Part shown: positions 1 through 49,905 of the stretch, piece after piece
Layout of the letters: each line of letters opens with the position of its first letter
Position numbering within the stretch: position 1 is the first letter of the stretch
NCBI GenBank assembly: GCA_031414595.1
Contig: JANNVX010000029.1
Span: 1 to 49,905 of the forward strand
Source of the DNA: Deinococcales bacterium
GTDB lineage: Bacteria > Deinococcota > Deinococci > Deinococcales > JAAFIG01
DNA length: 49,905 nt
Direction of reading: 5' to 3'
The notes under the pieces: model-generated
The model's database searches: none
What the model was told of the DNA's origin: nothing
The model's input: only the letters and a program-made list of their open reading frames with translations
Program-made: the position numbers and the translations under genes

Positions 1-102
1 TTCTTGAAAGTATGGAAGTAAGGCTTGGAATTCTTTTTTGGTTAGTCCAGTCAGGGCTAAGAAGCGAGTTTTATTCTTGACGAGTTTGTCGTAATGCAGC
101 AC
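1..102 (-). CDS. Transposase N-terminus (partial), IS5/ISL2-like HTH
   Basis: GTG at 102 gives MLHYDKLVKNKTRFLALTGLTKKEFQALLPYFQE; the 'F..LTGLT..EF..LL..F' pattern is typical of DDE_Tnp_4-associated N-termini. Confidence 0.65.
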   Translation of the reverse strand, partial: MLHYDKLVKNKTRFLALTGLTKKEFQALLPYFQE

Positions 103-135
103 TCGAATAGTTTATCCTAATTTCCGATAACGTCT
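1..135 (-). mobile_element. Left end of an IS5-family (ISL2-group-like) insertion sequence, truncated by the window edge
   Basis: Minus strand begins AGACGTTATCGGAAATTAGG at 135 (IR-like) and leads into a transposase-like N-terminus; the inositol monophosphatase frame starts abruptly at 136. Confidence 0.65.
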
Positions 136-261
136 ATTGAAGAAGCGGGTGGTCTGGTCAGTAATTTTGCTGGGCAAACCTATGCCTATAGCGACAAGAA
201 AATTGTCGCCAGCAACAAACATCTTCACCAAGCGATGATTGACACGATCAACCTGTCATGA
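136..261 (+). pseudogene. 3' fragment of inositol monophosphatase (SuhB-like), cut by the IS
   Basis: IEEAGGLVSNFAGQTYAYSDKKIVASNKHLHQAMIDTINLS* matches the IMPase C-terminal 'EAGG.V....G.......I.ASN..LH' pattern; no start codon, and IS sequence lies directly upstream. Confidence 0.7.
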
Positions 262-299
262 TTGACACGATCACTCAAAGTTCATGATTGACACGATCA
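235..299 (+). repeat. Three copies of the 16-bp repeat ATGATTGACACGATCA
   Basis: Exact copies at 235-250, 258-273 and 284-299, with 7- and 10-nt gaps. Confidence 0.9.
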
Positions 300-304
300 A
301 CGAA

Positions 305-731
305 TCAAAATAAATCAGCCCCAAGCATGACTGCTGGGCGTAAGCTGATTTGGCAAGATTTACCTGTAGCTGCTAAATCCTGCTGTCCCACAATTTGAAC
401 TGCTCCAATGCCCTGCCAGGTGTTGTTGGCTCGAGTTACGGCTGGCAACAAAATACAGTAGTAATACTCTTTTTGGCTTGCCACTGCAAAAATTGCTAAG
501 TCTGTGTCAATTCCTGTTTGTTCTCGAGTTGCGTATAACCCAAGTCCTACTCGGGTATCTGTGCCGACCGCAAAACCATAAGGAATGTTTTGTTCTCTAG
601 CCACCAGATTGACCGCCCAAGTACCAAGCTGGTCAAAAGTCACATCCCACGTTTGCCCTAAATTAAACACAGCTTGCCAAGGCAGCACTAAAAAACATCA
701 GCGTCCAAACCCAGAACCAATTTCACTTCAT
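305..731 (-). pseudogene. Secreted two-Cys beta-rich protein, apparently disrupted (intact ORF portion 305-688)
   Basis: ATG at 731 follows a TACCCT -10 box; that frame reads MK*NWFWVWTLMFFSAALA (signal-peptide-like) and shifts into AVFNLGQTWDVTF; the domain resembles the repeats in 20074-21723. Confidence 0.5.
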
Positions 732-895
732 GGTATTAGGGTATCACGAATTTTGTTTCTCGAGGAAAAAAACGTCATACCAACCCTTGATATTCTTGGC
801 ATATTTTACATTTTTTTCAAAGAAATCCATAATCAGACGTTGTCGAAAGTGTTGCAGCACTTTCTAATTTGATACGAAATCCTAAAACATGTTGC

Positions 896-1699
896 TTAAA
901 TTCCACGCGGACGATACAACCCAGTTCTGGTTTCTTCGATGTACTCCTCGAGTTGCGGCATCTGCAAAACCCGAGCCACCGCACATTCTGCTTGGTAGTC
1001 GTACAACACGCGAACAAAACTGAGTTCTAGTTGACTCGAGCCATGCAGCACCCCATAACTAGGCAGATTTGAGTCAAGCGGATTGCCAACCGAACCGACA
1101 TTAAAGACCATTCGTCCGCGCAAGTTAGGGTTCATTTCAGGAAATGAGCGCAAATGCCGCACTAAAACAGTGTGAATATCACCATAACCAACAGCAATCG
1201 GTAGGGGTGCATCCAAGCCAACAAATTCGGTGGCATCAAAAAGCCGATAAAAGTTTTCGAGTGGGTCATTTTCCCGCACCCGTGTCCAAACACCGTGGCT
1301 CGAGGCATGAACCAATCGCACCAAGCCAGATTTTCTAGGAATATCTAGGGCGTTGGGAAGCGATTTTAACCATTCGAGCCGTTCTAGTCCGACTTGAGTA
1401 CGTTGCCACTCGAGGGCTTGGGTCATGCTTGGCATTTCTGGCGGAGCGTTATTCATAATCGGACGAATCAGCAATTCATCCCAGTTGCCAAACAAACAAG
1501 GTATCTCGAGTTCTCGCAACCTGTCTAGCACCTCGGCTGGGCGCGGACCTTTACCCGCCACATCCCCCAGCATCACAATCTGTTGAATGCCTCGCTTAGA
1601 AATATCTGCCAGCACTGCTTCAAGGGCGGTTAAATTTGCATGGGTATCTGAAATAATCGCCAGAGGCTGAGATTCTGCAATGTCAAGGAGAACTGGCAC
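896..1699 (-). CDS. Calcineurin-like metallophosphoesterase
   Basis: Motifs SDTHAN, LGDVAG, GNWD, H, GDIH, NVGSVG. Confidence 0.9.
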   Translation of the reverse strand: MPVLLDIAESQPLAIISDTHANLTALEAVLADISKRGIQQIVMLGDVAGKGPRPAEVLDRLRELEIPCLFGNWDELLIRPIMNNAPPEMPSMTQALEWQRTQVGLERLEWLKSLPNALDIPRKSGLVRLVHASSHGVWTRVRENDPLENFYRLFDATEFVGLDAPLPIAVGYGDIHTVLVRHLRSFPEMNPNLRGRMVFNVGSVGNPLDSNLPSYGVLHGSSQLELSFVRVLYDYQAECAVARVLQMPQLEEYIEETRTGLYRPRGI

Positions 1700-1715
1700 A
1701 GCTTATTCTACAACG

Positions 1716-1790
1716 CTGGTAGTCACAGTTCTATCCTGACTCTGGTCGTCACAGTTCTATCCTGATTCTGGTCGTCACAGTTCTATCCTA
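1716..1790 (+). repeat. 26-bp tandem repeat, about 2.9 copies
   Basis: CTGGT(A/C)GTCACAGTTCTATCCTGA(C/T)T units start at 1716, 1742 and 1768. Confidence 0.9.
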
Positions 1791-2823
1791 CGACTTTAGC
1801 AAAAACCATACGTCCAAGTGCCGTTTGGGTGATGGTTTGAATCAAGACTTGGGCAATTCGACCCTTAAAAGCCAGTCCGTCTTCGACCACCACCATTGTG
1901 CCATCCTCGAGATAGCCTATCCCCTGCCCGGGTTGATTGCCCTCGCGCATAATTTGTAGATTGAGTTCGTCACCAGCCGCCAATTTTGGTTTTAAGGAAT
2001 CGGCGAGAACGTTTAAGGATAAGGTTTTGACATCTTGTAAACCTGCCACTCGAGCCAGACCAGTATCGTTGGTGACAATACTGGCATGAATTTCCAGCGC
2101 AGCCCGAATTAAACGTTCATCCACTTCGCCGCCAGTATCAGCAAATTCTCGAATCACCACTTCTAGGTTACGGACTGCTTTTAATTTCTCGAGTAAATCC
2201 AAACCGCGTCTGCCTTTGGCGCGTCGGTCTTTGTCGGTGGAATCGGCAAAATACTGTAATTCACGCAACACAAAACCCGGGACAATCAGCATTCCTTCAA
2301 GAAAACCAGCCCGTGCCACCTCTAAAACCCGTCCATCAATAATAACGTTTGTGTCTATCAGTTTTAACGAACCCAAGGTGCTTTTAATGGTTAAGGTTTT
2401 CGGGCTTCGTTCGGCAAAAGGTGTAAAAAAATGTTGGTTAATCACCGCGATGCTGACCAAAAACACCGCCAGCACCACGGTAATCCCAATTTGCCAAATC
2501 CAGTTGTAGCCCGGAATATTAGAAATCACACCATTTAAGAGAAGGCTTAGTATCAACGAAAAAACCAGTGCCACCGTTGCCGCCAAGACAGTTTGCGGTG
2601 GAGTATGCACCCATGCTTCGGCAATGCGTGCCACAATGCCACGCAACCAAAAACTAATACGACCTGTAAAAAGCGAAATCAGCAACGCCCCAAGCAAGGT
2701 AATATAGGCTTGATTGATGCTGTCTTGGACAAGTAGAGGAGCGGTACGCCAGCCGACAAAAGCACCGATAATAACCAGAGTCCCTCGGATAATAGCGCGA
2801 ATTAAATCAGGTTCAGGTTTCAT
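1783..2823 (-). CDS. Membrane PIN/TRAM domain protein (YacL-like)
   Basis: N-terminal TM helices, PIN motif IDTNVIIDGR, TRAM motif GQGIGYLEDGTMVVVE; downstream of radA, as in other bacteria. Confidence 0.92.
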   Translation of the reverse strand: MKPEPDLIRAIIRGTLVIIGAFVGWRTAPLLVQDSINQAYITLLGALLISLFTGRISFWLRGIVARIAEAWVHTPPQTVLAATVALVFSLILSLLLNGVISNIPGYNWIWQIGITVVLAVFLVSIAVINQHFFTPFAERSPKTLTIKSTLGSLKLIDTNVIIDGRVLEVARAGFLEGMLIVPGFVLRELQYFADSTDKDRRAKGRRGLDLLEKLKAVRNLEVVIREFADTGGEVDERLIRAALEIHASIVTNDTGLARVAGLQDVKTLSLNVLADSLKPKLAAGDELNLQIMREGNQPGQGIGYLEDGTMVVVEDGLAFKGRIAQVLIQTITQTALGRMVFAKVVG

Positions 2824-2835
2824 TTTACTCCCAAT

Positions 2836-4161
2836 TTACACTTTAGCGCGTTGTTGCCACATCATTTGTACCGCTTCGCGCACCATCGTAATGCTGCGGC
2901 TGCCATGCACACCCGGCGGAGCGATTAATCGTTCAATGCCAATTCGAGTCGCTTCGGCAGCACGGCGGGCGGGCTGGGAAACACTGCGAACCTCGCCAGC
3001 CAAGCCAACTTCGCCAAAAACCGCAATGCCCTCAGGAATTGGTTTCATCATTACCGCGCTGTAGACTGCTAAAGCAATGGCTAAATCGAGACCGGGGTCA
3101 ATCACTTTTAAGCCACCCGCTAAATTGACATAGATGTCCAGTCCACCAAGGCTTAGCTCTAAGCGGCGCTCGAGAACCGCCAGAACCACATCCACCCTTC
3201 TGGCATCTAAGCCAACTGCCACCCGCTTCGGGGCTGGATATGGGGTTTTTGCCGCCAAGGCTTGAACCTCGAGCAGCAATGGGCGTTGCCCATCCATGGT
3301 GGCAGCAATCACACTGCCCGGCGCACCGACTGGACGTTCGGCAAGGAACGCGGCAGACGGGTTATCCACTGCCACCAAACCAGCTTCCTGCATATCAAAA
3401 ACACCCAGTTCGCCAACATTGCCAAAACGGTTTTTAATCGAGCGCAGCATTCGGTAATTGCCAACACTCTCGAGCATCAACACTGCATCCACAATATGCT
3501 CCATCACTTTTGGTCCTGCCACCGAACCATCTTTGGTGACATGTCCGACCAAAACCATACTGCTGCCGGTTTCTTTAGCAGCGCGGGTCAGTTGGGCTGT
3601 AGCTTCACGCACTTGGGCAAGACCACCGGGCGAACCAGTCTCGCCAGCTTGAATGGTTTGGATTGAATCCACAATGCAAAGCCGTGGTTTTTCTGCCTCG
3701 AGAAGCGCAGAAATCCCTTCTGAAGTGATGTCGCGGGTCATTAGGATGTTTCCAGTTACACCAAGTCGGTCAGCCCGTAAGCGCACTTGCTCGAGCGATT
3801 CTTCGCCAGCCACATACAAAACAGATTCGCCAGCTTCGGCTAAATGATGTGCCACTTGTAATAAAAGCGTACTTTTACCAATCCCCGGTTCGCCACCAAG
3901 CAGCACCACTCCACCAGCCACCCAACCGCCACCCAAAACCCGATCCAATTCCGAAACACCACTCGAGACCCGAGGCTCAGATTGGGTTGCCACATCGCCA
4001 AGGCGCACCAAGGCGGCTCGAGGTAAAGCAAGGCGTTTAGCGGGGCTGTTAGAAATCTCTTCAAAACTATTCCAGGCGCTGCACGTTGGGCAACGCCCGA
4101 GGCTTTTTACAGCGGTGTAGCCACATGAACTGCATTTGAATTGGGTGGTGACTCGAGCCAT
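2836..4161 (-). CDS. radA: DNA repair protein RadA/Sms
   Basis: C4 zinc finger, Walker [15 protein letters not shown] motif, Lon-like C-terminus. Confidence 0.97.
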
Positions 4162-4229
4162 TGCACAATGTTACAAAACAAAAGTGAGCAAAGTACAAAA
4201 ACAATTTGGCAATGTAAACAGGTTGATAT

Positions 4230-4265
4230 TTGTGATTTAATTCACGATTATTATGTATTTGTGAA
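4230..4265. promoter_or_regulatory. Putative transcription-factor box (Rex/CRP-like TGTGA-N6-TCAC plus a TTGTGAA half site)
   Basis: TTGTGATTTAATTCACGA...TTGTGAA; a closely similar copy lies at 15472-15506. Confidence 0.45.
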
Positions 4266-4340
4266 TTTATTATTTCAAGATTTTTTATTAAATCAATCTA
4301 AGACTTCCTTAGAATCTGATTCAAGCTCGAGTCAAAAGAC

Positions 4341-4370
4341 TTGCAATTTTGGTACACCAAACGGTATAAC
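4341..4370 (+). promoter_or_regulatory. Sigma70-type promoter for the aroG leader
   Basis: TTGCAA-18nt-TATAAC, ending 7 nt before ATG 4378. Confidence 0.6.
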
Positions 4371-4377
4371 TTGGCTC

Positions 4378-4443
4378 ATGCGTTCACGTTCGCCGTTTTA
4401 TGCTTATTTTTTTACCCCAGACACGGCGGCTGAGGGGACGTAA
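4378..4443 (+). CDS. Phe/Tyr-rich attenuator leader peptide (21 aa)
   Basis: MRSRSPFYAYFFTPDTAAEGT*; FYAYFF cluster resembles PheL; followed by a terminator and then DAHP synthase. Confidence 0.85.
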   Translation: MRSRSPFYAYFFTPDTAAEGT

Positions 4444-4461
4444 ATCTGTTTACCAACCTAG

Positions 4462-4490
4462 AAAACCGCCGAGCTTCGGCGGTTTTTTTT
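4462..4490 (+). terminator. Attenuator terminator
   Basis: AAAACCGCCGA-GCT-TCGGCGGTTTT plus T-run; CCGCCG can alternatively pair with CGGCGG at 4424-4429. Confidence 0.85.
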
Positions 4491-4505
4491 GGTTTTAAGG
4501 AGTCT

Positions 4506-5576
4506 ATGCCACACAATACCGATGATGTCCGAATCAAAGCCATTCACGAAGTTTCTCCGCCGATGCACATCATGCGAGAATTTCCAATCTCAGAAAGCGC
4601 GGCTGCCACCGTTTTTGATTCGCGCCAAGCCTCTCACCGAATACTGCATGGCATGGATGACCGCCTTCTGGTGGTGGTTGGACCGTGTTCGATTCACGAC
4701 ACCAAGGCAGCCCTCGAGTACGCAGGTAAGTTGCTTACGCTAAAAAAGAAGCTACAAGCCGACCTTGAAATTGTGATGCGGGTTTATTTTGAAAAACCGC
4801 GTACCACAGTTGGTTGGAAAGGTTTAATCAACGACCCCTTGCTCGATGGCAGCTTTGAAATTAACCAAGGCTTACGGGTGGCAAGGGACTTGCTGCTCGA
4901 GATTAACGAATTAGGAATTCCAGCCGCAACCGAATACTTGGATACAATTTCGCCGCAGTATATAGCGGATTTAATCGCATGGGGAGCAATCGGAGCGCGT
5001 ACCACCGAAAGCCAAATTCATCGTGAGCTTGCCAGTGGCTTAAGTTGCCCAGTTGGATTTAAGAACGGCACGGATGGTAACATTAAAATTGCCATAGATG
5101 CGATTAAATCTTCTTCACAGCCGCATAACTTCTTGTCTGTCACCAAAGCTGGACACAGCGCCATTGTTTCTACCGGTGGCAACGAGGATTGTCATGTGAT
5201 TTTGCGCGGTGGCAAAACCCCTAATTATGATGCTGACCATGTAGAAGCGGCTTGTACAGAAATCAGTAAATCAGGCTTGGCTGCCCGAATCATGATTGAT
5301 TGTTCACACGGCAACTCGAGTAAAAAACACGAAAATCAAATTCCAGTGGCTGCCGATGTTGGTGTACAAATTGCTGGCGGGGACACTAGAATTGTCGGCG
5401 TGATGCTCGAGAGCCACTTAAAAGCTGGTCGGCAGGATTTAATCCCTGGTACGCCTCTCGAGTACGGCGTTTCGATTACCGATGCCTGTATTGCTTGGGA
5501 AGAAACGGTTTTGGTTCTCGAGAATTTAGCTTCGGCAGTGCGAATGCGGCGGGTGCAGCAAGTCAGCGCTAAGTAA
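4506..5576 (+). CDS. aroG: DAHP synthase, class I-alpha
   Basis: GPCSIHD, RVYFEKPRTTVGWKG, GAIGARTTESQIHR, DCSHGNS, YGVSITDAC; RBS AAGGAG. Confidence 0.96.
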   Translation: MPHNTDDVRIKAIHEVSPPMHIMREFPISESAAATVFDSRQASHRILHGMDDRLLVVVGPCSIHDTKAALEYAGKLLTLKKKLQADLEIVMRVYFEKPRTTVGWKGLINDPLLDGSFEINQGLRVARDLLLEINELGIPAATEYLDTISPQYIADLIAWGAIGARTTESQIHRELASGLSCPVGFKNGTDGNIKIAIDAIKSSSQPHNFLSVTKAGHSAIVSTGGNEDCHVILRGGKTPNYDADHVEAACTEISKSGLAARIMIDCSHGNSSKKHENQIPVAADVGVQIAGGDTRIVGVMLESHLKAGRQDLIPGTPLEYGVSITDACIAWEETVLVLENLASAVRMRRVQQVSAK

Positions 5577-5578
5577 AA

Positions 5579-5606
5579 GCAATGACCAAGAACCCTTGGT
5601 CATTGC
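5579..5606. terminator. Hairpin between convergent genes
   Basis: GCAATGACCAAG-AACC-CTTGGTCATTGC, perfect 12-bp stem. Confidence 0.7.
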
Positions 5607-5613
5607 CTCATTT

Positions 5614-5943
5614 TTATTTCTTTTTGACGACTTTTTTCTTGGGCTTATCAAAGCCAACCGCCCATTCGCCTACACTGTCTAGCAATGGCTTTAAGGCTTC
5701 TCCTTTTTCAGTCAGGCTGTACTCGACCCTTGGTGGCACTTCTGGGAAGGCTTGCCGATTGACCACACCTTGCTCCTCGAGTTCTTTTAGTCGTTCGGAA
5801 AGGGTACGCGGACTGACCTTTAAGACTTTTTCCAGCGTGGTAAAACGCGCAGGACCTTTTTGTAGGGTCTCGAGGATGATAAATGTGCCTTTGCGTCCTA
5901 TGACGCGCAGTGCCATTTCGGTAGCTGACATAATTTTTTTCAT
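5614..5943 (-). CDS. HxlR-family winged-helix regulator
   Basis: RF..LE....VSPRTLSERLKELE..G.V.R..FPEVPPRVEYSLTEKG. Confidence 0.93.
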   Translation of the reverse strand: MKKIMSATEMALRVIGRKGTFIILETLQKGPARFTTLEKVLKVSPRTLSERLKELEEQGVVNRQAFPEVPPRVEYSLTEKGEALKPLLDSVGEWAVGFDKPKKKVVKKK

Positions 5944-6073
5944 CTCTGTTACTTTACTCTTTTAATTCTGACAAAATCCTTAATACTTTTATTTTATACT
6001 ATAATCGATTAAACTCATACTTTGCGTCAGGGTTTTTGCTTACTGGCTAAAAATCACGTTATGCTCTTTAATT

Positions 6074-6913
6074 ATGCGAATCGCTTGGTTGATGTTAGAT
6101 GGGGTTGGCTTACGGACAACTGAAGATTTTCTTGGTAATCCATTTTATCAACTCGAGTTACCGACCCTCAAAAAGCTGGGGATTAGCACACCTACAGTCA
6201 CATTTCAACCAGATTTGACCACCAAGCCGATAGATGCCAATTTAGATGTCCAAGGCTTACCGCAAAGTGGCACAGGTCAAACCACAATACTGACCGGAAT
6301 AAACGCAAGTAAGGCACTAGGATTTCATCACGGACCTTGGGTTAGCCCAAGTTTAGTCCCGATTCTCGAGCAGAATATCCTTAAACAAATTGGCGATGTC
6401 CGTTTGGCTAATTTTTACCCTGCACGCTACTTAGAATCGCTGGCTTCTGGGAAAACAAAACTGAATGCGATTGCCACGAGTGCTTTAAGTGCTGGGGCGA
6501 GGCTCGAGAGCGAATCTGGACTGGGAATTAGTCCTTTGCTGCGCCCACTTGAAGAAAACAGCAACCTAGAGCAAATCAAAAATTGGGCAAAGGCATTTAT
6601 GAATTCCCAAGCCAAAATCACGATTTTTGATTTGTGGTGGACAGACAGTCTTGGGCATGAAATGAACTTAACAGAAGCCCAAGCCTTGGCATTTCGCCTC
6701 GAGCAGTTTTGCAAGTATTGTCTTGCGTATCAAGACCAAAAAACGCTTTTTTTAATCACCAGCGACCACGGCAACTTCGAGGATTTACGGGTCAAGACCC
6801 ACACCAGAAATCCTGTGCCACTTGTGGCGGTTGGACAAGGCGCAAACCACTTTGCCCAAGTTTTGAGCTTGGTCGACATCGCCAAGGCAGTTTTAGCAGC
6901 CATGAAGGTTTAA
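6074..6913 (+). CDS. Metalloenzyme (alkaline phosphatase/iPGM superfamily)
   Basis: LDGVG, PQSGTGQT, DSLGH, TSDHGN, HTRNPVP. Confidence 0.85.
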   Translation: MRIAWLMLDGVGLRTTEDFLGNPFYQLELPTLKKLGISTPTVTFQPDLTTKPIDANLDVQGLPQSGTGQTTILTGINASKALGFHHGPWVSPSLVPILEQNILKQIGDVRLANFYPARYLESLASGKTKLNAIATSALSAGARLESESGLGISPLLRPLEENSNLEQIKNWAKAFMNSQAKITIFDLWWTDSLGHEMNLTEAQALAFRLEQFCKYCLAYQDQKTLFLITSDHGNFEDLRVKTHTRNPVPLVAVGQGANHFAQVLSLVDIAKAVLAAMKV

Positions 6914-7057
6914 GTATTTGTCTGGCTATGAACTTTGTACAACCTAGACTCGAACCTAACGGAAGGGTACATAATAAGAATAGTTCGGCAGTTAGAAAAA
7001 CCCGCCGAAGCTAATGGAAACGACCACCGAAGGTCAAAGAATTGTTGTACTATTGTT

Positions 7058-7174
7058 CTAGCACCGAGTGCAAACTGTTGGCGGGAAAATAGCACCAGTA
7101 TCATCGGCAACCGCGAAACCACCGAGAGCGAAACCCAAGACCATAACCACCAACGCACGAATCATCTTTTTCAT
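7058..7174 (-). CDS. Small secreted propeptide (38 aa), candidate signalling peptide
   Basis: RBS GGAGGA then MKKMIRALVVMVLGFALGGFAVA|DDTGAIFPPTVCTRC*; Sec signal with A-X-A site; absent from the ORF track. Confidence 0.8.
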   Translation of the reverse strand: MKKMIRALVVMVLGFALGGFAVADDTGAIFPPTVCTRC

Positions 7175-7224
7175 ATTTGTTCCTCCACTTGGTAAAGTAA
7201 AAGCAGTTTAAGGAAACCAATAAT

Positions 7225-9228
7225 ATGAACCGTGTAGTTGCCTATAATCAAAATCCACAGGTCGTGCAGTCTCAACCGACTGCACGACCTGAGTTGGAGC
7301 TTCGTTCGCTCATCCAAGCAGGAAAATACCGTGACGCACTCGATTCTTATAAAAATTTAGTTGTACCCACTTCAGAAGCAACTCGTTTGGCAGGGCAGGC
7401 GGAATGGGGGCAAGGCAACTTTTTACAGGCGGCTATCTACTTAAATCGTGCTTGTATTCAAGGTGAATACGGGGCTGGCGTTGATATTTTGCGACTCCAA
7501 GTGCTGCAAAATCAATTGGATGATATTGATTCAAAAATAATTAGTATTGACCAGTCCAGCTTAAAAGATTTAGACAAAATACAATTGCAAATAGTGCAGG
7601 GTGAAGTTGCGCTTAAAAAGAACAAATTAGGCATTGCAAAACGCTGTTTTCTTGACGCATGGATTGCTGCCAATTCACTTGCAAATAGTGGTTCATTGGT
7701 TCAATCAATCGCTAGAAATCTTTTTGTCGTTTGTCATGCTACTGCATGTGATAGTGAATCAATCGGCTACCTCAATCAGGCTCTTGTGGGCGCAAAAGGC
7801 ATTTGGATTCCGTATTTGCGACTTTCAAAAGCACAAGCCCATCTAATGCTAGGGGATTTTGTTAATTGTCAGCAAGACCTAAACGAGATTGCAAACGAAT
7901 CTATCAACAATGTCCAGTTTTCTACAAATTATGCCACTGTTCAAGGACTATTTGCGTTTCTAGGAAACGAATTTCAACCTGCCATAGAAAAGTTAGGACT
8001 TGCGCTTCAAGAACTCAAAGCTGCAAATTCTAATACCTCATCAATTACTCGAGTCCAGTATTACCTGGTTGGAATGCTGATACAACAAAAATACTTTAAC
8101 CAAGCTCGCGGACAATTGTGTCAGCTTGAAGTCCATGCCCAAACCCGTGGCGAAAGAGCCATGTTTGATCAACGTAAAGGGCAGTATTTAGCGGCTCAAG
8201 GTTTATTTGCCGATGCCGTCGAGCATTTAGAAATGGCTCGAGAAACCTTTTTTGATCTCGAGTGGCGCAGGGAACTTGGTTGGACGTTGCTGCAACTGGC
8301 ACATGTTCATTTGAATCTGGGCAATCCACAAAAAGCTGGTTTACTGCTCGAGTCGGTCACTGACATCATCAATATCGTCGAAAATGCGGCATTTCTTGAA
8401 CTCGAGCGTCGCTTTATTGGCGACCTTAAACCATTAACCAAAATTGCTTCTAGTTATGGTTTACATGCCCTAACCCATAATCAACCACTTGCCCAGCCAA
8501 TTATGTCACGTCCTGTTCAGACTTCGATTGCTTTTCATAGTTTTGGAGTCACAACCTTGTCGTTAAATGGTCAGCCGGTCAGCTGCAAGTTAAATCGGGC
8601 TTTTGCAGTCATGGCGTATTTGCTGATGTACCCACAAAGTTCGCTCGAGAAGATTTTATCAGAAGTCTTTGAGGATTCTAAAGATGTGGCAGCTGCCAAA
8701 AACTATTTTCATACGGCTCGCTATGAACTCAATCGGGCTTTTAACTGGATTAGTTTTACTTATGACCGAATTACCAAAACCTATTCAGTAGACACTGGCG
8801 ATGTGCCAATGCAGTTTGATTATCACGAGATTATACGACTACTACACGCCCCTTCGGAGAATGAGTTCTACGATGCCCTCGAGATTTGCCGTGGTCCTTT
8901 TATGCCCGGCTTTGAAGGGCAGTGGATCGAGGAGGTGCGTGCTAACGTGGAATGGTTATTGGTTCGTAGTGGCTTAAAATTGGTGCAAGAAATGTATGAA
9001 TCTGGCGATTTTCAGGCGTGTCGGCGTTTGACCGAACGGTTACTCAAAGTCGAACCATTGGATGAATCTTTGAACGAATTATTGGTACGGGCAACAAGGG
9101 AAGTCGAAGGGGCATTGGCGAGCCGTAAAGCCATGAGTATGGTGGAATCTCAGTTTTTACTAGAAGTTGGTGAATTGCCGCCAACCTTGGCACAGTTAAA
9201 AAGTGAAATGAAGTTTAGAATGAATTAG
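7225..9228 (+). CDS. TPR-repeat protein with C-terminal SARP-type wHTH/BTAD module
   Basis: Helical TPR-like repeats over about 400 aa, then 'FG...L..NG', 'AYLL', 'F...RYEL', 'GPFMPG...W..E.R', 'L.VEPLDE' typical of BTAD regulators. Confidence 0.8.
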   Translation: MNRVVAYNQNPQVVQSQPTARPELELRSLIQAGKYRDALDSYKNLVVPTSEATRLAGQAEWGQGNFLQAAIYLNRACIQGEYGAGVDILRLQVLQNQLDDIDSKIISIDQSSLKDLDKIQLQIVQGEVALKKNKLGIAKRCFLDAWIAANSLANSGSLVQSIARNLFVVCHATACDSESIGYLNQALVGAKGIWIPYLRLSKAQAHLMLGDFVNCQQDLNEIANESINNVQFSTNYATVQGLFAFLGNEFQPAIEKLGLALQELKAANSNTSSITRVQYYLVGMLIQQKYFNQARGQLCQLEVHAQTRGERAMFDQRKGQYLAAQGLFADAVEHLEMARETFFDLEWRRELGWTLLQLAHVHLNLGNPQKAGLLLESVTDIINIVENAAFLELERRFIGDLKPLTKIASSYGLHALTHNQPLAQPIMSRPVQTSIAFHSFGVTTLSLNGQPVSCKLNRAFAVMAYLLMYPQSSLEKILSEVFEDSKDVAAAKNYFHTARYELNRAFNWISFTYDRITKTYSVDTGDVPMQFDYHEIIRLLHAPSENEFYDALEICRGPFMPGFEGQWIEEVRANVEWLLVRSGLKLVQEMYESGDFQACRRLTERLLKVEPLDESLNELLVRATREVEGALASRKAMSMVESQFLLEVGELPPTLAQLKSEMKFRMN

Positions 9229-9240
9229 TCTCGAGTTTTT

Positions 9241-10239
9241 ATGCCCAATGCTGAGGAAACCATGATCATCAATCGTCCCATGCAAGTCGTTATACTTGCA
9301 CTCGATCCCATCATTCTAAAACCAGAGATGCTCGAATTAGAATCTATTGGCATGGCGTTTTTTCTTGCCACTCATCCCGAAGAAGTGATTGGTTATTGTG
9401 CTAATGGGCTAATAGATGGGGTGGTTTTAAGTCCAGCCGAGACCCACACGATTCATTTAATCCAAACAATCAAGTCAGACCCACACACCAAAGTGCCAAT
9501 CATGGTGATGCTGGGGGCAGAACAACTCGACTTAGAAGAAACAATGCTGATGCATGGCGCAGATGATGTGATCACTGCCCCGTGGAATACGCGTGGTATT
9601 CGGACTCGGATTGAACGAATGTGCCGTAAGCATTTGCAAAGTTTGGGCATCGAAGATCAATATGCGATTATGAAATCACTGACCCAAACTGTCGAAAAAC
9701 ACGATCCTTACACCGCCCAACACGTCGAACGACTGCGTTTCTTGTCTGGGCATGTGGCAATTCAAATGGGTCGAACTGCCCGAGAAGTCGCCTCGATTCG
9801 AGCGGCTGGTTTACTGCATGACATTGGTAAAATTGCCATTCCTGGAACCATTTTAAGAAAACCGACTGCCTTAAGTCTAGAAGAATGGGCAATAATGCGT
9901 TTGCATCCGGTTCATGGGGCAGAAATTGCACTTAGTTTACCAGTTGGCGATGAAGTCGCCCCAATGGTACGTTCGCATCATGAACGTTGGGATGGAACTG
10001 GATATCCAGACGGAAAAGCCAACACCGATATTCCTCTTGGTGGACGAATTGTGTCGGTGGTGGATGCCTTTGACGCAATGACCTCGACCCGTCCGTACAG
10101 AGCAGCCTTATCCGTTGAAGAAGCCAGAAACCGTTTGGAGCGCGGGGCTGGGTCTCAATTTGATCCTTCGGTGGTTCATTCTTTGTTGAGTCTAGGTCCT
10201 GGAATGCTTAAAAAACAATTTCAATTGCCACAGAACTGA
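9241..10239 (+). CDS. HD-GYP phosphodiesterase with degenerate receiver domain
   Basis: DPYT..H..R, LLHDIGK, HHERWDGTGYPDG, DAFDAMTS.RPYR; N-terminal REC-like 'GADDVITAP' lacks the usual Lys of the KP motif. Confidence 0.9.
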   Translation: MPNAEETMIINRPMQVVILALDPIILKPEMLELESIGMAFFLATHPEEVIGYCANGLIDGVVLSPAETHTIHLIQTIKSDPHTKVPIMVMLGAEQLDLEETMLMHGADDVITAPWNTRGIRTRIERMCRKHLQSLGIEDQYAIMKSLTQTVEKHDPYTAQHVERLRFLSGHVAIQMGRTAREVASIRAAGLLHDIGKIAIPGTILRKPTALSLEEWAIMRLHPVHGAEIALSLPVGDEVAPMVRSHHERWDGTGYPDGKANTDIPLGGRIVSVVDAFDAMTSTRPYRAALSVEEARNRLERGAGSQFDPSVVHSLLSLGPGMLKKQFQLPQN

Positions 10240-10241
10240 TG

Positions 10242-10880
10242 CTAATGGCGTTTGCTGGTGCTGTAACGCAGGATTTGCCAATACATTTTGATTCGCCTAG
10301 CAACACCAGCCACCAAGCCTAGTTTTTGTTCTTTAATCACTTGGGAAACCCCGACCAAATCAATATACTCGAGCCGTAAATTTTCCGCAGCGATTTGGTC
10401 GTTGATCGCAATTTCGATGCCGTAACCGGCAGTTTCTAAGTTTTTAGCAGCTAAAATCGTGGCTCTTGGAATAACCCGTTGTCCGCTCCATTGCGGGGTG
10501 GCGCGGTTGCCAAAATCGGTGATGATTCCGCCGCCGACAAATAATCCTGCAGTCGTGTCGGCTCTTTTTTGCTCTACAGGCTCGAGCATCGCCTTTAAGT
10601 GCCGTACCTCGAGTTTTAAGAGGTCAGCATCTAAAAGCAGTACATAGGCTGTGCTGGCTTTTAATGCCCCTGCCTTGACCGCACCGCCCTTACCTCGGTT
10701 GGGATGAAGTTCCAGCACTTCTGCACCAGCAGTTCTAGCAAGTTGGGCGGTTTCGTCGCTGCTGCCGTCAGAAATCACAAGAATATTTTTGAAACCTGCT
10801 TCGCTTGCCACTTTGACCACGTTAGCAATGGTCTTGGCTTCGTTCAGGGCTGGAATCAAAACAGTGATGTCCAAGGTCAT
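10242..10880 (-). CDS. Glycosyltransferase family 2
   Basis: IPALNE, DGSSD, NRGKG, DAD. Confidence 0.9.
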   Translation of the reverse strand: MTLDITVLIPALNEAKTIANVVKVASEAGFKNILVISDGSSDETAQLARTAGAEVLELHPNRGKGGAVKAGALKASTAYVLLLDADLLKLEVRHLKAMLEPVEQKRADTTAGLFVGGGIITDFGNRATPQWSGQRVIPRATILAAKNLETAGYGIEIAINDQIAAENLRLEYIDLVGVSQVIKEQKLGLVAGVARRIKMYWQILRYSTSKRH

Positions 10881-11935
10881 TGCCCTAATCTACTGATGTC
10901 TTGGACCGTCACCAAGAGAATAAAGACCATCACAAAAATAAATCCCGCAAAATTGATTTTCTCTTCTTGCCCCGGAGCAAATGGTTTACGGCGCAAAGCC
11001 ACAATACTCGAGAGTAGAATTCTGCCACCGTCTAAGCCCGGAATTGGCAACAAGTTAAAGAGACCCAAAGATAAATTGATAATTCCAGCTAGAAATAAAA
11101 CTGGGAAAAACCCTTGCTGGGCAACTTGGGCAGTCGCATTGACTGCCCCGACAGGTCCTTGAAGGTTGTCGTCGCGTTGAAAGGTAACGGTGCGAAAAAT
11201 TCCGCCAATGATGGCTTCTATAAATTGGGGAATGCCCCCAATTAGAGTATTGGCACTTTGGCTAAAGGCTTCGGTAACAGAAATGGCTTCAAAACGGGTT
11301 TCAAATCCGATGGCAACCCCAAATTTAGGACGGGTTTGCCCGGGAAAAGTGGTTGGCGACCACTCAAAAGTAATATCTAGGGTTTGGCTATCGCGCTGCA
11401 CAGTAAAAGTGCGCTGACCATTGGTTTGTAGATTTTTGCGTACTTCTTCGGTCTCCTTGACTGATTTACCGTTAATTTTAAGTAAAAAGTCTTGGCTGCG
11501 AAATCCAGCTTTTTCGGCTTGTGAGGCGGGTTGTACCCCCAACTGAATCCGCTCGAGGATTACGGATTTACCTTGTCCGAGAAAAGCAAAACCAACAATC
11601 ACGATGGCAAGAATTACATTGGAAAGCGGTCCTGCAAACAGAATCGCAAATTTACCCCAATAGCCAAGTTTGGCAAAGCCGTGGCTGGGTGGGATTGGTG
11701 TACCCACAGCATCAAATTCGGTTGGGGCTAATCCGTCTATATCAACATAACCACCAATCGGAAACAAAGAAATGCGCCATTCGGTGTTGCGCCATTCACG
11801 CCGCCAGATAATTGGACCCAAACCGATAGAAAAGGCTTTGACTGCTACGCCTTGGGCGCGAGCGGCAGCATAATGCGCCAGTTCATGCACAAAAACCGCG
11901 ATATTAACAATAATCAACCAAACAAGAATGCCCAC
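10877..11935 (-). CDS. rseP: RseP-like M50 membrane metalloprotease with PDZ domain
   Basis: HELAH, PIGGYV, AGP..N, NLLPIPGLDGG. Confidence 0.9.
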   Translation of the reverse strand: MGILVWLIIVNIAVFVHELAHYAAARAQGVAVKAFSIGLGPIIWRREWRNTEWRISLFPIGGYVDIDGLAPTEFDAVGTPIPPSHGFAKLGYWGKFAILFAGPLSNVILAIVIVGFAFLGQGKSVILERIQLGVQPASQAEKAGFRSQDFLLKINGKSVKETEEVRKNLQTNGQRTFTVQRDSQTLDITFEWSPTTFPGQTRPKFGVAIGFETRFEAISVTEAFSQSANTLIGGIPQFIEAIIGGIFRTVTFQRDDNLQGPVGAVNATAQVAQQGFFPVLFLAGIINLSLGLFNLLPIPGLDGGRILLSSIVALRRKPFAPGQEEKINFAGFIFVMVFILLVTVQDISRLGQ

Positions 11936-11986
11936 AAGGTTATTTTACCCAAACCAAGTGAACCAAGAATGAATCCCAAGCCTGTA

Positions 11987-13276
11987 TTAACGAACCGCAA
12001 AACCTTGTTTCCAAGCAAGGTCTAGGCTTTGTTCCTGCCAGAGTTTGGTCAATTGTCCAAACGATATTTTGTTTTCTAAAGCGGCATCAAAGAGTTTACG
12101 GTAGACCACATCGGCACTGGGCAACCATGGCGACCAATCAAATTTTTCTGGAATGACATTTGAAGCATTGCGGTAAACCTCGGTGGGGTTTTCATTAAAG
12201 ACTTGGGTGGGTTGCCCACCTAACTCGGGCAAGTCAAACCCCGCAGTCATGGCAGGTAATCGCGCTTCGGTGTTCCAAAAATGGCTTATCGCATCCGAAG
12301 AAGTGGCTGTAAATATGGCAAAAGCAGTGGCGGCATTTGGAAACCGTGTGGCTTTTGGAATCACCAAACTCGAGCCGCCAAGATTACCACTGCTGGCACG
12401 CCCTGCATTGGGTAAAGCCATAAGTCGGTAGACTGCCCCTTTTGCCACAGCTGGCTCGAGATTGCGGGTGAACGCTCCTAATGCCCAAGCTGGCACGATG
12501 GCGCTGGAAAGCCGTCCACTGCGAAGCGCATTCCAATGCTCGACACTGTACTCGGGTATGGTGGTGACGAAATTTTGGCGAATTAAGGTTCCCCAATAGG
12601 ACATCACTTGGCGGGTCAGTGGGGTATCTAGGGTTTGGGTAAAACCACTTGGTTCTTTTGTCCAAAGCGTACCGCCTTGCGCCCAAACCAAAGCCGCAAA
12701 AAATAAACTCGAACGATCAAAATTGATTAACTTGACTTGGTTGTTGCTTTTTTGGGCTAAAGCGCTGCCAAGTCTGGCAAAATCTGCCCAAGTGCGTGGT
12801 GGCACTAGATTGTAACGACTTAGAATATCTTGGCGGTAAACCATGGCTAACGCGCCGATGTCTTGGGGCAGCCCGTAAACTTTACCTAGGCTCGAGACTT
12901 GCGAAGTCGCCCACGGTGCAAACACACCTTTGATGTTAGGTAGTGCCAATAAGCCACCAGTGCGCTGTAACCAAGGTATAAAAGCATATTCAACCCTTGC
13001 CACATCGGGCAGTCCCTCACCTGAGTTTAGAGCAGCTTGCAAGTTCTTATAGAGTTCTGTGCCGCTACTAAAAGTTCGGGTTTGAATTTTTAAGTTATAC
13101 CTGATTTGAAATAACCGAGCTATTTCCTCGAGACCAGGGGTCACACTCCAAATGGTCAATTCAGCATTTTCTTCGGGCAGTGGAGAATCTGGCTCGACGT
13201 GGCGTTGTAAAGCCAATCCCAAACTGGCAAGGCATAAAGTGATCAATAGTGATAATCGTATAAGCACAGACTTCAT
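11987..13276 (-). CDS. Sugar ABC transporter substrate-binding protein
   Basis: Signal peptide, PDVA, GKVYGLP.D, MVYR.D, GGS.L.IP. Confidence 0.82.
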   Translation of the reverse strand: MKSVLIRLSLLITLCLASLGLALQRHVEPDSPLPEENAELTIWSVTPGLEEIARLFQIRYNLKIQTRTFSSGTELYKNLQAALNSGEGLPDVARVEYAFIPWLQRTGGLLALPNIKGVFAPWATSQVSSLGKVYGLPQDIGALAMVYRQDILSRYNLVPPRTWADFARLGSALAQKSNNQVKLINFDRSSLFFAALVWAQGGTLWTKEPSGFTQTLDTPLTRQVMSYWGTLIRQNFVTTIPEYSVEHWNALRSGRLSSAIVPAWALGAFTRNLEPAVAKGAVYRLMALPNAGRASSGNLGGSSLVIPKATRFPNAATAFAIFTATSSDAISHFWNTEARLPAMTAGFDLPELGGQPTQVFNENPTEVYRNASNVIPEKFDWSPWLPSADVVYRKLFDAALENKISFGQLTKLWQEQSLDLAWKQGFAVR

Positions 13277-13314
13277 CGTGATTAGTTTAACTCAAAAACC
13301 CAGTATCATAAGAC

Positions 13315-14631
13315 ATGAATATCCTTGATGCTCGAGCCGCCTTAGACAAAGGTGAAGTCAGCAGTTTGCAGTTGGTCGAAGCTGCCCTTGAACAAAACAA
13401 CCAGAATACTGACCTGAATATCTTTGCCCATTTAGCTGCTAAAGAAGCCCTTGAAGCCGCCAAAGTTGCCGATACAACTGCCAAAAAAGGCGTACTGCAT
13501 GGTATCCCAGTCACGATTAAAGATTTATTTAATGTTGCCAATATGCCTACCCTCGCTGGGACACACGCCGAGTTACCTCAAGAATTCCAAAACCCAGTTG
13601 ACCATGCTCGAGCCGTGCAGCATTTAATCAATGCTGGTGCAATTATTTTAGGCAAAACCAATATGCACGAAATCGCCCTCGGCATTACTGGCGAAAACCT
13701 TTGGACTGGCGATGTTAAAAATCCGCTTGACCCAAACCGTCAAGCAGGCGGCTCGAGCAGTGGCAGTGCGGCAGCTGTAGCTGCCACAATTGGACTGGCG
13801 AGTTTAGGGTCAGACACAGGCGGTTCGGTGCGAATTCCAGCTAGTTTTTGTGGGATTGTTGGTTTTAAGCCGAGCTTTGGCTGGATTCCTTTAGATGGTG
13901 TGCTGCCTTTAAGCATGACTTGTGACCATGCTGGGGTGCTGACCAATTCTGTGACTGATGCCCACACCATGCTCGAGGTTTTGGCACACCGAAATTTGCC
14001 ATTGCGACATTTGAACGGGTTAGGCGGTATTCGCATTGGGGTGCTTAGGGATTGGCTTGAGGGTCGGCTTGGCGCAACAGTGCGTCAAGACTTTGAACGG
14101 TTAATCGAGCAACTGCGCGAGGCTGGGGCAGAAGTGCTTGAAGTAACAAGCCAACATCTTGAACTTGCCAGTCCATGTTACACCACCATCGTTCGAGCCG
14201 AAGCCGCTTATATTCACCGTACCGCCTTAAACACCAAGCCCGAAGGTTTCTCGAGTCTGATCAGACCCGCGCTTGAAGATGGGGTTACAATTACCGCAAC
14301 GGCGTATTTAGAAGCTCGAGCCAAACGGCGTTTGGTGCGAACTGGACTTGAAACAACCTTGAATCAGGTGGATGCGCTGATTTTGCCAGCCGCACCTTTG
14401 GCTGCGCCAATTCGCGGTACACAAGAAGTGATGCTCGAGTCGGGAATGCGCTCACACCGCAGTGCCTTTATTGATTTGACCATCCCCTTTAGTTTGGTGG
14501 GGTTGCCTACGCTGTCTTTGCCCTTTACCAAAGAATCTGGTTTACCAGTCGGATTACAAATTGTCGCGGCTCGAGGCGACGACAGCACCGCTTTAGAGTT
14601 AGGCTGGTGGCTTGAGCGCAACCGTTTATGA
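13315..14631 (+). CDS. Amidase signature family protein
   Basis: [41 protein letters not shown]. Confidence 0.93.
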
Positions 14632-15399
14632 TTTTTTAGTGCCTTTGGTTTTTGGGTTGGCTTTGGTTTTCTTAACTGCCTTGGTTTTAGTGGCAGCTTT
14701 TTTAACAGCCTTGGTCTTACTCGAGGGCAGCGAATGACTTTTCATCAGTTCGATACGGGCAGCAATCTCGGTTTGCAGTCTTGTGGCTTCTTGTTCAAGA
14801 CGGTCTTGGGCATCGTCGAGTTCAAAACGTAAACGCATCACTTCTTCGACCCCCGCTAAATTAACCCCGAGTTCTTGGGTTAAGCGCTTAATGTCTTTTA
14901 GGTGCAGTACATCGCGCTCTGAGTACAAACGTGTTTTACCACTCGAACGCTTTGGGCGAATCAGGTTTTTACGCTCATATAAGCGCAGGGTCTGCGGGTG
15001 CATGTCCACCAATTCAGCTGCCACACTAATCACAAAAACCCCTTTGTCTTTGGGGTCGTCGGAAAGCAGGTTGGCGCTTTGGGCTGTAAATTCGGCTCTG
15101 ATTGCCCCCTCGAGACGATAAATTTCACCCTCAAATTGACTTTGAACCTCATCGAGTTCAAAACGCAATTTCATAATCTCCTCTACCCCAGCCAAATTAA
15201 CCCCAAGTTCTTGGGTTAAGCGGCGAATTTCGCGCAGGTATTCGATGTCACGCTCGGAGTACAAACGGGTTTTGCCGCTCGAGCGTCCGGGGCGAATTAA
15301 GCCTTTGCGTTCGTATAAACGCAAGGTTTGCGGGTGCATTTCGACAAGTTCGGCTGCCACGCTAATAACGTACACTGGACGGTCTTTGGCATCGGACAC
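14626..15399 (-). CDS. hspR: Heat-shock repressor HspR, fused tandem MerR domains
   Basis: Two near-identical [38 protein letters not shown] domains; Lys-rich tail. Confidence 0.9.
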
Positions 15400-15471
15400 A
15401 GCATCAGTATACCTGTTTTTACCGATACAAGGAATTCTTAGGATTTGAGGCTCAGATAAATCAATTTTATT

Positions 15472-15506
15472 ATGTGATTATTTTCACGATTATTTAATTT
15501 GTGAAA
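15472..15506. promoter_or_regulatory. Putative TF box, second copy
   Basis: ATGTGATTATTTTCACGATTATTTAATTTGTGAAA, similar to 4230-4265. Confidence 0.45.
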
Positions 15507-15553
15507 CATTTCTGCCAAATTTACCATTTGTGCTTTTCGCCGTACAATAAGGC

Positions 15554-15808
15554 ATGACTTGGATTAACTGGCGCGAACTTGAAGCAGCCATCCCACTCGA
15601 GCGACTGCCCGATTTTCATCGTGCATTCTTGGCGGCTCGGGGAGTCGAAAACCCAGAAACGATGATGTTACGCCGCATCCAACAAAGCGTTGAGCGTGAA
15701 CTCAATACATTGCTGCGCGACAAAAAAGCCAAACAGGAGGAAGAAACACTTTTTGTTTTAAGTGATGAAATCCCTGAACCTTGGCTCGAGTTTGCCAGCA
15801 CAAAATAA
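15554..15808 (+). CDS. Hypothetical protein (84 aa)
   Basis: TACAAT 5 nt before ATG (leaderless pattern); plausible protein composition. Confidence 0.75.
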   Translation: MTWINWRELEAAIPLERLPDFHRAFLAARGVENPETMMLRRIQQSVERELNTLLRDKKAKQEEETLFVLSDEIPEPWLEFASTK

Positions 15809-15910
15809 TGGTCTTTAGATTTACAAAAGAAATTTCAAATTCTCGAGAACTGAAGGTAGAAGCCAAAAAAACCTAGTCTCGAGCAGAAAATTAGGCTAGA
15901 ATCACTCACC

Positions 15911-16891
15911 ATGTTCTGGAAGAAACCCGACAGCACACAAAGTTTAATTAAACGCAAAGCCATCAAAAGTGGCATGACCGTGCTGGTTATCCCAGACAGT
16001 GGCGAATCGCATCAACTTCGTTTCAAATGGACTTGGTTAATTGTGGTGGCGATTCTCGGGCTATGTATTGGCATTGGCGCGGTTGGCGCACCGCTTTTGC
16101 TGGCTGCCAGCGTGCAAACCAATGTGAGTTTATTTGCTGACCGTACCAGATTACAACTCGAGAAAGCCAATTTAGAACGTCAACTTGGACTTGAAAAAGG
16201 CAAGGTGCTTTCCTTAACCAATAAAACCCAGAACTTTGGCAAACGCTTACTCGAGCTAGAATCTCGCTTGGGGGCAGTCGAAAACCGGGCTGGAATTTCC
16301 AAGATTGAGCGCACCAGCACCAAACCCGGTGGCGGCGCAAATAACTTAGAACTTAAAGACCCTTTTGCCATGCTGAGTGTCCTAGACCAATTGCTAAATC
16401 AAACCGATAGCCGTTTTAGCAAAAGCCTGACCCCACTGGACAACACCATGCGCCGTGAAGCCGCTATTCCTGCTGGCTACCCGACATCTGGGCGGATTAC
16501 CTCTATATTTGGCACTCGAGTCTCGCCGCGTGGTGGAAGACTCGAGCAACACACGGGTTGGGACATTGCCACCAACAATGGCGCACCTGTGCGGGTGACT
16601 GCGCCCGGTGTGGTTGAAGTGGCTGGCTGGACAAACCTTGGTTATGGGCTGCATCTTGTTATCAATCATGGCTACGGCTATAAAACCTTGTATGGGCATT
16701 TATCGCGGCTGAATGTCAATTCTGGCGATACCGTCTCGAGTAACGACCTGATTGGTTTTGTTGGCAGCACAGGTAACAGCACCGGACCACATCTGCATTA
16801 CGAAGTTCGGGTTGGCAACACCCCGATTAACCCTAAAAATTTCTTAGCTCGAGACCGACCCAAATTTGACAGCTTAGAGCTAGTGCGCTAA
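15911..16891 (+). CDS. M23 metallopeptidase with TM helix and coiled coil
   Basis: HTGWD, YGHL, STGPHLHYEV. Confidence 0.93.
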   Translation: MFWKKPDSTQSLIKRKAIKSGMTVLVIPDSGESHQLRFKWTWLIVVAILGLCIGIGAVGAPLLLAASVQTNVSLFADRTRLQLEKANLERQLGLEKGKVLSLTNKTQNFGKRLLELESRLGAVENRAGISKIERTSTKPGGGANNLELKDPFAMLSVLDQLLNQTDSRFSKSLTPLDNTMRREAAIPAGYPTSGRITSIFGTRVSPRGGRLEQHTGWDIATNNGAPVRVTAPGVVEVAGWTNLGYGLHLVINHGYGYKTLYGHLSRLNVNSGDTVSSNDLIGFVGSTGNSTGPHLHYEVRVGNTPINPKNFLARDRPKFDSLELVR

Positions 16892-16935
16892 TGCAATCTA
16901 AAACTTATGTACTGATGCAATTCTTGGAGAAAATC

Positions 16936-17358
16936 ATGATTGGACGCGGCAACCAACAAAAAAACCAAAGCAACAATGCCCAAGGCGCTGGCTACACATA
17001 TGTCGAAAAAGGCACAGTTATCAAAGGTGACCTTAGCTCGAGTGGTGCAATGCGTTGTGACGGCAACATCAACGGCAATGTCAACATTAAAGGCAACTTA
17101 GAAATTTCCAGTGGCGCAAGCATAGACGGCGAAAATATCGAATGCGACAATCTGATTCTGCACGGCAGTATCAAAGCCAATGTGATCGCCAAAGGCAAAA
17201 TCACGATTACCAAAAGTGGCAAATTGGTTGGAGACGTTAAAGCCAGTGCCTTAGACATCGAAGCGGGCGCAGTTTTTAGTGGGCGCAGTGAAATGAACGC
17301 CAGTGGTACTGCCCTCGAGAAACCAAGTGATAAAACCAGTATCGGACGTGTAAGCTAG
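16936..17358 (+). CDS. Bactofilin (polymer-forming cytoskeletal protein)
   Basis: Beta-helix repeats 'GT.IKGDL...G.MR.DG...G', 'GDV.A..L.IE.GA.F.G'; RBS GGAG before ATG 16936. Confidence 0.9.
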   Translation: MIGRGNQQKNQSNNAQGAGYTYVEKGTVIKGDLSSSGAMRCDGNINGNVNIKGNLEISSGASIDGENIECDNLILHGSIKANVIAKGKITITKSGKLVGDVKASALDIEAGAVFSGRSEMNASGTALEKPSDKTSIGRVS

Positions 17359-17377
17359 AAGCATTAAAGCTCAACGC

Positions 17378-18259
17378 TCATCGCCGCTTTGTCCAATAGC
17401 GCATTAAGCCATTGGCTGCCATCAGGTACGGTGTTGACAATTCGTATTTGGTCTCGAGGGTTTTATCTCCAATCTGGGCTTGGGCGTACTCCTTAATACC
17501 ATCGGCAATTTGTTCGGCAGTGCCGCCAGATTGAGTAATCGTTTTTGACATCTGCTCGAGATGAGCAAGGCCATGCTCGAGTTTTGCAAAGTGATGTTCG
17601 GTGTCGCAAAATTTGCCAAAATGGGTTAGGAATAAGCACTTAGGCGCAAGCGCCCTGAGTTTGGCGAGACTTTGATGCCATGCCGCAAAATCTATGTCTG
17701 GTGGCGGCGTAGGAGCTATCACATGGTCAGCCCCTTGAAGGCGCACCCCACCGACATCTCCACAAAAAAGGTCATCTCCAAAAGCATAAGCAAGATGATG
17801 AATCGCATGACCGGGGGTATAGATGGCTTGCACCTCGAGGTTCGAGATATTCAGGGTTTCTATACCCTCGAGTACCACCAATTGGTTTTCTGGAACAGCT
17901 TCAAACTTTCCCCAGAGCGGTTGCATCATCGCACCGTATATCCGCGTGGCACTCTCGAGCAAGCGCTCAGGGCGTTTTAAGTGACTTGCCCCATGTTGAT
18001 GCACATAGACTTGTAAATTCGGCAGTTCTCGAGCCAGCGTACCCGCCGCACCAGCATGGTCAAGATGAATATGGGTCAGTAACAAGTGCTTGACATCAGT
18101 AAACTCATACCCAAGTGCCGCTATTCCAGCTTTGAGTTTGGGTAATGTGCTTTCAGGACCACAATCCACTATTAAATGCCCAGCCTCAGACGGAATAAAA
18201 TGCGCCGCCACTGTACCGGTTGAACCCATCAACTCGAGGTCAATGGTGTGTATTTTCAT
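17378..18259 (-). CDS. MBL-fold metallo-hydrolase
   Basis: THIHLDHAG, TPGH, CGD, THFG. Confidence 0.92.
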   Translation of the reverse strand: MKIHTIDLELMGSTGTVAAHFIPSEAGHLIVDCGPESTLPKLKAGIAALGYEFTDVKHLLLTHIHLDHAGAAGTLARELPNLQVYVHQHGASHLKRPERLLESATRIYGAMMQPLWGKFEAVPENQLVVLEGIETLNISNLEVQAIYTPGHAIHHLAYAFGDDLFCGDVGGVRLQGADHVIAPTPPPDIDFAAWHQSLAKLRALAPKCLFLTHFGKFCDTEHHFAKLEHGLAHLEQMSKTITQSGGTAEQIADGIKEYAQAQIGDKTLETKYELSTPYLMAANGLMRYWTKRR

Positions 18260-19008
18260 GCTTTATCGCCAATGTACGTTTTGAGAACACCAATCCCAGC
18301 CACAGTCAATTCAATGTGATCGCCAGCGTTTAATGCACCAACACCTTCGGGTGTTCCCGTGATAATCACGTCGCCAGCTTCTAAGGTCATAAACTGCGAG
18401 ACATAACTAATCACAAAAGGCACACTGTAAATCATATTGCTGGTGGCACTATCCTGACGAATTTCACCGTTGATGCGGGTGGTGACTCGAGACTGGCTTG
18501 GGTCTAAATCGGTTTCTAAATGCGGACCAAATGGCAAGAAGTTATCTGCACCTTTAGCCCTAAACCATTGCAAATCTGATTTTTGCTTGTCCCGAGCCGT
18601 TAAATCAATGGCACAAGTATAGCCAAGCACATGCGAAAGTGCTTCAGTTTGCGAGACTTTACTGGCTCGAGATTTCATGACTAATCCAAGTTCACCTTCA
18701 AAATGAAAATTTTCTGTCCAAGCTGGGTAGGCAATCGTGCTTTTGTGCAGTGCTAAGGTGTTTGGTCCTTTCAAGAATAAACCCGGTTCTGGCGGCACTT
18801 CACCACCCATTTCGGCAGCATGAGCCGCATAATTCTTGCCAACACAAACGATTTTACTTGGCGCGGCTGGCACAATGATATTCAGGTAAGCCGTTTCATG
18901 GACGACACCCGTTTCCTCGAGATTCGGCAAAGTCACCACCCGCACCAATCTATCCTCGAGAATGCCCCAGTGAATCACGTTTTCAAACTCAAATCGAATT
19001 AGTTTCAT
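18256..19008 (-). CDS. Fumarylacetoacetate hydrolase family protein
   Basis: KIVCVGKNYAAH, EGEL, DLTARD, GDVIITGTPEGVG. Confidence 0.93.
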   Translation of the reverse strand: MKLIRFEFENVIHWGILEDRLVRVVTLPNLEETGVVHETAYLNIIVPAAPSKIVCVGKNYAAHAAEMGGEVPPEPGLFLKGPNTLALHKSTIAYPAWTENFHFEGELGLVMKSRASKVSQTEALSHVLGYTCAIDLTARDKQKSDLQWFRAKGADNFLPFGPHLETDLDPSQSRVTTRINGEIRQDSATSNMIYSVPFVISYVSQFMTLEAGDVIITGTPEGVGALNAGDHIELTVAGIGVLKTYIGDKA

Positions 19009-19044
19009 AAGAGTAGTTTAACAATTTTTTTATAGAATACGGTA

Positions 19045-20040
19045 ATGAACCCAAGTCAAGTGATTTTGCAGCACCTCGAGACTCGCCAGATTCCAGCCGT
19101 GGCTTGGGCGTTTGGACAGGTAGACAGACTTGAACTAGATTGTACTGGTAACTTATGGCACACCGAAGACGCACCCGTCGTCACTTTAGAAACCATTTTT
19201 GACTTAGCCAGTTTAACCAAAGTGTTGGTGACTGTGCCACTTTTGCTCAGACTGATTGGGGCTGGAAAACTTGACCCAAACGCACCATTACTCGAGGTAC
19301 TACCAGAGATTCGCGGCTTACCACTCGGAACTGCCACGGTACGGCAATTGGTCTCACACACGGCTGGACTCGAAGCACTATCGCCCTTACGCACATGGAA
19401 ATTACCAAGAGAAACCGCATTACTAACCACCCTCGAGATGCCACGACCAAAGACTGGGATTGTTTATTCTGACCAAGGTTTTTTAGTGCTGACCTATCTG
19501 CTTGAGAAATTGTTTAACGCAAGGTTAGATATTGTCGCCAGCCAAGAATTATTTGTTCCCCACGGTATCAACTTAACCTATATGCCAGACTCGAGACTTT
19601 GTGCTGCCACTGAAATTGACCAGAACGGAAAACTGATTATTGGACGAGTTCACGATGAAAACACCGTGGCTCTGGGGGGTGTATCTGGACACGCTGGATT
19701 ATTTGGCAATCTGCTCGAGGTCTGTAAATACATGAATGCGCTGATGACTGGTCAAGTTATTTCTTTTAGGCTGCTTGAGATGATGCAGCAAGCAGTGGCA
19801 AAAGAAACTCATGATGCTCGGGCTTTTGGCTGGCTGATAGCCCACGAAAATTGGATTGGCGGACAGAACGCCCCACCCGATACCCTTGGGCATACTGGAT
19901 TTACTGGCACTGGCATTTGGTTTTCTTTGAACACCCAGCAGTGCAATGTTTTACTTTCTAACCGTGTTTGTCCGTCTCGAGAAACCCCTAACGACATTGC
20001 TGGGTTAAGGCGAAAATTCAACCAAGCCGCTTGGCGATAA
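19045..20040 (+). CDS. Serine hydrolase, beta-lactamase (AmpC-like) family
   Basis: DLASLTK (SxxK), SHTAGL, YSD, GHAGLF, GHTGFTG. Confidence 0.9.
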   Translation: MNPSQVILQHLETRQIPAVAWAFGQVDRLELDCTGNLWHTEDAPVVTLETIFDLASLTKVLVTVPLLLRLIGAGKLDPNAPLLEVLPEIRGLPLGTATVRQLVSHTAGLEALSPLRTWKLPRETALLTTLEMPRPKTGIVYSDQGFLVLTYLLEKLFNARLDIVASQELFVPHGINLTYMPDSRLCAATEIDQNGKLIIGRVHDENTVALGGVSGHAGLFGNLLEVCKYMNALMTGQVISFRLLEMMQQAVAKETHDARAFGWLIAHENWIGGQNAPPDTLGHTGFTGTGIWFSLNTQQCNVLLSNRVCPSRETPNDIAGLRRKFNQAAWR

Positions 20041-20073
20041 GGCACACATATAATCTTTACAATTGCCGTTAAG

Positions 20074-21723
20074 ATGAGTTTCTACCTATTGGAGGGTACT
20101 GCCTTGAAACACTTACTCGTTCGTTTTGTGACTGCTTTGGCATTTGTTGGGGTTGCCGAGGCACAAAGTCTACCCAAAGAAACCCGAACTCGGATTATGC
20201 AGTCAGTTGTAGAAGTGCTGGCGCTGGCGAACGACACTGGCGCACCTCGTTTTGGGCAGCAAGGCGGTAGCGGAACAATCATTAGCACCAGTGGTTATTT
20301 GCTGACCAATTACCATGTGATTTTTAATGATGAAACCAATAAAGAAATAAAACGCCATGCGATTCGTTTTACCGATAATCCTAGCAAAGAACCAGTCATA
20401 AAAGGCATTGCTACCATTGCTATGACCATACCAAAATTGGACTTAGCACTCTTAAAAATCACCGAAGATGAAAAAGGCAATCCAATTGCAACTGATCGCA
20501 AATTTGTGGCTTCGCCCGTGGGAAACCCTTTTGATATGGTGCTGGGAGAACATTTGACCATTGCTGGCTACCCCGGTATTGGTGGACGCACCATCACTTT
20601 TACAACTGGTGTCTTTAGCGGTTGGACATCTGAGAATTACCGCAACAGTGGCACAAATTGGATTAAAACCGATGGTAAAATCTCGAGCGGAAATTCTGGC
20701 GGCGGGGCATTTGACGAACAAGGCAATCTGGTTGGTGTGCCAACAGGTGGGATTACCCGCCGAATCAGCCAAACCTTGACCGAATTTCAAAATTATTTAC
20801 GCCCGATTCATTTGGCTTTTTCTTTATTTGACGCTAAAGTCCCCGATACAGTCTGGGCGGGAGGTCGTCGCCCGACACTACCGTCAGATATTGATGCGAC
20901 TGGTTTGGTTGTGCCTGTTGTGGCAGGAGGATTACTACCAGCCAAAACTGGACAGACTTGGCAAATGACCATCGAAGGGCTGCCTACTTGGACAATCAAT
21001 TTAACCCGGTTAGATCAAGACGGCGACCCGACAGGCGCAGCCAGCCAAGTCGGAACGAGTCAACCGTTTATTGCTTATGCTTACGAAGACGACGGACTGT
21101 TTTATTTTCATGTTGAATCGCAACGCAACGAAGCCTTTGCTTGTACTTTTGAAGACCCAATTACTGCCAGTAACAATACCTTATCCGAAGGCGCAGCCCT
21201 GAACAGCCCACCCAACGCCGACGACTGGAAAAGCCTGAATAAAACGTGCAGTGTAGCCTTACAAGGCTCATCAGCAGTTGCTCCACCATCTGACCCACCA
21301 AAAGCTGGTGGCGGACTGGTTGCTAGTTTCCCACCCAAGCCAAATCAAACATGGACGGTTACAGTGCAAGGACTCGAGCCGTGGACAGTCGAATTTAAGA
21401 ACTTAGACAGCGACGGCGACCCAGAAGGAACAAGCCGCCAAGGTTCATTTAGTGGTGTTGCCTATGCCTTTACCGATGATGAAAGCTCTAAAACCTTTCA
21501 GTTCGCTGGGGCAAACGGCATGTATTGGTGCGTGTTTCCAAGAAACCCAAATTTTGACGGTGCAAGTATCGTTGGTGGCAGAACATTTTTTCGAGCCGCC
21601 AATCAACAAGCTGCTGGGAATTTGAATAAAGGCTGTACTGCTACACTGGTCAGTTTAGGTAGTTCGGCAGTGTTTATCCCTAGGCTCGAGCCAATGGAGA
21701 TGTTGAAGTTGATTCGGATTTAG
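20074..21723 (+). CDS. Secreted trypsin-like serine protease with two C-terminal repeat domains
   Basis: LTNYHV / DLALL / SGNSGG triad; two ~120-aa repeats (QTW...W...LD.DGDP.G...C...C); true start may be TTG 20104 (RBS GGAGG). Confidence 0.85.
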   Translation: MSFYLLEGTALKHLLVRFVTALAFVGVAEAQSLPKETRTRIMQSVVEVLALANDTGAPRFGQQGGSGTIISTSGYLLTNYHVIFNDETNKEIKRHAIRFTDNPSKEPVIKGIATIAMTIPKLDLALLKITEDEKGNPIATDRKFVASPVGNPFDMVLGEHLTIAGYPGIGGRTITFTTGVFSGWTSENYRNSGTNWIKTDGKISSGNSGGGAFDEQGNLVGVPTGGITRRISQTLTEFQNYLRPIHLAFSLFDAKVPDTVWAGGRRPTLPSDIDATGLVVPVVAGGLLPAKTGQTWQMTIEGLPTWTINLTRLDQDGDPTGAASQVGTSQPFIAYAYEDDGLFYFHVESQRNEAFACTFEDPITASNNTLSEGAALNSPPNADDWKSLNKTCSVALQGSSAVAPPSDPPKAGGGLVASFPPKPNQTWTVTVQGLEPWTVEFKNLDSDGDPEGTSRQGSFSGVAYAFTDDESSKTFQFAGANGMYWCVFPRNPNFDGASIVGGRTFFRAANQQAAGNLNKGCTATLVSLGSSAVFIPRLEPMEMLKLIRI

Positions 21724-21860
21724 GTATTGGGCTATGCGCTTTGAGCCAAACAACCGATTAGTACATTTGGCATAAGACAAAACCATGACAATCATATATG
21801 CTTTTTTTGTCCTCGAGAATCGGCTCGAGTGACCTCGAGTCAAATCGAGTAGTAAGCACT

Positions 21861-22230
21861 GGGCGCGTACTTGGTTTCGACAGGGATCGCTGAAGGTGTG
21901 GTTGCGAGCCGCAGATGGTGGTTGGCTGCGAAAAAATCCACCAAGCCTTTAACTGGCACAAATGTTTTGAAAATGAACGCTAATAACGTTCTTTCCCTCG
22001 CTGCTTAAGTCAGCAAAGCCGCTTAGAGACCCGGCAGTTGGTGTCTAACCCGCTTAAAATAGACTGCTAGTTTTGGGAATGCCTGATACCCAAATACGAA
22101 ATAAATCAGGATGCTGCAACAACAACCTGCCTTTGGGTTCGTTTCGCATAAGAACAGTACGAAGGCTACGCTCGTAGATGCCCATTGGAAGGGTTTTTGG
22201 ACGAGGGTTCGACCCCCTCCGCGTCCACCA
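21861..22230 (+). ncRNA. ssrA: tmRNA
   Basis: 5' GGGCGCG..GGTTTCGAC; 3' GGGTTCGACCCCCTCCGCGTCCACCA with G3:U pair; tag ORF 21955-22008 GTNVLKMNANNVLSLAA* after TAACT. Confidence 0.95.
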
Positions 22231-22234
22231 AAAG

Positions 22235-22262
22235 AAAGAGGCTGCTTATCGCAGCCTTTTTA
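22235..22262. terminator. Terminator after ssrA
   Basis: AGGCTGC-TTATC-GCAGCCT followed by T-run. Confidence 0.75.
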
Positions 22263-22263
22263 T

Positions 22264-23553
22264 TTATTTGATATTGCTGATGTCAATTTCGGCGGTTCTC
22301 GAGTTATGCCAAGCAAACCTGAGCTTTTTGGGTAAAATCCCTTTTTCGACTTCAATCAATGCCCGCAATTGCAATTCTTGGTTGGCTTGTAGCTCTAAGC
22401 TAAACGCAGAATCCCTAGAAGCAAAGTACGCCCAATCAGAAATTCGGCTCGAGATGCCATCTTGGTCAAGAAAAGATAATCCACCCAGTCCGTAAATTTC
22501 GATTGGGGCTTTGGTGATGTTCTTGACGGTAAAGTACAGCACCATCCAGCGTCCACCTTCGGGAGCGGTACTGCCATCAAACCAAGGGGCAGTGCTGTAC
22601 TCGAGGCGGTCAAGTTTGAAATTGGTGCGTCCGGGGTAGTAGACCCCATATTGGGCTGGGAAAAACGATAAAGCACTTGAGCCGTCCGCCACGCTTGGGT
22701 CGGCAAATGGGGCTGGAATCGGAATGATTTTACCACGCAAGTCAAAACGCCAGACTGTATTGTTGCAGTCATCTACGATTAACTTGGGTAAACTGACATC
22801 GCTGTCTAAGACAATTCGGGTGTAGAGACTCATTTTTTGGGCAGGACGCAAAAAGACATCAATTTCTCGCATTGTACCTTGTTCGTACCAGTTACTATCC
22901 CCTTCGACATTCTGGTTTTTTGAATCCACACCAGAGAAACGAATTTTACTACCACTGACAGCTTGTTCGGCATTGGTCGGATTTTGTACGGTGGCATAAA
23001 TTATCAGGGCTTTTTTATCTGCACCAAGCAAATCGGCTTTTGCGCCACCACTGTACAAAAAGCTATCTACGCTATACTCGAGTTTGGTAATCGAGTAATT
23101 TATCGCATTGCTTTGTCCTTTGCAAAGCGTATAGGTCTGCCCAAGCGCACCTTCGCCACCGTTTTGTTGGGTTGTTCCTTGAACACTTGGGGTATTGGTT
23201 GGGGCTGGGCTTGGATTAACAATGGTGATGGTGCTGCCCGCAACACTGGCAGTCAAACCTAAACCTTTAGCGACATCTACGGCAGGTGCATAGGCAACAT
23301 CTTTTTGAATACTGACGCTCACCTTAGCGGTTTTGCCATTGCGGACAAACGAAGCAGTTTTGGCTTTGGTGTCTAGGCTGACACTCGAGCCAAGCGCCGC
23401 CGCATAGGGCTTACTCGAGAGCGAGAGTTTACCTGCAACCACCAGCCCTGCAATACTCGAGGTTTTAGCTGCAAAGACCACTTTATACTGGGTTTGGGCT
23501 AGGGCGACGGCAGCAATTCCAGCCAACAAGACGCATAAAAATCGTTTTCTCAT
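22264..23553 (-). CDS. Secreted protein with two Ig-like (DUF4352-like) repeats
   Basis: Signal peptide, RBS AGGAG, two 'LEYS...(V/A)TV.N.T....D' beta-sandwich-like repeats. Confidence 0.7.
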   Translation of the reverse strand: MRKRFLCVLLAGIAAVALAQTQYKVVFAAKTSSIAGLVVAGKLSLSSKPYAAALGSSVSLDTKAKTASFVRNGKTAKVSVSIQKDVAYAPAVDVAKGLGLTASVAGSTITIVNPSPAPTNTPSVQGTTQQNGGEGALGQTYTLCKGQSNAINYSITKLEYSVDSFLYSGGAKADLLGADKKALIIYATVQNPTNAEQAVSGSKIRFSGVDSKNQNVEGDSNWYEQGTMREIDVFLRPAQKMSLYTRIVLDSDVSLPKLIVDDCNNTVWRFDLRGKIIPIPAPFADPSVADGSSALSFFPAQYGVYYPGRTNFKLDRLEYSTAPWFDGSTAPEGGRWMVLYFTVKNITKAPIEIYGLGGLSFLDQDGISSRISDWAYFASRDSAFSLELQANQELQLRALIEVEKGILPKKLRFAWHNSRTAEIDISNIK

Positions 23554-23623
23554 CAGACTCCTTTGATTTCTTCTTGGCTAGGATACCGTGTTTTTAAGAA
23601 TTTGACTCGAGAAACCAGTTTTT

Positions 23624-25393
23624 CTAGTTACTGATGGTTCTGGGGCTGTCCGAATCTCTGAACTGCAATTGGTATAAATCTTTGTATAAACCGCCTAGCA
23701 CCAATAATTCCTCGTGTGTTCCAAGGCTTGAAATTCTGCCATGCTCGAGAACTGCAATACGGGCTGCATTGCGTACCGTGCTTAGGCGGTGGGCTATCAC
23801 AAAGGTTGTGCGGGACTGCATTAAACGCTCTAAGGCTTCTTGCACCAGATACTCGGATTCGTTGTCTAGCGCACTGGTGGCTTCGTCCAGAATTAGAATT
23901 TTTGGATTTTTAAGGATGGCTCGTGCTATCGCAATACGTTGCCGTTGCCCACCTGATAACTTCATACCGCGCTCACCAACCACAGTTTCAAAGCCTTGCT
24001 CGAGACGGTTGATAAATTCAGTCGCATTGGCAGCCTCTGCTGCTTCTAGCACTTCTTGGTGTGAGGCATTGGCTCGTCCATACTGAATGTTCTCGAGAAT
24101 ACTGCCACTAAAAAGCTGAGTCTCTTGCGGTACAACCCCAATTAAACCGCGTAGTTGTTCTAAGGAAAGTGAACGAATATCCACACCATCAATTTTAATT
24201 GCTCCAGCCGTGACATCGTAGAAACGGGCAATCAAGGACACCAAGGTACTTTTACCTCCACCACTTGCGCCAACCAATGCCAGCACTTGCCCAGATGGGA
24301 CTTCTAAATTGATGTCCTCGAGAATTAGCCCTTCGCGGCTGGCGTACTTAAAACTAACTTTTTCAAAACTGACTTGCCCTTGAACCTTTTGTAACCGCAC
24401 AGGATTCTTGACTTCGGATAGTTCTGAAGGTGTATCAAGGATTTCAAAAATCCGACTGGATGCACCAAGGGCTTCTTGAAATTGGGTAAAAATCCCGCTT
24501 AGGCTCGCCATTGCGGTGGATACGCCAAGGGCATAGAACATAAAGCTAATCAGTGCGCCGGGGGTTAAATTTCCCTCGAGTGCCAATCTGCCACCGTACC
24601 ATAAAAGCCCGCCTAGACTCGAGAACCCGACAAAAAGCATAGTCGAGCCAAACATTGAATTGAGCAGATTACGTTTCATGGCGGTTTGGAAAGTGGCAAA
24701 AACACCACTGCTGTATTTTTCTTGCTCTAAGGCTTCATTGGTAAACGACTGCACCACACGAATGTTGCTTAAGGCTTCTTCGGCACTGGCATTAGCAGCT
24801 GCAACCTTATCTTGGACTTCTTTACTTAAGGCTCGCACTTTTCGTCCAAAATAAATCGCTCCAAAGACAATAAACGGGGTAATCAACAAGGTAATCAGTG
24901 CCAAACGCCAATTGGTCACAAACATCATCACCGCACTGCCAAGTAAAGAAATAATTTGACTAAAACCGTTGGCTAAAGCACTCGAGGCAACAGTTTGCAC
25001 GGTAGAAGCATCCGAAGTTAAACGCGAGGTCAGTTCACCGACCTTACGACTTTCAAAAAAACCACTGGATAAAGAAATAAGGTGCTTATAAACACTCGAA
25101 CGCACATCTCTGACCACCGAAGTGCCAACCAGCGCCAAGCCATACGATTGAGCGGCACTAAATAAACCTTGACCAAGTGCCACCAGCACCAGTAAAACCA
25201 CAACTTGATCGAGTTGGGTTGTGTCCTTATTTTGCAGATTCAAAAAACTGGCATCCACCAAGCGCCCCAAGACTTGCGGAAAAACCAAGCCTAAACCACT
25301 TGAAATTAGGGTCGCCAAACCCGCCAAGACCAAAACCAGACGGTACGGTTTTGAATACTGTAATAATCGTAAAAACTGTTGATTAGAAGCCAT
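23624..25393 (-). CDS. ABC transporter fused permease/ATPase (MsbA-like)
   Basis: TM domain, GASGGGKST, LSGGQRQR, ILDEATSALD, IAHRLST. Confidence 0.95.
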   Translation of the reverse strand: MASNQQFLRLLQYSKPYRLVLVLAGLATLISSGLGLVFPQVLGRLVDASFLNLQNKDTTQLDQVVVLLVLVALGQGLFSAAQSYGLALVGTSVVRDVRSSVYKHLISLSSGFFESRKVGELTSRLTSDASTVQTVASSALANGFSQIISLLGSAVMMFVTNWRLALITLLITPFIVFGAIYFGRKVRALSKEVQDKVAAANASAEEALSNIRVVQSFTNEALEQEKYSSGVFATFQTAMKRNLLNSMFGSTMLFVGFSSLGGLLWYGGRLALEGNLTPGALISFMFYALGVSTAMASLSGIFTQFQEALGASSRIFEILDTPSELSEVKNPVRLQKVQGQVSFEKVSFKYASREGLILEDINLEVPSGQVLALVGASGGGKSTLVSLIARFYDVTAGAIKIDGVDIRSLSLEQLRGLIGVVPQETQLFSGSILENIQYGRANASHQEVLEAAEAANATEFINRLEQGFETVVGERGMKLSGGQRQRIAIARAILKNPKILILDEATSALDNESEYLVQEALERLMQSRTTFVIAHRLSTVRNAARIAVLEHGRISSLGTHEELLVLGGLYKDLYQLQFRDSDSPRTISN

Positions 25394-25427
25394 AACTGTA
25401 TATTAACTCGAGAATCAAGAACCTGAA

Positions 25428-25485
25428 GTGAACCCAATGACCACATGTCACGCTGATGTGGGTTCACATGTCACACTGATGTGAC
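25428..25485. repeat. 19-bp direct repeat with nested inverted repeats in a divergent intergenic region
   Basis: CACATGTCAC(G/A)CTGATGTG at 25442-25460 and 25465-25483; GTGAACCCA/TGGGTTCAC inverted pair. Confidence 0.75.
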
Positions 25486-25579
25486 GCAAGGTGTGAGAAA
25501 ATCCACAGTAGGATAGAGACTGAAATACATCAGACTTTACAAAAAACCGTCAAGTGTTCAACAAGCAAAAAGGAGAAAT

Positions 25580-26443
25580 ATGCGTTTAGTTTGGTTGTTA
25601 GCCGTTTTACTGGTTGGAATCACCTTTGCCCAAAGTGCCTTTAAGCTGGTCATTAACGGTAAAACCGCCTCGAGTGGCTGGATTACCCTCAACGGCAAGG
25701 CTTATGTGCCTATCGAAGCGCTGCAAAAGGCTGGGGTTGTGGCAAAGAAAACGGGCAACACCTATATCCTGACCCTACCCAAAGTTAGCCCCGCCAAGCC
25801 AGTGACTGTTCCCACACCCGTCGTCCCCAAACCAGTCTCAAGCCCAATTCCCGTCGTCCCCAAACCCATTTCTTTGACTTCTACGCCAGTCACCCCAATC
25901 GTTCCAGTGGCTGTTGCACCTGTGACAGCACCAATCACACCAGTCATCGCGCCAAGCAATCCAGTAACGGGCGCAAATAATTCGGCAGGGACAGTCAAAA
26001 TCGTGGTCAATAATGCCAGCAAACCCTTACTCGAGGGTTGCAGTAACTTATCCTTAAATAATGGTGTCTGGCTGATGCGACTTTTGAATACCGCACCGCT
26101 TATCCAAAACGGCAAAGCTGGATACTTGGTGACACTCGAGTACAGCAATATCAGCAGCAATGCCTTATCGTTATTTGAGACTGGTTTTTCTGATGGCGAA
26201 GGTGGCGCGAGTAACTTTACTTTGCGTTTAACAAGCGGAGCAACCCTAGCTTCCGCCAACACCGACGCGCTTTTTTTGTATAACACTGTCCAACCCAACA
26301 GCAAAGCCACCGCCGATATTTTCTTTTTTACCTCTGAAAGTAGCTTGCCTTCGCCACAACAATTTATTGTTGGACAAGAGCGCCGAGTCAGTGGTTTTAG
26401 TGTAAGTGACGCGAGCTTGCGCTTTAGGCTCGATTGCCGATGA
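25580..26443 (+). CDS. Secreted protein with Pro/Val-rich linker
   Basis: RBS AAGGAG, signal peptide, 'LNGKAYVP..AL' small domain, PVxP linker. Confidence 0.75.
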   Translation: MRLVWLLAVLLVGITFAQSAFKLVINGKTASSGWITLNGKAYVPIEALQKAGVVAKKTGNTYILTLPKVSPAKPVTVPTPVVPKPVSSPIPVVPKPISLTSTPVTPIVPVAVAPVTAPITPVIAPSNPVTGANNSAGTVKIVVNNASKPLLEGCSNLSLNNGVWLMRLLNTAPLIQNGKAGYLVTLEYSNISSNALSLFETGFSDGEGGASNFTLRLTSGATLASANTDALFLYNTVQPNSKATADIFFFTSESSLPSPQQFIVGQERRVSGFSVSDASLRFRLDCR

Positions 26444-26895
26444 AAATTCACATTGTTACGGTGGGCGCTCCAAAACTCGAGTATGCCAAATTGGGTTGTG
26501 AAATGTACGCCACTCGCTTAGAGCGTTTTCATAAAATTCGTTTTACACGGGTACGCGACAGCAAAAAATCTGGTGAGGCTGCTATGCTTGAAGAAGGTAA
26601 CGCGATTCTCGAGGCAGTTGGAAAAGCCTATTTATTTGCCCTAGACCCAAATGGACGGCAATTCGAGACCCCAGCCCTTGCCCAAAAACTCGAGACACTA
26701 GGGGTAGAAGGGCAGGGTGAATTGGCATTTTGTATTGGTGGGGACGAAGGGCTTTTTAGCGCCGTAAAAACCCGAGCCAATGAACTCTGGAGTTTAAGTG
26801 CGCTGACCTTTCCGCATGACCTCGCCCAATTGGTCTTACTCGAGGCACTTTACCGAGCCAGTACGATCAGTGCAGGGGTGAAGTACCACAAATAA
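26440..26895 (+). CDS. rlmH: 23S rRNA pseudouridine-1915 N3-methyltransferase
   Basis: MKIHIVTVG, F.IGG.EG, WSLS.LTFPH.LA.LVLLE.LYRA..I..G..YHK. Confidence 0.95.
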   Translation: MKIHIVTVGAPKLEYAKLGCEMYATRLERFHKIRFTRVRDSKKSGEAAMLEEGNAILEAVGKAYLFALDPNGRQFETPALAQKLETLGVEGQGELAFCIGGDEGLFSAVKTRANELWSLSALTFPHDLAQLVLLEALYRASTISAGVKYHK

Positions 26896-26989
26896 GGCAG
26901 ACTTGCCCGAGCGTCGCTAACTCGAGACTGGTAAACATTTTGAGTTTTTTCGCCAGTGTGGTATAATTTTTTGCAAGGATGGCGAAAAT

Positions 26990-27346
26990 ATGGCACATAC
27001 ACAAATAGATGGTTCAAATGGATTTACAGCCTTTACAAAACTCCAAGACAAACTTGGTTATAGCCCTCGAGAACTTGGAATACAACTAGGAATTCCACCT
27101 CGAACCCTAGACAGACGCTTACAAACCGAAACACTAAACGAACTCGAGACCTATAAAGCCGAATTTGTTGCTTTAGCACTTAAAAAAGCTGAAGAAGTCT
27201 TCAGTGACCCAGAAATAGCCAAGCGCTGGATGAGTTCTGAACTACCAGCCTTTGAATACCGTACACCACTCGAGACAGCCGTGACACCTAAAGGCTATGA
27301 GCAAGTACGGGTTATTCTTGGACGAATTTCGGCTGGGACTTTTTGA
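26990..27346 (+). CDS. Antitoxin, Xre/MbcA/ParS family
   Basis: 'LGIP.RTL.RR' HTH and 'A.EVF.D...A..WM...PA....TPL....T..G...V..IL.RI..G.F'. Confidence 0.88.
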   Translation: MAHTQIDGSNGFTAFTKLQDKLGYSPRELGIQLGIPPRTLDRRLQTETLNELETYKAEFVALALKKAEEVFSDPEIAKRWMSSELPAFEYRTPLETAVTPKGYEQVRVILGRISAGTF

Positions 27347-27822
27347 TGCTTGTTTGGCGTTTACACAACCATACCGCCCCCTATGCAAAGCAAAATATCT
27401 ATGACCCACTTGATGGTACAGGGGCAGCTTTTAGTCCGGGGCGTTGGAATTTGCAGGGAGTACCACTTTTGTACACCAGTTCAACCGCTTCATTGGCGGT
27501 TCTCGAGGTACTGATGCACGTTGCCCCACGTGATTTTGGGATACGGGAATTGATTGAAATAGAAGTTCCAGACGAAACCATTGAAGATGCAACCGCAATG
27601 GTCATTTCTTCGGCATTTGGCAAGGGCGATGAGCCAACCCAAGTGTACGGCTCGAATTGGGCAAAAGAAAAACGTAGTCTATGTTTGTCTGTACCATCTG
27701 CACCAATGCCACTTGAACACAATATTTTACTCAATCCAATGCACCCGCAAATGCGAAAAGTAAGAGTGAGACGCAGAATTCCGTATATCCTAGACCCAAG
27801 AATCCGAGAACTCAAAAAATAA
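27346..27822 (+). CDS. RES-domain toxin (NAD+ phosphorylase family)
   Basis: WR, G.GA...GRWN, YTS...SLAVLE, VPS......N.LLNP.H; stop/start overlap with the antitoxin. Confidence 0.9.
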   Translation: MLVWRLHNHTAPYAKQNIYDPLDGTGAAFSPGRWNLQGVPLLYTSSTASLAVLEVLMHVAPRDFGIRELIEIEVPDETIEDATAMVISSAFGKGDEPTQVYGSNWAKEKRSLCLSVPSAPMPLEHNILLNPMHPQMRKVRVRRRIPYILDPRIRELKK

Positions 27823-27827
27823 TTGAA

Positions 27828-28745
27828 TCATATGTGCGACCTTATGTATAACTCCAAGCCCTCTGGACTCGAGATATTAAAAGTTTTGGCTTCAGGTAGA
27901 ATTTTCTTAATCATGCCAGTTAAAACCGTGCCAGAGCCAAATTCAATAAATTCTCGAGCGCCCAATTCCCAAAGCCTTTGCATACTTTCGACCCAACGTA
28001 CTGAACCCGTGACCTGCTTGGAGAGTAATTCTGGCACTACACTTGGGTCGGTGTTTTCTGTTGCCGTAACATTGGCAACCACAGGAAAGTAAAACTCATG
28101 AAATTCGGTGATGGCTAAATCCTTCTCGAGCCGAACTCGAGCGGGCTGCATTAAACTGCTGTGGAAAGGCGCAGAAACTTGAAGCGGGATAATCCTTGCG
28201 CCTTTTTGCTTGAGGGCTTCGCAAGCCGCAGCCACCCCAGCCACCGAACCAGAAATCACGGTTTGTTCGGGGGTGTTGAGATTGGCAATTTCTGCGCCCT
28301 CGAGTCCAGTTAAGGCTTCTTGGATCGTCTCGAGACTGACTTTTAGCACCGCCGCCATTGCCCCCTCGCCAACGGGTACGGCTGCCTGCATATAGCGCCC
28401 ACGAGCGCGTACTAAGCGCAAAGCATCATCAAATTCTAAAGCCCTTGCTGCCACCAGCGCACTGAATTCACCTAAACTATGCCCAGCCGCAAAATCTGGG
28501 GTCAAACCCGTGGCGGCTCGCCAAGCGCGGTAACAAGCGATACTCGAGGCGACAAGGGCGGGCTGGGCGTTCTCGGTCAGTTTAAGGGCTTCTTCAGGAC
28601 CTTCAAAGATTAAAGTCTCGAGTCCGGGCAGAACTTGGAAGGAGCGTTCTAAAAGCGCTCTGGCGCTGTCGTTGTGTTCAAAGAAATCTTTGGTCATGCC
28701 GACAGCTTGTGAGCCTTGTCCGGGGAATAAAGCAGCGATTTTCAT
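27828..28745 (-). CDS. fabD: Malonyl-CoA:ACP transacylase
   Basis: FPGQGSQ, GHSLGE, VSAPFHS, VRW. Confidence 0.97.
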   Translation of the reverse strand: MKIAALFPGQGSQAVGMTKDFFEHNDSARALLERSFQVLPGLETLIFEGPEEALKLTENAQPALVASSIACYRAWRAATGLTPDFAAGHSLGEFSALVAARALEFDDALRLVRARGRYMQAAVPVGEGAMAAVLKVSLETIQEALTGLEGAEIANLNTPEQTVISGSVAGVAAACEALKQKGARIIPLQVSAPFHSSLMQPARVRLEKDLAITEFHEFYFPVVANVTATENTDPSVVPELLSKQVTGSVRWVESMQRLWELGAREFIEFGSGTVLTGMIKKILPEAKTFNISSPEGLELYIRSHI

Positions 28746-28786
28746 GAAGTCAGTCTATCATCAAGCGCGTTTGAGACTGCCAACCA

Positions 28787-29992
28787 TCAAGCGCCCTTCT
28801 TACTGCGTTCATAGCGTTGAGACATGGCTTGTTTGCGGGTGACATTGGCATTGGTGACTACGTTTTCCTCGAGTGCATCGAGTAATGCCATTTCACTGGC
28901 AAGGGCTGCACTTTTTGGCATGGCTTGCAACATCACATTCTGGCGTTTGATTTCGGCAGCCGCTTCTCGGACATTTCCAGCATCAATCATTCCAGCCACC
29001 ACCAATTTGCTACGAGCCGTAATCAGTAAAGCAGCCGCTTCTTGCACCTCTAAATTCACACCCAGTTCTAGGTACTGGCTTTTGGAGATTGAAAAACTCA
29101 GTTTTTGGACATGTCGTGTGCCGTTGGTGTCGGTGTATGCCAAGCGCAAACCAAGAATTTCGGGGAATTGCACTATCTCGGCGTTGACCTCGAGTTTAAG
29201 CACCACCTCGAGTTGCTGACCAAAGCGCAAGTTATCGAGTTTATAGCGTCCAGTTTCGGTTTTTTCAAAGTCGTTTAAGACATCCAGCACTTTCAGACCG
29301 AGATTTGGCTCGAATCCTAAACTGACCATTCTGCCCAAAGTGGTCAGTAAGCCTTTGAGTTCGACCGCAAAAATTTCTGGGAGTTGTTTTGGGTTATGAA
29401 TAAAGTGGTAATTGCCGTCTCCGTTGTTGGCTATTCCCTCAAGTAAATCTTCGTTAAAGTCCTCACCCACACCCATGGTGCTGGTGCTGATGCCTTTTTT
29501 GGCTAAACCCGCGACTTGCTTAAAAATTTCTTCGGGTCGGGTTTCACCTTGGTTGGCTTGACCATCGGACAAGAGCAGGACACGGTTTAAGCGCCCAATT
29601 TCAAGGCTGCTGGCGGCTTGATTTGCCCCCTCGAGCCACCCACCATGCAGATTGGTACTGCCAGCCGTTTCTATTTGGTCGATCAACTGATTAAAGTTTG
29701 CATTTGGGCGCACATACTGACTGGCTACAATAGTCTGCACTGAATCATCAAAAATCGTGAGGCTGACTTTATCGTTCGGTGTCAATTGCGAAAGAGCATA
29801 TTTGGCGGCGGCTTTGGCATACTCGAGCCGCAAGCCTTCCATTGAGCCACTGCGGTCAATTACCAAGGCGAGGTTAAGCGGCGGACGTTGGGTCGAGTTT
29901 ACGGGGGGCTGTGGACTACGAATCCGAATCAGTAACTCGAGAATTCCTGCGTTGGGTTTACTGGACAAAATGCTGATTTGAGGTTGATTCAT
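28787..29992 (-). CDS. VWA domain protein (YfbK-like)
   Basis: MIDAS DRSGS, TNL..G, LLSDGQAN.G. Confidence 0.9.
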   Translation of the reverse strand: MNQPQISILSSKPNAGILELLIRIRSPQPPVNSTQRPPLNLALVIDRSGSMEGLRLEYAKAAAKYALSQLTPNDKVSLTIFDDSVQTIVASQYVRPNANFNQLIDQIETAGSTNLHGGWLEGANQAASSLEIGRLNRVLLLSDGQANQGETRPEEIFKQVAGLAKKGISTSTMGVGEDFNEDLLEGIANNGDGNYHFIHNPKQLPEIFAVELKGLLTTLGRMVSLGFEPNLGLKVLDVLNDFEKTETGRYKLDNLRFGQQLEVVLKLEVNAEIVQFPEILGLRLAYTDTNGTRHVQKLSFSISKSQYLELGVNLEVQEAAALLITARSKLVVAGMIDAGNVREAAAEIKRQNVMLQAMPKSAALASEMALLDALEENVVTNANVTRKQAMSQRYERSKKGA

Positions 29993-30065
29993 AAATCACA
30001 TCCTTTTTGAATACGAGAAGACGAAAAATTGCTTGGTGGCAATCTGTGACGACCTGTAAAAAAAT

Positions 30066-30707
30066 TTAACGAAGCAAGGGTTCGATACGTGACAGTAAGC
30101 GCTGACGTTCTAAGGCAGTTTTTGGCAGTATGGCATCGGCGCGAAGCCAAAGTTCGATACCCGAGGCAATTTCAAATTGTTGCCAAGTTTGAACTGGGGT
30201 CGCCTCGAGAGCAACGGTCTGACCAGAAAGATTGGATTGGGGCTGTAAGCCACTTAAATAATCCAGCACTTGACGTTGGGCTTGCTGGTTCGCCGATTCT
30301 TCACGCATCACAGTTTGATTGATTTTTTGACGTTCTGGTTTGGCTGGCGAAGCAAACAAATCACCACCCAGTAACGCCTCGAGTTCGTTGGTGGCACGGC
30401 GCATCATCCCGTACAAGAGTTTGCTGGTGTACCCTTCTGCCATGGCACGGCGCAACAGCAGCACTTGCACCAAATGCCGATACGAGTACCGCGCCTCACG
30501 CCCTTCTTTAAGTGGTTCGTCTATCAGCCCTTGGCTGGCATAATGGCGCAAGTTGCGAATCGTGATTGGTTCTCGAGCGCGAGCGCCTTGGTAGCTTTCT
30601 GGCAGGTATTGTAGCAACCACGAATTACAAACTGTTTCAAATTCCTCAAGCGTGTAAATGAAATCCTGCTGCATCTCGAGATTTTTAAGAGTGTGCGGGG
30701 CTGCCAT
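30066..30707 (-). CDS. MerR-type HTH regulator
   Basis: 'T.RNLRHYASQGLIDEP...GREARYSYRHLVQ', C-terminal 'W....IA.GIEL'. Confidence 0.8.
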   Translation of the reverse strand: MAAPHTLKNLEMQQDFIYTLEEFETVCNSWLLQYLPESYQGARAREPITIRNLRHYASQGLIDEPLKEGREARYSYRHLVQVLLLRRAMAEGYTSKLLYGMMRRATNELEALLGGDLFASPAKPERQKINQTVMREESANQQAQRQVLDYLSGLQPQSNLSGQTVALEATPVQTWQQFEIASGIELWLRADAILPKTALERQRLLSRIEPLLR

Positions 30708-30794
30708 AACAAAACATTAACAGATTTTACTGAAATTGTCAAGATTTATAGAGAGTATGCTAAATAGCCTAGTCCACCATAGACCAATCTCTGT

Positions 30795-32207
30795 TCACCA
30801 AGAGGTGTCTAAAACCTCGGGCAGCGCTCCGCTTTTGGTCAGGTGACTCCAAACCAAGGTACAGGCGGGGTCAAAATGCGTTCCGGCTCGAGCCATGATA
30901 AAGGTTCGAGCCGCCTCATGGGTCATCGGTTCGCGGTAACTGCGCCGACTGGTCAGGGCATCATAGACATCTGCAATAGCGGTGATTCGGGCAAGCAGTG
31001 GAATGGTTTCGCCTTTGAGTTGGTCTGGATAGCCAGTGCCATCGTAACGCTCGTGATGGTGGCGAATAATGCTCAGTTCTTCGGGTAAAAAACCATTGGC
31101 TCGAGCGTATTCATAACCGATTATCGGGTGTTGTTCGATTAACGTGCGCTCCTCTGGCTCGAGGTTACTTGGTTTATTGAGGATGTTTTGTGGAATCTCG
31201 AGTTTTCCAAGGTCGTGAACCCAACCGCCTTGCGCCAATGCCCTCAGCTTTTCGGGTTTTAAGCCCAAGGCTTGCCCAATCTGAACCGCGTGCAGGGCGA
31301 CCCGCTTGTTGTGACCTGCGGTGTAAGAATCATGGATTTCGGTGGCACGAATCAGGTTTTGTAAATTAGGGTCAATCACTGACTCGAGCCGAGCCATCGG
31401 GTTGGCATTCCAGATGCCAGCTAAAGAAGCCGCCAATGCGCCGCGTGTGTATTGGCGCAGTAAACCCCAAATCATTGTGCCAACCGCAATCAGCAACACC
31501 CCATGATAAAACCACCACGATAAATCCCAGAGTGTTGAGGTGCTGATGATGAGTTGAGTGGTGGCAATCCATAAAGCGCAGTAGACCAGTGCCACTTGCA
31601 ACGGTGCATGGGTAAATAAGTACGAGCGCCAGTAACGCCAAGCTGCCAGCAACGCCAGCCCAATTGTCAAGCCACTTAATGGCAAGTGTAAGGGGTTTTC
31701 ATCGAGCGGAACCCATTCCACTAAGCTAGGCAGCAACAAAAGTCCTGCACACAAGACCAACAAAAAACCAGTCCATGCCCAAACCAACCAACCCGAGGCT
31801 TTTGCCAAATCACGCAGCAAAGGCGCGTCAGATGGAAAACTCGAGGAAAGCAGCCACAAAGCTGATAACACCACACTCATTTCGGCGGTAATTCCCGAGA
31901 CGCGGTTGTCGGGCAGTACAAAATTGGGGGTCGAGAAACCATGTGTGCCAAAAGCAATCCCCAAAGAAATAAACGCCAAAGAAACCAAAACAACCTGTAA
32001 GTTGCGTAACCTCGAGCCAATCAGCCCAATAAAAACCGCTATCCCAGCTGATAGTAGACTGGTGATGCTGACCAAGTAAAAATGTTGCCCGACCCCGTGT
32101 AAATGTACGTCAGCGCGGGGTAACAAGCGCAACAAGCCATAAATCAAGAGAGGGACAAGCATACCCAACCACAACGGATTGACAACCAAACTAGAATTGC
32201 GATTCAT
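30795..32207 (-). CDS. Membrane-bound HD-GYP phosphodiesterase
   Basis: About 8 TM helices, HDLGK, HHERYDGTGYP, ADVYDALTS.R.YR. Confidence 0.9.
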   Translation of the reverse strand: MNRNSSLVVNPLWLGMLVPLLIYGLLRLLPRADVHLHGVGQHFYLVSITSLLSAGIAVFIGLIGSRLRNLQVVLVSLAFISLGIAFGTHGFSTPNFVLPDNRVSGITAEMSVVLSALWLLSSSFPSDAPLLRDLAKASGWLVWAWTGFLLVLCAGLLLLPSLVEWVPLDENPLHLPLSGLTIGLALLAAWRYWRSYLFTHAPLQVALVYCALWIATTQLIISTSTLWDLSWWFYHGVLLIAVGTMIWGLLRQYTRGALAASLAGIWNANPMARLESVIDPNLQNLIRATEIHDSYTAGHNKRVALHAVQIGQALGLKPEKLRALAQGGWVHDLGKLEIPQNILNKPSNLEPEERTLIEQHPIIGYEYARANGFLPEELSIIRHHHERYDGTGYPDQLKGETIPLLARITAIADVYDALTSRRSYREPMTHEAARTFIMARAGTHFDPACTLVWSHLTKSGALPEVLDTSW

Positions 32208-32293
32208 ACCTTTTTATACGCGCTTGGAGACTTGTTTGGATACTTAAGACTTTTTCCCTTCATCATAAAGCCTGAACTTGTTAGAATCTAAAA

Positions 32294-33097
32294 ATGATCG
32301 TTGTTAAAGTTGGCGGAAGCCTAGGAATTGATTATGATGCGGTGTGTAACGATATAGCCGACCTATGGCTCGAGGGCAAAAAACTTGTCTTGGTACATGG
32401 TGGCAGTGCCGAAACCAACCGCATTGCCGAATTGCTCGGGCATCCGCCTAAATTTGTGACCAGCCCAAGTGGATACACCAGTCGGTTTACTGACCGCGAA
32501 ACCTTAGAAATTTTTGAGATGGTGTACTGCGGCAAACAAAACAAAGGCATTGTCGAACGACTGCAACGCCGTGGAGTCAATGCCGTCGGATTATCTGGAC
32601 TGGACGGACGGATTTTTGAGGGTAAACACAAAGATTCGGTTCGGGCAGTCGAAAACGGAAAAGTGAAAATCTTACGCGGCGACCACACTGGAACAGTCGA
32701 AAAAGTCAATGGCGCATTGCTGCATTTACTCTTGGACAACGGGTATTTACCAGTCCTGACCCCACCCGCTTCGAGTTTTGAGGGTGTTGCCATCAATGTA
32801 GACGGAGACCGAGCCGCCGCCGCCCTCGCCACCGAATTAAAAGCCGAAGCCTTGCTGCTTTTATCTAATGTCCCCGGACTGCTACGCAACTTTCGAGACG
32901 AAAGCAGTTTAATTAAACATATCCCAGCTAACGATGTAGAAAGTTACCTCGAGTTTGCCCAAGACCGCATGAAGAAAAAAGTGCTTGGTGCAGCCGAAGC
33001 GGTACAGGGTGGTTGCAAAAGGGTTATTTTTGGTGATGCACGACTCGAGAAACCAGTCACGAAAGCACTCGAGGGCATGGGGACGGTTGTTTCTTAG
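32294..33097 (+). CDS. lysZ: [LysW]-aminoadipate kinase
   Basis: MIVVKVGG, VHGG, SGYTSR.TD, NVDGDRAAA, RMKKKVLGA. Confidence 0.92.
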   Translation: MIVVKVGGSLGIDYDAVCNDIADLWLEGKKLVLVHGGSAETNRIAELLGHPPKFVTSPSGYTSRFTDRETLEIFEMVYCGKQNKGIVERLQRRGVNAVGLSGLDGRIFEGKHKDSVRAVENGKVKILRGDHTGTVEKVNGALLHLLLDNGYLPVLTPPASSFEGVAINVDGDRAAAALATELKAEALLLLSNVPGLLRNFRDESSLIKHIPANDVESYLEFAQDRMKKKVLGAAEAVQGGCKRVIFGDARLEKPVTKALEGMGTVVS

Positions 33098-33129
33098 GAA
33101 CTATCCGAAAATAAAATCCGTGAATCGTT

Positions 33130-33199
33130 GGGCGAGGCATGCCTCGCCCCTACGACAAAAATCTCATGCTAAACCGTAGGGGTTAGGCATGCCTAAACC
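33130..33199. repeat. Pair of GTAG-type REP hairpins in opposite orientation
   Basis: Minus-strand GTAGGGGCGAGGCATGCCTCGCCC (33130-33153) and plus-strand GTAGGGGTTAGGCATGCCTAAACC (33176-33199). Confidence 0.75.
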
Positions 33200-33389
33200 G
33201 TTTAAGGTCAGATCCATTCTCAAATCGGGAAGCGCCCCAAGCCCGTAGGTGCTGTAGTTGCGGGTAAGAAGTTATTTCTGGACAATTCCTTAGGATAAAA
33301 CACATTCCGAACGAATTCTCGAGCATTGGGGCTTGTTGCCATCGAGTTTTTGTGTCAATTTTCATATAACTCATTAAAATAATTCTATT

Positions 33390-34415
33390 ATGAATAATAT
33401 GAAATCGGATTCGCAATTCACCTACGGTGTTTTCATTGGCAGATTCCAGCCACCACACCAAACCCACATCGCCGTGATGCTCGAAGCACTCGAGAAGGTT
33501 CAAAAACTGATTGTGGTGATTGGCAGTGCTAAAACTGCTCGGAGCATCAAAAACCCATTTTTAGCCGAAGAACGCCAGCACCTCATCCAAACTGCGCTCG
33601 AGAAGGCTGGTATAGACAAAACCAGAATTGCTTTTACTTATGTGCGCGATTATTTTTACAACGAAGCCATGTGGTTAGCCAGTGTGCAGAACGGAGTTCA
33701 CGGCATCACCAAAGGCAGTGACCACATCGCGCTACTCGGGCATCTCAAGGACAACTCGAGCTACTACTTAAAATCGTTTCCACAATGGGATTACTTACCG
33801 ACCAAAATCATCTCGAGCCTAAACGCCACCGAAGTCCGCAAGGCGCTCTGGACGGGGCAGGCAACCGAAAATATGGTCAGTCCTAGCACTGCTAAATGGC
33901 TGACGGATTTTCAAAAAACCCAAGAGTACCAAGACCTTGTTCTCGAGTACCAATTTGTCCAAGATTACAAAAAAATCTGGGCAGCCGCGCCGTACCCACC
34001 CGTGTTTGTCACCACCGATGCGGTTGTTATGAAAAGCGGTTTTGTGCTGGTGATTAAACGTGGCGACCACCCCGGCAAAGGCAAATACGCCATCCCCGGC
34101 GGATTTTTGAACCAAAAAGAAAGTTTACTCGAGGGCTGCTTACGAGAATTACTCGAGGAGACTGGGCTAAAACTCGAGCCAGATAAATACCTCAAAAACA
34201 GCGCCGTCTTTGACTACCCAGACCGCAGTTTGCGCGGACGCACCATCACCCATGCCTATCATTTTGACCTAGGGATTGGCAGTTTGCCAAACATCAAAGG
34301 CTCAGACGATGCCGCCGATGCCTTCTGGATGCCACTATCAGAAGCCCTCTCCAAACCAGAATTGTTCTTTGAAGACCACCACGCGATTATTGAGCATTTC
34401 GTACTCAGGCAATGA
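33390..34415 (+). CDS. nadM: Bifunctional NMN adenylyltransferase/Nudix ADP-ribose pyrophosphatase
   Basis: GRFQPPH..H, NPF..ER, YPPVFVTTDAVV, Nudix box PGGF...E......RELLEETG. Confidence 0.93.
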   Translation: MNNMKSDSQFTYGVFIGRFQPPHQTHIAVMLEALEKVQKLIVVIGSAKTARSIKNPFLAEERQHLIQTALEKAGIDKTRIAFTYVRDYFYNEAMWLASVQNGVHGITKGSDHIALLGHLKDNSSYYLKSFPQWDYLPTKIISSLNATEVRKALWTGQATENMVSPSTAKWLTDFQKTQEYQDLVLEYQFVQDYKKIWAAAPYPPVFVTTDAVVMKSGFVLVIKRGDHPGKGKYAIPGGFLNQKESLLEGCLRELLEETGLKLEPDKYLKNSAVFDYPDRSLRGRTITHAYHFDLGIGSLPNIKGSDDAADAFWMPLSEALSKPELFFEDHHAIIEHFVLRQ

Positions 34416-34538
34416 GCCACTAGCTGCTGGTTTTTAGCTTCTAGCTCTAAGCAAAAATACTATTTTTACCAATAAGTCTGACAAATTCTCGCCTCGATTC
34501 AAACCTAGCAGCCAGGAGCTAGGAGCTAGGAGCTAATT

Positions 34539-35924
34539 ATGAAACCTATTAACGACAGCAACATCATTCTCGACACTGACAGCTACAAAAGCTCGCACTT
34601 TATGCAGTATCCGCCAAACATGACTCGGATGATGAGCTATCTCGAGTCTCGGGGTGGAACGTACCCAGCCACACGTTTTTTTGGCTTGCAGTACGTCTTA
34701 AAAAAATACTTGACCACTCGGATCACTTTAGAGATGGTCGAAGAAGCCAACGAAGTCTTAAGCGCCCACGGTGAGCCTTTTCCGCTCGAGGCTTGGCGGT
34801 TGATTGCCACCGAACTTGGCGGCAATCTGCCACTCGAGATTCGGGCTGTGCCAGAAGGAACACTTGTGCCTAATCACAATGTGTTACTGACTTGTACCAA
34901 TACTGATGAACGTTTTCCTTGGTTGGTCAGTTGGTTTGAAACAATGCTGATGCGGGTTTGGTATCCCACCACAGTTGCCACACAAAGTTATTTTATTCGT
35001 GGCATTATCGAAAAAGCCCTCGAGGAAAGTTCTGACGACCCCAAAAGCGAAATTGCTTTTAAGCTCCATGATTTTGGCTCGAGAGGCGTGTCTAGTCGTG
35101 AATCGGCTGGAATTGGCGGCTTGGCGCACTTGCTGAACTTTATGGGAACAGACACCTTAGAGGCGATTCGGTTGGCACGCAACTATTATGGGGCAGACAT
35201 TGCTGGTTTTAGCATTCCAGCCGCCGAACACAGCACCGTCACCAGTTGGGGCAAAGAAAACGAACTCGAGGCATACCGTCATATGGTGGGGATGTTCGCT
35301 AAACCGGGGGCTTTATTTGCGGTGGTTTCGGATAGTTACGACTTAAAACATGCGATTAACGAATTTTGGGGCGAAGCCTTGCGTGAACAAGTGATTGCCA
35401 GTGGCGCGACCCTTGTGGTACGTCCAGACAGTGGCGATCCACCCGCCGTAGTACGCATGGCGGTTAATGCCCTTGAAGCCAAATTTGGACACAGCCTCAA
35501 CAGCAAAGGCTACAAAGTGCTGAATCATGTCCGCGTCATCCAAGGCGACGGCATCAATGAAGACAGCATTAAAGAAATCCTCGCTGCAATCATGAACGAC
35601 GGTTACAGCGCAACCAACGTCGGCTTTGGCATGGGTGGTGCGTTGCTACAAAAAGTAGACCGTGACACCCAACGCTTTGCCTATAAAGCTAGTGCGGGAA
35701 TCGTTGGCGGAACATACCGCCCAATTTACAAAGACCCTGTGACCGACCCACGTAAACGCAGCAAAGATGGGATTCTGGACTTGGTTCTCGAGAATGGAAA
35801 ATTTCGCACCATGCAGTACACCGATTTTGCCTCGAGTTACCCGAATTCGGTGATGCGAACTGTTTTTAGAAATGGCGAACTATTGGTAGAAGACAACCTC
35901 GAGATGATACGCTCGAGAGCATAG
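34539..35924 (+). CDS. nadV: Nicotinamide phosphoribosyltransferase (NadV/NAMPT type)
   Basis: DTDSYKSSH, WYPTTVAT, LHDFGSRG, SIPAAEHS, VSDSYD, RPDSGDP, IQGDG, FGMGG. Confidence 0.9.
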   Translation: MKPINDSNIILDTDSYKSSHFMQYPPNMTRMMSYLESRGGTYPATRFFGLQYVLKKYLTTRITLEMVEEANEVLSAHGEPFPLEAWRLIATELGGNLPLEIRAVPEGTLVPNHNVLLTCTNTDERFPWLVSWFETMLMRVWYPTTVATQSYFIRGIIEKALEESSDDPKSEIAFKLHDFGSRGVSSRESAGIGGLAHLLNFMGTDTLEAIRLARNYYGADIAGFSIPAAEHSTVTSWGKENELEAYRHMVGMFAKPGALFAVVSDSYDLKHAINEFWGEALREQVIASGATLVVRPDSGDPPAVVRMAVNALEAKFGHSLNSKGYKVLNHVRVIQGDGINEDSIKEILAAIMNDGYSATNVGFGMGGALLQKVDRDTQRFAYKASAGIVGGTYRPIYKDPVTDPRKRSKDGILDLVLENGKFRTMQYTDFASSYPNSVMRTVFRNGELLVEDNLEMIRSRA

Positions 35925-35997
35925 AGGACAAATTATGACAGTAAGCGTTTAGTTCTCAATCAAATGAATTGGCTTGATTTAATCAGATTTTTGAGAC

Positions 35998-36621
35998 ATG
36001 ATTGAGTTCATGGACGCACTTGACAAGTTTGTAATTTCCAGACAAAAATTACAAACTTACCCAGAAACAATCACACAAATCGGTTCTTTACCGCAAGCCT
36101 ATGCCACGGCAAAACGACTCGAGTCTATTTTTCGTGAAAGAGTTCGGGCTTGTGCTGCGGAGTTAGGTCTTTCGTGGGCATGTCGTCCAAATAACGGTAT
36201 TAAAAATCCAGACCGAATTCTCGAGAAAGCAGTGCGTGATGTGATTCCACTCGATATGCTGGCTGGAAAATTGATTGTGAATTCTGTGCGAACGGCTTAT
36301 GCAATTGGGGTGCAACTCGAGCGGTATTTTAACATCGTTGCCTTTAAGGATCGGGTTATTGAACCTCAACGGAGCGGCTACCGCGATTTACAGTTTATTG
36401 TCGCTATCGAAAGCCAGCATTTGGCTGAACTAAAAATCGTCCATCAAGAACTTGATACATTCGATACAATAGAACATGATATTTATGAAATTGTTCGCAA
36501 GTTGCAAAATCGTGAATCATTATCTTCAATTGAGCAAAAAGTTCTAAATGACCTTCAAAAAACCTCTCAAACACTGTATGCTGGAATCTGGCAAGGCATT
36601 CTGACTCGAGAGGAATTATAA
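35998..36621 (+). CDS. Single-domain RelA/SpoT-like nucleotidyltransferase
   Basis: IK.PDRILEK, D.LAG.LIV, KD.......SGYRDL, AELKI, H.IYE..R. Confidence 0.7.
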   Translation: MIEFMDALDKFVISRQKLQTYPETITQIGSLPQAYATAKRLESIFRERVRACAAELGLSWACRPNNGIKNPDRILEKAVRDVIPLDMLAGKLIVNSVRTAYAIGVQLERYFNIVAFKDRVIEPQRSGYRDLQFIVAIESQHLAELKIVHQELDTFDTIEHDIYEIVRKLQNRESLSSIEQKVLNDLQKTSQTLYAGIWQGILTREEL

Positions 36622-36623
36622 CC

Positions 36624-36860
36624 ATGAAACAAACCGAATACTTTCAAGTGGGTAAAAGTGCCGCAGCTTTTGTATACGATGCAAGTGGTTCTTTGCGTAT
36701 CCAAGTTCTCAATCCCGGAGCAACCGAATTCGAGGTTGATAACACCGTTTGGGCAGAAGTTCATTTTGACCGTGACAGCATTAGTAAAACGCTTGACCGA
36801 ATTCAATTTGAACAAGTCGTTCTCGAGCTTGGTGGAAATCCAGCAACCATACCAGCTTAA
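36624..36860 (+). CDS. Small acidic hypothetical protein (78 aa)
   Basis: RBS GAGG, starts 2 nt after the upstream stop. Confidence 0.7.
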   Translation: MKQTEYFQVGKSAAAFVYDASGSLRIQVLNPGATEFEVDNTVWAEVHFDRDSISKTLDRIQFEQVVLELGGNPATIPA

Positions 36861-37705
36861 CTGTTCGGGATAGCATTGGTTGCCAGTAACACCAAAATCA
36901 CCACACCAGCCACAATGCGGTAAATCGCAAAGCCCTTAAAATTATTTCTCGAGACGAATTTCAGTAACCAAGTCACGGCTAAAAAAGCTGTGACTAAACT
37001 GACTAAACTGCCGACAATCAAAGCTGATGACCCGCCCGGTAAACTGCCAAGTTCATCTCGGGCTTTGTAGAGCTTATAAAGCCCGGCTGCGCCAAGCGTA
37101 GGAATACCCATATAAAAGGAAAATGCCGTGGCGGTCACACGGTTTAAGCCAACCATCCAGCCGCCGACAATGCTTGCACCGCTTCGGCTTGTACCGGGGA
37201 AAATCACTGCTAAGACTTGAAAACAGCCAATCAAAAGCGCTTGGCGTGGGGTAATGCTATCAATCATCGGTTCGAGCGGTTCTGGTTCAGTGCTTTTGTT
37301 GCCACGCAGCGTCTCGAGGACATATAAAATAACTCCACCAACAATTAAAGCAATTGCCACAGTTAAAGGTGTGTCCAAAAAACCTAGGGCATTCTCGAGA
37401 AGTAGTCCAATAATCGCGGCGGGAATCGTGGAAATCAGTAAATTTGACCAGAATTTAAGGGCTTTTTGTTGCCCAGCGAATAAACCCGTAACTCGAGCCA
37501 GTAAGTCCTTAAAATAGTACAGCACCACCGCCAGAATCGCGCCAATTTGAATTACCACAGTAAAGGTTTTATTGGGGTCTTCAAAACCCAGTAAACTCTC
37601 GGCGACAATTAAATGCCCCGTACTCGAGATTGGTAAGAACTCGGTGATGCCTTCAACGATACCAAGAATAACGGCTTCTAAAAAAAAATTCACGAGCGGG
37701 AGCAT
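36857..37705 (-). CDS. uppP: Undecaprenyl-diphosphate phosphatase
   Basis: GIVEGITEFLPISSTGHL, IQIGAILAV, PGTSRSG. Confidence 0.96.
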   Translation of the reverse strand: MLPLVNFFLEAVILGIVEGITEFLPISSTGHLIVAESLLGFEDPNKTFTVVIQIGAILAVVLYYFKDLLARVTGLFAGQQKALKFWSNLLISTIPAAIIGLLLENALGFLDTPLTVAIALIVGGVILYVLETLRGNKSTEPEPLEPMIDSITPRQALLIGCFQVLAVIFPGTSRSGASIVGGWMVGLNRVTATAFSFYMGIPTLGAAGLYKLYKARDELGSLPGGSSALIVGSLVSLVTAFLAVTWLLKFVSRNNFKGFAIYRIVAGVVILVLLATNAIPNS

Positions 37706-37744
37706 ACCAAAAATAATATGAAACCGAAATGAAACGACTCGAGA

Positions 37745-38830
37745 CTAGACATTAAATAAGAAATTCACCACGTCGCCATCACGCATTTCGTACTCTTTAC
37801 CTTCGCTTCTAACCCAGCCTTTGGCTTTGGCGTTGACCAAATTTCCGGCTTCAATCAGTTTTTCCCATTCGATTACTTCCGCCCGAATAAAACCACGTTC
37901 GATGTCGGTGTGGATTGTTCCCGCCGCTTGAGGTGCTTTTGTGCCTTTGGTAATTGTCCAAGCCCGAGTTTCTTTTTCGCCAGCCGTTAAAAATGTTTGT
38001 AAGCCCAGCGAATGAAAACCCACTTTGACCAGTCGCTCGAGACCTGATTCGGTTAAACCGAGTGTTTCTAAAAACATCGCGGCTTCTTCTGGCTCGAGGT
38101 CAGCAATCTCCCCTTCGATTTGCGCCGAAATTTTCACCACATCTGCGCCTTCTTTAGCGGCGTATTCGCGCACCGTTTTGACATGATCGTTGTCCTCGGC
38201 TAAAGTGGCTTCGTCTACGTTCATCACATACAACAAGGGCTTAGAGGTAATCAACCCAAGTTCTTTGGGGATTTCAATACCTGTTAAACGGGCGGGAATT
38301 CCGTCGGAAAGTGGCTTCAGAATCGCTTCGACTTTCTCGAACAATTCAGCATCGTCTTTGTTGCCTTTGGCATTTTTTCGTAAGCGGTCAAGGCGTTTCT
38401 CTAAAGTTTGTAAATCGGCGAGGGCTAACTCTGTATTGATGATTTCGATGTCCTCGAGTGGACTAATTTTACCTGCCACATGGATAATATCTGGGTTTTC
38501 AAAGCAGCGAACCACATGGGCAATGGCGCTGACTTCGCGGATATGGGCTAAAAACTGATTGCCCAAGCCTTCGCCCGAAGATGCCCCTTTGACCAGCCCA
38601 GCTATATCCACAAATTCGACATGGGTTTCGACGATTTGTGGTACACGATCACCTTTGCTGTAGAGCTTACTGAGCGCGTTTAAGCGTTCATCACGCAAAC
38701 TGACCATACCAATGTTTTTGTCAATCGTGGCAAATGGATAATTAGCACTGAGCGCTCCAGCTTTGGTGATGGCATTAAAAAGAGTTGACTTTCCGACATT
38801 GGGTAATCCGACAATTCCTAGTCCTAACAT
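37745..38830 (-). CDS. ychF: Redox-regulated ATPase YchF
   Basis: GIVGLPNVGKST, NYPFATI, DIAGLV, GEGLGNQFL, TGS domain; RBS GGAGG before ATG 38830. Confidence 0.97.
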   Translation of the reverse strand: MLGLGIVGLPNVGKSTLFNAITKAGALSANYPFATIDKNIGMVSLRDERLNALSKLYSKGDRVPQIVETHVEFVDIAGLVKGASSGEGLGNQFLAHIREVSAIAHVVRCFENPDIIHVAGKISPLEDIEIINTELALADLQTLEKRLDRLRKNAKGNKDDAELFEKVEAILKPLSDGIPARLTGIEIPKELGLITSKPLLYVMNVDEATLAEDNDHVKTVREYAAKEGADVVKISAQIEGEIADLEPEEAAMFLETLGLTESGLERLVKVGFHSLGLQTFLTAGEKETRAWTITKGTKAPQAAGTIHTDIERGFIRAEVIEWEKLIEAGNLVNAKAKGWVRSEGKEYEMRDGDVVNFLFNV

Positions 38831-38943
38831 AGTATCCTCCGACTCGAGGATTCTCGAGCAAACCTTAAGAGAATAGCACATTGGAAATTGAAAGCTGGGT
38901 TTTGGCTGGCAACCCTAGCGCCAAATAAACCGACCAAAAAAAT

Positions 38944-38970
38944 AACCCCCTGTCATAAACAGGGGTTTTT
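38944..38970. terminator. Terminator downstream of the MazF-like gene
   Basis: CCCCTGT-CATAA-ACAGGGG flanked by A and T runs. Confidence 0.75.
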
Positions 38971-38985
38971 GTTCGTGCCATAAGG

Positions 38986-39348
38986 TTACTCTCCCAACCC
39001 GTTCTTGGTCATGATTCGCAATGCTGCTCGAGATTGTTCTAAAGCATCACCCTCGAGCTTCCCGTAATACCCACGCACCCGCGAAGCGTCAACACTGGTG
39101 ATATGGTCAAAAAGAATAGTGCAGGCTTCGCTAAGGTTTGCTTCTCCTGCAACAAGTTGTACGCGAAGTACCCCTTGGTGTTTTGTGGTCGTGGTAATTG
39201 GGACGACCACAAGCATTGGGGATTCGAGTTTTTGGTGTGAACTTGGATCATCAATCAGCAATGCAGGACGTTCCCCCGTTTGTTCATGTCCTTTGGGTTT
39301 GCGTTCAGGGAAGGCAACGCGAATCACTTGTCCAAAAACACTATTCAT
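38986..39348 (-). CDS. MazF/PemK-family toxin
   Basis: G.V..V.FP....GHEQ.G.RPAL, VVPITT, D.I.SVD..R. Confidence 0.9.
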   Translation of the reverse strand: MNSVFGQVIRVAFPERKPKGHEQTGERPALLIDDPSSHQKLESPMLVVVPITTTTKHQGVLRVQLVAGEANLSEACTILFDHITSVDASRVRGYYGKLEGDALEQSRAALRIMTKNGLGE

Positions 39349-39764
39349 GTGTCTCTCTCAAGTAAGACAATACCTTTACCCTGCACGTATCTAGCGGGTT
39401 TTGCGGCTGCTTTCATACTTTCATGCCAGCGTTTTAGTTCCTCGGGCGGTACGTCCTTCTCGAGTTTGTGAATGGCTTGCATGGTGTCTTGTCCTGCCAT
39501 ATCGAGCCATGCCTTAGATTCCTCGTCCATTTCCTCGAGCGGTTCTTCTATCACCTCGAGCAAGTCGTTAGGCGTGACTGGCTTACCAGTAAGCCGTGCA
39601 AGCGCAACAAGCAGCGCATTCAAGGTATTAAACCGTACCCCGTCAACTTCACCCGATGCCAGCTTGTACAATGTGGTACGGCTTACTTCGGGGCATTCTT
39701 TCTCGAGACGATAGACACTTAAACCATTTGCGTCAAGACAATCTTTTAACTTTAGTTTAATCAT
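39345..39764 (-). CDS. Xre HTH protein with acidic extension, probable antitoxin
   Basis: Xre HTH '..L...GLSVY.L....VSRTTLY.L..G...GVRF.TL..L..AL...TG..VT..DLLE'; ATGA overlap with the toxin; start may be 39803. Confidence 0.8.
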   Translation of the reverse strand: MIKLKLKDCLDANGLSVYRLEKECPEVSRTTLYKLASGEVDGVRFNTLNALLVALARLTGKPVTPNDLLEVIEEPLEEMDEESKAWLDMAGQDTMQAIHKLEKDVPPEELKRWHESMKAAAKPARYVQGKGIVLLERDT

Positions 39765-39893
39765 AAGAGGTGCAAGTATAGTTTGACTGTTTATACTTTG
39801 CATAGTTTAATTTTAGTTATACTATATAAGCACTGAAGGCGGCATTTCTGCGGCAAACACTAAAAACAGCGCTTTCGGCATAAACTAAAAAAT

Positions 39894-39925
39894 AAGAATC
39901 CCCCGCTAATTAGCGGGGGATTCTT
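39894..39925. terminator. Hairpin, likely the original tRNA-Ala terminator
   Basis: AAGAATCCCCCGCTAATTAGCGGGGGATTCTT perfect palindrome directly beyond the att copy. Confidence 0.8.
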
Positions 39926-39970
39926 GGTGGAGATGAGGGGATTTGAACCCCTGACCTCTTGAGTGCGATT
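39925..39970 (-). repeat. att site (duplicated 3' 46 bp of tRNA-Ala)
   Basis: TGGTGGAGATGAGGGGATTTGAACCCCTGACCTCTTGAGTGCGATT, identical to 47522-47567. Confidence 0.95.
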
Positions 39971-40097
39971 TCGTAATTAACATATTTACTGATTTAACTT
40001 GACTTCACTTCTCTAACTGTATTGTTTGTCAAATACGCGCTTATTTTGCTCGAGTTGTTTATTCTTGTCACTGCATTTATATCCAAGTCACTTGACC

Positions 40098-40118
40098 CGT
40101 TCCGCATCTGTTCCGCAT
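40098..40118 (+). repeat. Putative integrase arm-type site (left)
   Basis: CGTTCCGCATCTGTTCCGCAT, identical at 47429-47449. Confidence 0.75.
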
Positions 40119-40201
40119 ATTCTTAACCTCAAGAAATGACGTTAAGAAAAGAAAAGGTATATGAAGTTGTGTAAATAAACAAGAAATGATAAACTTTTTA
40201 T

Positions 40202-40699
40202 ATGAGCGTTCCACGATTTGCCAACAATAGCCTTGGTCTGGCAATGGCATGTGCAGTTGTGGAAATTCGTAACACACTTTGTCGTCCCTTATGCACCAAA
40301 AATACGAATGACTCCTTAACTCTTGCTATAACTTGCGCGGTTATGGAGCATCAAACCTTTCGATTACCTCGAGACAAGGGATACGAAGCCTTAGTGAAAA
40401 AATTAAAGTCTAAAAGTTTGTCCATGTCTTTCGTTTGGCAAAAACTCCGACGAAACATGGGGGCAAATGGCGTGACGTGGGGAGAAGCTAATGTAGCTCA
40501 GTTCAATTGCGCTTTGGACGCATTGCTTTCCGAAATACTAAAAGCAATGCGTTTAGCTATTCACCTAAATTTTTTGCAGTTATTAAATTTTCATCTTCTG
40601 AAATTGAATAATGATTCTCGAGTAATTGAAAAACTACTGCACCCCCCACCGCTCGAGTATTACCCACAAATACAAACCACTTGCGCCCCCAACGTCTGA
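40202..40699 (+). CDS. Hypothetical protein (element cargo)
   Basis: 165-codon ORF, AT-rich, ends ...HPPPLEYYPQIQTTCAPNV. Confidence 0.55.
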   Translation: MSVPRFANNSLGLAMACAVVEIRNTLCRPLCTKNTNDSLTLAITCAVMEHQTFRLPRDKGYEALVKKLKSKSLSMSFVWQKLRRNMGANGVTWGEANVAQFNCALDALLSEILKAMRLAIHLNFLQLLNFHLLKLNNDSRVIEKLLHPPPLEYYPQIQTTCAPNV

Positions 40700-40717
40700 G
40701 AACACGGCTTTAGTCCT

Positions 40718-41020
40718 GTGTTCTCACCTCGAGCATTAACCGCTCGAGCGTCCCGTTTGGGGTGGTCTTTTATAAATAATTCTTTGAATCCGCAAGCAAT
40801 CACGGTCAAATCCTTTTTTGGTGTTTCAGACGTTGCCCAACGTTGGGAAGTACATCAAAACTTTGTTTACAACCTCATCAAAAGTGGTGAGCTTCCATGC
40901 CTGAAAATTGGCAACCCCGGAAGCAAACGCCCCGTTATCCGTATCCCTCTTGACTCACTCGAGGCATGGGAAGCGGCTCAACTTTCCAACAGGGTTAAAA
41001 ATGCACAACTTCGCCAATGA
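40718..41020 (+). CDS. Excisionase-like HTH protein
   Basis: 'FF.V.DVA.RW.V....VY.LI.SGELP..KIG......IRIP...LEAW'; true start uncertain, probably downstream. Confidence 0.8.
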   Translation: MFSPRALTARASRLGWSFINNSLNPQAITVKSFFGVSDVAQRWEVHQNFVYNLIKSGELPCLKIGNPGSKRPVIRIPLDSLEAWEAAQLSNRVKNAQLRQ

Positions 41021-41759
41021 CACCCTGACCCGAGCTATTTTAGAAGCTGACCTACCCGCAATTGTTGCCCAATACTTCCCTGATGCTCGAGCAGTACCAA
41101 ACAAAGCAGGGCGGGTCATTCCAGTTTGGCTTAAGACTTCTCGAGACTTTGACGCAAGCCTAAAACGCTATCCAGGTGGAACATGGCGTTTGCATTGCTT
41201 TGTGACAAACCAAGATTTTAATGCTTTTGGTTTCTTGGTGAGCATCGTCGGCATGACCAGAGCCGAAGCCGCTAAACACCTAATTCAACTGGCAGGACTC
41301 GAGCAATGCCACACAGTCCCTCGAGGTAAACCACAAGCGACGATTGAACGTAAACCAATACCAGATATTCCAAATGATTTAACCGAATGGATCAACATTT
41401 GGAATAATTTTGGTGGTGTAAAACTTAAACTCGAGGGCGCAGAGTACGAAGGACTAACAGCTTTATCAAACTGGATAGGCGATGCGCTCAGACCGTACAA
41501 GGCACAACTTGAACGAATCGCGGCGGGTGTCAGTCTCGAACATTGCATTGACGCTTTTATGGGTGCTACACCTCGAGTTTGCCCCTGTGGGAAACGATGG
41601 ACTACCAAAATGCAAATGCACAACCACGACAGCAACCAAAAGCTCTTTCTAGGCACAGCTTTTGGTTGTGAACCATGCGGCGAAATTTGGTCAGCATCCG
41701 AACTCGAGGCAGCCCGAATTTTACAAAAAGCATTGCAAATCCTCGAGGTGGTGATATGA
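41001..41759 (+). CDS. Protein with DnaG-like (CHC2-type, degenerate) zinc-finger N-terminus and C-terminal Cys ribbon
   Basis: 'W..HCF.......AF.FL....GM...EAAK.L' plus CPCG...CEPC; no Toprim motif seen. Confidence 0.6.
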   Translation: MHNFANDTLTRAILEADLPAIVAQYFPDARAVPNKAGRVIPVWLKTSRDFDASLKRYPGGTWRLHCFVTNQDFNAFGFLVSIVGMTRAEAAKHLIQLAGLEQCHTVPRGKPQATIERKPIPDIPNDLTEWINIWNNFGGVKLKLEGAEYEGLTALSNWIGDALRPYKAQLERIAAGVSLEHCIDAFMGATPRVCPCGKRWTTKMQMHNHDSNQKLFLGTAFGCEPCGEIWSASELEAARILQKALQILEVVI

Positions 41760-43408
41760 CTCGAGCCGAAGCCTTGCAAGTGGTGCGTACTGCAAACCCA
41801 GCAGGATTAGCGGCGGTACTCGAGCTAAACCAAGCCAAGCAGTACGACAACCTCGAGAATACCGAATTACTTGAGGACTCCGAACCGTGGCAAGCACGGC
41901 AACCGATACCAGCTTGTCAAAAAGTCTTTAGCTTACCCCTCGAGATGTTGCCAGACTGCTTACAAGACTGGTTGCATGATACGGCACGGTTAGCGTGTTC
42001 TCCGCTCGAGATGGTGGCTTCAAATGCTTTGTGTGCCTTATCAGGTGTGATTGGTGCAAGCGTCACGGTGCAAGCTCGAGCAGGGTTTTATGTCACACCG
42101 AACATTTGGGGCGGTGCGGTTGCGTCCTCTGGCAGCATGAAAACAAAGTTATTGAATGATGCAATTGCACCCCTGAGACACCTCGAGAAACAGGCAGCCC
42201 ACGACTTAGAAACCCTAAACGAAGATGCAGAACTCGAATTAAGCCAAGCCAAGAAACAACTTGATTTACTCGAGAAGCGATACACCGAAAAGAAAGCCCC
42301 TCGAGGTGAGGTTATACCAACCCTTGAGGCTGTGAAAGCAGCTCGTCAAGAAGTCCGTAGGCTCGAGAATGCCAAACCCACCGAACGGACTTACACCACA
42401 ACCAATTGCACCCATGAAGCACTCGGAATGCTGTTACAAGATAATCAAAAGGGGATGACTGTCATCCGTGACGAATTAGCCCCTTTTGTTGCCAGTATGA
42501 ACCGTGATGACATGGCAGAGGCTCGAGGATTCTTCAATGCCGCTTGGGATGGCAGTACGTCCTACACTTATCATCGGGTAGGACGCGGTAAGGTCAGGCT
42601 TGAACGGGTTTGTGTTGCCATTTGTGGCATGATTCAACCTAAGCTGTTAGATGAACTAATCGCCCGAATGCTTGCCGACCCGATGCAGAATGACGGTTTT
42701 TTACAACGCTTTCAGGTTTTGGTTTATCCGGATAATTACCTAAAATGGATACCGCCCGAACAGCAAACACCCGCCAATAAGTACGCACTCGAGCGGGTCA
42801 TCAAAGTAGCAATACGCTTAAACAACCTCGAGCAGAACGGTACAGATGGTAGTCTCGAGCCTCGCTTATTAAAGTTCTCGAGCGAAGCACAACCCGAATT
42901 TAACCAATGGCATGACACGCTCGAGCGGCGAATAAGACCAGGTGGCGACCTTGCAACTGATAGCGCGTTCAAGTCTTGGTACGCCAAAACAAAAAGCCTG
43001 TGTGTCTCACTTGCAGCTATCTTTCATCTTTGCGACCTTGCAGACCAAGACCGTGCTTGGGGTGACGACCTCGAGCCAATAAGCCTAGATGCTTTGCTGA
43101 TGGCGCTTGATTGGTCGGATTACCTCGAGCAACACGCCAAGAAGATTTACGCCCTCGAGCTAAACCCAGACCAGACAGCAGCCCATACAGTGGCAAAGCT
43201 GATTGAAGATAAGAAAATCAGGGATGGCAGCACCTTACGCGATGTAAAACAAACAAATCGTAACATCTCGAGCATTATTGACCGTGGCGTATATACGCTC
43301 GAGCAATTGGGGTGGTTACGAATAGAGGAAACTCGAGCCACTGGCAAACTTGACGGACGGGCAAAAGAAGTTATTCGGTTACACCCAGACTTAAAAGGTG
43401 GTGAGTGA
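41756..43408 (+). CDS. DUF3987/YfjI-like P-loop replication ATPase
   Basis: 'P....LP..L', PNIWG.AVA.SG.MKT (Walker A-like), T.EAL...L, RDE (Walker B), R..RG, G.IQP, DGFLQRF. Confidence 0.85.
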   Translation: MTRAEALQVVRTANPAGLAAVLELNQAKQYDNLENTELLEDSEPWQARQPIPACQKVFSLPLEMLPDCLQDWLHDTARLACSPLEMVASNALCALSGVIGASVTVQARAGFYVTPNIWGGAVASSGSMKTKLLNDAIAPLRHLEKQAAHDLETLNEDAELELSQAKKQLDLLEKRYTEKKAPRGEVIPTLEAVKAARQEVRRLENAKPTERTYTTTNCTHEALGMLLQDNQKGMTVIRDELAPFVASMNRDDMAEARGFFNAAWDGSTSYTYHRVGRGKVRLERVCVAICGMIQPKLLDELIARMLADPMQNDGFLQRFQVLVYPDNYLKWIPPEQQTPANKYALERVIKVAIRLNNLEQNGTDGSLEPRLLKFSSEAQPEFNQWHDTLERRIRPGGDLATDSAFKSWYAKTKSLCVSLAAIFHLCDLADQDRAWGDDLEPISLDALLMALDWSDYLEQHAKKIYALELNPDQTAAHTVAKLIEDKKIRDGSTLRDVKQTNRNISSIIDRGVYTLEQLGWLRIEETRATGKLDGRAKEVIRLHPDLKGGE

Positions 43409-43814
43409 AGTGGACACGTACCAGCCAAGACGATTACAGAAAAAAACTGAAAAACCCCTAGAGTCGTCAACTCAAAAGACTCAAAAGCCCGAAAATACCC
43501 CTTTTGAGTCTTTTGAGTTAGCCCGAGAGGGGGTATTTACAAATTTTTATTCTGATGCAAGTCTCGAGCAGCCAAGCCCAAAACCAGCCGAACAGCCCAA
43601 ACTACCCCTTTATCTCACCCCTGAGTTTCGCCCTAAACCTTTGCCCTTACACCTTGAGAAGTTCGCTCGAGCAGCCAGAACGGGCAAACTCCCCGTACCT
43701 CTTGCTGACCTTGTGGTGAGTCATGTGGGATGGTGGTTCGTAACTTCCGATGCTCGAGAACTCGAAGCCCTCGAGGTATTGCACAAGAAGCACTACGGCA
43801 CGGTACAAGCGTGA
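43398..43814 (+). CDS. Hypothetical protein overlapping iteron-like repeats
   Basis: Overlaps both neighbours, consistent with translational coupling. Confidence 0.5.
   Translation: MVSEVDTYQPRRLQKKTEKPLESSTQKTQKPENTPFESFELAREGVFTNFYSDASLEQPSPKPAEQPKLPLYLTPEFRPKPLPLHLEKFARAARTGKLPVPLADLVVSHVGWWFVTSDARELEALEVLHKKHYGTVQA
43470..43538. repeat. Iteron-like inverted repeats, candidate replication origin
   Basis: ACTCAAAAGACTCAAAAG (43470-43487) and its exact reverse complement (43501-43518); extra AAATACCCC/GGGGTATTT pair. Confidence 0.7.
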
Positions 43815-44476
43815 AATACGCATTGATTAAAACAACCGAAATACTGCCACCGTTACCTATTCAACGTTCGTTCACTACACAAGCCATGAAGCATTATCAA
43901 GTCCTACAAAGCATTTTGATTAAACCACTCACCCCAAGCGATGCCCGAGAATTAAACCTCGGGCTGGGGATTCTCGAGGAATACCAGTACCAAATTATCA
44001 AAGGCGAGCGGGTGTTTGCTGATGCGGTAAGCGCGGGAATCTCAAGTATTCCCTGTGTGATTATTCCTGAGTCCACTACTCCGACCCAGTGCGCCGAAAT
44101 GCGTTTACTGCTGACCCACTGTCAGAACAAAAACATTGTTGCTGATTCCTTAGCGGTGCGTGGTTTGGTCGCTCGAGATGGAAGGGAACAAACCAAAGCT
44201 CGTTTTAAGGCTTTAGGATTCCCAAATTCGGTTTTCTTGCTTCTCGAGCGACCATCCAAATTACCAAAAGTAATTTTTGAAGCTGCACTAGAGGGGCGTA
44301 TCAAGCCGAGTGTGTTTAAGACAATTGCTAAACTCACAACCACTCAACAAACCAAAGTCTGTCAACTTCTCGCCTTTGGGCATGATTCTTTGTGTCTCAA
44401 AGACGTGCAGGAGTTGCAAAAAATCCAGAAACAAGAAGCCGCCGGACATATTTTCTCGAATCTCAAAAGGAACTAA
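43811..44476 (+). CDS. ParB-like protein (degenerate)
   Basis: YQIIKGERV...A...G...IPCVII resembles the ParB N-domain; GTGA overlap with the upstream gene. Confidence 0.55.
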   Translation: MKYALIKTTEILPPLPIQRSFTTQAMKHYQVLQSILIKPLTPSDARELNLGLGILEEYQYQIIKGERVFADAVSAGISSIPCVIIPESTTPTQCAEMRLLLTHCQNKNIVADSLAVRGLVARDGREQTKARFKALGFPNSVFLLLERPSKLPKVIFEAALEGRIKPSVFKTIAKLTTTQQTKVCQLLAFGHDSLCLKDVQELQKIQKQEAAGHIFSNLKRN

Positions 44477-44478
44477 AT

Positions 44479-45081
44479 ATGCAAAATCTAATCCAAGCTG
44501 TAACCGAAGCACAAACCCAACTCGAGCAGACACAAACCCAACTCGAGCAAATACAAACCAACCTAGACCGCGTTCAAAGCGACCTTATGCAAGCCCAACA
44601 GTCTCGAGAAGAAGCACAACAGGCGTACACCAACGGCGGCGACTTGGCAGAATTAAGCCATGCGACGATTACACTTCATGCTCTGGAAAGAGCAAAGCAG
44701 AATCTCGAGCAAAACCAGCAAAACCAGAACCAAGCCTTAAACTCCGCACAGCAGAGCCTCAAAAAAGCACAAAAGGAACTCGAGGATGAAGAGCTTAAGC
44801 AGGCTTTCCGAGATGCTGAACGCGAATTTAAGGCACACATTGATTCATCAATTCCTCAACTCGAGGCACTGCTAAAAGAGGGCGCTATCCTTTACACGCA
44901 GTTATATCAAGCACAGCAAAAGGCGAATGCTAAGGGCATTACTTTATATATACACCCTCTGTTCAGGTATGAAGATGTTCCGACCACAAAACGCTATGGG
45001 ACTGCCCTAGCCAATTTTCAATACTGCCGTGACCTTGAGAAGCAGAGCGAACGGAATGCAGTATTGAAAAAACCTCATTGA
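44479..45081 (+). CDS. Coiled-coil hypothetical protein
   Basis: RBS AAGGA; heptad QTQLEQT repeats encoded by 21-bp duplications. Confidence 0.7.
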   Translation: MQNLIQAVTEAQTQLEQTQTQLEQIQTNLDRVQSDLMQAQQSREEAQQAYTNGGDLAELSHATITLHALERAKQNLEQNQQNQNQALNSAQQSLKKAQKELEDEELKQAFRDAEREFKAHIDSSIPQLEALLKEGAILYTQLYQAQQKANAKGITLYIHPLFRYEDVPTTKRYGTALANFQYCRDLEKQSERNAVLKKPH

Positions 45082-45116
45082 ATGTTTTGAACCTCAAGGA
45101 CGCTTTCAAAATATAC

Positions 45117-45154
45117 AAAACCCCCCTCGAGATTAAAAGACTCGAGGGGGGTTT
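45117..45154. terminator. Bidirectional terminator between the element's convergent operons
   Basis: AAACCCCCCTCGAG-ATTAAAAGA-CTCGAGGGGGGTTT. Confidence 0.8.
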
Positions 45155-45164
45155 CAGGGGTCAT

Positions 45165-45449
45165 TCAAAGCAGTTGAGAAAGGTTAAAAGTATATGGCTC
45201 GAGGGTCTGACATCCCCCTTTGATTGCAGTATGGTTCAATGCGTCTTTGATGGCTTTTGTTTCAAGATGATTGCTTACCGAAAACAGCAAAACCGTTTTT
45301 GTATCCTCAGCTTGTTCTTGCTCGAGAATACCCACAAACTTAGTATTGGTGTCTTGGGCAGCTTGTAATCCATCAAATGAGTTTTCAGGGCGTAATTGAT
45401 GGCTAGGGGCAACGGGAACAGCGATCAGAAAACGAGGACTTGGATTCAT
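45165..45449 (-). CDS. Hypothetical protein
   Basis: ATGA overlap with the upstream gene; third gene of the leftward operon. Confidence 0.6.
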   Translation of the reverse strand: MNPSPRFLIAVPVAPSHQLRPENSFDGLQAAQDTNTKFVGILEQEQAEDTKTVLLFSVSNHLETKAIKDALNHTAIKGGCQTLEPYTFNLSQLL

Positions 45450-45640
45450 GCTACACATCCTTTGGAGGCTTTTTTAGCCAAGAGAGAGGCGAGGAACGAA
45501 GTAAGCGGTAATTTGGCTTTGATTGAATCAGACTCGAGAAGAACAAACCAGTACGCCCCATGTTTTTCAAGTCTGGTACTGAAATGCTCACCATCTCGAG
45601 CCATGCCCGAACAGGTGCGAGTAATAGAAGGGGGCTTCAT
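45446..45640 (-). CDS. Hypothetical protein (64 aa)
   Basis: ATGA overlaps at both ends. Confidence 0.6.
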   Translation of the reverse strand: MKPPSITRTCSGMARDGEHFSTRLEKHGAYWFVLLESDSIKAKLPLTSFLASLLAKKASKGCVA

Positions 45641-45840
45641 GCCCCCACCGAATCACGATACAGATTGACTTCTTTCTCGAGGATAGAACGGGCTTTAGTG
45701 AGTGTAGAAAGGGCTTCACTAATGGACTCGAGCATGGTGCTTATGGTGCTTGTTTCTAGGGTTTCTGATTCTTGGTCAAAGGCTTTGATGTTTAGGTACT
45801 CGAGGGCTTGGACTGCATTTTGAAGGGTGATAGACTGCAT
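45637..45840 (-). CDS. Hypothetical protein (67 aa)
   Basis: RBS AAGGAG; first gene divergent from Xre. Confidence 0.7.
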   Translation of the reverse strand: MQSITLQNAVQALEYLNIKAFDQESETLETSTISTMLESISEALSTLTKARSILEKEVNLYRDSVGA

Positions 45841-45911
45841 GGGACTCCTTACAATTTGGGGATTCTCGAGAACGCCTTACTTTGAGAGGTGGTGCGTTCT
45901 TGAGTGCTTAT

Positions 45912-45940
45912 ATATTACCTTTTTATAGGGAATATGTCAA
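45912..45940 (-). promoter_or_regulatory. Leftward promoter of the element's regulatory switch
   Basis: Minus strand TTGACA-17nt-TAATAT; inverted TATATTACC/GGTAATATA operator-like pair at 45911 and 45965. Confidence 0.7.
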
Positions 45941-46007
45941 CATTAGATGGAATCCAAGTTATATGGTAATATACCAACTAAGAGCAGAATGCTCGAGAAT
46001 GGAGGAA

Positions 46008-46240
46008 TGATTGTGAAATGGAAAGTAAAAGAGTTCTTAGACTCAGTTGGTAAAACCCCTTATGCACTTTGGAAAGCATCAGGACTCTCAAGGAATCAAA
46101 CCTATGCCATTTGTAATGGTGAGCAAGATGGATTGCGTTTTGATGGGCTTTCAAAACTGATTCAGGGACTTGAAAAATTGTCAGGATTAACGGTAACACC
46201 TAACGATGTTCTTGAGGTGGTGCGTGATGGCACGACCTAA
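46008..46240 (+). CDS. Xre-family repressor
   Basis: 'W.VKEFL...G.TPYAL....GLS....Y.I..G...G.RFD.L..L..GLE.L.G..VT.NDVLEV'; RBS GGAGG; start may be GTG 46014. Confidence 0.85.
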
Positions 46241-47420
46241 GAATCCAGATAAGAAAAGAAGCAATGGCGATGGTGGTGTTTGGCAACTCGAAACAGGGCG
46301 TTGGCGTTGGGAAATAGTCTTAGGGTATGTCACCAAACCAAACGGTACACAGTCACGCAAAACCAAGAGCGGCACAGCCAAGAACGAAACCGAAGCCAAG
46401 AAAGCCCTAACCTTGGCTCGAGCCGATAAAGAACGCGGCTTACTGGCAACTCCTGACCGTGCCACAGTGACCGAATACTTAAAGAACTGGCTCGAGGGAC
46501 GCACAGCCAGACTTTCCAAAAATACTGCTGTGAGTTATCAAGGTTTAATCAAACGACACATTGACCCAAACATTGGTTCTAAACGACTGCAAGCCCTCAA
46601 GCCGCTTGACCTTCGCAACTTGTATACGGTTCTGCTCGAGAAGGGCTTATCTGGGCGTTCTGTGAGGTATGTTCACAGTCTGCTTTACAGTGCTTTCAAA
46701 GAAGCGGTTAAGCTCGAGATTACTTACCGAAATGTTGCCGAAGCAGTCACACCCGAAATACCCGCCGTGAATCGCAATGCCAAAGCAAGCCAAGCATGGA
46801 CAGCAAGCGAAGCGGCGCAGTTCTTAGCCGTGGCTCGAGGTGACAGCCTTTACGCCATGTTTTACATCATGCTTACCCTTGGGCTTCGTCGTGGTGAGGC
46901 TTGTGGGCTTCGCTGGCAAGATATTGACCTCGAGCGGCGACACCTACGCATCAAACAAACCATTGTCACAATTGACGGTAAACCAGTAGCAAGCGCACCC
47001 AAGACCAAAGGCAGCGCCCGACCCTTGGGAATTCCGCCTGAATTATTCGAGGTTCTGCGCTTACATCGTGCTATGCAGGAACAAATTCACCTCGAGAATG
47101 GCGCAATACCCCAAATTGATTATGTGTTTACAACAAAGAACGGCACAGCCTTACATCCTGACAACGTAAACCGAAGCCTCGAGCGATTGTGTAAAGTTGC
47201 AGAAGTTCGTCAGGTACGTGTCCATGACTTACGCCACACTTACGCATCCTTAGCAAGACGGGCGGGTGTATCGCTCGAGATGGTATCCGAGAAGTTAGGA
47301 CACGCCCGAGCGTCCTTTACGGGTGATGTGTATGTTCATACCTTCGATGACCAACACGAGGCAGCTACCTTAAACCTATCCGAGTTACTGGCAAGCCGAC
47401 CACGCCCCGCAATAGCTTAA
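46227..47420 (+). CDS. Tyrosine recombinase/integrase
   Basis: RSNGDG, GLRRGE..GLRW.DID, PKT, HDLRHTYAS, LGH, VYVH. Confidence 0.96.
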   Translation: MARPKNPDKKRSNGDGGVWQLETGRWRWEIVLGYVTKPNGTQSRKTKSGTAKNETEAKKALTLARADKERGLLATPDRATVTEYLKNWLEGRTARLSKNTAVSYQGLIKRHIDPNIGSKRLQALKPLDLRNLYTVLLEKGLSGRSVRYVHSLLYSAFKEAVKLEITYRNVAEAVTPEIPAVNRNAKASQAWTASEAAQFLAVARGDSLYAMFYIMLTLGLRRGEACGLRWQDIDLERRHLRIKQTIVTIDGKPVASAPKTKGSARPLGIPPELFEVLRLHRAMQEQIHLENGAIPQIDYVFTTKNGTALHPDNVNRSLERLCKVAEVRQVRVHDLRHTYASLARRAGVSLEMVSEKLGHARASFTGDVYVHTFDDQHEAATLNLSELLASRPRPAIA

Positions 47421-47428
47421 AAATAGGA

Positions 47429-47449
47429 CGTTCCGCATCTGTTCCGCAT
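47429..47449 (+). repeat. Putative integrase arm-type site (right)
   Basis: Identical to 40098-40118. Confidence 0.75.
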
Positions 47450-47491
47450 CTTGGGTACTTTTAAGGCGCAAACAAATAAAGCAAGAAAACG

Positions 47492-47520
47492 AAAAACCCT
47501 GTGATAAACAGGGTTTTTTT
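47492..47520. terminator. Element-supplied terminator next to the tRNA 3' end
   Basis: AAAAACCCTGT-GATAA-ACAGGGTTTTT. Confidence 0.8.
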
Positions 47521-47521
47521 A

Positions 47522-47597
47522 TGGTGGAGATGAGGGGATTTGAACCCCTGACCTCTTGAGTGCGATTCAAGCGCGCTCCCAACTGCGCCACATCCCC
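47522..47597 (-). tRNA. tRNA-Ala(CGC)
   Basis: GGGGATGTGGCGCAGTTGGGAGCGCGCTTGAAT-CGC-ACTCAAGAGGTCAGGGGTTCAAATCCCCTCATCTCCACCA, 76 nt, G3:U70. Confidence 0.96.
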
Positions 47598-47744
47598 ACA
47601 CAGAAAGCATAATATCACAAGCACAAGCAAAGGTGTGTTAATCTCCCTAGGTTGTGAATACTGTTGTTTATGAAGCCATTTACCCACCGCCACTGTTCTC
47701 GAGATAACGCAGCTTGTTTTTTCGTTCTCGAGTAGGAGGTACTT

Positions 47745-48467
47745 ATGGCAGGTCATAGTAAATGGGCGCAAATTAAACGTAAAAAAGCAGTCACCGATAA
47801 AAAACGAGCCGCCATGTTTTCAAAGCACTTAGCCGCGATTACTGCTGCCGTGCGAAGCGGCGGCAGTGGCGACACAGCCGCCAACCTAAGCTTAAAAAAT
47901 GCCTTATCGTTAGCCAGACGCGATGGCGTTCCAACCGATAATATCAGCAATGCGATTAAAAAAGCCCTTGGTGGTGGCGAAGCAAGTAACCTTGATGAGG
48001 TTATTTACGAAGGCTATGCCGTGGCTGGTGTGGCGGTACTGGTCTACGGCTTAACCAATAATCGCAATCGAACGGCAGGCGAAGTGCGCCATGCTTTTAC
48101 CAAACATGGCGGCAACATGAGCGGTGGTGTGGCATGGATGTTCGAGCGCAAAGGCTTGATTACCTTGGCTAACCACGACGACGACAGCCAGCTTTTAGCC
48201 ATGGATTTAGGCGCAGATGACTTCGAGATTTATGATGAGGATGGCGAACCACGCATGAATGTCTACACCGCTTTTGCAGACATGATTGGTGTGGCAGAAG
48301 GGTTTCGTACAGCCGGTCTCGAGCCAATCAGTGTAGAATTTATCAGCCTAGCAGAAAATATTGTGGATGTCAGTGCTGAAGATGCACCAAAAGTAGCGCG
48401 GATTCTCGAGGCACTAGAAGACTTAGAAGATGTTCAAAATGTCTATAGCAATGCGAATTTGGAGTGA
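47745..48467 (+). CDS. YebC/PmpR family protein
   Basis: MAGHSKWAQIKRKK, YEGY, N.NRT..EVR..F.K.GG, DVQNVYSN; RBS AGGAGG. Confidence 0.96.
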   Translation: MAGHSKWAQIKRKKAVTDKKRAAMFSKHLAAITAAVRSGGSGDTAANLSLKNALSLARRDGVPTDNISNAIKKALGGGEASNLDEVIYEGYAVAGVAVLVYGLTNNRNRTAGEVRHAFTKHGGNMSGGVAWMFERKGLITLANHDDDSQLLAMDLGADDFEIYDEDGEPRMNVYTAFADMIGVAEGFRTAGLEPISVEFISLAENIVDVSAEDAPKVARILEALEDLEDVQNVYSNANLE

Positions 48468-48470
48468 CAT

Positions 48471-48694
48471 CATGAGCCAGTATCAACGCATTCTCGAGAC
48501 ATGGCAGAAGTTTTGATTTGCGCGAACCGCAAACAGAACCCAAATACGTGGCTCTGCTCGAGTGTACACAACAATTGACCGATGAACACAGCGTAGAAAG
48601 CCAACCAATAAAAACACTTTTTTGGTTGGCGTGCGAATACTTGCGGCGTTGGGAAGTGCTGCACGACCCGTGGGCAAACCAGCCAGTGGGATAA
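48471..48694 (+). pseudogene. Frameshifted, truncated HigA-like antitoxin N-terminus
   Basis: MSQYQRILETWQKF then +1 frame DLREPQTEPKYVALLE...LTDEH...LFWLACEYLRRWEVLHDPW; no HTH follows. Confidence 0.45.
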
Positions 48695-48707
48695 GCCAAA
48701 GCTCGAG
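48649..48707 (+). repeat. 59-bp imperfect direct repeat, copy 1
   Basis: 53/59 identical to 49486-49544. Confidence 0.9.
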
Positions 48708-48851
48708 AGAAGTTTGAAAGACAACAAAGGCGTGGGCGAGAAGCTCGAGTGGACTTTGTAAGCATGAACGAGATACACCCTATGCAAGCGTGTACAGAGT
48801 CATTGATTGGTCTTCTGAACATCTCACTTTTTGCTGTAGTACCTTAAGACT

Positions 48852-49460
48852 ATGGCATTTAGTGACTATAAGGCTATTTCCCAAGTTCAAACAGACTTTG
48901 GTATTGTTTACCTCGAGCAGGATTTCCTCGACCCAAAAGCCATACCATTAACACCTTTTTTTCTCGAGGAATTTTTGTTTACCAGAGAAAACATAGATGT
49001 GTTCACCTCCGAGGCTGCCCGTACCGATTTGGTAATCACACCTTTGCTGCTCGAGGTTTACAAGTATTATCATCAAAAAACATCCTTCTGGATTCAAAAA
49101 TCAATTACTTTTACAGAACAACTTCAGAGTACACCTGATTATATGATCGCTACCAAATCTGCACTTGGAAAAAGCGTCCTCGAGACACCATTACTTTTAG
49201 TGGTAGAAGCTAAGAAAAACGACTTTGAACAAGGTTGGGCGCAGTGTTTGGCTGAACTGATTGCAGCTCAAGGACTGAACAAACAAACCCAAAAAACTGT
49301 GTATGGCATTGTCACTGACGGCGAGCTTTGGAAATTTGGAAAACTGTTTGAAAAGCAGTTTCAACTGAACACAACACCTTATACAATTGGGCAACTCGAG
49401 GAATTGTTTGGGGCATTGCATCAGATTTTTCAATTGGCACTATTGCCAGAGTTAATCTAA
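48852..49460 (+). CDS. PD-(D/E)xK restriction-endonuclease-fold protein (HsdR N-terminal-like)
   Basis: SEAAR...I.P.L, PDY, VVEAKK.DF..GW.QCLAEL.AAQ, YGIVTDG..W.FG. Confidence 0.75.
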   Translation: MAFSDYKAISQVQTDFGIVYLEQDFLDPKAIPLTPFFLEEFLFTRENIDVFTSEAARTDLVITPLLLEVYKYYHQKTSFWIQKSITFTEQLQSTPDYMIATKSALGKSVLETPLLLVVEAKKNDFEQGWAQCLAELIAAQGLNKQTQKTVYGIVTDGELWKFGKLFEKQFQLNTTPYTIGQLEELFGALHQIFQLALLPELI

Positions 49461-49485
49461 TCAATTTGTTCGCTCGAGCCGTAAA

Positions 49486-49544
49486 TTGGGAAGTGCTGCA
49501 CGACCCTTGGGCAAGCCAAGCAGTGGCATAAGCAAAAGCTCGAG
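49486..49544 (+). repeat. 59-bp imperfect direct repeat, copy 2
   Basis: Matches 48649-48707. Confidence 0.9.
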
Positions 49545-49784
49545 GATAGCCTATGTGACACTTTATTAATTAGAGTAACGTGTATAATTTGCTCATGTAT
49601 CAAGAACATAATTTTAGAATTTTTGTTTTCTTTTTCTTAATTACATCTTTTCCTGTTTTCGCTCAAACTGAACCATCAGAACATCCTATTGTTACTTTTT
49701 GTAAAGACGCTGTTAAGCAAGGTCCGATTAGTATCCCATTCCTCCTAATTATTACAGCTATGTTATTCAATAGTCTGGAATGTT

Positions 49785-49904
49785 TTACGCAGTCTTAACT
49801 CCCAGATTAAGCGCGTCCTCGAGCAACACAATGTATTTCTCGAAGCTCAATTCCAAAGGCAACAAACGAATAATTCGTTCTGCAAACAACTCGTTATACG
49901 CCCG
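49785..49904 (-). CDS. C-terminal end of an unidentified gene (partial)
   Basis: Open frame from the window edge: RAYNELFAERIIRLLPLELSFEKYIVLLEDALNLGVKTA*. Confidence 0.45.
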   Translation of the reverse strand, partial: RAYNELFAERIIRLLPLELSFEKYIVLLEDALNLGVKTA

Positions 49905-49905
49905 T

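Follow-up and report, generated by a model that had tools for sequence, protein, structure and literature searches.

The palindromic hexamer CTCGAG is very probably a genuine HIP-like iterated palindrome which is maintained by a positive force in the genome analyzed here, as judged from its abundance, its indifference to coding frame and its retention between species. The window, i.e. the whole stretch of 49,905 nt that was analyzed, contains 280 copies (5.6 per kb), while 100 dinucleotide-preserving shuffles of the same sequence yielded 6.51 +/- 2.52 copies, with a maximum of 14. This density is not peculiar to the window, as the same field extends throughout the genome (an assembly of 120 contigs, 94% complete), which carries 23,235 sites, corresponding to 5.2 per kb or about one per 190 bases. 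Expected totals were 972 (mononucleotide model) or 534 (dinucleotide model), representing a 24-fold or 44-fold excess, which lies above the threshold of about 15-fold applied to HIP-type palindromes, and CTCGAG is the commonest hexamer of the genome, being three times as frequent as the runner-up. With a GC content of 44-50% along the window and of 47.2% genome-wide, chance alone would give 0.65-1.1 sites per 5 kb, in agreement with the rate of about one per 5 kb assumed in the initial annotation, whose manual counts (22 sites in positions 1-5000 and 50 in positions 40001-45000) were exact. A literature search, with supplementary files lying outside its scope, retrieved no paper on CTCGAG abundance in this phylum.

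1..49905, no strand: CTCGAG field, 280 sites, one sample of the genome-wide field of 23,235

CTCGAG is favoured as an exact hexamer and as a unit. The tetramer TCGA is accompanied by both flanks of CTCGAG in 23,235 cases, by one flank in 5,263 and by neither in 4,976, the two flanks thus being correlated. Transversion neighbours of the hexamer are depleted (O/E 0.16-0.70) and transition neighbours occur near expectation, the three kinds of the latter being equally common. A longer hidden motif was ruled out, since the surrounding flanks are near background and the palindrome stops at six bases. Regular spacing was also ruled out by the Poisson-like distribution of inter-site distances (CV 0.99, variance/mean 1.01), a statistic that applies to the short range only; for HIP1, a periodicity of 10-90 kb is reported. 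As a separate observation, 34 of the 64 palindromic hexamers are avoided more than 10-fold in this genome.

A comparison across the phylum, as the initial annotation had proposed, revealed that the excess is lineage-wide. All 19 genomes of the family, representing five genera, contain 4.3-6.8 CTCGAG per kb at a GC content of 47-60%, whereas in 150 genomes from elsewhere in the phylum the density stays at or below 3.4 per kb; sister genera display a weaker enrichment, and genera of intermediate density contain 2-3.4 per kb. In the complete genome G013, which consists of a single 5.1-Mb contig, a 100-kb sample with a GC content of 60% contained 4.5 sites per kb. The density set-point is therefore independent of base composition between 47% and 60% GC. 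An assembly artefact, which the annotation had considered as a possible source of the enrichment, is ruled out by the excess shared among the 19 genomes and by the fact that individual sites align between them.

Also in agreement with the annotation, CTCGAG was found in all three reading frames and between genes. The coding set, defined as 3,244 ORFs of at least 150 amino acids, harbours 19,163 sites (11,423, 3,712 and 4,028 in frames 0, 1 and 2, respectively) at a density of 5.14 per kb, compared to 5.35 per kb outside these ORFs; values of approximately 5.3 per kb were obtained upstream of, within and downstream of genes, and of 4.6-6.3 per kb in intergenic gaps. It is extremely improbable that a preference for certain codons, codon pairs or dipeptides, with Leu-Glu being written as CTC-GAG, produced the motif as a side effect, or that it is an artefact of the assembly or library. 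Although 60% of the coding sites encode Leu-Glu in frame, a synonymous shuffle of the ORFs retained only 1,849 of the 19,163 sites (approximately 10-fold fewer) and a codon-order shuffle retained 848, while CTC-GAG codon pairs number 11,423 against 434 expected. Leu-Glu is in excess in non-family samples too (O/E 1.40-1.63), and the 2-3 sites per kb in GC-rich relatives derive partly from codon choice; in the current genome, however, CTC-GAG spells 60% of Leu-Glu pairs, with CTC elsewhere representing 8% of Leu codons and GAG 20% of Glu codons, and the mirror word GAGCTC, which employs the same codons in reverse order (Glu-Leu), is present in just six copies. Loss of the enrichment under a di-codon null, the outcome which the annotation had named as contrary to its claim, did not occur, as a di-codon Markov model predicted 2,144 sites in frame 1 and 1,897 in frame 2, numbers which are exceeded 1.7- and 2.1-fold. 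The shuffles, the di-codon model and the non-coding density, which equals the coding density, refute codon or dipeptide bias as the cause, so that codon use alone is insufficient, as had been stated, and the excess in 19 independent assemblies with alignable sites argues against an artefact.

Existing CTCGAG sites are kept two to three times better than other hexamers in site-by-site alignments between species, which covered approximately 30 kb only. Intact sites amounted to 125 of 138 in G005 (0.91, versus 0.71 for other hexamers), 135 of 149 in G001 (0.91 versus 0.62), 51 of 64 in G004 (0.80 versus 0.37) and 97 of 147 in G003 (0.66 versus 0.27), with the better retention extending to all frames and to non-coding DNA (Fisher p 7e-8 to 9e-23). 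New sites have arisen by substitution, including synonymous changes and amino acid changes towards Leu-Glu; origin by 6-bp insertions was ruled out, as sites located at alignment gaps (1/139, 1/150, 0/64 and 2/149) are no more frequent than for other hexamers. On the youngest branches 19 losses were counted versus five gains, 16 of these losses being C>T or G>A. This excess fits the purging of slightly harmful losses and, equally, a slow decay of the motif in this subclade. In the case of HIP1, PMC5861425 also argues from interspecies conservation above background; conservation alone does not separate selection from motif-biased repair.

The mobile element noticed in the initial annotation is real, being an integrative island inserted at a tRNA-Ala gene, with attL and attR repeats and a tyrosine integrase. 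The two hairpin stems with CTCGAG which had been pointed out (40728-40748 and 45125-45145) were also recovered, with arms of 7 and 11 nt; those of the latter consist of a C-run plus CTCGAG facing CTCGAG plus a G-run. The features are as follows.

39925..39970, no strand: attL, 46-nt direct repeat of the tRNA-Ala 3' end, 100% identity
39971..47521, + strand: integrative island of 7.55 kb (7,551 bp), 70 CTCGAG sites, 9.27 per kb
40718..41020, + strand: excisionase-like HTH_17 protein of the island
40728..40748, no strand: inverted pair of CTCGAG, 15 nt apart, 7-nt arms
41675..43408, + strand: DUF3987 / phage-type helicase of the island, 24 CTCGAG (13.8 per kb), 15 in frame as Leu-Glu
45120..45150, no strand: terminator-like inverted repeat, 11-nt arms with CTCGAG in each, then TTT
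46206..47420, + strand: tyrosine integrase of the island, 9 CTCGAG, 7.4 per kb
47522..47597, - strand: tRNA-Ala (CGC); attR is 47522-47567, its first 46 nt as read on the + strand

The annotation's statement that CTCGAG is densest inside the mobile element stands within the window, where the island is approximately 1.9 times denser than the remainder (210 sites in 42,233 bp, 4.97 per kb); genome-wide the island only ties for the top position. Among 7,371 genome segments of island size (mean 39.2 sites, sd 8.4), three loci reach 70, namely a CRISPR array with CTCGAG in its repeat, contig C99 and the island itself. The island is part of the mobilome native to this lineage. It was not found at the same tRNA gene in G001, G003, G004 or G006, and G007 carries a related integrase at this position; no clean empty site was obtained, the DNA past the tRNA gene in relatives not being syntenic with the left flank of the window. 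A second tRNA-Ala island, located on contig C9 and completing the pair of islands compared for CTCGAG density, contains 7.7 sites per kb versus 3.2 in its flank. Loci encoding relatives of the island helicase in other family genomes contain 5.1-9.1 sites per kb, four more distant relatives reside in loci at approximately host density, and no relatives were found in viral contigs.

The annotation had further remarked that a dense mobile element is the opposite of what is usual for foreign DNA, and DNA of recently imported appearance is indeed poor in CTCGAG: a polysaccharide island on contig C46, the one such island annotated, has 3-7 sites per 5 kb compared to a mean of 26. Conversely, C99, which consists mostly of ordinary catabolic genes, matches the island in density, and high CTCGAG density is therefore not specific to mobile DNA. 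The motif also lies inside CRISPR repeats of this genome, and the densest region (C11:14-16 kb) was discarded as evidence on mobile DNA since it is such an array, its density being trivial. In one CRISPR array 8 of 26 spacers contain CTCGAG, with approximately 0.2 sites being expected in the corresponding 950 bp, while the other two arrays have it in only 1 of 32 spacers. One CTCGAG-bearing spacer had no match among viral and metagenome contigs, and all 59 spacers returned only chance matches of 14-29 nt in this genome and the fetched loci. CTCGAG is the top hexamer in some IMG/VR viral contigs. No Rfam families were found in dense or sparse CTCGAG regions.

A methylation-directed mechanism with a cognate methyltransferase, as suggested in the annotation, was not borne out. 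Vsr (PF03852) was not found in this 94%-complete genome, nor was an XhoI-type nuclease (PF04555), although the latter model was silent in 14 of 14 control genomes too and thus had no positive control. The genome is rich in restriction-modification genes, with approximately 30 DNA methyltransferase matches, none of which has an orthologue common to four other genera, and a comparison of the 19 genomes revealed no DNA methyltransferase with family-wide conservation. G010, with 21,883 CTCGAG sites, yielded no match to the C5 class (PF00145), while neither the N6_N4 class nor TaqI_C-type enzymes were found in the complete genome G013, whose methyltransferases comprise a single C5 enzyme, located in an island of foreign appearance, and otherwise only HsdM-type enzymes and one enzyme of 1,111 amino acids. 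TaqI_C-type enzymes were seen in 6 of the 19 family genomes, and the two present here were rejected as cognate enzymes because only 2 and 3 of 18 relatives carry them; a Dam-class enzyme was rejected as being sporadic and adjoining a MutH/Sau3AI-like nuclease. CTCGAG density did not serve as a pointer to a long-resident methyltransferase, as nearly all 24 genes checked are host-like, and a PDB search with the C89 enzyme retrieved adenine methylases similar to CamA and BseCI and nothing else, a result that is uninformative on specificity. Considering that Vsr, an XhoI-type nuclease and a family-wide methyltransferase were all not found, the methylation link is unsupported, yet non-orthologous enzymes of the same specificity across the family would be compatible with the sequence data. 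ComEC and DprA are encoded by 18 of the 19 family genomes each, with matches in 10-11 of 14 control genomes; they are near-universal, and their presence therefore says little.

Several known systems share features with CTCGAG. The uptake sequences DUS of Neisseria and USS of Pasteurellaceae are likewise lineage-specific words that occur in genes and spacers, shape peptide content, are scarce in imported DNA (compare the C46 island), are expected to spread by molecular drive and are accompanied by competence genes; they are, however, non-palindromic, 9-12 nt in length and present about once per kb, whereas CTCGAG is a palindromic hexamer with no receptor identified. In Dcm/Vsr very-short-patch repair, acting on CCWGG-type words in enterobacteria, a methylase site is also enriched and its near-neighbours are reduced, but enrichment is a few-fold at most and the process needs Vsr and a C5 methylase, the latter of which is not universal in the family. 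Chi is another frequent short word and stimulates recombination; it is asymmetric and strand-oriented, whereas CTCGAG is a palindrome occurring at roughly 25 times its chance frequency. The likeness to cyanobacterial HIP1 (GCGATCGC) and alternate HIPs, which the annotation had proposed, holds with respect to a short, tens-fold over-represented palindrome occurring in every frame, between genes and across the lineage, with conservation between species above background; the methylation mechanism is the part that did not hold. Both words are present within CRISPR repeats (for HIP1, as reported in PMC6604393). They differ in that HIP1 is a cyanobacterial octamer and CTCGAG a hexamer in another phylum, in density (roughly 1 HIP site per kb in PMC4390886 versus approximately 5), in the two dedicated methyltransferases described in PMC4390886 and PMC13756078 versus no conserved orphan enzyme found here, and in the density of CTCGAG being higher in native integrative islands than it is chromosomally. 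A role of HIP1 as an uptake signal is proposed in PMC13756078, where protein families were profiled phyletically against the density of the motif, and bioRxiv 10.1101/2024.09.10.611283 reports natural transformation up to 100-fold higher with methylated HIP1 and suggests a Chi-like role as one of two mechanisms.

Our tentative preference is for CTCGAG being a HIP1-like uptake or recombination tag, spread by molecular drive and weak selection. It would represent a lineage-wide 'self' motif of this uncultured family, with a force on the DNA itself, rather than on proteins or RNAs, maintaining a density of approximately 5 sites per kb both in genes and spacers and in native mobile elements and CRISPR repeats. 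A dimeric factor would recognise the palindrome, and DNA carrying it would have the advantage in uptake, recombination or retention; segments travelling within the lineage would gain from additional copies, with small islands that lack transfer genes of their own gaining most. Speaking for such a segment advantage are the dense islands, helicase loci and single CRISPR array, together with the sparse polysaccharide island. Arguing against a tag are the length and asymmetry of known uptake sequences, the density of the catabolic genes on C99, the two arrays with few CTCGAG-bearing spacers, the four helicase relatives at about host density, the preponderance of recent losses, the uninformative competence genes, and a recognising protein not having been identified. 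That CTCGAG is the word of a new kin-recognition system for DNA exchange, independent of HIP1 and devoid of a dedicated conserved methyltransferase, which islands and some phages exploit at up to twice the host density, is unlikely.

Methylation-linked biased mismatch repair, either by Elhai's HIP1 model, laid out in PMC4390886, or by a Dcm/Vsr-like very-short-patch process, is possible but doubtful. Here a CTCGAG- or TCGA-specific methyltransferase would mark sites and mismatches would be resolved towards the motif, with no benefit to the cell. Such a process is consistent with the hexamer acting as a unit, with depleted transversion neighbours, with the C>T or G>A character of most recent losses and with a uniform Poisson-like density, as a per-site mutational equilibrium would give, and it would convert whatever DNA replicates in these cells, also that of islands and phage; under passive conversion, however, islands should have host density or less and not 1.9 times as much, equally common transition neighbours carry no signature of one methylated cytosine, and neither Vsr nor a shared methyltransferase was found. 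Binding sites of an abundant protein of the nucleoid or of chromosome organisation, with selection on chromosome structure preserving them as proposed for HIP1 in PMC5861425, would account for equal coding and non-coding densities, a set-point common to 47% and 60% GC and strong positional conservation, but leave the twofold density of small islands and the motif in CRISPR-targeted invaders without a reason, and spacing is random rather than regular; this reading is distinctly improbable. More so is a marker of self that a defence system would read, in which DNA dense in (modified) CTCGAG would be tolerated and DNA without it attacked, resident elements and phages thereby mimicking or exceeding host density. 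The wealth of restriction-modification and methyltransferase genes, the many avoided palindromes, and the richness in CTCGAG of islands, some spacer targets and some viral contigs point in this direction, but imported islands with few sites persist, a conserved writer or reader was not found, and no defence system is known to measure motif density.

For thirty years HIP1 has resisted explanation, and work on it has been confined to a single phylum. CTCGAG provides a second, independent case, whose testability is helped by a different word, an approximately 5-fold higher density, a set-point held between 47% and 60% GC, weaker versions in sister genera and the presence of the motif in the lineage's own mobile elements. 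Any explanation must do without the cyanobacterial methyltransferases and must cover mobile DNA that over-carries the tag. As a very strong marker, CTCGAG can assign metagenome contigs, islands and phages to the lineage and can flag recently imported DNA. If the kin-recognition reading were true, iterated palindromes would represent a general, convergent label of a lineage's own gene pool.

The window contains 280 copies of CTCGAG in 49,905 bases, as compared with 6.5 ± 2.5 (maximum 14) in 100 dinucleotide-preserving shuffles of the same sequence, and the hand counts of the initial annotation, 22 sites in 1-5000 and 50 in 40001-45000, were found to be exact on recount. The genome assembly to which the window belongs (G000; 4.49 Mb in 120 contigs, 94% complete, the window being the entire contig C29) carries 23,235 copies, or 5.18 per kb, where base composition predicts 972 and dinucleotide frequencies 534. 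CTCGAG ranks first among the hexamers of this genome, the runners-up (≈7,000 copies) being its own overlapping shifts, and the commonest unrelated hexamer, an A-run, reaches 5,616 copies. Considering that the site is present in every contig, at 2.3-8.6 per kb, the excess described for the window is real but represents a property of the whole genome and not of the window. The two ends of the window (1-140 and 49766-49905) correspond to the termini of two distinct multi-copy repeats, whose 40-mers occur in 22 and 8 genome copies, all located at most 200 nt from a contig end; the assembly was probably broken here by insertion sequences.

The unit is the exact hexamer. TCGA occurs 33,474 times in G000 and is flanked by both the C and the G in 23,235 cases, by one of them in 5,263 and by neither in 4,976, the two flanks being correlated far above independent half-sites, and the bases flanking CTCGAG are near background composition with no outward extension of the palindrome. 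One-step transition neighbours are near expectation (observed/expected (O/E) 1.06-1.26), and one-step transversion neighbours are depleted (O/E 0.16-0.70). Sites are spaced essentially at random (CV 0.99; variance/mean of 1.01 for 1-kb bins), gaps shorter than 50 nt being somewhat under-represented and long ones forming a tail. Pairs one base apart occur 101 times genome-wide, in unrelated contexts and with 73 of them within long open reading frames (ORFs), and pairs at spacings of 8-14 occur in 17-54 copies each; tandem copies are absent from G000, since a tandem would create GAGCTC. This mirror word uses the same two codons and is present 6 times in the genome, and 34 of the 64 palindromic hexamers show a more than 10-fold depletion (O/E <0.1), versus 2.8% of all hexamers, with GGCC present in 152 copies and GATC at an O/E of 0.14. 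Such a palindrome-avoiding background makes the abundance of CTCGAG stranger.

Coding constraint was assessed on a gene proxy of 3,244 non-overlapping ORFs of ≥150 aa, covering 83% of G000. These ORFs contain 19,163 sites (11,423, 3,712 and 4,028 in frames 0, 1 and 2, respectively), of which number 1,849 remain following a within-gene shuffle of synonymous codons and 848 following a shuffle of codon order. A di-codon null (first-order codon chain), of the kind called for in the initial annotation, keeps frame-0 sites by construction and is therefore applicable to frames 1 and 2 only, where it predicts 2,144 and 1,897 sites versus the observed numbers, so that the excess persists; CTC-GAG codon pairs, in turn, number 11,423 versus 434 expected from codon frequencies. 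Site density is 5.35 per kb outside long ORFs versus 5.14 inside, and amounts to 4.6, 5.3 and 6.3 per kb in divergent, tandem and convergent intergenic gaps, respectively. The profile over gene starts and stops is flat at ≈5.3 per kb, apart from 3.9 per kb over the initial 30 nt of a gene and 6.4-6.8 near stops. Codon use thus does not account for the excess, the initial annotation having held that codon use alone would not. The motif shapes protein content too: Leu-Glu is the most over-represented dipeptide of the ORFs (O/E 2.23), and 60% of these pairs are spelled CTC-GAG, where elsewhere CTC represents 8% of Leu and GAG 20% of Glu codons. This excess is partly ordinary, with an O/E of 1.40-1.63 in small samples from four groups outside the family and of 2.00 in a sample of G013, a family member.

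Approximately 30 kb of the window was aligned to four relatives from the same family, two close (93.5% and 91.0% identity) and two distant (83.7% and 76.7%).

Sites of the window intact at the same position in each relative, and the value for all other hexamers
G005: CTCGAG 125 of 138; all other hexamers 0.71
G001: CTCGAG 135 of 149; all other hexamers 0.62
G004: CTCGAG 51 of 64; all other hexamers 0.37
G003: CTCGAG 97 of 147; all other hexamers 0.27

The higher conservation of CTCGAG (Fisher p 7e-8 to 9e-23) holds for each frame and for non-coding DNA. Alignment gaps between the window and the four relatives do not coincide with sites, which therefore originated by substitution and not by insertion. 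With respect to turnover against G003, 73 sites are common, 38 occur only in the G000/G001 pair and 67 only in G003, the alternatives at turned-over sites often being other Leu-Glu spellings. On the youngest branches (G000 versus G005, polarised by G001) 19 losses and 5 gains were counted, a small sample; C>T or G>A changes underlie 16 of the losses, and two gains needed two simultaneous changes. This excess of losses fits either the purging of slightly harmful losses or a slow decay in the subclade, in which density is 4.8-5.2 per kb, below the 5.9-6.4 of the rest of the genus.

All 18 other genomes of the family, distributed over five genera, carry 4.3-6.8 sites per kb and are nearly devoid of GAGCTC. 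Among them G013, a single contig of 5.1 Mb, still reaches 4.5 per kb at 60% GC in a 100-kb sample, so that the density set-point does not depend on base composition. Twenty-two genomes from four sister families carry 0.03-2.9 per kb, and a further 150 genomes, sampled evenly over the phylum, all remain at or below 3.4. Intermediate densities (2-3.4 per kb) were found in three genera of one sister family (g13, g18 and g19 of f5, including genomes G090 and G117); in small samples from two intermediate genera CTCGAG is the top hexamer, at 2.8-3.9 times the synonymous shuffle, and there are few copies of GAGCTC. Across the order the trait is thus graded, with its extreme in the family of G000.

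The mobile element proposed in the initial annotation was corroborated as a genuine integrative island (39971-47521), bounded as follows and encoding a tyrosine integrase, an excisionase-like HTH protein, a DUF3987/phage-type helicase and unknown ORFs.

39925-39970 and 47522-47567: perfect 46-nt direct repeat, duplicating the tRNA-Ala 3' end
47522-47597, minus strand: tRNA-Ala

The island carries 70 sites in 7,551 bp (9.27 per kb, versus 4.97 in the remainder of the window), a site count reached by only three loci genome-wide, namely a CRISPR array, contig C99 and the island itself. No match to it was found at the same tRNA flank in G001, G003, G004 and G006, and G007 has a related integrase beside that tRNA. 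A second island (G000:C9:12240-22383; L208:3241-13384) adjoins a tRNA-Ala (TGC) and reaches the contig end; besides an integrase and a MazF-like toxin it encodes unknown ORFs, among them one of 884 aa without Pfam family, and it carries 7.7 sites per kb versus 3.2 in its flank. In six other genomes of the family, loci surrounding relatives of the first island's helicase carry 5.1-9.1 per kb, the two closest being clearly above their own hosts and the four distant ones at host level. The window further contains two toxin-antitoxin pairs, one of a MazF/PemK toxin and its HTH partner immediately left of attL (38986-39803) and one of a RES toxin and an Xre/MbcA-type antitoxin (26990-27822), together with a tmRNA gene (21861-22230) whose tag peptide has 17 residues.

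Contig C99 (17 kb, 8.6 per kb) is as dense as the island, a caution that high density is not peculiar to mobile DNA: its genes are mostly ordinary catabolic ones (LUD, aldolase/SDR, DeoR, aldehyde and acyl-CoA dehydrogenases), alongside PT-HINT proteins and a PDDEXK transposase. The densest locus of G000 is a CRISPR array, that on C11, in which the motif lies inside the 35-nt repeat, a situation similar to that reported in Synechocystis for HIP1, the iterated palindrome of cyanobacteria (PMC6604393). Two related 35-nt repeats, both with CTCGAG, make up three arrays:

G000:C11:14150-16150: CRISPR array
G000:C82:70750-71700: CRISPR array
G000:C101:40-1640: CRISPR array

In the C11 array 8 of 26 spacers contain CTCGAG (≈0.2 sites expected in 950 bp), as does only 1 of 32 in the other two; invaders of the lineage are therefore in part motif-rich and in part not. 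A polysaccharide/O-antigen-type cluster (G000:C46:26000-44000, L032; Wzy, sugar transferases, epimerases, aminotransferase) carries 3-7 sites per 5 kb and was probably imported recently. Scanning IMG/VR for a pattern of three clustered sites returned at least 120 stretches, a biased sample, with 15 among the matches listed at ≥4 per kb. In five of eight stretches examined (L313, L326, L292, L298 and L257, at 4.4-5.9 per kb) CTCGAG ranks as top hexamer and occurs in all frames; of these, L313 lacks GAGCTC and L326 almost lacks GGCC, and no tie of these motif-rich viral contigs to G000 as host was found.

A DNA-level force generates the exact hexamer and, most of all, keeps it in place throughout, at similar density at any base composition. 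Methylation-linked biased repair (PMC4390886) is a possible if doubtful source of such a force. Neither Vsr nor an XhoI-type nuclease was found in G000 (94% complete), the XhoI-type model matching none of the control genomes either. G000 has ≈30 DNA methyltransferase matches in five Pfam families, almost all at host site density and coexisting with extreme palindrome avoidance. HIP1 is characterised by a conserved orphan methyltransferase, whereas none was found in this family: among the enzyme families searched no family-wide conserved methyltransferase emerged, in assemblies that are incomplete and where different enzymes could share one specificity. The two TaqI_C-type enzymes of G000 are present in 2 and 3 of 18 relatives, the domain occurring in 6 of 19 family genomes, G013 not among them; searches for the C5 family in G010 and for the N6_N4 family in G013 gave no match. 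Gamma-class enzymes of G000 share 25-58% identity with their counterparts in four other genera, where not one orthologue recurs in all, and the only Dam-class enzyme of G000, of sporadic occurrence, adjoins a MutH/Sau3AI-like nuclease. G013 encodes one C5, three HsdM-type and one 1,111-aa enzyme, with a weak Dam-class match; the C5 locus (C1:4981152-4985177, L048), a 46%-GC stretch beside an HD-CE protein, looks like an imported defence islet. That CTCGAG marks self in defence is improbable. Its being a nucleoid-protein site (PMC5861425) is unlikely, if less so.

A search of full texts, supplements excluded, returned no report of CTCGAG hyper-abundance in Deinococcota, and the one paper that shared the terms deals with a haloarchaeon and its m5C at CTCGAG (PMC8112702). 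ComEC and DprA, each present in 18 of 19 family genomes, permit natural transformation and do not prove it. Outside DNA lacks CTCGAG, and DNA circulating within the lineage has it, at times in excess. We tentatively favour a HIP1-like tag benefiting its carrier segment, because of this excess in circulating DNA, because recent evidence has methylated HIP1 increasing natural transformation (bioRxiv 10.1101/2024.09.10.611283), and because HIP1 has already been proposed as an uptake signal (PMC13756078); a segment bearing CTCGAG would then gain through uptake or recombination.

Follow-up and report, generated by a model that had tools for sequence, protein, structure and literature searches.

A gene pairing that recurs across Deinococcus relatives, in which a small gene for a predicted exported propeptide adjoins the gene of a TPR-SARP regulator, probably represents an undescribed peptide signalling system. 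In the window, that is, the whole analysed stretch of 49,905 nucleotides from a Deinococcales bacterium, the cassette comprises a 38-aa propeptide gene, a divergent gene for a 667-aa receptor-activator, and a downstream gene for a predicted HD-GYP phosphodiesterase. The best reading is an RRNPP-like system of peptide and receptor whose output module differs. No published account of this peptide-TPR-SARP family was found in the literature, and the small proteins of D. deserti did not appear to be these peptides in the available portions of two reports (PMC4007540, PMC11596967).

The propeptide gene occupies the minus strand (7058..7174; ORF 7174-7058), starting with ATG and preceded at 7 nt by a GGAGG Shine-Dalgarno sequence (7182..7186, minus strand). 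By inspection and a purpose-made heuristic, its first 23 residues (7106..7174, minus strand) are predicted to form a Sec/SPase I signal peptide with a basic N-region, a hydrophobic core, and a final A-V-A site, without a lipobox. The predicted mature 15-mer (7061..7105, minus strand) carries a G-x-x-hydrophobic-P-P core common to related loci L006-L010 and a terminal CxxC common to L005-L009. With the stop codon counted, 4 synonymous and 1 non-synonymous codon changes separate the gene from that of L005, and 7 and 3, respectively, from that of L006; L005-L009 all retain its start codon, its length, the Pro-Pro, the two Cys, and the stop codon. Moreover, a peptide HMM made from 69 peptides of other loci, excluding the window, L005, L006, and the in-genome paralog but including the same-genus L007-L009, placed the ORF second (E 7.5e-5) among the genome's 28,245 small ORFs that begin with ATG, the first being the peptide of the in-genome paralog. 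On the strength of this synonymous-biased conservation and held-out rank, the 38-codon ORF, initially noticed as a small frame with a ribosome-binding site, is a conserved and real gene. A Pfam search assigned the propeptide no family, and NCBIfam gave two weak matches far below cut-off; an Rfam search of 5500-11000 gave no match. A TANNNT motif (7205..7210, minus strand), found at the same place in L005-L009, is the candidate -10 of a putative promoter and overlaps the regulator's Shine-Dalgarno sequence on the opposite strand; no sigma-70 consensus promoter was found in 6800-7500. On the 3' side of the gene, between convergent genes, lies a structured region (6914..7057, minus strand; z -3.77, 0 of 200 shuffles) that is likely a terminator, with its hairpin kept in L005-L007 and in part in L009.

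The receptor-activator gene (7225..9228, plus strand) stands head-to-head with the peptide gene, and the 50 bp described between that gene and its ATG were confirmed. Pfam matches to TPR_14 and BTAD are both above cut-off, and the AF2 model (pLDDT 91.9) places helical hairpins at residues 22-417 (TPR sensor domain; 7288..8475, plus strand), a wHTH at 435-531, and a BTAD at 532-664, the latter two forming the SARP module (8527..9216, plus strand). As modelled, the protein joins a TPR sensor to a SARP (wHTH-BTAD) activator of Streptomyces type at its C-terminus, which bears out the domain order proposed earlier. Two structures tie as the best matches to the predicted TPR fold: Rap with its peptide bound (Z 29.7, rmsd 3.9, 334 aligned) and domain III of MalT (Z 29.2, 342 residues; the best in a wide fold search). 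NprR (Z 27.7) and AimR (Z 24.2) come next, and the family profile matches NprR (E 4.9e-10). The suggested RRNPP-like character of the TPR is thus upheld at the level of predicted fold, with MalT domain III matching equally well and structural identity to RRNPP receptors of only 9-14%. The C-terminal module (residues 431-667) resembles AfsR (Z 18.1 over 232 residues, rmsd 4.2) and EmbR (Z 16.2), and the NCBIfam AfsR model scores 13.8 bits on the regulator against a cut-off of 1430. A phmmer search of the C-terminal 240 aa against the PDB gave 0 matches, and Foldseek with the whole regulator model returned mostly eukaryotic TPR proteins. A complex prediction, in which TPR residues 8-405 of L010 and its own 33-residue mature region were used in place of the window's 15-mer, which is too short for the size limit, scored 0.14 against a mark of 0.32. 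Additionally, a 14-bp inverted repeat (7258..7291) falls within the 5' end of the regulator gene, a part of low confidence.

Relatives of the regulator occur in 83 of 364 Deinococcota genomes, and named plasmid records place family members in cultured Deinococcus species. A predicted Sec-type peptide ORF lies divergently beside 74 of 98 full-type relatives (about 630-670 aa) and 12 of 12 short-type ones, or 86 of 110 loci in total, against a heuristic background of 60 of 1813 other genes of this genome and 1/110, 1/97, and 2/97 control flank positions, the peptide filter having been adjusted after the first loci had been seen. These flank counts support the distinct Deinococcota family, pairing a TPR-SARP regulator with a predicted exported propeptide, that the preliminary description had put forward. 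The strict filter is failed by 24 of the 98 full-type loci, and about 17 show nothing by eye. One counted peptide match, at L064, looks spurious. The pairing is kept across differing gene neighbourhoods and four family-level groups, and paralogs within one genome carry different peptides. Metagenome scans with the family alignment and with the single protein yielded 147 and 19 pattern matches, 0 of them confirmed, and the annotated phages searched gave no match. The named members of 10 low-scoring clusters, 2 of which had an organism, were Deinococcus, and look-alikes in the ESM Atlas, compared as proteins alone, came from Chloroflexota, Bacillota, Pseudomonadota, and Actinomycetota. Secreted proteins stand behind 14 of 32 peptide genes against 166 of 489, an enrichment that is not convincing.

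Peptide and receptor sequences also vary together. Across 27 disjoint pairs, hand-picked from the tree and with heuristic cleavage sites (seven set by hand, one peptide dropped), mature-peptide identity follows that of TPR residues 131-275 (rho 0.71) and not that of BTAD (rho 0.01). The first correlation is 0.73 when C-terminal and signal-peptide identity are removed, and 0.62 (controlled, 0.66) when this clade is excluded (n=23); with signal-peptide identity controlled, the mature peptide covaries with neither wHTH nor BTAD. Among the same-genus L007-L009, residues 131-275 are 27-32% identical and the BTAD 88-90%. Signal-peptide identity too tracks residues 131-275 (partial rho 0.68), so that physical linkage accounts for part of the signal. 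The variable specificity region suspected in the TPR half, covarying with the peptide tails, is supported by these data and corresponds to the hypervariable residues 131-275 (7615..8049, plus strand), a candidate specificity segment.

Across the family, the peptides are diverse. Of 73 mature peptides, 44 have Pro as their second residue, suggesting protection from aminopeptidases, and the shortest mature peptides are Cys-free and have 8-10 residues. The disulfide-looped peptide envisaged at first was rejected as a family trait, since the terminal CxxC is present in 8 of 73 peptides; the terminal CxxC and the downstream HD-GYP gene are traits of this clade. Tandem pheromone-like copies occur within single propeptides at L010 (three) and at L011, L112, L115, and L118 (two each), and L043, L052, and L061 have two peptide genes each. 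Both tandem copies and multiple peptide genes are reported for RRNPPA systems in the accessible parts of PMC9765709 and PMC11343458.

The HD-GYP gene (9262..10239, plus strand) is linked to the regulator in this clade only. Its longest frame is a 332-aa ORF (9241-10239), and translation probably starts at 9262, where GAGGA precedes and L007 and L009 have an equivalent Shine-Dalgarno-led GTG. The gene therefore follows the regulator as described, at a distance that is likelier 33 bp than the 12 bp given before. The protein matches HD_5 (E 6.5e-39) and keeps its HD, HHERWDG, and GYP motifs intact, as predicted for a phosphodiesterase. Its receiver domain is indeed degenerate, with a Response_reg match under cut-off and, at what is presumably the phospho-acceptor Asp position of the REC motif, Ser in this protein and either Gly or Glu in each of the 7 aligned homologs. 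HD-GYP downstream frames occur at 9 of 95 loci, every one in this clade, and other loci have EAL (3) or GGDEF (3) genes; HD-GYP output was thus rejected as a family trait.

SARP-like direct repeats with a lag of 11 bp stand ahead of 14 of 61 peptide genes, compared with 0.8 in shuffled sequence, and are absent at other lags and farther upstream. The lag-11 score found no repeats ahead of the peptide gene at this locus and in its clade, and no SARP box was seen by eye ahead of the clade's HD-GYP gene, so control of the latter by the regulator stays a proposal. Across the genome, strict scanning for repeats picked out 5 sites, with 0 in one shuffle, and relaxed scanning 22, with 12 shuffled. One strict site lies at the paralog's peptide promoter, with the 8-bp spacing that the available text of PMC11301090 gives for AfsR. 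SBP_bac_5 matches number 15 in the genome, which also encodes a DsbB; binding proteins of Opp type are widespread among bacteria and were present in 11 of 14 controls.

Judged from sequence and modelling, it is quite probable that the peptide binds the receptor, and the full intercellular reading, a two-gene unit of peptide communication, is mildly favoured. In the proposed mechanism, Sec would export the propeptide and signal peptidase I would cleave it; an Opp/Dpp-type transporter would return the released peptide to the cytoplasm, to dock in the regulator's TPR groove, in which fold and covariation suggest that residues about 90-300 fix specificity. Binding would toggle the SARP module, which may read 11-bp-period direct repeats just upstream of the -10 and recruit RNA polymerase in an AfsR-like manner. 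Repeats ahead of the peptide gene in many members would then close an autoinduction loop. The message would be the first 8-10 residues past the cleavage site in most of the family, and the G-x-x-hydrophobic-P-P core in this clade, where the CxxC most likely shields the C-terminus as a disulfide cap. In this clade only, co-transcription of the HD-GYP gene with the receptor, or regulation beside it, may tie the signal to c-di-GMP turnover. A tentative extension, given somewhat under even chances, is a phylum-wide peptide language that Deinococcota built independently of Bacillota from a Rap/MalT-like TPR and a SARP. It would work across two membranes, read a free N-terminus, serve varied outputs (HD-GYP, GGDEF, EAL, subtilases, lipoproteins) through several pairs per genome, include STAND-type regulators, and use a disulfide-capped signal in this clade.

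The alternative that survives best concerns where the peptide goes. Deinococcota have an outer membrane, and therefore the 15-mer freed into the periplasm may never exit the cell; moreover, a 1.5-kDa peptide exceeds usual porin limits. Re-imported at once, it would act in a private loop, timing a delay or gauging Sec export or outer-membrane leakage instead of cell density. Pairing, fold, and covariation all fit this account equally well. It is nevertheless considered unlikely, because the speed at which peptide and TPR diverge between species, the tandem copies, and the peptide-less receptors are easier to explain by kin signalling and eavesdropping, as discussed for RRNPPA in the accessible part of PMC9765709, and the frequent Pro at position 2 suggests aminopeptidase protection. 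Improbable, too, is a peptide that is the output: a MalT-like TPR would respond to some protein or small molecule, and the SARP would turn on a small secreted effector, as AfsR does afsS. Although the MalT domain III match (Z 29.2), the SARP-like boxes facing the peptide gene, and the roughly 17 of 98 receptors without a peptide would suit it, covariation of the mature peptide is with the middle of the TPR and not with wHTH/BTAD once signal-peptide identity is controlled, and a Gly-rich peptide of 8-10 residues leaves little scope as an effector. The chances are slim that the CxxC does the work in this clade, reporting periplasmic redox state or scavenging a metal, with only one form being sensed. 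Both Cys are invariant in L004-L009 while N-terminal residues vary, Cys pairs arose several times (3 tree changes for terminal CxxC, 5 for any two Cys), and DsbB is encoded, but in L010, the sister clade, the PP core persists although Cys is absent, and L031, which has no Cys, matches its Cys-tailed relatives over the first nine residues. A chance ORF or chance neighbour is extremely improbable and largely refuted already: the heuristic fires beside 60 of 1813 genes, against which stand synonymous-biased conservation, the held-out rank, and pairing at 86 of 110 loci.

The peptide-receptor reading invites comparison with known systems. The family resembles RRNPP(A) systems (Rap-Phr, NprR-NprX, PlcR-PapR, AimR-AimP) in its adjacent small propeptide with predicted Sec export, its TPR receptor of the same predicted fold, a likeness by profile and fold similarity, its variable peptide codes, tandem copies, and receptors without peptide. 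Those systems belong to Bacillota, whereas this family belongs to the diderm Deinococcota, and the conserved peptide part here mostly follows the cleavage site directly, unlike its position at the chain end in RRNPP(A). The 38-aa propeptide falls inside the 10-100 aa of RRNPP_detector, whereas 667 aa exceeds its receptor range of 250-500 aa (PMC10075063, available part). The RRNPP(A) effector, an N-terminal HTH or three-helix bundle in the same part of PMC9765709, precedes the TPR, whereas the wHTH-BTAD here follows it. With SARPs (AfsR, ActII-ORF4, EmbR), the regulator shares the wHTH-BTAD module, and relatives' peptide promoters share 11-bp-period repeats about 8 bp before the -10. Described SARPs, in the accessible text of PMC10972967, have the module N-terminal, followed in large ones by NB-ARC and then TPR; here, in contrast, the order starts with the TPR, an ATPase is lacking, and a predicted secreted propeptide accompanies the regulator. 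An ATPase-TPR-wHTH-BTAD protein, its ATPase assigned from an N-terminal P-loop motif, is encoded in this genome at C7:24693-27521. Domain III of MalT, a sugar sensor of STAND type, is a top fold match and shares the sensor-then-DNA-binding order, but MalT has an ATPase domain and a LuxR-type HTH, whereas this regulator has no ATPase, a SARP module, and a peptide partner. DqsIR of Deinococcus radiodurans is a quorum-sensing system of the same phylum that works with an acyl-homoserine lactone, not a gene-encoded peptide, and DqsR is a response regulator, unlike the TPR-SARP receptor. It is called the sole regulator of quorum sensing reported for that species in the available part of PMC10778927.

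If the signalling reading is true, the SARP activator would gain a defined peptide switch. Cytoplasmic peptide-pheromone receptors are described from Bacillota, and peptide signalling would be extended to a diderm phylum, raising the question of how the signal crosses, or stays within, the outer membrane. The candidate ligands are synthesizable peptides of 8-15 residues, making the family directly testable, and dozens of natural receptor-peptide codes could act as orthogonal inducible switches.

Base composition had also been taken as a sign of a variable region. CTCGAG, present once per 193 bp genome-wide, is indeed missing from 6698 to 8048, but 54 of 23,115 gaps are as long (2.2% of bases) and a 1138-bp gap also spans the HD-GYP gene, so its absence is weak and was rejected as a marker. 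The low GC of the TPR half (0.38-0.41 vs 0.47; GC3 0.29 vs 0.44) is real here and in 8 of 8 clade members printed, and is seen in only 28 of 92 family members. Fourfold sites, examined for replacement of a TPR block, are saturated along the whole regulator gene relative to L007-L009.

The three ORFs of the cassette at 7058..10239 lie where the preliminary description placed them: a 38-aa peptide gene (7174-7058, minus strand), a 667-aa regulator gene (7225-9228, plus strand) and a plus-strand HD-GYP ORF ending at 10239. The 38-codon ORF, missing from the ORF track, is preceded by a GGAGG Shine-Dalgarno (SD) sequence and encodes a basic-hydrophobic-AVA signal followed by a 15-residue tail. Its codon changes are four synonymous and one non-synonymous against the close relative L005, and seven and three against L006; across L005-L009 the start, Pro-Pro, both Cys and stop are retained. 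Owing to this synonymous bias and conservation, the ORF behaves like a gene. A structured, terminator-like region (z -3.77) lies 3' of it. A held-out peptide HMM run on the genome's 28,245 small ORFs ranked the peptide of an in-genome paralog first and this peptide second. A 14-bp inverted repeat within the 5' end of the regulator gene (7258-7291) is shared by L005, altered in L006 and absent from L007-L009.

Regulators of this type, which join a TPR sensor to a C-terminal SARP (wHTH-BTAD) module, were matched at E 1e-15 or better in 83 of 364 Deinococcota genomes; matches occur in 17 of the 18 others of the same family-level group and, at this threshold, in none of 23 genomes of group f3. Among the best 150 clusters at 50% identity in a profile search, well over 100 are near-full-length. 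Of 121 matches listed, 119 loci were fetched, two contig-end fragments being omitted; L119 (no match in the script) and eight loci with <400 bp upstream were then dropped, leaving 110. To pass the peptide filter, an ORF had to be divergent, start with ATG, span 28-60 codons, show signal-peptide features and lie <=600 bp away. As expected from the preliminary description, such ORFs flank most of the homologs: the filter was passed by 74 of the 98 full-type loci (a count that takes in this locus, the paralog and the doubtful L064) and by 12/12 short-type loci, which lack most of the BTAD; the filter was tuned after the first loci had been inspected, and related genomes among the loci are not independent. 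At other flank positions the same filter passed 1/110, 1/97 and 2/97, and beside genes of this genome 60/1813; seven of these 60 have a good SD, three of the seven lying beside BTAD regulators, two from this family. Among the 24 misses, five loci (L026, L041, L046, L053, L102) carry a family-type peptide that the filter missed, L029 has its peptide gene downstream and L094 looks broken; at about 17, no peptide was seen. The paralog (L122, contig C78:7882-12634) is about 650 aa long and is paired with a divergent propeptide gene of its own (41 aa); behind that peptide gene lie two genes for predicted lipoproteins. The short-type receptors of group f5 (12 loci within L105-L121) are TPR-wHTH proteins of about 550 aa with a truncated BTAD; their propeptides (33-35 aa, 320-500 bp upstream) end in a 7-residue tail, and a repeated TGGGA motif precedes the peptide gene. 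At L003, exported-protein genes and a duplicated regulator C-terminus fragment (87-2954 and 3001-3183) replace the peptide-side neighbourhood.

The proposal of a variable region in the TPR domain, a candidate specificity region, is supported. In the same-genus loci L007-L009, identity is 27-32% at regulator residues 131-275 and 88-90% in the BTAD. Across 27 disjoint locus pairs hand-picked from the tree, the identity of the mature peptides follows that of TPR 131-275 most closely (rho 0.71, p 3e-5), then that of 26-130 (0.65) and 276-420 (0.40), and not that of the BTAD (0.01). The partial correlation for 131-275 is 0.73 with C-terminal and signal-peptide identity removed, and 0.66 when this clade is left out (n=23). 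Signal-peptide identity tracks this segment too, so linkage contributes to the covariation. The supposed AT-richness holds as lower GC of the hypervariable segment in this clade (8/8 printed members) but not family-wide (28/92); the CTCGAG-free stretch is real, but as a sign of a specificity region it carries little, since 54 of the genome's 23,115 gaps are as long. The genome carries one CTCGAG per 193 bp, roughly 20-fold above the uniform expectation.

Most mature peptide regions are Gly-rich with a D/N/E-P/G start; Gly fills 36% of positions 1-10, Pro stands at position 2 in 44/73, and the shortest regions have 8-10 residues. In 17 tailed peptide pairs, likeness is greater over the first ten residues (0.69) than over the tails (0.43), so the message probably sits just past the cleavage site. 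The CxxC is not a family trait: in terminal position it is limited to 8/73 peptides (six in this genus, plus L030 and L036; three changes on the tree), and any two Cys occur in 17/73. The sister locus L010 encodes a Cys-free propeptide with three repeats of a G-T-F-P-P unit. Two pheromone-like copies occur in the propeptides of L011, L112, L115 and L118, and two peptide genes each at L043, L052 and L061, resembling duplications reported for RRNPPA propeptides (PMC9765709; PMC11343458).

The AF2 model of the regulator (alignment of 100 sequences, pLDDT 91.9) agrees with the architecture first described, having helical hairpins at residues 22-417, a wHTH at 435-531 and a BTAD at 532-664. The N-terminal domain best matches Rap-pheromone complexes (Z 29.7, 334 residues, rmsd 3.9), tied with MalT domain III (Z 29.2) and followed by NprR (Z 27.7) and AimR (Z 24.2); the C-terminal module matches AfsR (Z 18.1) and also EmbR. 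With identities of only 9-18%, these matches speak to fold rather than function. The regulator has no evident transmembrane or signal segment, so by its sequence it is a cytoplasmic protein.

The propeptide would most likely be exported by Sec and cleaved by SPase I, then taken up by an Opp/Dpp-type system (the genome has 15 SBP_bac_5 matches), sit in the TPR groove and switch the SARP module. The CxxC would probably close in the periplasm and shield the tail; DsbB is present. In the main rival reading this peptide-receptor binding is unchanged, but the peptide gets no farther out than the periplasm and acts as a timer or a gauge of the envelope. Less favoured is a reading in which the peptide is the output of a MalT-like sensor. 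Under the re-import reading the proposed mode of action is that of RRNPP systems, whereas receptor size and effector type and position differ; with these two departures the family is best read as a variant within the RRNPP kind, its biochemical steps being predicted. RRNPP_detector limits receptors to 250-500 aa (PMC10075063), so those of this family would be excluded. The word Deinococcus is absent from the main text of two RRNPP surveys (PMC10075063, PMC9765709), and a literature search largely confined to non-subscription journals found no description of a TPR-SARP/propeptide family.

Hallmarks of SARP sites are a period of 11 bp and placement eight bases ahead of the -10 (PMC10972967, PMC11301090). 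Among 61 leadered peptide genes, the 55-bp upstream stretches have their sole autocorrelation peak at lag 11 (0.333 vs 0.263 +/- 0.009), and a 7-of-8 repeat at this lag occurs at 14 of the 61 loci vs 0.8 in shuffled sequence; the signal is absent further upstream. A strict genome scan found five sites, among them the peptide promoter of the paralog; a single shuffle gave 0. Such repeats were not found at this locus or in its clade, where the candidate peptide promoter overlaps the start of the receptor gene, so autoinduction is supported by promoter sequence for the family, not for this copy. The peptide genes of L010-L015 lack an SD and look leaderless. At the paralog a triple 11-bp repeat precedes TANNNT. 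Of two small stand-alone SARP genes (C114:35436-36296 and 41863-42744), the latter comes with a triple 11-bp repeat similar to the box of the paralog, which makes a regulatory cascade possible. Intergenic triple 11-bp repeats also precede TANNNT at C37:70619, C90:19416, C98:44967, C49:7556, C86:44537 and C82:50009, mostly ahead of genes whose products are predicted to be exported. A GTGACGC-like unit is common to three of these repeats, which may mark a SARP regulon, but the relaxed scan has a high background (22 sites vs 12 in shuffled sequence).

Four further small signal-peptide ORFs match the peptide HMM (C88:169244-169360, C82:56486-56617, C69:11886-12017, C21:2044-2160; E <0.01 only for C88), each adjoining a 537-951-aa ORF, suggesting that the genome encodes further peptide-receptor pairs. 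Additionally, two AfsR-like regulators with N-terminal SARP (1185 and 1111 aa; C39:25938-36177) have beside them three small genes for Sec-type peptides with related tails (29563-29694, 32250-32387, 32542-32685).

In the HD-GYP protein the catalytic motifs are intact and the receiver, as described, is degenerate, lacking the acceptor Asp; the start of the gene, formerly put 12 bp past the regulator gene, is likelier at 9262. This output is not a family trait. With one longest frame taken per locus within about 1.5 kb downstream (95 frames, L005 omitted as a near duplicate), HD-GYP genes follow the receptor in 9/95, all in this clade. By tblastn, HD-GYP-like sequence lies near at least L043, L066, L068 and four short-type loci; EAL genes follow three receptors elsewhere, and 90 peptide-side frames include three GGDEF genes and four subtilases. 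Outside these counts, the regulator gene on a named Deinococcus plasmid is divergent from a subtilase gene and an EAL gene. Genes of c-di-GMP turnover recur yet do not define the peptide-receptor system. Elsewhere in the window lie another HD-GYP protein, this one with a multi-pass membrane domain (30795-32207), a protein with two tandem HspR-like MerR domains (14626-15399, by eye), a tmRNA gene (21861-22230) and an integrated mobile element (39345-47597, labelled by eye) with primase- or helicase-like ORFs (40908-43408) and an integrase-like ORF (46206-47420) adjoining tRNA-Ala (47522-47597).
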